Source of the DNA: a virus
Taxonomy: Duplodnaviria > Caudoviricetes
Direction: 5' to 3' (one strand)
DNA: 32,753 nucleotides
Virus record (IMG/VR): IMGVR_UViG_3300017565_000036
Coordinates: 1-32,753 of that record
In this document: one piece after another, positions 1 through 32,753 of the stretch
Layout of the letters: each line of letters opens with the position of its first letter
Numbering within the stretch: the stretch's first letter is position 1
The notes under the pieces: generated by a model
Database searches by the model: none
What the model was told of the DNA's origin: nothing
Seen by the model: only the letters and a program-made list of their open reading frames with translations
Program-made: the position numbers and the translations under genes

Positions 1-61
1 ACCCGATAGACCAACGGGCACCGACGCAACCCGAGCGTCGGTGCCCGTTGCCATGTTCACC

Positions 62-78
62 CTAACCAGAGATAGACT
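62..78 (+). promoter_or_regulatory. -10 hexamer TAGACT (73-78) overlapped by palindromic site CTAAC-CAGA-GATAG (62-75); probable leaderless promoter
   Basis: TAnnnT ends 7 nt before ATG 86; no RBS. Confidence 0.55.
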
Positions 79-85
79 TAGTGCC

Positions 86-313
86 ATGACGATCACGACC
101 CCCACCATCCCCGAGCCCGTGCTGGAGGTAGGCCGGGCGTTCGAGAAGCGCCGCGAGATTGCCCAGCGACTCTCCGACCAGGACCGCTACATCGGTGCCG
201 CCGTCCGCACCGCCCGCAAGGCCGGGCACTCGTGGGCGGAGATGGCGCGAGCGGCCAAGGTCAGCGACGTGGCGATCTTGAAGGCCGCGCGCCGCCCGGA
301 GAAGGCGGCATGA
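86..313 (+). CDS. Small helix-turn-helix DNA-binding protein (candidate repressor)
   Basis: 75 aa from ATG 86; C-terminal AVRTARKAGHSWAEMARAAKVSDVAILK is a typical HTH; stop overlaps next ATG (ATGA at 310). Confidence 0.75.
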   Translation: MTITTPTIPEPVLEVGRAFEKRREIAQRLSDQDRYIGAAVRTARKAGHSWAEMARAAKVSDVAILKAARRPEKAA

Positions 314-978
314 GCCCCGCGCGCAAGAAGCCCGAGGCGGAGGTGCCCGCCACCTCGATCCGCATGGTCAAGGTGTCGGACCTCCGACCCGACCCCGACA
401 ACCCCCGCGTGAACAGCGGGGCCGTCGCGTACGTGGTCGAGAGCATCCGCCAGTTCGGGTTCAAGGTGCCCATCGTCATCGGCACCGACAATCTCATCCG
501 CGCCGGGCACACGCGCTACCGCGCCGCCGTGCAGTTGGGGCTCCACGAGGTGCCCTGCATCGACGCGAGCGACCTGACCGAAGAGCAACAGCGCGCGTTT
601 GCCATCGCGGAGAACCGCACCAGCGACTTCGCGTTCTTCGACCTCCCGAAACTGGGTGAGGTCGTCATGGACATCCCCGTCGACCTCCTGGCGGGCTTCG
701 ACATCGACGCGCTGATCACGCCGCAGGACGAGGAGGACAAGGAGCAGGGGAGCAAGGGAACGCCCGAGAAGCGCCCCGGCCTGGACCTCGCCCCGTTTGA
801 GCGTTACCAGTACGTGATGATCCTGTGCCGCACCGAGTTCGACTACACGAACCTCCTCACCCGCCTCGGCCTGGAGAACACGCAGAAGCGCTACGTGGAC
901 GGCGCGCTGAAACAGGGCGCATCGTACGGGCGCGTGATCGAGTACCCCGACTTCCTGGACAAGGTGGACCCGCAGTGA
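310..978 (+). CDS. ParB/Srx-like N-terminal domain protein
   Basis: LRPDPDNPRVN...SIRQFGFKVPIVI...IRAGHTRYRAA...AFAIAENRT matches the ParB-N type found in phage DNA-modification loci. Confidence 0.85.
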   Translation: MSPARKKPEAEVPATSIRMVKVSDLRPDPDNPRVNSGAVAYVVESIRQFGFKVPIVIGTDNLIRAGHTRYRAAVQLGLHEVPCIDASDLTEEQQRAFAIAENRTSDFAFFDLPKLGEVVMDIPVDLLAGFDIDALITPQDEEDKEQGSKGTPEKRPGLDLAPFERYQYVMILCRTEFDYTNLLTRLGLENTQKRYVDGALKQGASYGRVIEYPDFLDKVDPQ

Positions 979-1715
979 AGGTCGACCTCGCGGCGTTCTG
1001 CCGCGACCACGATGTCGCCGTGGTCGTGGTGTCTCGGGACCGCGCGGCCACGCTGGCGAAGTTCACCGACACGCTCCTCGACGGCTACACGCTGTTCTAC
1101 AGCGGCGAAGGGTACGACGACTACGACTACCGAGCGGTCGAGCGATTCGAGGTTCCACGGGGCCTCCAGGGCCTAAGTGTGGTTCGGAACTACGTCCTCG
1201 ACACCCTCCCCCAGCGCACGGTCGTGTTCTTCGATGACGACGTGAACGCCGTCTACTGGGTGGCGGGCAGACGCTCCGTCCGACTCGACATCGAACGGGT
1301 CAAGTTGGCGATCCTCGACATGGTGGTGCACGCCCACGACCAGGGCTCCACCGCGTTCGGCATGAGCCCCCTCGACCTCCGCAAGTCCAGCCCGCTCGTG
1401 CCGTTCCGGCTCCGTGGCGTGTTCGGGACCGTGCTCGGCGTCGTCGGTCGCGACCTTCGCTTCGATGAGCGCAACGTCCTGAAAACCGACTACGACTTCT
1501 GCCTACAGTCGATGGTCGAGTCCCGCATCGTGCACATGGACATGCGCTACTTCGCATCCTCAGCGAAGGACGAGTTGGCCGGTGGCAACATGGAGTTCCG
1601 AACTCAGGTTCGGCGGAAGCGGGAAATCGACAACCTCATCCGGTGGTGGGGCTCCGACGTGATCGTGCCGAAGGACAACAAGGGCAACGAGAAACTGACG
1701 GTGAAGGTGCCATGA
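975..1715 (+). CDS. GT-A glycosyltransferase, TAGT/GREB1-like
   Basis: GTGA-coupled start; motifs VVSRDRA, GLSVVRNYVLD, VFFDDD, KTDYDFCLQ, GGN. Confidence 0.7.
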   Translation: MKVDLAAFCRDHDVAVVVVSRDRAATLAKFTDTLLDGYTLFYSGEGYDDYDYRAVERFEVPRGLQGLSVVRNYVLDTLPQRTVVFFDDDVNAVYWVAGRRSVRLDIERVKLAILDMVVHAHDQGSTAFGMSPLDLRKSSPLVPFRLRGVFGTVLGVVGRDLRFDERNVLKTDYDFCLQSMVESRIVHMDMRYFASSAKDELAGGNMEFRTQVRRKREIDNLIRWWGSDVIVPKDNKGNEKLTVKVP

Positions 1716-2509
1716 GGGTCTTGCAGGTGGGGTACGGCGTCATCGGGCGCGAGGTGTTCACCGACTACTCGGCGGCGCTCGCCGAGGCCGGTCATCGCTA
1801 CATGGTCACTGACCTGTACAAGGCCGCGCCGACCGGTCACGAGTGGGACGGCCAGCCCATCGACCTCGCCGTGATCCTAGTGAACACCCCGGCCCGCGGC
1901 GGGGGCCTGTTCGACTACCACGACATCCTGACCGCGGTTAGGGAGTACAGCGACCTCGCGTCGTTCATCCTCATCCGCTCGACGGTCGGGCTCGACTTCC
2001 TGAGCACCCCGCTCTACCGGTCGATGGCAGGCAAGATCGGGTTCAGCCCCGAGTTCTACGGCGCGACGAAGTGGTCACGCCGCGGCCTCCTCGACCTCGA
2101 CTTCACGATCTACAGCACCGGCGTGCCCGAGTGGTTCATGGAGTCCGTCGACCCCACGTGGTCGCACCCCGACCGGACGCTCACCGGCACCCCCGCCGAG
2201 GTGATCCTCGCCAAGTTGGCCGAGAATGCGTTCCTGGCGACCAAGGTCACGTTCTTCCACGAACTCGCGCTCGCGGCAGAGCGCCACGGTGCCGACCCCG
2301 AGCGGGTGCGCCAGATCGTCACAGCAGACCCGAGGATCGGCCCGGCGCACTCGCACATGGAGGAGCCCGGCTGGCAGTCGCATTGCTTCGACAAGGACGT
2401 ACCGGCGTACGCCCGCACCGTCGACTCGACCCTCGTCCGAGCGGCGATCCAGTCGAACCGAGCGACCCTGCTCCCGGCGAGAAAGCCCCCGGTCCCGCCC
2501 GAAAACTGA
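1712..2509 (+). CDS. UDP-glucose/GDP-mannose dehydrogenase family protein lacking the C-terminal domain
   Basis: GYGVIG Rossmann motif, VNTP, RST, SPEF, KLAENAFLATKVTFFHEL, DPRIG, and catalytic-Cys motif HCFDKD; 265 aa. Confidence 0.85.
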   Translation: MRVLQVGYGVIGREVFTDYSAALAEAGHRYMVTDLYKAAPTGHEWDGQPIDLAVILVNTPARGGGLFDYHDILTAVREYSDLASFILIRSTVGLDFLSTPLYRSMAGKIGFSPEFYGATKWSRRGLLDLDFTIYSTGVPEWFMESVDPTWSHPDRTLTGTPAEVILAKLAENAFLATKVTFFHELALAAERHGADPERVRQIVTADPRIGPAHSHMEEPGWQSHCFDKDVPAYARTVDSTLVRAAIQSNRATLLPARKPPVPPEN

Positions 2510-2527
2510 TAGGCTATAGGTGTAAGC
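2510..2527 (+). promoter_or_regulatory. 18-bp motif copy 1 (TAGGCTATAGGTGTAAGC)
   Basis: One mismatch to copies at 7451, 8898 and 10798; upstream of RBS and ATG 2555. Confidence 0.85.
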
Positions 2528-2554
2528 CAAACACGACCGAAGGGCACACCTCAC

Positions 2555-3175
2555 ATGGGCTACCAGCAACGCACAAAGTCGGGCATGGACTTCTATGAAG
2601 TCGCCTCCCTCCTCCAGAAGTCGCTCCGCCGGGGGGACTCGACTCTCGCCGCACGAGCGGCCAATGAGTTGTTCCCCCAGTTCGCGAACTACACGTGGAA
2701 TCGACTCATGACCGTGAGCGCGGAGGACTGCGCCGGGGTCATCACTCACGAGGTCGTCGCGTTGTACGACGCTTGGGTGAAGGTCAACGAGGGCAAGGGC
2801 GTGAAGGACAAGGGCCGTATCTTCATCGCGAAGGCCGTGGTTCTGCTCGCGCAGGCGAAGCACTCCCGAGACGCCGACGCGCTCAACATCCTCGTCAGCG
2901 ACCGACTCCCCGACGATCACTTCATGGCCGAGGTGCAGGAGGCGGAGGCGATCATCGGCATCCCCGCCGAGCAGTTCGAGATTCCCCGCTGGGTGTACGA
3001 CGTGCACACGCGACGCGGCAAGCAGATGGGGATGACCAAGGCCGACTTCCTCCGCGACGAGGAGGCCGCGCTGACGAACAGCACGAGCATGTACGCGAAC
3101 CTCGACAAGATGATCGCGAGCCCGACCTACGTCGAGCCCGAGTTCGCTCCGGCACCGGGGTTGTTCGATGTCTGA
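2555..3175 (+). CDS. Stand-alone RarA/MgsA C-terminal-domain-like protein
   Basis: FYEVASLLQKSLRRGD...WNRLMTVSAEDC...IPRWVYDVHTRRGKQMG parallels the RarA C-terminal YDLISAxxKSIRGSD...RRLxxxASEDIG; no Walker motifs. Confidence 0.6.
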   Translation: MGYQQRTKSGMDFYEVASLLQKSLRRGDSTLAARAANELFPQFANYTWNRLMTVSAEDCAGVITHEVVALYDAWVKVNEGKGVKDKGRIFIAKAVVLLAQAKHSRDADALNILVSDRLPDDHFMAEVQEAEAIIGIPAEQFEIPRWVYDVHTRRGKQMGMTKADFLRDEEAALTNSTSMYANLDKMIASPTYVEPEFAPAPGLFDV

Positions 3176-3536
3176 GCCGCAGATCGTGAAGCGCACTCAG
3201 GATGAACTCGTAGCCGAACTCCGGTCACGCTTCGGCGACGACCCGAAGCAGTGGGCGTTCATCTGCCCGCGGTGCGGGGACATCGCTCGGAGCGGCGACT
3301 TCACCGACGCGCTCAAAGCCGCGGGCCTGGAAGGGTTCGGCTCGGATCACCTCGGCCAGATATGCGTCGGCAGGCTCCTCGGTGCTCTCGACAAGACGCC
3401 CGAGCCCTACGCGGGCCGGGGGTGCGACTGGGCCGCGTTCGGTCTGTTCCACGGCCCCGAGTTCGTCATCCTCCCCGACGGTCGAGAGCGCCCATGCTTC
3501 GCCATCGCCCCTGCACCGGAGGGGGGCCAGTCATGA
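3168..3536 (+). CDS. Cys-rich hypothetical protein (VVA0879-like CxxC family)
   Basis: RFGDDPKQWAFICPRCG...CVGR...GCDWAAFGLF; family recalled from memory. Confidence 0.6.
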   Translation: MSEPQIVKRTQDELVAELRSRFGDDPKQWAFICPRCGDIARSGDFTDALKAAGLEGFGSDHLGQICVGRLLGALDKTPEPYAGRGCDWAAFGLFHGPEFVILPDGRERPCFAIAPAPEGGQS

Positions 3537-3781
3537 CCGACCCTCAGCCTGCCGATGAATCGCCCCGCATCTGGGCGTACACGATCTACGAGCGCCCGTC
3601 GGACTACCCCGAGAAGTTCGTGCTCCGTGCCTGGTTCGTGAAGGACGGGTCAGTCGTGGCCTACGAGCCGGTCGGCCTCGCTGACAGCCTGGAGGACGCG
3701 CGAGCCCTCGTACCGAACGGTCGCCGACGCATCGGTCGCATGCGGGACGACGACCCGGTGATTGTGGAGTCGTGGGTATGA
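3533..3781 (+). CDS. Hypothetical protein
   Basis: ATGA-coupled start, RBS GGAGG; TIYERPSDYPEKFVLR...DDPVIVESW. Confidence 0.75.
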   Translation: MTDPQPADESPRIWAYTIYERPSDYPEKFVLRAWFVKDGSVVAYEPVGLADSLEDARALVPNGRRRIGRMRDDDPVIVESWV

Positions 3782-4161
3782 GCACGACACTCGAACTCAT
3801 CGCCGCCGAACTGCCCCGGCACGTCGACCTGTTCCTGTTCGAGGAGGTGGACGACCCGGTGGGCGGCATCTACCGCCGCGACACCGGCGGGCTCCGGTGC
3901 TCCTGTGGCGACTGGCAGGCACCGGCGGGACCATACCCGCAGATGACTCGACCCCGAGCGGCGTACCACGAGCACGTCGCCGCGGCGATCCAGCGGGCCA
4001 TCATCACCGACACGGTGGTCGACACCCTCAACGCCGTGAACGAGCGGATCATCGTCCCTCGAATCGGATCGTCGTACATGCGCGAGATGGACCGCGACAT
4101 CGTGACGCTCCGGGCCGCGGCCTCTGCCCTCATCCTCCTGATCGGAGACGCCGATGTCTGA
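3778..4161 (+). CDS. Hypothetical protein (CxC...HxxH)
   Basis: ATGA overlap; GC3-biased codons. Confidence 0.75.
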   Translation: MSTTLELIAAELPRHVDLFLFEEVDDPVGGIYRRDTGGLRCSCGDWQAPAGPYPQMTRPRAAYHEHVAAAIQRAIITDTVVDTLNAVNERIIVPRIGSSYMREMDRDIVTLRAAASALILLIGDADV

Positions 4162-4456
4162 GCACCCCGACGCACCCCGCATCGAGCAGTCGAACGACAT
4201 CAGCGGGATCATCCTCCAGGCGACCGGCGTGGAGCAAGGGCACTTCATCGTGCTCCACGACCGGTTCGCCATCGCCGACGCGCTGTGGGAGGCCGGATAC
4301 CGCAAGGTCGACCTGACCGCCCTCCGTGATCTGATCGCTGAGCACGAGCGCCGGGAGAAGCACAACGCCGAGGTGCCCCTCAATCGACTCAGCGACCTCC
4401 AGCCCGAGCCGACCGCGGCAGAGTACCGGGCGGCTCTCGGATCGGACCTGTCATGA
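4154..4456 (+). CDS. Hypothetical protein
   Basis: 8-bp overlap, RBS GGAG. Confidence 0.75.
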   Translation: MSEHPDAPRIEQSNDISGIILQATGVEQGHFIVLHDRFAIADALWEAGYRKVDLTALRDLIAEHERREKHNAEVPLNRLSDLQPEPTAAEYRAALGSDLS

Positions 4457-4830
4457 GCAACCTCACCCGCGGGGACTTCCGACGCTTCGCGCTCGCGATG
4501 GACGTGCTGGCCGAGCCCGACGCACAGGCCCGACTCGCTCAGGCGCAGATGCTCTCCGCCGCCGCAGCCCCCGACGACCTCGTGGCCGTCATCGCGAAGA
4601 TCAGCGCACAGGGCCGAGTCACGATGGAAGCGCTGAACCAGATCGCGAGCATGGGCTACACGCTCCCCCCACGACCCGAGCCCGACCAGCAGACCCGAGA
4701 CGAGGTGGTCGACTCCCTGGTGCGCGGACTCCCCGACCTCCCGCCCGGCGTCGGCGGCGGCATCCACGTGCACCTGGACGACATCAGCATGGCCCTCCGC
4801 CGTGCATACACGCTCGGACGAATGACCTAA
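4453..4830 (+). CDS. Hypothetical protein
   Basis: ATGA overlap; TAA stop lies within palindromic site 4827-4840. Confidence 0.75.
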   Translation: MSNLTRGDFRRFALAMDVLAEPDAQARLAQAQMLSAAAAPDDLVAVIAKISAQGRVTMEALNQIASMGYTLPPRPEPDQQTRDEVVDSLVRGLPDLPPGVGGGIHVHLDDISMALRRAYTLGRMT

Positions 4831-4843
4831 CCGCGGGTAGACT
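4827..4843 (+). promoter_or_regulatory. Palindromic site CTAAC-CGCG-GGTAG overlapping -10 TAGACT (4838-4843)
   Basis: Same geometry as 62-78; intergenic, upstream of the putative terminase small subunit. Confidence 0.55.
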
Positions 4844-4878
4844 CAGACGACCAGACGCCTATCCCTGGGAGGAGCCCC

Positions 4879-5517
4879 GTGACGACTATCCAGCCGCCCC
4901 GCACACCCGCCAAGCGCAAGCGCGGAGGCATCAGCACACTGAGCCCCACCCGACTCGGAGGCGTCGCGAGCGCGATCATCCAAGGCGACAGCATCACCGC
5001 CGCATGCGCCAGCGCCCTCGTCCCCCCCACCACCTACCAGACGTGGATGCAGAGAGGCGAAGCCGCCATCATCCAAGCCCGCACCGACCTAGACGAACCC
5101 GACATCGAAGGACGCATGTGGGCCTGGATCGAGGCGGGCGGCGGCTTCGGCATGTGCGACGCCCGGCAATGGTACTGGGACTCCAAACCCCCCGCCTGGT
5201 GGCCCAAAACCCTCACCGACCGATGGACCCATGTCGTGTTCGTCGTGGTGGTCGCGTACGCACGCGCGAGGGCGGAGCAGGTGTACCGGGCCACGGTGAC
5301 TCGTGCGGCTCAGGGCACGGCGGGTCAGCCCGCGGATTGGAAGGCGGCTCAGTTCATGCTCACGCACTCGTTCGGGTGGCGTGATGCGAGCCGGGTGGAG
5401 GTCACGGGCGCGAACGGTGGGCCTATCGAGGTGCAGGCGAACCAGGAGCAGGTGCTCGCGGCGCTGGCGGCTCTGGCGCAGAAGCGGCGGACGTTGCAGA
5501 TCGCGGAGTCGGACTGA
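4879..5517 (+). CDS. Probable terminase small subunit
   Basis: RBS GGAGGAG; HTH-like ITAACASALVPPTTYQTW, ARARAE, DWKAAQFML...GWRD..VEVTGANGGPI; upstream of TerL. Confidence 0.6.
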   Translation: MTTIQPPRTPAKRKRGGISTLSPTRLGGVASAIIQGDSITAACASALVPPTTYQTWMQRGEAAIIQARTDLDEPDIEGRMWAWIEAGGGFGMCDARQWYWDSKPPAWWPKTLTDRWTHVVFVVVVAYARARAEQVYRATVTRAAQGTAGQPADWKAAQFMLTHSFGWRDASRVEVTGANGGPIEVQANQEQVLAALAALAQKRRTLQIAESD

Positions 5518-5807
5518 TGCCCCGGTGCGTGTCGCCGGTGGTTCCCTCGACTCCGTGCACGCTGGGCCGGTCCCCGTTCGGCTTCATCCCGTGGCCTGGC
5601 CCCATCGTGCAGTACGTGTACGAGGGCTTCGCTGTGCCGGTGTGGGCTGACCGAGTGCTCCCCTCCTCGACGCTAACCCCCGTTCGGATGGCGGAGGTGG
5701 AGGCAGGCATCGAGCGCATGGCTGAGCAGATGTCCCGAGCCGCCGGGATGACCAGCGAGAGCATCGCTGACGCTCTCCGCCGGATGGCAGAGCAGGTGCG
5801 TCGATGA
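5517..5807 (+). CDS. Hypothetical protein
   Basis: TGATG-coupled upstream and ATGA-coupled to terminase. Confidence 0.55.
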   Translation: MPRCVSPVVPSTPCTLGRSPFGFIPWPGPIVQYVYEGFAVPVWADRVLPSSTLTPVRMAEVEAGIERMAEQMSRAAGMTSESIADALRRMAEQVRR

Positions 5808-7420
5808 CCGACGTGCTCGACACCCTGCTCGACATCCCCGAGGAGGAGCAAGCCGCCCTCCTCGCCGCCATGCCCGAAGCCGCCGACATCGTGTACCAGC
5901 GGGTCCGACAGGAACTCGCCGAAGCATCCCCGCTCGGCCTGGCACAGGTGATCAACGCCGGGCACCGCGACCTCCCGCACCTCGACTACCTCGACGCCCG
6001 ACTGCTAAGGGCGGTTCGGAAGGTCGAGGCCGGAGAGTCCCAGTTCATCCGCATCAGCATGCCCCCACGATCCGGCAAGTCCGTCACCACGTCCGAGTAC
6101 CTGCCCCTGTGGCTCCTGGCCCGGCACCCCGAGTGGAGAGTCGGCCTCATCTCCCACGCCCCCGGCCTGGCCGCTGGGTGGGGCCGTGCCGTGCGCCGCA
6201 TGATCGAGGAGAACCGCGAGACGCTGGGGCTCGAAGTCGCGCGAGACGCGGGCTCAGTGACCGACTGGGAGACGACCAAGCGCGGCGGCATCTCCAGCCG
6301 ATCCGTCGGACAGTCCATCACCGGTCGAGGGTTCAAGGTCATGATCGTGGACGACGTGGTGAAGGACTACGCCGACGCCGCGAGCGAGACGCGCCGCCAG
6401 CACCTCCGCGACTGGTGGCAGACCACCGCCCGCACCCGACTCGAACCGCCCGGCCTGGTCATCGTCATCGGCACACGCTGGCACGAGGACGACTTCACCG
6501 GCTGGGTAGACACCGCCGGTGACCCGTTCCAGACGATCATCTTCGAGGCCATCGCCACCGAGCACGACGACCTCGGCAGAGCCCCCGGCGATCCCCTGTA
6601 CTCCCCGTTCGTCACCGAGACGCGCGAGGAGGCCCTGGCCCGGTGGTCCCAACTCGAAGTCGCCGTCGGCCCGTACGCATGGGCCGCGCTCTACCAGCAA
6701 GACCCCCAGCCCGCGGGCGGCTCCGTGTTCAAGCGCGACTGGTTCCACTACTGGACCCGCGACCCGAACCTCGTCAGCGATCACACGGTCCTCCTCGTGC
6801 CCGAGACGACGCCCGGCCTCACGTGGCTCGACTCGTGGGATGTTGCTATCGAGGAGACGGAGAGCGCCGACTTCACCGTCGGCCAGCGCTGGGCACGCGA
6901 CCTCGAAGGGCGCATGTTCCTCATCGGCCAGGTGCGACAGCAGACGCAGTTCCCCGACACTCTGGAGACGTTCAGGCAGTGGGCGAAACCGGACTCCCTG
7001 CTCGGCACCGGGCGCAACGTCTACCGCCGGGTCGTGGAGCGTGCGGCGAACGGCTACGCGGTGATCAACACCCTGGAGCGCGAGATTCCCGGCGTCGAGG
7101 GCATCAACCCGAAGGGCTCGAAGGAAGTCCGCGCGAACGCGGTCACGCCCGAGGTCGCCGCGGGGATGGTGCACCTGCCTCACCCGTCCGAGCCCGGCAA
7201 CGAGTGGGTGCACAAGTACCTCGATGAGATGGCGAAGTTCCCGAACGCGAAGAACGACGATCAGGTCGACGCGACGACACAAGCCCTTCTGACGCTCCGG
7301 GTGGGCGCGGGGATGACTCACATCCAGAACCCGGCGGATCGGTCCCCTGGCCTGGCCTCGACGGCTGGGAGGACCATCAGCGCCGCGAGGACGGGTGTCC
7401 GACGGTCAGCGGCAGGCTAA
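5804..7420 (+). CDS. terL: Terminase large subunit
   Basis: Walker A MPPRSGKS, ITGRG, Walker B MIVDD, GTRWHEDD, ALYQQDP, nuclease SWD and NDDQVDA. Confidence 0.97.
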   Translation: MTDVLDTLLDIPEEEQAALLAAMPEAADIVYQRVRQELAEASPLGLAQVINAGHRDLPHLDYLDARLLRAVRKVEAGESQFIRISMPPRSGKSVTTSEYLPLWLLARHPEWRVGLISHAPGLAAGWGRAVRRMIEENRETLGLEVARDAGSVTDWETTKRGGISSRSVGQSITGRGFKVMIVDDVVKDYADAASETRRQHLRDWWQTTARTRLEPPGLVIVIGTRWHEDDFTGWVDTAGDPFQTIIFEAIATEHDDLGRAPGDPLYSPFVTETREEALARWSQLEVAVGPYAWAALYQQDPQPAGGSVFKRDWFHYWTRDPNLVSDHTVLLVPETTPGLTWLDSWDVAIEETESADFTVGQRWARDLEGRMFLIGQVRQQTQFPDTLETFRQWAKPDSLLGTGRNVYRRVVERAANGYAVINTLEREIPGVEGINPKGSKEVRANAVTPEVAAGMVHLPHPSEPGNEWVHKYLDEMAKFPNAKNDDQVDATTQALLTLRVGAGMTHIQNPADRSPGLASTAGRTISAARTGVRRSAAG

Positions 7421-7468
7421 CCCCGATTAGACATGACCCGATCAGTGGGCTAGACTATAGGTGTAAGC
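7417..7468 (+). promoter_or_regulatory. Promoter cassette: palindrome 7417-7430, -35 TAGACA 7428-7433, 17-nt spacer, 18-bp motif 7451-7468
   Basis: Same architecture at 8864 and 15545. Confidence 0.85.
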
Positions 7469-7492
7469 CAAACCGAACCGAAAGGCAGACCG

Positions 7493-7732
7493 ATGACCGG
7501 CAACCGCTATCACGAGCCCTGGAGCACCGAACTCGCGAGCGACTACTCGCTCCCCATCGAGGAGGTCGACGCGGCAATCGACAACGCCCTCGACACCGCG
7601 GCCATGCAGGACGGCTGGAACGGCATCCCCGAGTTGACCGACCGCATCTGGAACCGCATCGGCTCCGACGTGGAGAACGACCTCATCCAGCGCTCCCGTG
7701 ACCTCATCGAGGACATGGCGGTGACGGCATGA
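7493..7732 (+). CDS. Hypothetical protein
   Basis: RBS GAAAGG downstream of promoter motif. Confidence 0.8.
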   Translation: MTGNRYHEPWSTELASDYSLPIEEVDAAIDNALDTAAMQDGWNGIPELTDRIWNRIGSDVENDLIQRSRDLIEDMAVTA

Positions 7733-8478
7733 GCGAGGCGAAGCGCGAGAAGAAGGCCGACACCATCGCCGCACTGCTGGCGAAGGCCGAGTCCACCACG
7801 CCCGAGGAGGCCGAGGCTCTGCGCGAGCACGCCTACCGGCTCATGGAGCGGTACATGATCGACCAGGCCGTCATCGACGCCCGACGCGCGAAGTTGGGCC
7901 AGGCGTCCGAGCAGATCGTCACCAAGATCATCTCGTTCGAGGGCATGTACCGGAAGGACATGCAGGCCCTCGGCTCTCAGGTCGTGCACGCGCTCGGCAC
8001 CATGCGACCCCTCATCTCGAACGGCAGGCTCACCGCCTCGCTCCACATCGTCGGGTTCGAGTCCGATGTCGCTCAGGCGGAGGTGCTGATCCGATCCCTC
8101 GAAGTGCAGGCGCTCCTCGCGGTGAAGGACTGGTGGTACAGCGTCCGCGACACGTTCGAGTTCCGGTATCACACCGACTCCGAGAAGGTGCGAGCCCGCC
8201 ACACGTTCGTCACCGCCTTCGGCATGGGCGTCGGCGAGCGCATCGAGGCGAACCGCAATCAGGTCGTGCAGGAAGCCGGGAGCGGCACCGACCTCGTGCT
8301 CCTCGACCGGAAGTCCAAGGTGGACGAGCACGTGGACGGCATGAACCTCCGCAACACCCGCTCCCGCCGCAAGTACGACCCGAACGCCTTCGTCTCCGGC
8401 GTCGCCGCGGGCCACCGAGCGAACACCGGCGAGCGCTCCGTGTCTCAGGGCCGCGGGCTCCCGGCAGGGCGGTCATGA
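7729..8478 (+). CDS. DUF2786-like protein
   Basis: N-terminal IAALLAKAESTTPEEAEALREHAYRLMERYMID. Confidence 0.7.
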   Translation: MSEAKREKKADTIAALLAKAESTTPEEAEALREHAYRLMERYMIDQAVIDARRAKLGQASEQIVTKIISFEGMYRKDMQALGSQVVHALGTMRPLISNGRLTASLHIVGFESDVAQAEVLIRSLEVQALLAVKDWWYSVRDTFEFRYHTDSEKVRARHTFVTAFGMGVGERIEANRNQVVQEAGSGTDLVLLDRKSKVDEHVDGMNLRNTRSRRKYDPNAFVSGVAAGHRANTGERSVSQGRGLPAGRS

Positions 8479-8753
8479 TGCTCCCCGCTCTCCGGCAGGA
8501 GCGATCCCCGAACCTCGTGAGCGTCTGGGTGGACGGCGTGCGCTACTGGTTCTCGTTCGAGTCGTGCATCGCCTTCCGGGTGTCCGGTGAGGAGCGCGTC
8601 ATCTCGGAGAACGTCTGGTCGGCCAAGACCGGCAGGCACCTCAACCTCGTCGGCCCGAAGTCCGACCGCATCCCGCACGAGGAGTTCCTTCGACGGTTGG
8701 AGCAGGTGCAGGCCCGGCGACTGACCGAGGCGGAGGCCGCACGTGGACGCTGA
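8475..8753 (+). CDS. Hypothetical protein
   Basis: ATGA overlap; WFSFESCIAF...ENVWSAKTGRHLN. Confidence 0.75.
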   Translation: MMLPALRQERSPNLVSVWVDGVRYWFSFESCIAFRVSGEERVISENVWSAKTGRHLNLVGPKSDRIPHEEFLRRLEQVQARRLTEAEAARGR

Positions 8754-8877
8754 GCCCGAGTTCCGCATCGTGTGCGACGGCGGTTGTGGGCGGGTGATGG
8801 TCACCTCTCGACCGACGGTGCTGTGGACGGTGACCACGTGCCCCGAGTGCCTGGCCGCACGCCCTAACTCCGATTAG
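8743..8877 (+). CDS. 44-aa zinc-ribbon-like protein (not in ORF track)
   Basis: RBS GGAGG, GTG start; MDAEPEFRIVCDGGCGRVMVTSRPTVLWTVTTCPECLAARPNSD. Confidence 0.6.
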   Translation: MDAEPEFRIVCDGGCGRVMVTSRPTVLWTVTTCPECLAARPNSD

Positions 8878-8915
8878 ACATCCTGTCATCCGTGGGCTAG
8901 ACTATAGGTGTAAGC
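8864..8915 (+). promoter_or_regulatory. Promoter cassette: palindrome 8864-8877, -35 TAGACA 8875-8880, 17-nt spacer, 18-bp motif 8898-8915
   Basis: Near-identical to 7417-7468. Confidence 0.85.
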
Positions 8916-8938
8916 CAAACCCCGACCGAGGAGGCACC

Positions 8939-9145
8939 ATGAGCGTCACCGCTCCCACCCGCCCGATCCTGCTCAGCATCGAGCAGACCGACAAGCCGCT
9001 CCGATTCGCCGAGCGCGGCAAGGCCCACGGCGGGATCGTCTGGGTGATCCAGCCCGGCGACCCCGAAGCCCTCCAGCGGGCCATCGACATGGTGAACACC
9101 TACGGTGGACCGAACGCCTGGAGCATCACGGCGGTGGGAGCGTGA
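8939..9145 (+). CDS. Hypothetical protein
   Basis: RBS GAGGAGG. Confidence 0.8.
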   Translation: MSVTAPTRPILLSIEQTDKPLRFAERGKAHGGIVWVIQPGDPEALQRAIDMVNTYGGPNAWSITAVGA

Positions 9146-9378
9146 CCGACATCGCGAGCGGCATGATCGCCGCCTTCCGGCTCAGCCTCATCCAGCGGCA
9201 CATCTTCTGCCCCGTCAGCGGTGCCGTGCTCGACATCCGCACCGCCCGGTTCGTGCTCGACGCCGACGGCGACCCGTACCTGCCTCTCTCCCCCGAGGCC
9301 GCGGCGAAGATCGAAGCGTCCCTCGCCGCCGGTGAGCCCGCCCTCCGCGAGGGCTACACGCTGGAGGCCGCGAAGTGA
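9142..9378 (+). CDS. Hypothetical protein
   Basis: GTGA overlap; CPVSGAVLDIRTA. Confidence 0.75.
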   Translation: MTDIASGMIAAFRLSLIQRHIFCPVSGAVLDIRTARFVLDADGDPYLPLSPEAAAKIEASLAAGEPALREGYTLEAAK

Positions 9379-9692
9379 CCGGGGCGCTCGGAGCCTACGG
9401 CATCCGACAGGTGCCCTCCAGCACGCCCGGAGCGATCACCTGCGGCTCCTGCGGGCGATCCTGGACCGAGGACATCACCCCGGCGGGACGGTGCCCGTGG
9501 GAGGCCGAGCACGAGCCCGAGCGTCCGCCGGTCAACCTGGACGACTACGAGGCCCAAGTCCACGGTGAGAGCGACGACCCCTGGCTGGTCCACACCGTCT
9601 GTGGCGAGCACCTGTGCGACATCGAGCACGACGACACGCTCGCCGTGCTCGTATCCGTAGCCCGCGACCACGACGGGAAGTGCGGCGCATGA
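9375..9692 (+). CDS. Cys/His-rich hypothetical protein
   Basis: GTGA overlap; CGSCG...TPAGRCPWE.EH and HTVCGEHLC. Confidence 0.75.
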   Translation: MTGALGAYGIRQVPSSTPGAITCGSCGRSWTEDITPAGRCPWEAEHEPERPPVNLDDYEAQVHGESDDPWLVHTVCGEHLCDIEHDDTLAVLVSVARDHDGKCGA

Positions 9693-10162
9693 TCCTCACG
9701 CACTGGTCCCCCGAGCCCTTCGTCCTCGACCGCGAGCGCACCTACAGCCAGGAGGAGTTCGGCAACGGCAAGCCCCGCGGGCTCTGGCTCAGCGACGAGT
9801 CCGACCTCGGCTGGAAGGAATGGTGCGAGTCCGAGCAGTGGGGGCTCGGCAACCTCTCGCACTCGACCGAGTTCGAGCCCGTCGAGGATCACGGGCTCCT
9901 GATCATCCCGTCCGCCGCCGACCTCCGGCAGTTCACGAGCATCTACCGCGGCCACCCCGTGTTCCGCGGGGCCGGGGGCACGTCTCTCGGCTCCCACTGG
10001 ATCAACTGGGAGCGCGTTGCCGCGAAGTACACCGGCATCGTCATCACCCCGTACCAATGGTCCGCCCGGATGGACCTCGACAGCATGTGGTACTACGGCT
10101 GGGATGTCGCGAGCGCCTGCATCTGGAACCTCGACGCGATCCGTCAGGTGGTGCGGGCATGA
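9689..10162 (+). CDS. Trp-rich hypothetical protein (possible ADP-ribosyltransferase-like fold)
   Basis: ATGA overlap; LTH...KPRGLWLS...WKEWC...INWERVA..YTGI...YGWDVAS. Confidence 0.75.
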   Translation: MILTHWSPEPFVLDRERTYSQEEFGNGKPRGLWLSDESDLGWKEWCESEQWGLGNLSHSTEFEPVEDHGLLIIPSAADLRQFTSIYRGHPVFRGAGGTSLGSHWINWERVAAKYTGIVITPYQWSARMDLDSMWYYGWDVASACIWNLDAIRQVVRA

Positions 10163-10503
10163 CCGACACCGACGACCGGCCCCTGGTCCGCTCCGAGGTC
10201 ACCTACCGCCTCCGCGTCGTCCACGAGGTCACGGCGAAGGTCGAAGCCACGGTGACGATCCTCCGCTCCGACGTGGCCCGCTGGCTGGAGTGCGACGAGG
10301 CGGACCTCACTCAACGCGACCTGGAGGCGTACGTCACCGAGTTCGAGTACGACGACGGCGAGCCGCTGATCACCGAGGATCAGTTCGAGTTGCGGAGCAT
10401 CGAGGACTGGGACAGCGCCGACGTGGAAGTGCTCAGCGAGGAGCGGCAGACCATCGTGCCGCCGTCGTTCGTGCCGCTCCCCGGACTGGAGGGTCGACTG
10501 TGA
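10159..10503 (+). CDS. Acidic hypothetical protein
   Basis: ATGA overlap; D/E-rich. Confidence 0.75.
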   Translation: MTDTDDRPLVRSEVTYRLRVVHEVTAKVEATVTILRSDVARWLECDEADLTQRDLEAYVTEFEYDDGEPLITEDQFELRSIEDWDSADVEVLSEERQTIVPPSFVPLPGLEGRL

Positions 10504-10619
10504 TCGAGGTCTGGTGTGAGGGGTGTCAGTGCTGGTGGCCGATGACCTCGGTGCACGCGCTCCAGTTCCCCCGCCGGGGATCGACCCGGTACGCACGCCG
10601 CGTGCGGTGGACCCCATGA
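10500..10619 (+). CDS. 39-aa hypothetical protein (CxxC)
   Basis: GTGA and ATGA coupling on both sides, RBS GGAGG. Confidence 0.55.
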   Translation: MIEVWCEGCQCWWPMTSVHALQFPRRGSTRYARRVRWTP

Positions 10620-10753
10620 GCACGGCCAACTGCTACGGGTGCGGGAGGTTCGCCAGAGCCACGACCCGCTACCAGTACAACGGGTGGTGGAACTGCCTGT
10701 ACATCACGACTCATTGCGCCCGGTGCGGCGACATCGAGGTCTGCGAGACGTGA
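10616..10753 (+). CDS. 45-aa zinc-ribbon-like protein
   Basis: CYGC...CARC; ATGA overlap. Confidence 0.6.
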   Translation: MSTANCYGCGRFARATTRYQYNGWWNCLYITTHCARCGDIEVCET

Positions 10754-10774
10754 CCGTTCACAGCACCCACACGG

Positions 10775-10815
10775 CTAACCGTGGTTCGACCGTCTGCTAG
10801 ACTATAGGTGTAAGC
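10775..10815 (+). promoter_or_regulatory. Promoter cassette: palindrome CTAAC-CGTG-GTTCG 10775-10788 and 18-bp motif 10798-10815
   Basis: Exact TAGACTATAGGTGTAAGC upstream of RBS GAAGGG and ATG 10846. Confidence 0.85.
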
Positions 10816-10845
10816 AAAACACACCGACCAGAAGGGCAGACCGCC

Positions 10846-11412
10846 ATGAGCACCACCAAGACCGTCCAGATCAGCCAGACCAACTCCGGCGTTCTCGCCG
10901 CCGAACTCAACGCCGCCATTCACGGCGGACGCGAGGTCACCCTCAACGGCGAGACGCCCGTCGTCCCCGTCGGCGGAGAGCCCGTGCGCGCGTACATGAA
11001 CGGCACGCTCTCCTACCTCATCGCGGCGAAGGCCCCCGGCAAGACGCGCGAGCGCTTCGTCAAGATCGGGCACATGCTCGAAATCTCCAGCGAGGCCCCC
11101 GAGAGCCACGGCGAGGCCCCTCACGCGATGGTGAAGCCCTCGAAGCGCCGCACCTCGACCAAGCCCACCTTCCAGCCCAGCGAGGACGCACAGGCCACCC
11201 CCACGGCCCCGGCGAAGTCGAAGGACGGGAAGCACCCCATCGAGGCCACGTACAAGGGTGAGACGGGCTACCTCGTCGTGCGGACGGCGAACGGCCACTA
11301 CCGCTACGGCGTGACGATGGACGAGTCGAAGGCCACCCTGTTCAAGCCGGGCGGATCGTACGAGCGCCACGCCGCCCGCGCCGAGAAGGCCGGGCTCAAA
11401 GTCGCCGCCTGA
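10846..11412 (+). CDS. Hypothetical protein (monocistronic unit)
   Basis: Own promoter, RBS and downstream hairpin. Confidence 0.85.
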   Translation: MSTTKTVQISQTNSGVLAAELNAAIHGGREVTLNGETPVVPVGGEPVRAYMNGTLSYLIAAKAPGKTRERFVKIGHMLEISSEAPESHGEAPHAMVKPSKRRTSTKPTFQPSEDAQATPTAPAKSKDGKHPIEATYKGETGYLVVRTANGHYRYGVTMDESKATLFKPGGSYERHAARAEKAGLKVAA

Positions 11413-11423
11413 TCGACACGCGC

Positions 11424-11455
11424 AAGCCCCGAGAGTCCATCGACCCTCGGGGCTT
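11424..11455 (+). terminator. Stem-loop terminator
   Basis: AAGCCCCGAG / CTCGGGGCTT 10-bp stem right after stop 11412. Confidence 0.7.
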
Positions 11456-11469
11456 ACCGCTGTTAGGCT
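11453..11469 (+). promoter_or_regulatory. Palindrome CTTAC-CGCT-GTTAG overlapping -10 TAGGCT (11464-11469)
   Basis: -10 ends 6 nt before GTG 11476. Confidence 0.5.
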
Positions 11470-11475
11470 GGAGGG

Positions 11476-11646
11476 GTGAGCCAAGCCATCCCCCCCATCG
11501 CAGACAACCCGCCCGGATCGTACGCCTGGTGCGGTGACTGCGCCTGGAAAAACGACACCCCACGGTGCGAGGCCATCGGTCGCGCGCACTCCGAGACGTT
11601 CCAGCACGTCGTCCACGTGTTCGAGCCCGAACCCGAGGAGGGCTAA
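11476..11646 (+). CDS. 56-aa CxxC...H...H protein (not in ORF track)
   Basis: MSQAIPPIADNPPGSYAWCGDCAWKNDTPRCEAIGRAHSETFQHVVHVFEPEPEEG; fills the gap exactly. Confidence 0.6.
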   Translation: MSQAIPPIADNPPGSYAWCGDCAWKNDTPRCEAIGRAHSETFQHVVHVFEPEPEEG

Positions 11647-11648
11647 CT

Positions 11649-12089
11649 GTGGATAACCCTGTGAGTAAGGTCGCGGGCTGGGGACTACTCCTCCTCGCCA
11701 CCGCCCGAGCCACCCGCTTCGTCACGTCCGACTTCCTCGGCGAGTGGACAGTCGTCCGACCGGCGAAGCGCTGGGCTCACGACGCTGAGACTCCTCGCCC
11801 TCGAACCCCGGACCCGACACAGCCGCGCCCGCCCGGCATCCTCACCCGCGAGCAGGAGTGGGCACGCATCCGCGAGGAGGACGACCCGAACCCGGATAAC
11901 GGCTGGCGGTCGAAGTTGGTCAAGGGCCTCGACTGCCCGTTCTGTGTCGGGTTCTGGATCGGCGGGGTGATCCTCCTCGGCGAAGCGACCATCGGCAGGA
12001 GCCCTCTCCGGCCTCTCTGGAGGTTCGGAATCGCGATGCTGGGACTGAACTACCTCGTGGGCCACATCTCGTCCAGGATCGACGGATGA
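11649..12089 (+). CDS. DUF1360-like membrane protein
   Basis: RBS GAGGAG; ATARATRFVTSD...LDCPFCVGFW plus hydrophobic segments. Confidence 0.7.
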   Translation: MDNPVSKVAGWGLLLLATARATRFVTSDFLGEWTVVRPAKRWAHDAETPRPRTPDPTQPRPPGILTREQEWARIREEDDPNPDNGWRSKLVKGLDCPFCVGFWIGGVILLGEATIGRSPLRPLWRFGIAMLGLNYLVGHISSRIDG

Positions 12090-12280
12090 AGTTCCTGGCG
12101 GGGTGGATCGCGGGGCTGGCGACCGCATGGGCGGCTCTTGCGATCTGGAACCGCATCCCTCCGTTTCCCGACATCGAGCCCGAGCCCGCCTGGCGCTCCG
12201 GTCGCCCCGGCTTCCATGACTCGACGGCGGGAGGCTCGTGGCCCCCTCCGCCGACGACCGATCCGCATGCGTTCTACTGA
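12086..12280 (+). CDS. Small membrane-anchored protein
   Basis: ATGA overlap; N-terminal hydrophobic helix and Pro-rich tail. Confidence 0.65.
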   Translation: MKFLAGWIAGLATAWAALAIWNRIPPFPDIEPEPAWRSGRPGFHDSTAGGSWPPPPTTDPHAFY

Positions 12281-12281
12281 G

Positions 12282-12311
12282 TTGACCCCGAGCCCTAACC
12301 CCCGCTAGGAT
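12282..12311 (+). promoter_or_regulatory. Sigma70-type promoter TTGACC-N18-TAGGAT with palindrome 12295-12308
   Basis: Near-consensus hexamers in an intergenic gap. Confidence 0.6.
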
Positions 12312-12317
12312 CGACGC

Positions 12318-12500
12318 AAGGGAACAGCCCAGGCAACCGCTCCTCGGAGCAACTGACTTGTTTGATCACGTGGAATCCTGGCGAGACACGTGAAGCCGCC
12401 GGAGCGGGGTAGGCCACCTCATATGCGCACCGGAGCAGACATTAGGGAACGGCCAGCAGAGCCCCGTCGGAACCACACTCCCGACGGGGCTCTGTAGTTC
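12318..12500 (+). ncRNA. Candidate structured small RNA
   Basis: Lies between promoter and terminator, has no credible ORF, contains nested stems. Confidence 0.35.
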
Positions 12501-12501
12501 T
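12457..12501 (+). terminator. Stem-loop terminator
   Basis: Perfect 14-bp stem CAGAGCCCCGTCGG / CCGACGGGGCTCTG followed by TAGTTCT. Confidence 0.75.
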
Positions 12502-12520
12502 ATCCCCAGTAAGTGCGAGA

Positions 12521-14239
12521 ATGGCCGACATGAGCGCTCCCCGTATCTACGTCCCCATCGAGGGAGGTCCGTCGCCGTCCGACCTCCCGGACAGCGGCGC
12601 GATCATCCCCCGTCAGCCCGACCGCGTGGCCGCCCCACGCCCGAAGCCCATGCAGTCCCTCGTCGCCGCCGCGACACGACTGACCTCCGAGACGCTGGGC
12701 AGGGGCCGCGGACGCCGCGCCTCCGCCGAAGGCTGGCAGGAGGATGCGTGGGAGATGTACGACCTCGTGGGCGAACTCCGGTTCATCACGAACCTCCTCG
12801 CGAACCAGCAGTCCAAGGCCCGGTTCTACGTCGGCACCATCGCCGAGAACCCCGACGACCCGCCCGTGCCGGTCGAGGATGAAGTGCTCATCGACGCGCT
12901 GGAGTCCATCGGTGACGGCCCCTCCGGGCTCTCGCAGTTGGTCCAGCGGCTCGCGGTGAACCTCCAGATTCCCGGCGACTCGTGGCTCGTCGGCATCCCG
13001 AAGGACATGCTTCCCGACGCCGACCCGAACGTCATCGTCACGCGCTCCGCTGACGGCTCCGTGCGGCTGGACGATCTGGTCTGGTACACGATGTCGGTGA
13101 CCGAGGTGTCGTTCCCCTCCCCCGAGGAGGTCGCCATCGTCATGGGCGAGAACGCCCAGCAGGACACGATCAAGGCGTCGCCTGACGACCTGTGGCTCAT
13201 CCGCGTGTGGAAGCCGCACCCCCGCCGGTTCTGGCAGGCCGACTCCGCCACCCGCTCCGCACTCCCCGTGCTCCGCGAACTCGTCGGCCTGACCATGCAC
13301 ATCTCGGCGCAGATCGACTCCCGCCTCGCCGGTGCCGGTGTGCTCCTCGCCCCGGACTCTGCGGCACGTGCGGCGAAGCGAGCGCTCGGCCTCCCCGAGG
13401 ACGGCCCCGACGACCCGTTCACCGACGCGCTGATCAAGGCGATGATGACGCCGATCAGCGACCGGTCGAACGCCAGCGCCTACGTCCCGCTCGTGTGGAC
13501 GATCCCCGACGAGTCCGAGCCCCACTTCCGGTTCATGGACTTCTCGAAGCCGCTCGACGCTCAGGCGAAGGACATGCGCGACGAGGCGATCCGCCGGTAC
13601 GCGCTCTCCGCGGATGCCCCGCCCGACCTCCTGCTCGGCATGGGCGGGATGAACCACTGGGGCATGTGGCTCGTGCAGGAGGACACGGTGCGCGCTCACG
13701 TGGAGCCGCCCCTGGCCCTCGTCTGCGACGCGCTGACCACGCAGTACATCCGCGTGCTCATGAAGGAACTCGGCACGTACACCGACGAGGTGATCGACAA
13801 CACCGTCGTCTGGTACGAGGTCGACCACCTCATCGTCCGCCCGAACCGCGGTCAGGATGCACGCGACGCTCACGCCTCCGGTGCCATCTCCGACCAGGCG
13901 TTCCGCGACGCTCTCGGCTTCTCCGAGGACGACGCCCCGCCGATGGGCCTCGACCCCGCCGTCAGCATGGCCCTCGACATGATCCGCGAGAAGCCCGACC
14001 TCATGGTGGACCCCGGCCTCCCCGAGGTCGTGCGGCAACTCCGCGAGGTGCTGGGCGGCAACGCCACCGGCGACAACGCGGGCGTGGCGACACCGGCAGA
14101 CCCGGCATCCGATGTCGAGGTCGGCGGGTCCACCCCGACCGAATCGAAGCCCGCACCGGCACCGGCAGGGCTCTCCGGTCGCATGCGCGAGTCGATGAGC
14201 CTCAGCGAGTTCGAGTCCATCGTGGCAGGCCAGCAGTGA
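12521..14239 (+). CDS. Portal protein
   Basis: 572 aa; WQEDAWEMYDLVGELRF, RVWKPHP, SRLAGAGVL, NHWGMW as in actinophage portals; synteny. Confidence 0.9.
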   Translation: MADMSAPRIYVPIEGGPSPSDLPDSGAIIPRQPDRVAAPRPKPMQSLVAAATRLTSETLGRGRGRRASAEGWQEDAWEMYDLVGELRFITNLLANQQSKARFYVGTIAENPDDPPVPVEDEVLIDALESIGDGPSGLSQLVQRLAVNLQIPGDSWLVGIPKDMLPDADPNVIVTRSADGSVRLDDLVWYTMSVTEVSFPSPEEVAIVMGENAQQDTIKASPDDLWLIRVWKPHPRRFWQADSATRSALPVLRELVGLTMHISAQIDSRLAGAGVLLAPDSAARAAKRALGLPEDGPDDPFTDALIKAMMTPISDRSNASAYVPLVWTIPDESEPHFRFMDFSKPLDAQAKDMRDEAIRRYALSADAPPDLLLGMGGMNHWGMWLVQEDTVRAHVEPPLALVCDALTTQYIRVLMKELGTYTDEVIDNTVVWYEVDHLIVRPNRGQDARDAHASGAISDQAFRDALGFSEDDAPPMGLDPAVSMALDMIREKPDLMVDPGLPEVVRQLREVLGGNATGDNAGVATPADPASDVEVGGSTPTESKPAPAPAGLSGRMRESMSLSEFESIVAGQQ

Positions 14240-14682
14240 CCGGCATCCCGTCCCCGTGCCCGTGTTGCGGGGCCTACAGCCTGGCCCCCGACTCGGAGAC
14301 GACGATCCTCGTGGCCGTGTGCGACGTGCTCGTGGTCAAGGCGCTGGAGCGGGTTGGCGCGTTCCTGATCCGCGGCTCACGCTCCCGCTACGAGGCCGCG
14401 AAGGGCATCCCCCTCCACCTCGTGCACACGCACTGGAAAGCGCCCGACGTGCTCACCGAGCGGGCTCTCCGCGGCGCGTGGGACGTGGTGCCCGCGCTCC
14501 TCGACTCCCACGGGTGCTGTGATGTCCCCAGCGAGGGCGTCATCGGGTGCCTGGACGACTACGTGCACGACCTCGTGCTGACCGGCACGGAGCACTCCGT
14601 CCGCGGCGACGGCGGTCTGGAGTACCGGTTCATCACCCGCCTCGGCCTGGCCCTCCCCGAGCATGAGCACGTGGATGCCTAA
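14236..14682 (+). CDS. Hypothetical protein
   Basis: GTGA overlap with portal stop; LVVKALERVG...LRGAWD. Confidence 0.75.
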   Translation: MTGIPSPCPCCGAYSLAPDSETTILVAVCDVLVVKALERVGAFLIRGSRSRYEAAKGIPLHLVHTHWKAPDVLTERALRGAWDVVPALLDSHGCCDVPSEGVIGCLDDYVHDLVLTGTEHSVRGDGGLEYRFITRLGLALPEHEHVDA

Positions 14683-14764
14683 CCCCTGGTGGGGTCTGCC
14701 CCAGCCGATCCTCGACGTGATCGAGGACCGGCACCTGTTCGATGAGGAGGACTGCGATGGCTGA
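14675..14764 (+). CDS. Possible 29-aa micro-protein
   Basis: MPNPWWGLPQPILDVIEDRHLFDEEDCDG; 8-bp overlaps at both ends. Confidence 0.4.
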   Translation: MPNPWWGLPQPILDVIEDRHLFDEEDCDG

Positions 14765-15548
14765 CGACCTGAACGTCGAGTCACCCGCCGCGGCCTTCGC
14801 TCGGCAGGCCCGCATGGAAGCCAAGGTCGAGACGGCGCTCCGGTGGGCGATCCGCGAGTTCCTGGCCGACGTGGAGACGCTGGCACAGCGGGACCGCACG
14901 TACATGAGCGCGGGCTCGGTGTCGCAAGCCTGGTCCGACCGGATGAGCGCCGAAGCCCTGTCCACTCGACTCCCCGAGGACGTGGCCCGCTACGTCGCCG
15001 AGGTGCAGGCGCTCGCCGACACCCCGAACCAGGCTTACGACACGGCGATGGCGGTGCTCGGAGCGGCAAGCGAGAGGGCATGGTCGGCTGAGGTCACCAG
15101 TGATGTCCTGACGCTCGCGCTCCGGGCCGACTCCCCTCGGCTGGCCCTCACCGCCGCGGCAAGCCCCCGACGGCAGAGGGCTCGTGAAGCGTTCGACGCC
15201 GCGTTCGGCGCGACCGACGGCATGTCCTGGTACGACGTGGCGAAGCGGGACGCCCGCACGGCGGTGACCGGCCTCGACGGGATGCTCTCGACCGAGGCGA
15301 TGCGCCGACAGGGCTACGGCTACAAGCAGTGGGTGGCCCGGCAGGATGAGCGCACTCGACACACGCACGCCGCGGCGAACGGCCAGCGAGTGCCGGTCGG
15401 ACAGCCCTTCTCCGTGGGGGGTGCTTCCCTCGACCACCCTGGCGACCGGCGCGGCCCCGCGGGCGAGGTGATCAACTGCCGGTGCATCACGGTCGGCGCG
15501 AACTCCCCGGCTCAGGGCTCGACGGCGCTGGCGTTCATCTCGCCCTAA
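14757..15548 (+). CDS. MuF-like (SPP1 gp7 family) head morphogenesis protein
   Basis: KQWVARQDERTRHTH..ANGQRV...F.VGG..L.HPGD..GPAGEVINCRC. Confidence 0.88.
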   Translation: MADDLNVESPAAAFARQARMEAKVETALRWAIREFLADVETLAQRDRTYMSAGSVSQAWSDRMSAEALSTRLPEDVARYVAEVQALADTPNQAYDTAMAVLGAASERAWSAEVTSDVLTLALRADSPRLALTAAASPRRQRAREAFDAAFGATDGMSWYDVAKRDARTAVTGLDGMLSTEAMRRQGYGYKQWVARQDERTRHTHAAANGQRVPVGQPFSVGGASLDHPGDRRGPAGEVINCRCITVGANSPAQGSTALAFISP

Positions 15549-15596
15549 CTCGGATTAGACATTCCCCCTCCGGTCGGTTAGACTATAGGTATCAAC
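15545..15596 (+). promoter_or_regulatory. Promoter cassette: palindrome 15545-15558, -35 TAGACA 15556-15561, 17-nt spacer, motif TAGACTATAGGTATCAAC 15579-15596
   Basis: Same architecture as 7417 and 8864. Confidence 0.8.
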
Positions 15597-15623
15597 CAGA
15601 TAGACCAACCGAGGAGCGGAACC

Positions 15624-15764
15624 GTGGAAACGACATTCGAGAGCCTGCTCGCCCAGATGAGCGAACTGACCTGGATGCCCCTGGACGCACGCGAGCAGTT
15701 CGACGCGATGCTCCGCGAGAACTTCACCGGAATGGTCAACGACGACGAGGAGCAGGACCGATGA
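15624..15764 (+). CDS. 46-aa acidic protein (not in ORF track)
   Basis: RBS GAGGAG, GTG; METTFESLLAQMSELTWMPLDAREQFDAMLRENFTGMVNDDEEQDR; ATGA-coupled to next gene. Confidence 0.7.
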   Translation: METTFESLLAQMSELTWMPLDAREQFDAMLRENFTGMVNDDEEQDR

Positions 15765-16045
15765 GAACCGCATTCGTGAACGAGCACCAGGACAACTACT
15801 TCGACGCCGAGGAGGCCGGAGTCGCGGCCCACACCGCCCAGAGCAAGTTCCCCCGCGAGACGACCATCGGCTCGCTCGACCGCGACCACGAGCGCTTCCC
15901 CGACACCGCGTTCCCGTTCTCGGGCGACCACCTCGGAGCGTTCTCCCACCGCGAGACGACGCCCGACGGCGACCCCGGCGACGAGATTCGCCGCGAGCGC
16001 ATCCACACCTCCGACATCAGCCTGTGGGCGATGGTCGCCGCCTGA
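15761..16045 (+). CDS. Hypothetical protein
   Basis: ATGA start (MRTAFVNEHQ...); followed by terminator. Confidence 0.75.
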   Translation: MRTAFVNEHQDNYFDAEEAGVAAHTAQSKFPRETTIGSLDRDHERFPDTAFPFSGDHLGAFSHRETTPDGDPGDEIRRERIHTSDISLWAMVAA

Positions 16046-16058
16046 TCGACTGACCGAG

Positions 16059-16089
16059 AGCCCCCGCCATCCACCCGGCGGGGGCTTTT
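16059..16089 (+). terminator. Rho-independent terminator
   Basis: AGCCCCCGCC / GGCGGGGGCT stem followed by TTT. Confidence 0.85.
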
Positions 16090-16103
16090 CGCGGCACGGC
16101 ATC

Positions 16104-16133
16104 CTAGCCCCGGTTGGGATCGTTCGGTAGTCT
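16104..16133 (+). promoter_or_regulatory. Degenerate palindrome 16104-16117 and -10 TAGTCT 16128-16133; probable leaderless promoter
   Basis: -10 ends 6 nt before ATG 16140, just after a terminator. Confidence 0.5.
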
Positions 16134-16139
16134 GAGGGC

Positions 16140-17633
16140 ATGAGCGCATTCGACCGCATCCGCGAGGCAGACGCCCGGCGTCGCATCCAGAGCGACGTTC
16201 GCGCGCTCGTCTCGTACTCGATGGCCGTCGCCGAGGCACCTGCCGAGGAGGAGACGACCGCATTCGAGTACCCGGCGACCGCGCGCTGGGAAGGTGTCAT
16301 CGGCTACGAGGATCAGATGACCGGCGACGGTCGCATGATCGCCGGTAACGCCCTGACGTGGGACTTCTCCGTGGAGACGCCCAACCTTCGATTCGTGACC
16401 GAGGACGTGGGTGCCCACGACGGCGCAGTCACGGTCGGCAAGGTGCTCGGCATCGAGCGTCGCGACGGCGGAGCGATCTGGGCTCACGGCGACTTCGACA
16501 TGGCATCCGACGAGGGCCGCGAGGCGTACCGTCAGGTCAAGCAGGACCGCCAGAACGGCGTCTCGATGGACATGGACGACGTGTCGTTCGAGATTCGCGT
16601 GGCGGGCGAAATCTTCGATGAGATGCAGGACATGATGGCCGTCCTGTTCGAGGAGGAGGGCGACGCTCCCGAGGCGGAGGAGCCCGAGCGCGACGAGGAG
16701 GGCCGCGTCAAGGTCGCCGAGATTCACAGCGACGACGAGGTGATGGTCACCACGTCTGGCCGCATCCGCGCGCTGACCATCGTGGCCGTGCCCGCCTTCG
16801 CCGGTGCTCGCATCAACACGACCGAGGCCCCCGCCGCCGACGCCGGTGACGACGAGGACGACTCGGTGAAGTCGACCGACTCGATGGCCCTGGTCGCCGC
16901 CGCCGCACCAGTCCAGCCGCCCGCGGCCTGGTTCGAGAACCCGAACCTCTCCGGCCCGACTCCGCTGACGATCACCCCCGAGGGTCGCGTCTACGGTCAC
17001 GCCGCCCTGTGGGGCACCTGCCACCTCTCGCACACCGCGGGCGGCAAGTGCGTGTCCCCGCCGAACAGCCCCTCGAACTACGCCTGGTTCCACACCGGCG
17101 CGCTGGAGACGGCTGAGGGCGACATCCTCTCGGTCGGGCACTTCACGATGGGCACCGGCCACGCGGCGGACACGCTCACCGCGGCGGAGACGGCATCGCA
17201 CTACGACAACACGGGCCGCGTCGCCGCGGACGTGCGCATGTACGAGGACCAGTGGGGCATGGCCTTCGCCGGTGGCCTCCGCCCCGGCCTGACCCCCGAG
17301 CAGGTGCGCGAGTTCCGTGCGGCCCCCATCTCCGGCGACTGGCGACGTGTCGGCGGTGCTCTGGAGTTCGTGGCGGGCCTCTCGGTCAACGTCCCCGGCT
17401 TCGGCGTCCCGCGCCCGCACGGTCGCATCTCGAAGAACGAACTCACCTCGCTCGTGTCGAGCGGCATGGTGGTCAACCTGCCCGAGCCCACGGTTGAGGG
17501 CCTGAGCACAAGGGACGTGGCGTACCTGCGCGCGTTCATCGACAAGGAGCGACGGTCGGACCTCGACCGGCTCGCCGCTCGACGTAACCGAGTCAAGGTG
17601 TCGCAGTTCGCGCGACGCCGGAAGGGCAAGTGA
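16140..17633 (+). CDS. Capsid maturation protease
   Basis: TGDGR, HDGAVTVG, GVSMD, TIVAVPAF; located between MuF and capsid genes. Confidence 0.8.
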   Translation: MSAFDRIREADARRRIQSDVRALVSYSMAVAEAPAEEETTAFEYPATARWEGVIGYEDQMTGDGRMIAGNALTWDFSVETPNLRFVTEDVGAHDGAVTVGKVLGIERRDGGAIWAHGDFDMASDEGREAYRQVKQDRQNGVSMDMDDVSFEIRVAGEIFDEMQDMMAVLFEEEGDAPEAEEPERDEEGRVKVAEIHSDDEVMVTTSGRIRALTIVAVPAFAGARINTTEAPAADAGDDEDDSVKSTDSMALVAAAAPVQPPAAWFENPNLSGPTPLTITPEGRVYGHAALWGTCHLSHTAGGKCVSPPNSPSNYAWFHTGALETAEGDILSVGHFTMGTGHAADTLTAAETASHYDNTGRVAADVRMYEDQWGMAFAGGLRPGLTPEQVREFRAAPISGDWRRVGGALEFVAGLSVNVPGFGVPRPHGRISKNELTSLVSSGMVVNLPEPTVEGLSTRDVAYLRAFIDKERRSDLDRLAARRNRVKVSQFARRRKGK

Positions 17634-17635
17634 TC

Positions 17636-17887
17636 ATGGGCTGTGCATGCAACAAGCAGAAGTCGAACGGCCTCGCCGCCAAGCGCGCTGAGGCACCGGC
17701 ACCCACCCCCACCGCGAAGGCCGCGCCGACGACCCGGACCTCCGGTGTCGCGGTGACGAGTGCTCGCGCACCGATGAGCGGGCGCACCCAGTCGTTCGCT
17801 CTGGAGCAGGGCGGACGCACCTCGACGTTCGGCTCTCGACTGGAGCGCGACGCCGCCGCGATCCGATCCGGCGCACGCCCCGCATAG
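17636..17887 (+). CDS. Small basic protein (MGCACNK...)
   Basis: GCxC N-terminus; alternative GTG start at 17630. Confidence 0.7.
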   Translation: MGCACNKQKSNGLAAKRAEAPAPTPTAKAAPTTRTSGVAVTSARAPMSGRTQSFALEQGGRTSTFGSRLERDAAAIRSGARPA

Positions 17888-17940
17888 ACCGCCCCCCCCA
17901 GCGGCGCGCGGGACCGTCCCCAACGGTCCTGCATCCCCAG

Positions 17941-17976
17941 CCCCGGCCCGTCACACCTCACAGTGGCGGGCCGGGG
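17941..17976 (+). terminator. Stem-loop upstream of capsid gene
   Basis: 14-bp stem with one G-U, followed by TCATTTCGTT; second hairpin at 17911-17929; candidate -10 TACAGT at 17988-17993. Confidence 0.65.
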
Positions 17977-18061
17977 TCATTTCGTTGTACAGTGCGAGGA
18001 GACGTGATGGCGGTTCGGGCCTGCGGACGATGATCCGTTCACCCCGACCAGGAGGCCACTC

Positions 18062-19903
18062 GTGTCCACCATCTCGCGCCGGTTCCGCCCGTCGCTCATC
18101 AGCCTCGCGACCGCCTACGCCGACCAGGGCGAGGAGTCGCTGGAACTTCCCGAGGATCTGTCGACGCTCAGCGACGACGACCTTTCCGCTCTCCAGACCC
18201 GTGCAGGCGAGGCGTTCGACGCCCTCTACACCGAGGACGGTGCGCTCTCCGATGAGGAGTTCGCGACCGCCGCCGCGCTCACCGACGCCATCGAAGCCCT
18301 CGCGGGCGAGCAGACCCGTCGCGAGGAGGCCGGTGCCCAGCGCCGCGCCGACGCCGAGGCCCTGCGCAACCGCGTCTCCGCGGCATCCGGCGACACCTCG
18401 ACCGACGGCGACGACAACGCCGACGACGCGGAGGACGACGCTGACGCCACCGACGACGAGGACGCCGACGCTGAGGACGCCGACGACAACGCCGACTCGG
18501 AGGACGACAACGCCGGTGAGACGATCACCGCATCCGGTCGCCGCCCGCTCTCGATCAACCTCTCCTCGGCGAACCGCCGCTCGCGCCGGTCCCAGCCGAA
18601 GCGCAAGCAGGAGGTCGCCGCGCGCTCGATGCGCGACTACGCCTTCTCCGCCACGGAGGAACTGGGTCGCCCGATGAACGAGGGCATCACCCACGCCGAG
18701 GCCGGTCAGATGCTCGGCAAGCGCCTCTCGACCTTCCCGCAGTCCTCGTACGCCGCCGCGGCGAAGCGTGGTCAGCACATGCGCGAACAGCACCCCCTCA
18801 TGGTGTTCAAGCGCGACATGCCCGCCGACCTGATCGTCGCATCGGCGAACAGCGTCGAGGAGGCCAGCCAGGTCATCCAGCGTGCCGTCGACCAGTCCCG
18901 CCTCCCCGGCGGTGCGCTGACCGCGGCTGGCTGGTGCGCCCCGTCCGAGCCGATGTACGACATCTGCACCACGGCGTCGCGTGACGGCCTCGTGTCGGTC
19001 CCCGAGGTCGGCGTCTCGCGCGGTGGCCTGCTGATCCCCCGCACCCCGTCCTTCGCGGAGTTCTACGACCAGATCGGCTTCCACTTCACCGAGGCCGACG
19101 CCATCGCGGGACGCTACGCACCCGGCGAGAACCCCGGCGACCCGAACGTCGTCGGCGACAAGCCGTGCTTCGAGATGCCGTGCCCCACGTGGGACGACGT
19201 GCGCCTGGAGGGCGACGGCCTCTGCCTGACGGCGGACCTCATCACCCAGCGGGGCTACCCGGAGGGCCTGGCATGGGCCACCGAGAACGCCCTGATCGCG
19301 CACGATCACAAGATCAGCGCGCGCCGCATTCAGAAGATGGTCGCGGGCTCCACCGTCCGCACGATGACCACGGGCACGGTCGGCACCACCGCACCGCTCC
19401 TCGCGGCCATCGAGGTCCGCGCTGAGGCGATCCGCTACAACGGTCGCCTGTCGCGCAACACGCTCCTCGAAGGCATCTTCCCGTTCTGGGTCCGCGGCGC
19501 GATCCGCCAGGACCTCAGCGTCCGTCTGGGCGTCGACCTCCTCGAAGTCGACAACGCCCGCATCGACCGCTGGTTCGCACAGCGCGGCATCGTCCCGCAG
19601 TACGTGTACGACTGGCAGATGCTCCCGATGAACTCGATCACCTGGCCTGCCACGGTGTCCTTCCTCATGTACGAGGCGGGCGCGTGGATCGGCATGGTGG
19701 ACGACATCATCACGCTCAACACGGTCTACGACTCCACGATGCTCGGCCAGAACAAGTACACGGCCCTGTTCACCGAGGAGGCGTGGAACATCGCCGCACG
19801 TTGCGGCGAGTCCGAGGTCATCACCGTCCCGATCAACTCGAACGGCGGCACTGCCGCTGGCGAACTGCTCGAAGGCGACCTCCAGCCCGCCGCCGCCGCC
19901 TGA
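18062..19903 (+). CDS. Major capsid hexamer protein with N-terminal scaffold-like region
   Basis: RBS AGGAGG; helical and Asp-rich N-terminus, then ALTAAGWCAPSEPMYD, VSRGG, KPCFEMPCP, RGYPE, YTALFTEE as in Rosebush-type capsids. Confidence 0.88.
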   Translation: MSTISRRFRPSLISLATAYADQGEESLELPEDLSTLSDDDLSALQTRAGEAFDALYTEDGALSDEEFATAAALTDAIEALAGEQTRREEAGAQRRADAEALRNRVSAASGDTSTDGDDNADDAEDDADATDDEDADAEDADDNADSEDDNAGETITASGRRPLSINLSSANRRSRRSQPKRKQEVAARSMRDYAFSATEELGRPMNEGITHAEAGQMLGKRLSTFPQSSYAAAAKRGQHMREQHPLMVFKRDMPADLIVASANSVEEASQVIQRAVDQSRLPGGALTAAGWCAPSEPMYDICTTASRDGLVSVPEVGVSRGGLLIPRTPSFAEFYDQIGFHFTEADAIAGRYAPGENPGDPNVVGDKPCFEMPCPTWDDVRLEGDGLCLTADLITQRGYPEGLAWATENALIAHDHKISARRIQKMVAGSTVRTMTTGTVGTTAPLLAAIEVRAEAIRYNGRLSRNTLLEGIFPFWVRGAIRQDLSVRLGVDLLEVDNARIDRWFAQRGIVPQYVYDWQMLPMNSITWPATVSFLMYEAGAWIGMVDDIITLNTVYDSTMLGQNKYTALFTEEAWNIAARCGESEVITVPINSNGGTAAGELLEGDLQPAAAA

Positions 19904-19939
19904 GAATCGCTGACCGACGACGAGAGGAGGTAGAGGCTG

Positions 19940-21103
19940 ATGGTACTCATCGCACCTACCGCACCCGTCGCCGCCCCGGCCCGTACGGCACTCCCGTACG
20001 GGCTGGGGAGCGTCCTCGGCTGGCGCAACGGCGACCGTTTCATGACCGGCGTGAACTGGGTGTCCATCACCTGCGATCCCGCCGGTGGTCGTGGTGGCCC
20101 CCACTGCGACCCCGAAGATGTCGTGGGGCTCCCGAAGGACTTCTCCGGCGAGCGCACGTCCGGTGAGGCTCTGCCCTTCATCGTCTACGGACACGACCAG
20201 TGCAACGCCGTGGCGAACAGCCCGGCGGAGGCTCAGGAGTTCGCGACTCAGCACCTTCTCGCTCGCGAGGAGGCCCGTGCTGAGCAGGCCCTCTGGTTCG
20301 GCGACCTCGGCAACGTGCCGAACTTCGTCGGCGCGAACGGCTACGACGCTCCGGTCGACCTCGGGGACTTCCCCGCAGTCGAGGCGCTGGCCGCGGTCGA
20401 GCAGGGGATCGCCGAGCAGTACGGCTCGCTCGGCGTGATCCACATGAGTCGCAACACTGCGACGATCCTGTCGAAGTACCTGGAGAAGCGAGGCGGTCGG
20501 CTCTACACCCGCGGCCTCGACACCCCGGTCATCGCGGGCACCGGCTACCCCGACGGCCAAATCGCGGGCACCGGGGCGCTCATCGGCTACCGCGGCGACG
20601 TGATCACCTCCAGCGACCGCCCCGGCGATCTGCTGGATCGTGGGCAGAACATCATGTACGCCGTCGCCGAGCGGGAGTACGTCATCGGCTTCGACCCGTG
20701 CGCGGTCGTCGTGGCCTCGATCACCCCCGGAGGAGACAACGTGCCTGGACCCGCTGGCGCAAGCGCCTACGAGATTGCCGTGGAGAACGGCTTCGTCGGA
20801 ACCGAGCAGGAGTGGCTGGACTCACTGGTCGGCCCTGCCGGAGACGACGGGACCGCGGCCACCATCGCCGTCGGCACCGTCACGACCGGGGCTCCGGGCT
20901 CCGCGGTCACGGTCGCGAACTCCGGTACGCCGACCGCCGCTGTGCTCGACTTCTCGATTCCCGAGGGCGACGCCGGGGCAGATGGCACCGACGGCACCGA
21001 CGGTGATGACGGCGCACCTGGCGTCGTGCAGTCCATCGTCCAGGGCACCGGCGTCACCGTCGACAACACTGACCCCGCCAACCCGATTGTGAGCGCACCA
21101 TGA
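19940..21103 (+). CDS. Major capsid pentamer protein with C-terminal collagen-like extension
   Basis: PYGL, PFIVYGHDQC, EEARAEQALW, GVIH, TPVIAGTGY, YAVAEREYVIGFDPC; then SAYEIAVENGFVGTEQEWLDSL and G-X-Y repeats. Confidence 0.75.
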   Translation: MVLIAPTAPVAAPARTALPYGLGSVLGWRNGDRFMTGVNWVSITCDPAGGRGGPHCDPEDVVGLPKDFSGERTSGEALPFIVYGHDQCNAVANSPAEAQEFATQHLLAREEARAEQALWFGDLGNVPNFVGANGYDAPVDLGDFPAVEALAAVEQGIAEQYGSLGVIHMSRNTATILSKYLEKRGGRLYTRGLDTPVIAGTGYPDGQIAGTGALIGYRGDVITSSDRPGDLLDRGQNIMYAVAEREYVIGFDPCAVVVASITPGGDNVPGPAGASAYEIAVENGFVGTEQEWLDSLVGPAGDDGTAATIAVGTVTTGAPGSAVTVANSGTPTAAVLDFSIPEGDAGADGTDGTDGDDGAPGVVQSIVQGTGVTVDNTDPANPIVSAP

Positions 21104-21792
21104 CCGACACCGGCTTCGAGTACCCGGATGGCTCCCAGCCGCCCCTCGATGAGAACGGCAACCCGATCCTGGAGGACCGGAGTGCCGAGTTCCCCGACGA
21201 GGCGGCTGAGGCCACCGAGGTCGTCGGCGAACCCCTCATCGAGACTCGCGACGGTCGCCTGCACAACCTCGGCCCCGGCTCCGGCATGTCCGGTTACCGC
21301 GGGCTCGCGGCGAAGCGGGCGGAGAAGGCGTCGCCGGTCGCACCGGTAGCGCCCGACACCGACGAGGAGCGCCAGGCGGCTCTCGCGCTCGCCGCGGAGA
21401 AGGGCTACACCGAGGCGGACCTCGTGGACTCCGATGGCAACCCGCTCGACGTGGCGGGCATCCACCGATCCCTCCAGGTCGAGGGTGAGGGCGAGCAGGG
21501 CCAGGAGAGCGGCCAGGACGCTCCAGAAGGCATCGGCACGGACGACGACACCACGGAGGACGAGAACGGCCCGGAGACGGGCACGGAGGGCTCCAGCGAT
21601 GGCGACGAGCCGGAGGGTGACGAGTCCGACGGCGATGAGTCCGAGGACGAGCCCGCCGACGAGGGCTACGACCCCACCGCACACACGGTCACCGAGGTTT
21701 CGGCCTACCTCGATGAGCACCCTGACCAGGCCACCTTCGTCCTCGACCGCGAGCGTGCTGGCAAGGCGCGCGTCACACTGATCGGAGCCTGA
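21100..21792 (+). CDS. Highly acidic protein with small C-terminal helical domain
   Basis: ATGA overlap; D/E/G-rich linker; YDPTAHTVTEVSAYL...VLDRERAGKAR. Confidence 0.75.
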   Translation: MTDTGFEYPDGSQPPLDENGNPILEDRSAEFPDEAAEATEVVGEPLIETRDGRLHNLGPGSGMSGYRGLAAKRAEKASPVAPVAPDTDEERQAALALAAEKGYTEADLVDSDGNPLDVAGIHRSLQVEGEGEQGQESGQDAPEGIGTDDDTTEDENGPETGTEGSSDGDEPEGDESDGDESEDEPADEGYDPTAHTVTEVSAYLDEHPDQATFVLDRERAGKARVTLIGA

Positions 21793-21793
21793 C

Positions 21794-22474
21794 ATGGCAA
21801 CCAAGTGCATCATCCCGCTCCTCGGCAAGCGCCTCCGCGCCACCGAACTCGACAACTGTGGCGCTGTGTTCACCGGTGCCATGCAGATCGCCACCGACGG
21901 CTTCGTGTCGATCACGCTGTCCTCCGAAATCGAGGAGGGCACCGAAATCATCGTCCGCAAGGCGAACGGTGCTCTCTGCGTGAACGAGAAGATGGCCGAC
22001 TCGTTCAAGCGGTTCACCATCGAGATTGACTTCTGTGGAGTCAACCCCTCGATGCTGGCGCTGGTGACCAACGCCGAGGAGTACACCGACGGCGAGGACG
22101 TGATCGGCTTCACGGTCCCCGAGGGCGAAATCAAGAAGTGGTTCGCGCTCGAACTGTGGACCGGCCTCAGCGGCGTCGTCTGCGCTCCCGGTACGGAGGA
22201 GGCGAGCGGGTACATCCTGCTCCCGTTCATCACGGCGGGCGTGCTCGGTGACATCGAAATCACCGGCGAGGACGCGATCACCTTCCAGATGACCGGCGCG
22301 TCGACCAAGGGTGGCAACCAGTGGGGCGTCGGCCCGTACGACGTGTACGGTACGCCCGCGGGTCCGCTCCCCGAGGCGCTCGACCCGTTCGACCACCTGC
22401 TCATGATCGAGACGACCATCGCCCCTCCGCCCGAGGCGTGCGACCCGGCTCCGGTCCCGGCACCGGCACCGTAA
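21794..22474 (+). CDS. Major tail protein
   Basis: GKRLRATELDNCG, KANGALC, IDFCGVNP, FALELW, WGVGPYDV; synteny. Confidence 0.85.
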   Translation: MATKCIIPLLGKRLRATELDNCGAVFTGAMQIATDGFVSITLSSEIEEGTEIIVRKANGALCVNEKMADSFKRFTIEIDFCGVNPSMLALVTNAEEYTDGEDVIGFTVPEGEIKKWFALELWTGLSGVVCAPGTEEASGYILLPFITAGVLGDIEITGEDAITFQMTGASTKGGNQWGVGPYDVYGTPAGPLPEALDPFDHLLMIETTIAPPPEACDPAPVPAPAP

Positions 22475-22483
22475 GGACGACCA

Positions 22484-23401
22484 ATGGTTGAGCCCACGCT
22501 CACCGACGACGCCGCCGCCATCTCGGCGGCGGCGTTCGTCGTTCCGACCGAGCCACCCGTCACTCAGGCGTGCGGATGGCCGGTCGTGTACCTCGACTGT
22601 GCCGACGACGACTGCGCCGCCTACAGTCAGTTCCCCGAGGACCAGCAGGCCGCGGCTCAGGCATGGTTCGAGGCTCAGGCCATCGACATCCTGTGGAACG
22701 CGACCAACGGCGTGTTCGGCGTCTGCGATGTCGAGATTCGCCCGTGCCGCCAGGGGTGCCAGGGCAACGCCGACTGGTCCTCGACGTTCTGGGGCCGCGG
22801 TCCCGGCTTCGACCGGGGCTTCCCTCGACTCGGGATGGGCGGTGCGGGCACAGGCTCGTTCTACCCGGTCCTCGTCTCCGGCCAGTGGTACAACGTCACG
22901 TGCGGGTGCCTCGGCTCCTGCTCCTGCTCGCCCAGCGGCCCGAACGTCATCTCGCTCCCCGGCCCGGTGGTCGCGGTCACGGAGGTCACCATCGACGGGC
23001 TCACCGTCGACCCGGCGACGTACCGCATCGACCGCGGGCGCTGGCTGATCCGCGACGGCGACGAGCCCTGGCCCGGATGCCAGGACATGAACGTCCCGGC
23101 GGACGCGGTGGGTTCCTTCGTCGTGCGCTACACGCGCGGCATCCAGGTTCCCGCCGGTGGTCAGATCGCGGCGGGGCGGCTCGCATGCGAACTCGCGATG
23201 GCCGCGTGCGGAGACGACGACTGCGCGCTCCCCGACAACTGGCAGACGATCACCCGGCAGGGCCTCACGGTGAACGCCGACCCGAACATGGACGGCACTC
23301 AGGTCACCGGCATCTGGTCGATTGACGAGTGGATCAAGCAGGTGAACCGCCCGAAGTCGTTCGCGTCGGTGCGCTCTGTCGACCTCCCGAACCTCAGATA
23401 G
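22484..23401 (+). CDS. Head-to-tail adaptor
   Basis: LWNATNGVFGVC..EIRPC, LPGPV..V.EVTIDG, WPGCQD, LACEL, ITRQG, TGIWSIDEWI. Confidence 0.8.
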   Translation: MVEPTLTDDAAAISAAAFVVPTEPPVTQACGWPVVYLDCADDDCAAYSQFPEDQQAAAQAWFEAQAIDILWNATNGVFGVCDVEIRPCRQGCQGNADWSSTFWGRGPGFDRGFPRLGMGGAGTGSFYPVLVSGQWYNVTCGCLGSCSCSPSGPNVISLPGPVVAVTEVTIDGLTVDPATYRIDRGRWLIRDGDEPWPGCQDMNVPADAVGSFVVRYTRGIQVPAGGQIAAGRLACELAMAACGDDDCALPDNWQTITRQGLTVNADPNMDGTQVTGIWSIDEWIKQVNRPKSFASVRSVDLPNLR

Positions 23402-23410
23402 GGTCAGGTC

Positions 23411-23875
23411 ATGGCCGCTCCCGACTTCAAGGTGTACCTCGACCACTACCGCGACCTCATCGCCGCGGCCCTCAACCCCGTGCCCGGAAAGGTGTTCGTC
23501 CAGCCGGGCTCGGAGGTCGCGTGGGACCAGGAGAAGTGCGACGGCCAGGCGTGGTCGCGCATCGTCACGCTCACGCCCGTGATCGGCACGCGCAAGGCCA
23601 ACGGGGTCGCATGTGTCGAGTGGTGGGACGTGACGTTCGCCGTCGGCGTGCTCCGGTGCGTGACGAACCTCACCGCTCGCGGCAAGGTGCCCACCGCCGC
23701 GCAGATCACCGCCGACGGGCACGAGTTCGCCGACGACCTCGTGGCGCTCCTCACCGCCATCGAGTGCGACGAGTACGTGCGGCAGATCGTCACTGCGACC
23801 CCCATCGGGCCGTCGGGCAACGCCGCGGGCTCCGAGGTGCAGTTCATCGTCCGCGTTCAGCCCTGCTGTGGGTGA
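23411..23875 (+). CDS. Probable tail terminator
   Basis: PGSEVAWD..CDGQAWSR, VGVLRC; synteny. Confidence 0.65.
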   Translation: MAAPDFKVYLDHYRDLIAAALNPVPGKVFVQPGSEVAWDQEKCDGQAWSRIVTLTPVIGTRKANGVACVEWWDVTFAVGVLRCVTNLTARGKVPTAAQITADGHEFADDLVALLTAIECDEYVRQIVTATPIGPSGNAAGSEVQFIVRVQPCCG

Positions 23876-24288
23876 CCGTGGCCGGGGCGAAGGTCAAGGT
23901 CAACATCCACCGCGGCCAGGTCGTCTCGGTCGTCGGTCCCATCGCTGAGCGCGCGGCGTACAAGGCGGCGCAGAAGGGCCGCGGCTACATCATCTCCGAG
24001 ATTCGTGCCGCGGGCCGGGTCAAGACCGGACGGATGATCCAGGGCATGCAGGTGCGCACTATCTCCTCGACCGACCTCATCCGCCGGTACGAGGTGTCGT
24101 CGTCGGCCCCGTACACGCTGTTCCAGAACAACGGCACCCGAGCACACGGCCCCCGAACCAAGCAGGTGATGAGGTTCATCCCGAAGGGCGGTTCGACCTA
24201 CGTGTTCGCGAAGTGGGTCCGGGGCATCGAGGGCGCGCACTTCATGGAGAAGGGTGCCGCTCGGCTCCGGGCTTCGGACTTCGTGTAG
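23872..24288 (+). CDS. HK97 gp10-like neck/tail completion protein
   Basis: VKTGRMIQG, APYTLFQNNGT, FAKWVRG...FM; GTGA overlap. Confidence 0.65.
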   Translation: MTVAGAKVKVNIHRGQVVSVVGPIAERAAYKAAQKGRGYIISEIRAAGRVKTGRMIQGMQVRTISSTDLIRRYEVSSSAPYTLFQNNGTRAHGPRTKQVMRFIPKGGSTYVFAKWVRGIEGAHFMEKGAARLRASDFV

Positions 24289-24315
24289 ACCCGAACCGCC
24301 GTTCGACCGTATGCT
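24286..24315 (+). promoter_or_regulatory. Promoter TAGACC-N18-TATGCT with palindrome CGAAC-CGCC-GTTCG (24292-24305) in the spacer
   Basis: -10 ends 6 nt before ATG 24322. Confidence 0.55.
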
Positions 24316-24321
24316 GGAGTC

Positions 24322-24750
24322 ATGCCCGCACAGACCGTAGTGACCAAGAGGAAGCCCGCCGCGGCGAAGGCTCCCACCGACCGCCAGCCGAAGGCCACCG
24401 CCGCGAAGGCGTCGACCGCTCCCATCATCGACATCGAGGACGAGTCCGAGCCGATCCCGGTGCGGCTCATCGGCGTCGACTACGTGGCCCACCGCCCGAA
24501 GGCGATGCTGGCCGTGCGTCTCGGCGAGCGCATCCAGAACGTCGACATGAACGACATCGAGGAGGTCGTCAACCAGTTCGGCGCGTTCCTCAAACTCACG
24601 TTCGGGTCCGAGACGAGCCAGGCGATCATGGCCCGGCTGGAGGACGAGGACGACCGGCTCGACGTGCACCACCTGTTGAAGTTCGTGGAGCAGATCACGG
24701 AGGTCGTCGGTGGACGCCCTTCTACGTCGCCTCCCGCCTCGGACAACTAG
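24322..24750 (+). CDS. Tail assembly chaperone (G-like)
   Basis: Upstream of tape measure; ARLEDEDDRLD...GGRP. Confidence 0.8.
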   Translation: MPAQTVVTKRKPAAAKAPTDRQPKATAAKASTAPIIDIEDESEPIPVRLIGVDYVAHRPKAMLAVRLGERIQNVDMNDIEEVVNQFGAFLKLTFGSETSQAIMARLEDEDDRLDVHHLLKFVEQITEVVGGRPSTSPPASDN

Positions 24751-25040
24751 CCGTCAGCAGGTGGGAGGCTCTGAACGGCTACGCAGTAGCCAACGGCCTC
24801 CAGGACATTCGAGCGATGCCGTTCCCGGCGTTCCTCGACTTCGTGTACTACATGCTCACGCGCAACGCGGACGAGCAGGCTGTCGAGAAGTTCCGCCGGA
24901 ACCTCTGGATGCCACCCAAGGGTGTAGCGCCCGACAAGCGCTCGCCCTGGTCCCCTGAGCGCGAGACTGCGGCCTTCCGGCAGGTGAAGGCCCTGACCAC
25001 CGGTCAAGCCCCGGTGCTCGACGCGAGCGGGGGATCGTAG
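24717..25040 (+). CDS. Tail assembly chaperone frameshift extension (T-like, -1 frame)
   Basis: Overlapping -1 frame PFYVASRLGQLAVSRWEALNGY...LDFVYYML...LWMPP with no clear RBS. Confidence 0.7.
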   Translation, partial: PFYVASRLGQLAVSRWEALNGYAVANGLQDIRAMPFPAFLDFVYYMLTRNADEQAVEKFRRNLWMPPKGVAPDKRSPWSPERETAAFRQVKALTTGQAPVLDASGGS

Positions 25041-25135
25041 CGCTTCGCGGGCTAGTCCCGCTACCCTAGAGAACGAGACAGGGCGACGCTCATACCGCCC
25101 GTCGGCTACCGCATTGGCTGACGGGAGGAGGGCAC

Positions 25136-28000
25136 ATGGCGGACAACAACGTCGGCGCGGTGTCCATCACCATCGAAGCCGACGCATCCTCGATCCCCGA
25201 GGATGTCGAGAAGGCGGCACGCGGAGTCTCGTCCGTCGGTGAGCGACTGGCCCGACTGATCAACAAGGGCCTGGCCGACGGCTTCCGTTCGTCCATCTCC
25301 AGCGCCATCGATCCCGTGCGCGAGAAGATCGTCTCGACTCTCCAGTCCGCGGGCTCTCAGGCGGCATCGGCGATGGCACGGGCGCTCGGTCCCGCCGCGG
25401 CCCCATTCAAGAACCTCGTCGCCGGGTTCAACGACACTAAGGCCGCGGCGTCCTCTCTGACCGGCGCGATGGGCACCATCGGAGGGGCGGCGCGATCCGC
25501 CCTCAACCCAGCCATCACCGCCACGCAGAACCTCGTCGCCGGGTGGCGGGACAACCAGGCCGCGGCCTCGTCCTTCACCGGCGCTCTTGGGACCGTGGGT
25601 GGCCTGGCACGGGCCGCATTCAACGGCGCGCAGTCCGCGGTCACCACGTTCGGCTCCGTCGCCAAGAGCGCCTTCGACGGGCTCGTGTCGGTCGCCTCCT
25701 CGGTGTGGGAGAAGATCAAGTCGGGCGCGGCCTCGGCGATGAAGGTCATCGGCTCCACGGTCGCTGACGGACTCGCGGTCGCGGGCAAACTCGCCGGGAC
25801 CGCCATTGCGGGTACGGTCGGCGTCGCGCTGACCAAGGGCTTCTCCCGGCTGGAGTCCATCGACACGGCGACGGCGAAACTCCAGGGCCTCGGGCACAGC
25901 GCGGAGTCGATCACCGGCATCATGCAGTCGGCCACGAACGCGGTCAAGGGCACCGCCTTCGGGCTCGGCGACGCGGCCTCGGCGGCGGCACAGTTCTCGG
26001 CGGCAGGCATCCCCCTGGAGGGCATGGAGCGCTCGCTGAAGGTGCTCTCCTCGACGGCGGCGGTCGCGGGCACCGACCTCGGCACGATGACCTCGATCTT
26101 CGGCAAGGTCGCGGCCACCGGCAAACTGTCGGGCGAGGTGCTGAGCCAACTCTCCGAGCGCGGCATCCCGATCCTCTCCCTGCTCGCCGACCAGTACGGC
26201 GTCACTGCGGAGGAAGCGCAGAAGATGGTGTCGGACGGCAAGGTGTCGTTCGAGGACTTCCAGACTGTGCTCGAAGGGTCGCTCGGCCCCGCCGCCGCGG
26301 CGATGGGTGGCTCGTTCTCGGGCATGCTGACCAACGTCGGTGCGGCGCTCGGACGACTCGGTGCCGCGGCACAGGCTCCGGCGTTCCAGGCGCTCAAAGG
26401 TCTGTTCCCGCCGATCATGTCGGCCATCGACCAACTCACCCCGGTCGTGGCGGCGCTCGCCACTGCCCTCGGAGAGCGCCTGGCTCCCATCGTGGAGAAG
26501 CTGTCGGGGTTCCTCGGCTCCCTCGACCTCTCCGGCTTCGCCGCGTCGCTCACAGGGGCCGGTGGGGGCGCGTCGTCCTTCGTCTCGGCGCTCGGGCCGC
26601 TCCTCCCGGTGCTCGGTGCCGCGGCGGGCATGTTCGGCCCTCTGCTGACGAACCTCCCGGTCGTCGGTGGCCTGTTCGCCGGGCTCACCGGTCCTGTCGG
26701 GCTCGCGGCGGGCGCTCTCCTCGCACTAACCGCGATTAAGCCTGAGACGCTGATGGCGGGCTTCGACTCCATCGCTGGTGCCCTGCCGGGCATCATCAAC
26801 GGGATTGTGGGGGCCATCTCGACTCTCGTGCCCGCGATGGTCAGCCGGATCGCCGAGAACATCCCCGTGTTCGTGAACGGCATCCTGCAACTGGTCACTG
26901 CCGTGATCCCGGCCATCGCGACGGCGATCCCCCAGATCGTAACCGCGGTTACGACGATCATCCCGACGATCATCACCACGCTCCTCGCCGCGATCCCGCA
27001 GATTCTCATGGCGGCGCTGACCCTGTTCCAGGCGATCATCCAGGCGATCATCACCGTCGTCCCTCAGATCATCACCGCGCTCGTCACGATGATCCCGCAA
27101 CTCGCGACCGCGCTCCTCTCTGCGCTCCCGCTGATCATCACTGCCGCCCTCGAACTGTTCATGGGTATCGTGCAGGGCGTCATCACAGCGATCCCGGCCA
27201 TCATCTCCGCGGTGCTCGAACTGCTCCCGGTCCTCCTGGAGACGGTCGTCGGGATGATCCCCGACCTGATCAACGCCGCGCTCGAACTGTTCCTCGGGAT
27301 CATCATGGGCCTCGCGGAGGCGATTCCCTCGATCATCTCGGCGCTCCTCGCGCTCCTGCCGCAACTGATCAGCACTCTCATCGGCATGATCCCGACCCTC
27401 ATTCAGGGCGCGGTGTCGCTGTTCACCGGCATCGTCCAGGCCCTCCCCAAGGTGATCCCCCAGATCATCTCGGCCCTCATCGGGCTCGCGCCGGTCATGG
27501 TGAACGCCCTGATCCAACTCGTGCCGCAACTGATCCAGGCTGGTATCGACCTCATCGGCGGGCTCGTCAACGGCCTCCTGTCGGCGGCGGGACAGGTCGG
27601 CGAAGTCCTCCTCGGGATCGCTCAGGATGCCGTCGGTGACTTCCTGTCGTTCCTCGGCATCCACTCCCCCTCTCGACTGATGTACGGGGCCGGTAAGGAC
27701 ACGATGCAGGGGTACATCAACGCCCTGCACGACATGAGCGGCGAGGCGTCCGACGCGATGACCGAAGCACTCACCCCGCCACCCGCACCGGGCCTGGAGC
27801 CGAGCGCCGCGGGCCTCGGTCGAGTCGGCGCGACGACCCCCGGTGCCGCGGGAACCGGCACGAGCCTCCTAACCCCCACGCCCGGCGGTAGCGGTACATC
27901 CGTCGTCGTGCAGGAGGGTGCGGTCAAGGTCGAAGGCCCCGACCCGTACAAGGCGGCTATCGAGGTCGGCGACCGCCTGGCTGAAAGGATCGCCGCATGA
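25136..28000 (+). CDS. Tape measure protein
   Basis: 954 aa, Ala/Gly-rich; GFSRLESID, VKGTAFGLGDAA, QLSERGIP; Pro-periodic hydrophobic repeats; GIHSPSR. Confidence 0.95.
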   Translation: MADNNVGAVSITIEADASSIPEDVEKAARGVSSVGERLARLINKGLADGFRSSISSAIDPVREKIVSTLQSAGSQAASAMARALGPAAAPFKNLVAGFNDTKAAASSLTGAMGTIGGAARSALNPAITATQNLVAGWRDNQAAASSFTGALGTVGGLARAAFNGAQSAVTTFGSVAKSAFDGLVSVASSVWEKIKSGAASAMKVIGSTVADGLAVAGKLAGTAIAGTVGVALTKGFSRLESIDTATAKLQGLGHSAESITGIMQSATNAVKGTAFGLGDAASAAAQFSAAGIPLEGMERSLKVLSSTAAVAGTDLGTMTSIFGKVAATGKLSGEVLSQLSERGIPILSLLADQYGVTAEEAQKMVSDGKVSFEDFQTVLEGSLGPAAAAMGGSFSGMLTNVGAALGRLGAAAQAPAFQALKGLFPPIMSAIDQLTPVVAALATALGERLAPIVEKLSGFLGSLDLSGFAASLTGAGGGASSFVSALGPLLPVLGAAAGMFGPLLTNLPVVGGLFAGLTGPVGLAAGALLALTAIKPETLMAGFDSIAGALPGIINGIVGAISTLVPAMVSRIAENIPVFVNGILQLVTAVIPAIATAIPQIVTAVTTIIPTIITTLLAAIPQILMAALTLFQAIIQAIITVVPQIITALVTMIPQLATALLSALPLIITAALELFMGIVQGVITAIPAIISAVLELLPVLLETVVGMIPDLINAALELFLGIIMGLAEAIPSIISALLALLPQLISTLIGMIPTLIQGAVSLFTGIVQALPKVIPQIISALIGLAPVMVNALIQLVPQLIQAGIDLIGGLVNGLLSAAGQVGEVLLGIAQDAVGDFLSFLGIHSPSRLMYGAGKDTMQGYINALHDMSGEASDAMTEALTPPPAPGLEPSAAGLGRVGATTPGAAGTGTSLLTPTPGGSGTSVVVQEGAVKVEGPDPYKAAIEVGDRLAERIAA

Positions 28001-29334
28001 GCATCTACGAGGGATACCTGTCGTTCGGCGGGAACGAAATCGTCAACAACTCCCGCACGTGGGGCATCAGCAGGACCGCTCAGCCGTGCCCGATGTTCTG
28101 GCTCAAAGGCGATGTCTGCGCGACGATGAACGGTGCGCTGTTCGAGGCCGCGCCGTACGACTACGACTCGATCACCCTGACACCCTGGTACGACCAGGAC
28201 GTGCCGCAGAGCGGCGACTTCTTCGGTTTCTTCGCCTACTCGATCACCGAGGCGATGGACTCGACGCGCACGGTGTCCCGCACGGAGAGCATCACCGATG
28301 GCGGCGTGCTCGGACGGACCCGGAAGGCGACCAAGACGATGCGGGTCCGGGGTCTGCTCATGGGTCGTGGACGCCTGGCAATCGAATACGGTCAGGCGTG
28401 GCTCTCCGCCGCTGTCGACCCGAATGCGTGCGGTCAGCACGGCACCGAGTGCGGCCTGACGGACCTCCAGTGGTTCGCCGACTGCCCGCCTGATCGCGGC
28501 ACGGTCGTCGTTCCGCCGGAAGACCCGGAAGACCCTCCGACTCAGCGCCCGCAGACCGACGAGGAGTATGCGGCGACGGTGCAGGGCTACGTCCGGTACA
28601 TGCACGATGTCGCGGCCATCTCCGGCCCGATCATCACGAACACGCTCCAGGCGGGCGACTTCATGGCCTACGAGGTCGAGATGGTGTTCGCCGCGGAGCG
28701 CCCGTGGGTGTACGGAGCGACCCGAGATGTCGACCTTCCCCCGACGACTCCTCTGATCATTCAGGACATCCCGTACAACCTCGTGCCGTCGCCGAGCGCC
28801 GAACTCGCCTCCGGCGACGTGGTGGCGTCCCGCAACCTCTCCACGAACCCGAGCGTGGAGACGAACGCGACGGACTGGTCCGTGCAGGCCGGTGCTCCGA
28901 TCCTTGTGGCGAACGTCGCCGGTGCGCGCTCGACAGCGCTCGCCGCGGTGGGTGCCGCCTCGTACCGGGCACTGTTCACTGCGCCGAGCGCCGGTGTCAA
29001 TGGCTGGTTCGGGGCTCAGCAGACGGTCCCGATCACGGATGCCCTCGAACGGCACTCCATCAACATCTGGTCAGCGCTCATCCCTCTCGCCGGGGCCTCG
29101 GTGCCGTTGCAGATCGACGTGGTGGCGATCTGGCAGAACGCGGCCAGCGCGACTCTCCGCACTGACGCTCTCGGGACGATCCCGAACGCCGGTGGTGTCG
29201 TGTCCGCGGCCCGCCTTCTCCCACCTGTCGGGGCCACCAAGGTCATCGTCCGCTCGATGGGCCGACTGACCTCCTGGGCCAACGGGTCCACAGTCCAACT
29301 GTTCGCCGACGCGCTCGCCGTCACGGTGCCCTGA
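27997..29334 (+). CDS. Minor tail protein (distal-tail-like N-terminus plus carbohydrate-binding-like domain)
   Basis: Directly after TMP; YLSFGGNEIVNNSRT, PWYD, EMVFAAERPWVY; NLSTNPSVETNATDW. Confidence 0.8.
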   Translation: MSIYEGYLSFGGNEIVNNSRTWGISRTAQPCPMFWLKGDVCATMNGALFEAAPYDYDSITLTPWYDQDVPQSGDFFGFFAYSITEAMDSTRTVSRTESITDGGVLGRTRKATKTMRVRGLLMGRGRLAIEYGQAWLSAAVDPNACGQHGTECGLTDLQWFADCPPDRGTVVVPPEDPEDPPTQRPQTDEEYAATVQGYVRYMHDVAAISGPIITNTLQAGDFMAYEVEMVFAAERPWVYGATRDVDLPPTTPLIIQDIPYNLVPSPSAELASGDVVASRNLSTNPSVETNATDWSVQAGAPILVANVAGARSTALAAVGAASYRALFTAPSAGVNGWFGAQQTVPITDALERHSINIWSALIPLAGASVPLQIDVVAIWQNAASATLRTDALGTIPNAGGVVSAARLLPPVGATKVIVRSMGRLTSWANGSTVQLFADALAVTVP

Positions 29335-29347
29335 GAGAAGGTGGATC

Positions 29348-31534
29348 ATGGCATACGACGCCTCAATCAGCGGGTCTTACTCCGGTCGCTCCTCGTACTA
29401 CTCGTTCCTCTACGTGCGGCGCGACCTGACCGACGTTCCCAACAACCGGTCGTCCTACGCTTGGGCCTACTATGCTCGCGGCCCGGCAGGTGTCTCCTAC
29501 GTTCTCGATGCGTTCGCATACGGCGTCAACGTCGGTGGTCAGGGGTTCAGCGGCTCCCACAACCTCGACTTCCGAGGCACCTCCGAGGTCGTGCTCGGGT
29601 CTGGGACGACGAACTGGTTCGGCCACGACGGCAACGGCTACCTGTCCATCGTCATCGACGCTTGGCACGGCCCCGCGTCGATCTTCGGCACGTCCGACCC
29701 GCCCTCCCTGTGGTTCGCGACTGACCGCATTGCTCAGCGCCCATCAACTCCGGGCACGCCTACGCTCAGCAACATCACGACGAACAGCGTGCAGGTCACG
29801 TGGGCGATCCCGGACAATCGCGGCGCGGCAATCGACCAGATGCTCCTCCGCTACTCCACGAACCCGAACGTGGAGGCCGGGCCGTACACCGACCTCACGA
29901 ACGGCGGAAACGTCACGACTCGCACGGTTACCGGCCTGACCCCCGGTGTGACCTACTACTTCGTCGTGTACGCGCACAACTCGGTCGGTTACTCGAACCG
30001 GTCGGGCACGGCGTCGGCGCAGACGATCCCGGCGACCCCTCCGCCCTTCACGGTCGAGCCGTCCCTGTCGGGCACGCAGGCCGTGGTGTCGTTGACCCCA
30101 CCCTCGGGATCGACGGGCGTCACTGGGTACGAGGTGCGCTACCGGCCCGTGGGCGGCGCGGAGACGACGGTCACCGGACTCTCCCCGATCACGGTCACCG
30201 GACTGACCCCCGGCGTCTCGTACGAGTGGTCGGCGCGCGCGATGTTCGGCACAACGCCGAGCCCGTGGTCGGACTGGGTGACGTACTTCCAGCCGAACCC
30301 GAACACTAACCCCGGTCAGTATTTCGACGGCTCGACGGCGGACACCGCCGACATCGACTTCCAGTGGACCGGCACGGTCAACAACTCCACGTCGCGTGCT
30401 GTCGGCAAGAAGGTTACCGGCTGGACCGACTTCGCCACCGCGGCGGCAGTCTCCGGTGGCACCGGCGCTCAGTACCGCGTCACCGGCGCGGTGGGCCTCT
30501 ACCCCGAGGGACAGCCCAGTGGCTCATTCGCATGTCGGTACGTGTTCTTCCGCGACGCGACCGCGGCGGGATTCCGCGCGGGCACCGAGAACACTGCGGC
30601 GGGTCGCGCCGAAGTCAGCGAAGGCGGCGTGTACTTCGGCTCGATCTACGCCCGCCCCTCGCGCTCTCAGCGCCTCGCGGCTGTCATCACCCTGATCCCC
30701 TCCGGTGGTGGCGCAGTCCAGCGCGTCGTCGGCGCGAGCCAGGTCGTGCCCGCGGGGACCAGCGTGCGGCTCTCAGTGAGCGGCATGGCCTCCTTCGACG
30801 GCTGGGCCACGGTCGAGGCTGTGGATGTCGCTGGAGCAGGCTGGAGCCTGTGGCAGGGCGGCGAGACGATCACGGTGGACGCCGCGATGATCACCGTCGG
30901 CTCGCAGTTCCCCTACTTCGATGGCTCGACACCCGACACCGGCCAGTTCGACTACGCCTGGCTGGGGGCCACGAATGCGAGCGTCAGCACGCGCACCACT
31001 CTCGATGTGGACGTGGACGACCCGCTCGCTGACCCCGACTGCCCGCCTCCCCCGACCGCTCCTGGCCCGCCTCCCATCGAGGACGACTGCATTACCGAGG
31101 TCGGCGTCTGGCGACGCTACTGGGTGCAGATCAACCAGCCCGAGGTCGCGCAGTGGATCGCGACGATCCCGACCCTCACCCTGTCGACCGGCGCACAGGC
31201 CGCTCGTGAGGTGCGCATCCGGTACTACGAGAACCCGGAGAACACCCCGCCGAGCGCATTCACGCCCGGCGACTTCGTAGCCGAGCAGATCGTCCGCTAC
31301 ATGCCTCCGAACACGGTGCTCAACCTCGACGGGGTGAGCGAGCGCGCTCGGGCGAGCGTCGCCGGTGGCGACTGGATCGCGGCTGACCACCTCGTCTACG
31401 GCACGGGTGGAGCCCCCGCGACCTGGCCCCTCCTGGAGTGCGGTCTAGGCTTCCTGGTGTCTCTCGATGTGCCGCTGGATGCAACCCTCGGCAATCTCTC
31501 CTCCGACCTCGCGCTCACCCGAAGGATGCTCTGA
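29348..31534 (+). CDS. Minor tail protein with two fibronectin type III-like domains
   Basis: VTGLTPGVTYYFVVYAHNSVG and VTGLTPGVSYEWSARA; repeated YFDGST...W.G..N.S.S. Confidence 0.8.
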   Translation: MAYDASISGSYSGRSSYYSFLYVRRDLTDVPNNRSSYAWAYYARGPAGVSYVLDAFAYGVNVGGQGFSGSHNLDFRGTSEVVLGSGTTNWFGHDGNGYLSIVIDAWHGPASIFGTSDPPSLWFATDRIAQRPSTPGTPTLSNITTNSVQVTWAIPDNRGAAIDQMLLRYSTNPNVEAGPYTDLTNGGNVTTRTVTGLTPGVTYYFVVYAHNSVGYSNRSGTASAQTIPATPPPFTVEPSLSGTQAVVSLTPPSGSTGVTGYEVRYRPVGGAETTVTGLSPITVTGLTPGVSYEWSARAMFGTTPSPWSDWVTYFQPNPNTNPGQYFDGSTADTADIDFQWTGTVNNSTSRAVGKKVTGWTDFATAAAVSGGTGAQYRVTGAVGLYPEGQPSGSFACRYVFFRDATAAGFRAGTENTAAGRAEVSEGGVYFGSIYARPSRSQRLAAVITLIPSGGGAVQRVVGASQVVPAGTSVRLSVSGMASFDGWATVEAVDVAGAGWSLWQGGETITVDAAMITVGSQFPYFDGSTPDTGQFDYAWLGATNASVSTRTTLDVDVDDPLADPDCPPPPTAPGPPPIEDDCITEVGVWRRYWVQINQPEVAQWIATIPTLTLSTGAQAAREVRIRYYENPENTPPSAFTPGDFVAEQIVRYMPPNTVLNLDGVSERARASVAGGDWIAADHLVYGTGGAPATWPLLECGLGFLVSLDVPLDATLGNLSSDLALTRRML

Positions 31535-32748
31535 TGGCCCAGAAAGTCAGCGTCTACGGCGACGACTGCGTGCAGGGCCACACGGCCCTGATCTACGACC
31601 GGGGCGGGAAGAATCGGTGGCGGCAGTTGGTCGACCTCAGCAGTGTCCGTTGGGGCCGTACACGCGATGCGTTCACCGGCTCCGAGATTGTGCTCGCGGG
31701 TCGCTCCTGCCAGGCGCAGTCGAGCGTCATCACCGGCATCGAGCCCCGTCGACACGAACTCGTCATCTGGCGGGGCTCGGAGCGCGTGTACGAGGGTCCG
31801 ATCCTCGACGTCAAGACGTATCGGGACCGCGCCGTGATCCTCGGCATGGACATCGGGGAGTACCTGAAAGGCACCGCGCTCTCCCAGGACTACCCGTGGG
31901 ACACCGGCGAGCCGATCAGCGCGTCGTCGGCGCTCATGACGGAGCGCGTGGCTGACATCCTCGGGATCGAACTCACCGAGCCGTACGACATGATCATCGG
32001 CACCGGCGGGGCGGCGACCGAGGTCACCGTGCCGCGGTGGGAGAACCTGGACCCGCCAGCGAACATCCTGCCGCACATCGAGGTCCGCCGCTCCGAGACT
32101 CTGCTGACCCGCTCGAACACGCTCGCCTTCGAGATGAACGTCGCTGAGCACCTCCAGAATCTCGCCGAGGGTGGGCTTGACTTCACCACCGTCGGTCGGA
32201 AACTTCTCGTGTGGGACAGTGCCCAGTCCATCGGTCGCACCCGCGTCGTCACCGACGCGGACTTCGACGGCGAACTCGAAATCATCAAGGCGGGCGGCGA
32301 GCACTACAGCATCAGCCACATCTCCGCCCAGCGCGACGAGCAGGAGGAGGCCACCGACCCCGGCGACCCCGTGCCGAACGTCGGCAACGCCGGTGGCGAG
32401 AACCCCTACTACGGGGTCTGGACGAACATCGTCTCGCTCTCCAGCGAGGACGGCGACGACGATCCCACGCAGGACGCCCTCAACAGCCAGGCCCAGCGTG
32501 ATCAGGTGGGCCGCACTCCGGTGCCCATCGAGATTCGCGTCCCCGACGGCGCGACCCTCCGCACCAACGCGACGCTCGGGATCAACGACCTCGTACCGGG
32601 GGTGATCATGCCGGTGCGCGCCGATATGAACCTCCGGCAGATTCAGCAGGACCAGCGCCTCGACAAGATGGTCGTCACGGAGACTGCGGCGGGCGAGACG
32701 ATTTCGGTCACGCTGTCCTCGGTGGGTATCGTGCAGGCGGTGGCCTGA
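31534..32748 (+). CDS. Minor tail (baseplate hub-like) protein
   Basis: TGATG coupling; VRWGRTRD, RHELVIWRGSERVYEGPI, GLDFTTVGR, INDLVPG; next gene starts at ATG 32748. Confidence 0.8.
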   Translation: MAQKVSVYGDDCVQGHTALIYDRGGKNRWRQLVDLSSVRWGRTRDAFTGSEIVLAGRSCQAQSSVITGIEPRRHELVIWRGSERVYEGPILDVKTYRDRAVILGMDIGEYLKGTALSQDYPWDTGEPISASSALMTERVADILGIELTEPYDMIIGTGGAATEVTVPRWENLDPPANILPHIEVRRSETLLTRSNTLAFEMNVAEHLQNLAEGGLDFTTVGRKLLVWDSAQSIGRTRVVTDADFDGELEIIKAGGEHYSISHISAQRDEQEEATDPGDPVPNVGNAGGENPYYGVWTNIVSLSSEDGDDDPTQDALNSQAQRDQVGRTPVPIEIRVPDGATLRTNATLGINDLVPGVIMPVRADMNLRQIQQDQRLDKMVVTETAAGETISVTLSSVGIVQAVA

Positions 32749-32753
32749 TGGCG

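Follow-up and report, generated by a model that had tools for sequence, protein, structure and literature searches.

Arrays of repeated sites in the genomes of lytic actinophages (clusters O, EG, EC, and EI) have been reported since 2015, with neither a binder nor a function assigned to them. The non-temperate cluster O mycobacteriophages carry a 17-bp dyad, TGTTCGG-NNN-CCGAACA, in more than 30 copies per genome. About one third of these dyads lie inside genes and a dimeric binder has been predicted; most sites are located off promoters and the available part of the account names no binding protein (PMC4351075). In the temperate cluster A phages, one protein (L5 gp71 or the TipsytheTRex repressor) acts at 20-30 sites, at promoters and elsewhere; the sites are asymmetric, orientation-dependent 13-mers, and the repressor is a monomeric, two-domain protein of 183 aa (PMC9283540). 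Cluster EG phages contain an 18-bp inverted repeat, GATCAACC-NN-GGTTGATC (PMC7302621), and the cluster EC phages of Microbacterium an 18-bp motif, TAGACTATAGGTGTAAGC, which was published as asymmetric and with its role unexplained; the available parts of these accounts do not mention the palindrome described below (PMC7302621; PMC9224216, PMC12614000, PMC12776033).

Here, we describe a palindromic array in a window of 32,753 nucleotides (the whole stretch of DNA analyzed), which is part of a Microbacterium cluster EC-type phage, and in its relatives. In contrast to cluster O, where the arms are invariant, the palindrome has another sequence and degenerate arms, its boundary copies mostly overlap predicted -10 or -35 elements, and a cognate gene is linked to the array (PMC4351075). 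Compared with cluster A, the sites are symmetric 14-mers and the candidate binder is a 75-aa protein with a single HTH from clear-plaque phages without an integrase, none being present in the Jayden annotation. An analogy to the L5 stoperators, drawn in a preliminary description of this DNA, therefore holds for the layout but not for symmetry, binder, or lifestyle (PMC9283540). The EG repeat shares the AACC-NN-GGTT core and its spacing and differs in the outer bases (PMC7302621); OneinaGillian has 0 EC-type sites and no detectable HTH homologue.

Results

The palindromic array is real, both in the window and in the EC genomes. All 21 14-mers of the preliminary description were recovered at their positions (Table 1), and 14 of the 16 CTAA words in the window open one of them. 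With at most one mismatch, CTAAC-N4-RTTAG yields 23 strand matches at 12 places in the window, compared with a mean of 0.17 (maximum 3) in 100 dinucleotide shuffles, and CTAACC-NN-GGTTAG occurs 18-25 times in each of nine EC genomes. A PWM trained on 66 non-intragenic sites from nine other genomes, the score of which is a proxy for affinity only, found 21 sites of at least 10 bits in the window (mean 0.94, maximum 6, in 100 third-order Markov simulations) and 28-37 sites of at least 11 bits per complete EC genome; the lytic Microbacterium phage group as such carries ~30 copies per genome. When spacers of 0-11 were scanned, CTAAC-Nk-GTTAG gave 11 matches at k=4 and 0-1 at each other k, and the EC genomes contain the palindrome only at spacing 4. 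Being related to one another, the ten EC genomes do not count as independent samples.

The consensus first suggested, C(T/G)AAC-N4-GTT(A/C)G, captures the dyad but not the preference at arm position 2. T is found there in 107 and G in 25 of the 133 unique EC sites; G/C is thus tolerated but not on a par with T/A, and CTAACC-NN-GGTTAG is the better form. The spacer is GC-rich (23% AT in the same 133 sites). Two of the sites listed initially, 14679 and 16104, are weak, while two others, 12500 and 13842, had been missed, as had the weaker candidates at 8249, 12772, and 24591.

Table 1. Sites, predicted promoters, and the HTH gene in the window.
Feature	Position	Strand	Remarks
HTH gene promoter, predicted leaderless SigA-type	48..78	+	TTGCCA 48-53, 19 bp, TAGACT 73-78, ATG 86; same layout in relatives
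Class B site over -10 of HTH gene, putative autoregulatory operator	62..75		15.5 bits
75-aa helix + HTH protein, Jayden gp82 orthologue, likely palindrome binder	86..313	+	phrog_686
Intragenic site, glycosyltransferase gene	1173..1186		Both arms in the window alone (1/10); peptide unchanged
Intragenic site, glycosyltransferase gene	1599..1612		Kept in 10/10 EC genomes
Intragenic site, UDP-glucose dehydrogenase gene	1928..1941		Kept in 10/10
18-bp motif copy without palindrome (internal control promoter)	2510..2527	+	Predicted extended -10, TG-n-TAGGCT
Class B site before terminase small subunit	4827..4840		TAA stop is left arm; covers -10 TAGACT
Intragenic site, small gene before terminase large subunit	5673..5686		
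Intragenic site, terminase large subunit	6005..6018		Rare codons CTA, GTT kept in 10/10
Class A unit	7417..7468	+	Site 7417-7430 overlaps -35 TAGACA 7428-7433; 17 bp; -10 TAGACT 7451-7456, the start of the published 18-bp motif
Class A unit	8864..8915	+	Site 8864-8877; -35 TAGACA 8875-8880; -10 TAGACT 8898-8903
Site 23 bp before extended -10 copy of 18-bp motif	10775..10815	+	-10 at 10798-10803
Class B site over -10 TAGGCT, predicted leaderless gene	11453..11466		GTG 11476
Site on stop/start junction 11646/11649	11643..11656		Kept in 10/10; without conserved -10
Class B site over -10 TAGGAT, ~220 bp upstream of portal	12295..12308		TTGACC 18 bp before
Site in spacer of predicted leaderless portal promoter	12500..12513		12.1 bits; before portal gene; TG-C-GAGAAT
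Intragenic site, portal	13842..13855		11.2 bits; 10/10, but largely explained by conserved codons
Weak site on TAA stop	14679..14692		9.6 bits; no -10 found
Class A unit	15545..15596	+	Site 15545-15558; -35 TAGACA 15556-15561; -10 TAGACT 15579-15584
Weak site 24 bp before TAGTCT, predicted leaderless protease gene	16104..16117		9.3 bits; at least 9 bits in window and Jayden only
Class B site before 23411	23388..23401		TAG stop is right arm; -10 TAGGGT
Site in spacer of predicted leaderless promoter (TATGCT), gp35 orthologue before tape measure	24292..24305		Common to EC, EI, and Megan-type phages
Intragenic site, tape measure	26726..26739		Both arms in 8/10; lost together in 2
Intragenic site, tape measure, GTAAC-GTTAC	26939..26952		6/10
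Intragenic site, minor tail gene	30306..30319		4/4 aligned orthologues

The 18-bp motif of cluster EC reads as the -10, discriminator, and start site of a predicted SigA-type promoter: it comes either with -35 and -10 hexamers 17-18 bp apart or with an extended -10, as such promoters do. Motif and palindrome occupy the same intergenic gaps in the same phages, and 88 of the 99 motif copies in ten genomes have a palindrome 23-35 bp upstream. In the promoters read in this way, the palindrome overlaps the -35. Among the 41 unique EC cases of class A, 32 use TAGACA as the -35. An extended -10 TG is present in all 26 motif promoters without a class A site and in 2 of the 73 with one. The proposal that boundary sites overlap predicted promoter elements was borne out: in 12 of 13 cases, a TANNNT hexamer follows at a distance of 11-34 bases from the start of the site (at one of these, 11643, the hexamer is not conserved), and the four promoter-like matches, compared with 0.8 in shuffles, all fall at sites. 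The -10 hexamers begin 11, 17-18, 23-25, or 33-35 bp from the site start, within the polymerase footprint, and individual promoters of G008 and Kozie have two sites, the additional one lying in the spacer or on the -10. Median scores are 20.2 bits for class A sites, 17.1 for the HTH gene's own promoter, and 12.6 for structural-gene promoters. The sites also cover structural-gene promoters, which a lytic phage must express, an observation that counts against repression. Megan-type phages have plain promoters with a TTGCC[CA] -35 and no dyad.

Inside genes, the palindromes make use of rare codons. They exceed what synonymous-codon shuffles produce (0/100 in ten EC genomes), and changes at silent positions add or remove the two arms as a pair; these two results support the earlier suggestion that selection acts on the DNA sequence. 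Five of the six TAA stops among the 47 called genes of the window supply a left arm (4830, 7420, 11646, 14682, and 15548), as had been noticed before. Intragenic enrichment is also seen in G012, L064, and G008; no excess was found in EI, G007, and L071, where the array is present, or in Megan-type phages. We infer that the intragenic copies are selected candidate binding sites without a promoter. They might serve as partial roadblocks, as auxiliary (looping) operators, or as a titration sink, and we make no choice among the three.

The preliminary description postulated a dimeric DNA-binding protein and named none; the evidence now points to the HTH gene that directly follows the first site. 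A site starts 23-24 bp before its start codon in 12 of 12 EC/EI genomes, and each of 16 loci has one of at least 12 bits upstream of the gene (15 from an upstream search plus L073 from the site list; 11 distinct new loci with 47-97% identity); at L079, the strong site is ~50 bp upstream. In homologues down to ~50% identity, the site spans the -10 of the gene's own predicted leaderless promoter. Sites of this kind are uncommon 20-30 bp before gene starts, being present at only 2-5 of 47-95 per genome. The protein is 89-97% identical within EC and 59-61% in EI, and recognition-helix residues S60, D61, V62, A63, K66, A67, R69, and R70 do not vary among 25 close homologues. Megan, Nicole72, and G009 have a changed recognition helix, reading SEVAAYNA at these residues, and only 3 variant sites, one of them before the same HTH gene. 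Gene and site are both absent from Hendrix, Dulem38, OneinaGillian, and seven of eight near-complete capsid relatives. G012 has sites and no HTH match; it is a 57% fragment, which probably stops before the gene is reached; L073 has kept its sites and has a frameshifted HTH gene. The palindromes are thus likely docking sites for the HTH protein.

In relatives, this protein is annotated as 'RNA polymerase sigma factor' or 'DNA binding protein'. A full sigma factor would comprise regions 2 and 4; the 75 aa form one long helix plus an HTH (model pLDDT 90.9; helices 10-45, 50-57, and 61-68), and no Pfam family, sigma families included, matches at E 0.05. Sigma-4 domains (VIA Z 5.0, rmsd 8-10) tie with the HTHs of DeoR and KorB in structure comparison, DeoR reaching Z 5.6 and rmsd 1.5 over 47 aligned residues.

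Sequence profiles instead suggest a distant relationship to the N-terminal dimerization domain of bacterial ClpC2 (PDB 8ADA, E 2.5e-4; hhalign probability 98 over 44 columns). A host-domain profile recovered the phage protein in 18 of the 18 genomes or loci holding it among 14,010 segments, with no match on reversed sequences, a reciprocal test that is biased because the five host ClpC2 sequences were chosen as best matches of the phage-protein profile. In ClpC2, this domain mediates dimerization through a D46-R57 bridge, and CGTCAAC-n5-GTTGACG is the operator at which the protein represses its leaderless promoter (PMC10030653). The bridge aligns to D33-R44 of the phage protein (D in 25 and R in 24 of 25 close homologues), and an AAC...GTT dyad over a leaderless own promoter, predicted for the phage, is common to both (PMC10030653; bioRxiv 10.64898/2026.06.30.735635). 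The operators differ, with spacer 5 and arm GTCAAC for ClpC2, spacer 5 being the only one at five host loci, and spacer 4 and arm CTAAC for the phage. In addition, ClpC2 carries a Clp repeat domain that senses ligands, and its promoter has one or two sites (PMC10030653; bioRxiv 10.64898/2026.06.30.735635), whereas the phage protein consists of the N-terminal part alone, lacks the C-terminal Clp repeat domain, and faces ~30 sites; host L157 has Clp_N. According to the available text of Taylor et al., ClpC2 contacts DNA partly through its C-terminal domain, and the N-terminal domain alone is reported not to repress (bioRxiv 10.64898/2026.06.30.735635), two points that weigh against repression by the phage protein. 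The phage protein is likely a self-limiting repressor related to ClpC2.

Discussion

We propose, with moderate confidence, that the HTH protein binds the operator CTAACC-NN-GGTTAG as a dimer and represses the predicted host SigA-type promoters overlapped by it, including its own. We infer dimerization, binding, and repression in a timed order: host polymerase would first fire the strong promoters, in which a -35 precedes the published 18-bp motif (TAGACA-17/18 bp-TAGACT), along with the leaderless HTH gene, whose product would cap its own level via the site across its own -10, shut early promoters through the strongest sites, and only damp structural-gene promoters through weaker ones.

The same protein and sites might, however, silence the whole genome: an immunity-like repressor would give superinfection exclusion or an integrase-free carrier state, and the intragenic sites would be symmetric stoperators. 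Immunity repressors typically regulate themselves negatively, and early and structural promoters are covered alike. We still consider silencing unlikely: EC phages form clear plaques, and the available accounts give them neither an integrase nor a recognised repressor (PMC7302621; PMC9224216, PMC12614000), GTDB scans gave no HTH relative (0/203 pattern hits) and no close capsid relative (50/64 parts; 2 matches at 25-33%), and neither an integrase nor a ParA family was found in the 108/124 G007/G008 ORFs scanned, while a site number of ~30 per genome, like that of cluster A repressors (PMC9283540), and a Phd/RelE-like pair in G008 would fit. In its fullest form, a tentative and likewise unlikely scenario, lytic phages would have turned a host ClpC2-like N-terminal domain into a stand-alone master repressor, changed the operator spacer from 5 to 4, and placed sites on every promoter and, by silent codons, in genes, yielding an integrase-free silencing switch with symmetric stoperators.

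Quite unlikely is a dual regulator with class II-like activation from about -40 at class A sites and repression across the -10, which would turn early and middle genes on and hold late genes off. EC -35 elements are near consensus, with their ACA outside the dyad; where a class A site is missing, the promoter has an extended -10, and at one such promoter none of 10 genomes has any site; homologous Megan promoters lack the dyad, and double-site promoters have an equally strong site on the -10. Activation would agree with the class A centre near -39.5/-40.5 and with offsets of 23-25 and 33-35 bp, one helical turn apart. Class A units of EI and distant relatives have a poor -35 (TAGGCG, TAGGAA, TAGGTA) but keep the 34-35 bp spacing and the ATTAG arm; this is the pattern expected of an activator site and counts against repression.

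It is improbable that the sites belong to another binder, such as phage gp67 (wHTH) or gp53, or a host factor like LexA or ClpC2. While gp67 and gp53 accompany the array in every genome with sequence from that region, neither has a consistent upstream site (four gp67 rows were left out of this comparison), and the putative recognition helix of gp67 differs between EC (SPASVRTYH) and EI (TVKSAYTTH), yet the site is the same. For ClpC2, TCAAC-N5-GTTGA occurs 0-4 times per EC genome, and for a host factor in general, the exact site is present in 19 of 121 chromosomes of G044's class at 1-3 copies each, not above the reversed control. The IdeR/DtxR box has its half-sites in everted order, GGTTAG-n-CTAACC, and gave 0-1 matches with at most two mismatches at every spacing of 0-5 in the window and Jayden. 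The LexA SOS box, TCGAAC-N4-GTTCGA (PMC3381160), which may not be that of Microbacterium, resembles the palindrome in its AAC-N4-GTT core, and CGAAC/GTTCG arms are tolerated in the palindrome; 10 of 133 unique sites are within one mismatch, but 99 have four or more, the flanking T is present in 8, and the palindrome prefers T over G at arm position 2, without T/A flanks and with a GC-rich spacer.

A mainly architectural role, in which the protein would tile the genome for its organisation, protection, or preparation for packaging, with promoter overlap secondary, is highly improbable, and the genome organiser once suggested is unsupported: selected intragenic sites without promoters, their recurrent enrichment, and a median gap of 1.0-1.4 kb would suit it, but gaps are irregular (CV 0.75-1.25; largest 5.4-10.4 kb), roughly two thirds to three quarters of sites of at least 10 bits in complete EC genomes lie at gene boundaries, and several array-bearing phages have no intragenic excess.

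The proposal pairs such an array with a named candidate protein and a predicted operator. Megan-type phages with their 3 sites provide a natural contrast, and the solved dimer of a host relative is available for comparison. The published 18-bp motif can be read as a SigA-type promoter, and EC/EI annotations stating 'sigma factor' or 'no repressor' are called into question. Two-armed gains and losses at silent codons constitute a clear case of regulatory code inside phage genes. Finally, a putative repressor of 75 aa and a site that is rare in actinomycete chromosomes could serve as a genetic tool for Microbacterium.

A conserved palindrome array in cluster EC-type phages

The window (32.8 kb, 68% G+C, every called gene on the + strand) encodes HTH, ParB-N, glycosyltransferase, UDP-glucose dehydrogenase, terminase, portal, protease, capsid, and tail proteins. 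Over the capsid region it shares 91% identity with Microbacterium phage Jayden, which by sequence makes it a cluster EC-type phage. The cluster description presents EC phages as lytic, without repressor or integrase, and with one annotated 'RNA polymerase sigma factor'; it also reports an asymmetric 18-bp motif, present in 12 copies and left unexplained (Jacobs-Sera et al., PMC7302621).

The preliminary description had listed 21 degenerate copies of an inverted repeat in the window, all of which we recovered. In a de novo search for spaced dyads, CTAAC-N4-GTTAG came out on top in the window (11 occurrences versus 0.1 expected) and likewise in 11/11 complete EC and EI genomes examined. At no more than one mismatch, nine EC genomes carry 18-25 copies and two EI genomes 12 and 15, while Megan, Dulem virus 38, and Hendrix carry none; spacers other than 4 return 0-3 copies at this tolerance. 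The logo from 169 unique EC sites reads CTAACC-NN-GGTTAG, with position 10 often A, and site pairs within 60 bp of each other occur in no EC genome. Counts in shuffle and Markov controls were far below those observed. The array is real and selected. A 13-kb contig of a bacterial genome (L159, G050:C76) also carries five sites, together with an SSB homologue and a weak match to the HTH (17 bits); it may represent a prophage or phage sequence that was binned with that genome.

Features of the window and of compared phages, with positions in the respective sequence
Feature	Sequence	Position	Observation
HTH gene	Window	86-313 (+)	75 aa, Jayden gp82 orthologue; many EC and EI records label this gene a sigma factor
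ParB-N, glycosyltransferase, UDP-glucose dehydrogenase genes	Window	310-2509	3′ of HTH gene; glycosyltransferase has weak TAGT match (E 0.01)
Intragenic site	Window	1173	Both arms in window alone, peptide unchanged
Promoter site	Window	10775	23-bp offset; window-specific 11-bp deletion rejected because this offset is the usual one (7 genomes)
Stretch between site-covered promoter (TTGACC-18-TAGGAT) and portal	Window	12309-12500	~200 bases, no gene called; possibly small RNA or small ORF; site kept ~210-250 bp 5′ of portal in 9/10 genomes
Capsid leader	Window	17940-18061	Hairpin, TACAGT, and ~60-nt leader 5′ of capsid gene, near-identical across ten EC sequences; may be structured; no Rfam match
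Tape-measure site	Window	26726	Kept in 8/10; both arms silently lost in 2
Minor tail genes	Window	27997-32748	35-51% identity to Jayden (elsewhere ~90%); align with M. foliorum-type EC phages; read as swapped tail module
Conserved sites	Jayden (L001)	39120, 46030	Right arm merges into AGGA ribosome-binding word 16-20 bp before start codon, no -10; one position kept in Megan-type phages
HTH gene	L073	~9978-10132	Appears frameshifted by deletion, 13 sites kept in locus; natural mutant or assembly error
Phd-like antitoxin and RelE-like toxin pair	L083 (G008)	13939-14495	Relative carries 37 sites within 25 kb
GTATG-N4-CATAC	Dulem virus 38 (W09)	1719-8729 and 42792	Eight copies of this other 14-bp dyad, clustered near weak phrog_686 match
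phrog_686 match	Dulem virus 38 (W09)	2878-3051	Weak

Selection on sites inside genes

Copies inside genes had been suspected of reflecting selection on the DNA sequence itself, a suspicion that the codon controls uphold. Using a PWM trained on the non-intragenic sites of nine other genomes and a threshold of 10 bits, we found 9 sites in the gene interiors of the window, compared to 0.65 in codon-shuffled sequence (maximum 4, 0/100). All ten EC sequences behaved alike (6-11 sites versus 0.65-1.36 in synonymous-codon shuffles, each 0/100), and the excess recurred in G012 (6 versus 0.46, 0/200), L064 (2 versus 0.06, 0/200), and G008 (2 versus 0.2, 2/200). MementoMori, Kozie, and Megan have 1 intragenic site each and no excess at 10 bits, and no excess was found in G007, L071, G009, or Nicole72. 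When a CTA or GTA codon has a suitable partner three codons on, NTT occupies that position in 5/9 cases versus 13/380 overall (p 2e-6); no such pairing was found at distances of 1, 2, 4, or 5 codons. The pairing holds in all ten EC sequences (p ≤0.006), with p 1 in EI and Megan.

In codon alignments, the terminase site retains both CTA, which makes up about 1% of Leu codons, and GTT in 10/10 sequences. One further tape-measure site is present in 7/10 and absent from the window. These comparisons are among ten related EC genomes, in which the two arms could shift together by short recombination tracts. Terminase, portal, tape-measure, minor tail, and glycosyl genes harbor intragenic sites; across the ten EC sequences, the protease, capsid, gp29, and major tail genes contain none that reaches 9 bits. 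Across lineages, intragenic sites are optional.

Sites overlap predicted promoters

The ten EC sequences contain the 18-bp motif 99 times; a site lies 33-35 bp upstream of 73 copies and 23-25 bp upstream of 15, and 11 copies have none. At an offset of 34-35 bp (class A, in which the site overlaps the -35), the TAG of TAGACA is supplied by the right arm (32/41 unique cases), and TAGACA is separated from TAGACT by 17-18 bp, as in a predicted SigA-type -35/-10 pair. A generic promoter scan gave 4 matches versus 0.8 expected, three of them class A and the fourth another site-covered promoter. An extended -10 TG is present in 26/26 of the other motif copies versus 2/73 of class A, and Megan and Nicole72, read by eye, have TTGCC[CA]-17/18-TA.CGT-like promoters without a dyad. 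Given the spacing, the extended -10 contrast, and these dyad-free promoters, the 18-bp motif can be read as the -10, discriminator, and start site of a predicted SigA-type promoter.

In class B, the right arm forms the TAG of a TAGnnT -10. Its members include the HTH gene, the terminase small subunit, and head-tail genes. Among 54 unique EC cases, 26 have ATG or GTG 6 or 8 bases later and are predicted to be leaderless genes, and 21 have neither codon within 12 bases. The remaining sites fall in the promoter spacer (offset 17-18). A second site covers the -10 at two G008 promoters and the spacer at two others, and Kozie has one such pair. While the weak -35 of class A promoters in EI and distant phages is the main point in favor of sites acting in activation, their many positions within one polymerase footprint fit occlusion better.

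A small HTH protein as candidate binder

The product of the HTH gene is predicted to fold into a 36-residue helix plus HTH. A site precedes its start by 23-24 bp in 12/12 EC and EI genomes and lies upstream in 16/16 loci of a second set, 11 of them distinct and new, against a background of 2-5 genes per genome with such a site. The recognition helix is unchanged where the array is large and reads SEVAAYNA in Megan, Nicole72, and G009, which carry three variant sites. One precedes the HTH gene, another the gp35 orthologue, and the third matches the EC gp61 site in position. In 37 further records, eight of them at least 90% complete, gene and site were both missing from 7/8 and both present in G009. 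Of the fragments, G043 carries both, while G012, with 6 sites, lacks the gene, probably because the fragment stops short of it. G010, G026, and G029 each show 1-2 sites, those of the latter two falling below their controls.

Among the tested families, EC, EI, G007, and G008 share the non-structural genes gp50, gp51, gp53, gp65, gp67, and gp82. The putative recognition helix of gp67 differs between EC and EI, and no consistent upstream site of their own was found for gp67 or gp53. Taken together, the HTH protein (gp82) is likely the cognate repressor of the array. Profile phrog_686 gave weak matches in Dulem virus 38, Hendrix, and G004, of which the first two were unconfirmed by a specific profile. 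The neighboring ParB-N gene, which in G007 adjoins a tRNA-guanine transglycosylase-like gene instead, looks linked to DNA modification rather than partition.

Relationship to ClpC2

Foldseek gave no match to the HTH protein at E 0.001, and the best hit of a VIA fold search was a generic HTH (Z 5.6), with 8ADA absent among the best 50 rows. In a PDB search, ClpC2 residues 4-72 (8ADA) matched at E 2.5e-4, ranking behind three designed repeat proteins whose matches are compositional. ClpC2 dimerizes through its N-terminal domain by means of a D46-R57 bridge and acts on CGTCAAC-n5-GTTGACG to repress its own leaderless promoter (Taylor et al., PMC10030653). The bridge aligns with D33-R44 of the phage protein, conserved in 25/25 and 24/25 close homologues and in 18/23 and 19/23 of a wider set, and dimerization of the HTH protein is thus likely, judging from sequence likeness. 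A distant HTH profile weakly matched 174/401 chromosomes of the class of bacterial genome G044 (25-37 bits among the matches listed; phage members score 86-120), and most of these matches lie in frames of ~240-260 aa; Clp_N was present in the one match checked, and five host loci fetched have one or two [TA]CAAC-N5-GTTG[AT] dyads each just upstream. ClpC2, whose behavior has been tested, would thus be a related protein that acts as a dimeric autorepressor at an AAC...GTT dyad. However, the operator spacer is 5 in ClpC2 and 4 in the phage site, which counts against the link. C-terminal arginines of ClpC2 are also implicated in DNA binding (PMC10030653), and its N-terminal domain alone did not repress (2026 preprint, bioRxiv 10.64898/2026.06.30.735635). 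In the cluster EG phage OneinaGillian (W11), 13 sites form a repeat whose arms are of the ClpC2 type (TCAAC/GTTGA) with a spacer of 4. Neither a ClpC2-like nor a gp82-like protein was detected in that genome, so this repeat may be bound by a host protein or by a more remote HTH.

Discussion

In the open-access literature searched, we found no description of the palindrome in EC or EI phages, nor, among the papers listed in one of these searches, any mention of ClpC2; the array, unreported in that literature, comes with a likely cognate repressor. The only repeats named in the Fig. S10 legend of PMC7302621 are the 18-bp motif and one of 30 bp in EI, the latter of which could overlap part of the palindrome/promoter unit, and the accessible text of later EC papers (PMC9224216, PMC12614000, PMC12776033) repeats the 18-bp motif only. 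The EC array would work like an operator/stoperator array, yet it is not a cluster A system. Nearest in layout are the cluster O dyads, for which no binder is known (PMC4351075).

The array may alternatively silence the genome for immunity or a carrier state, but clear plaques speak against this, as do GTDB scans without a prophage-like relative and the failure to find an integrase among the ORFs scanned. That the sites are targets of the neighboring glycosyltransferase module is rejected because EI, G007, and G008 carry the array without gp84-86, and internal or antisense promoters are rejected since TANNNT occurs at the usual offsets in almost no intragenic site. Host LexA, IdeR, or ClpC2 as the main binder was rejected on motif tests; no host regulon signal was seen in 121 sampled chromosomes of the class of G044, which may not include Microbacterium, and no Rfam family reached the gathering threshold. 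Chance and codon bias are excluded by the shuffle, Markov, and codon controls.

We favor repression by occlusion, in which the HTH protein would be made early from a host-polymerase promoter, limit its own level, and bind a graded set of sites. Median scores descend from class A (20.2 bits) through its own promoter (17.1), other upstream sites (16.1), and intragenic sites (13.3) to structural-gene promoters (12.6), a ranking by which early promoters would be shut and late ones merely damped. The placement of the intragenic sites would fit damping of low-copy products.
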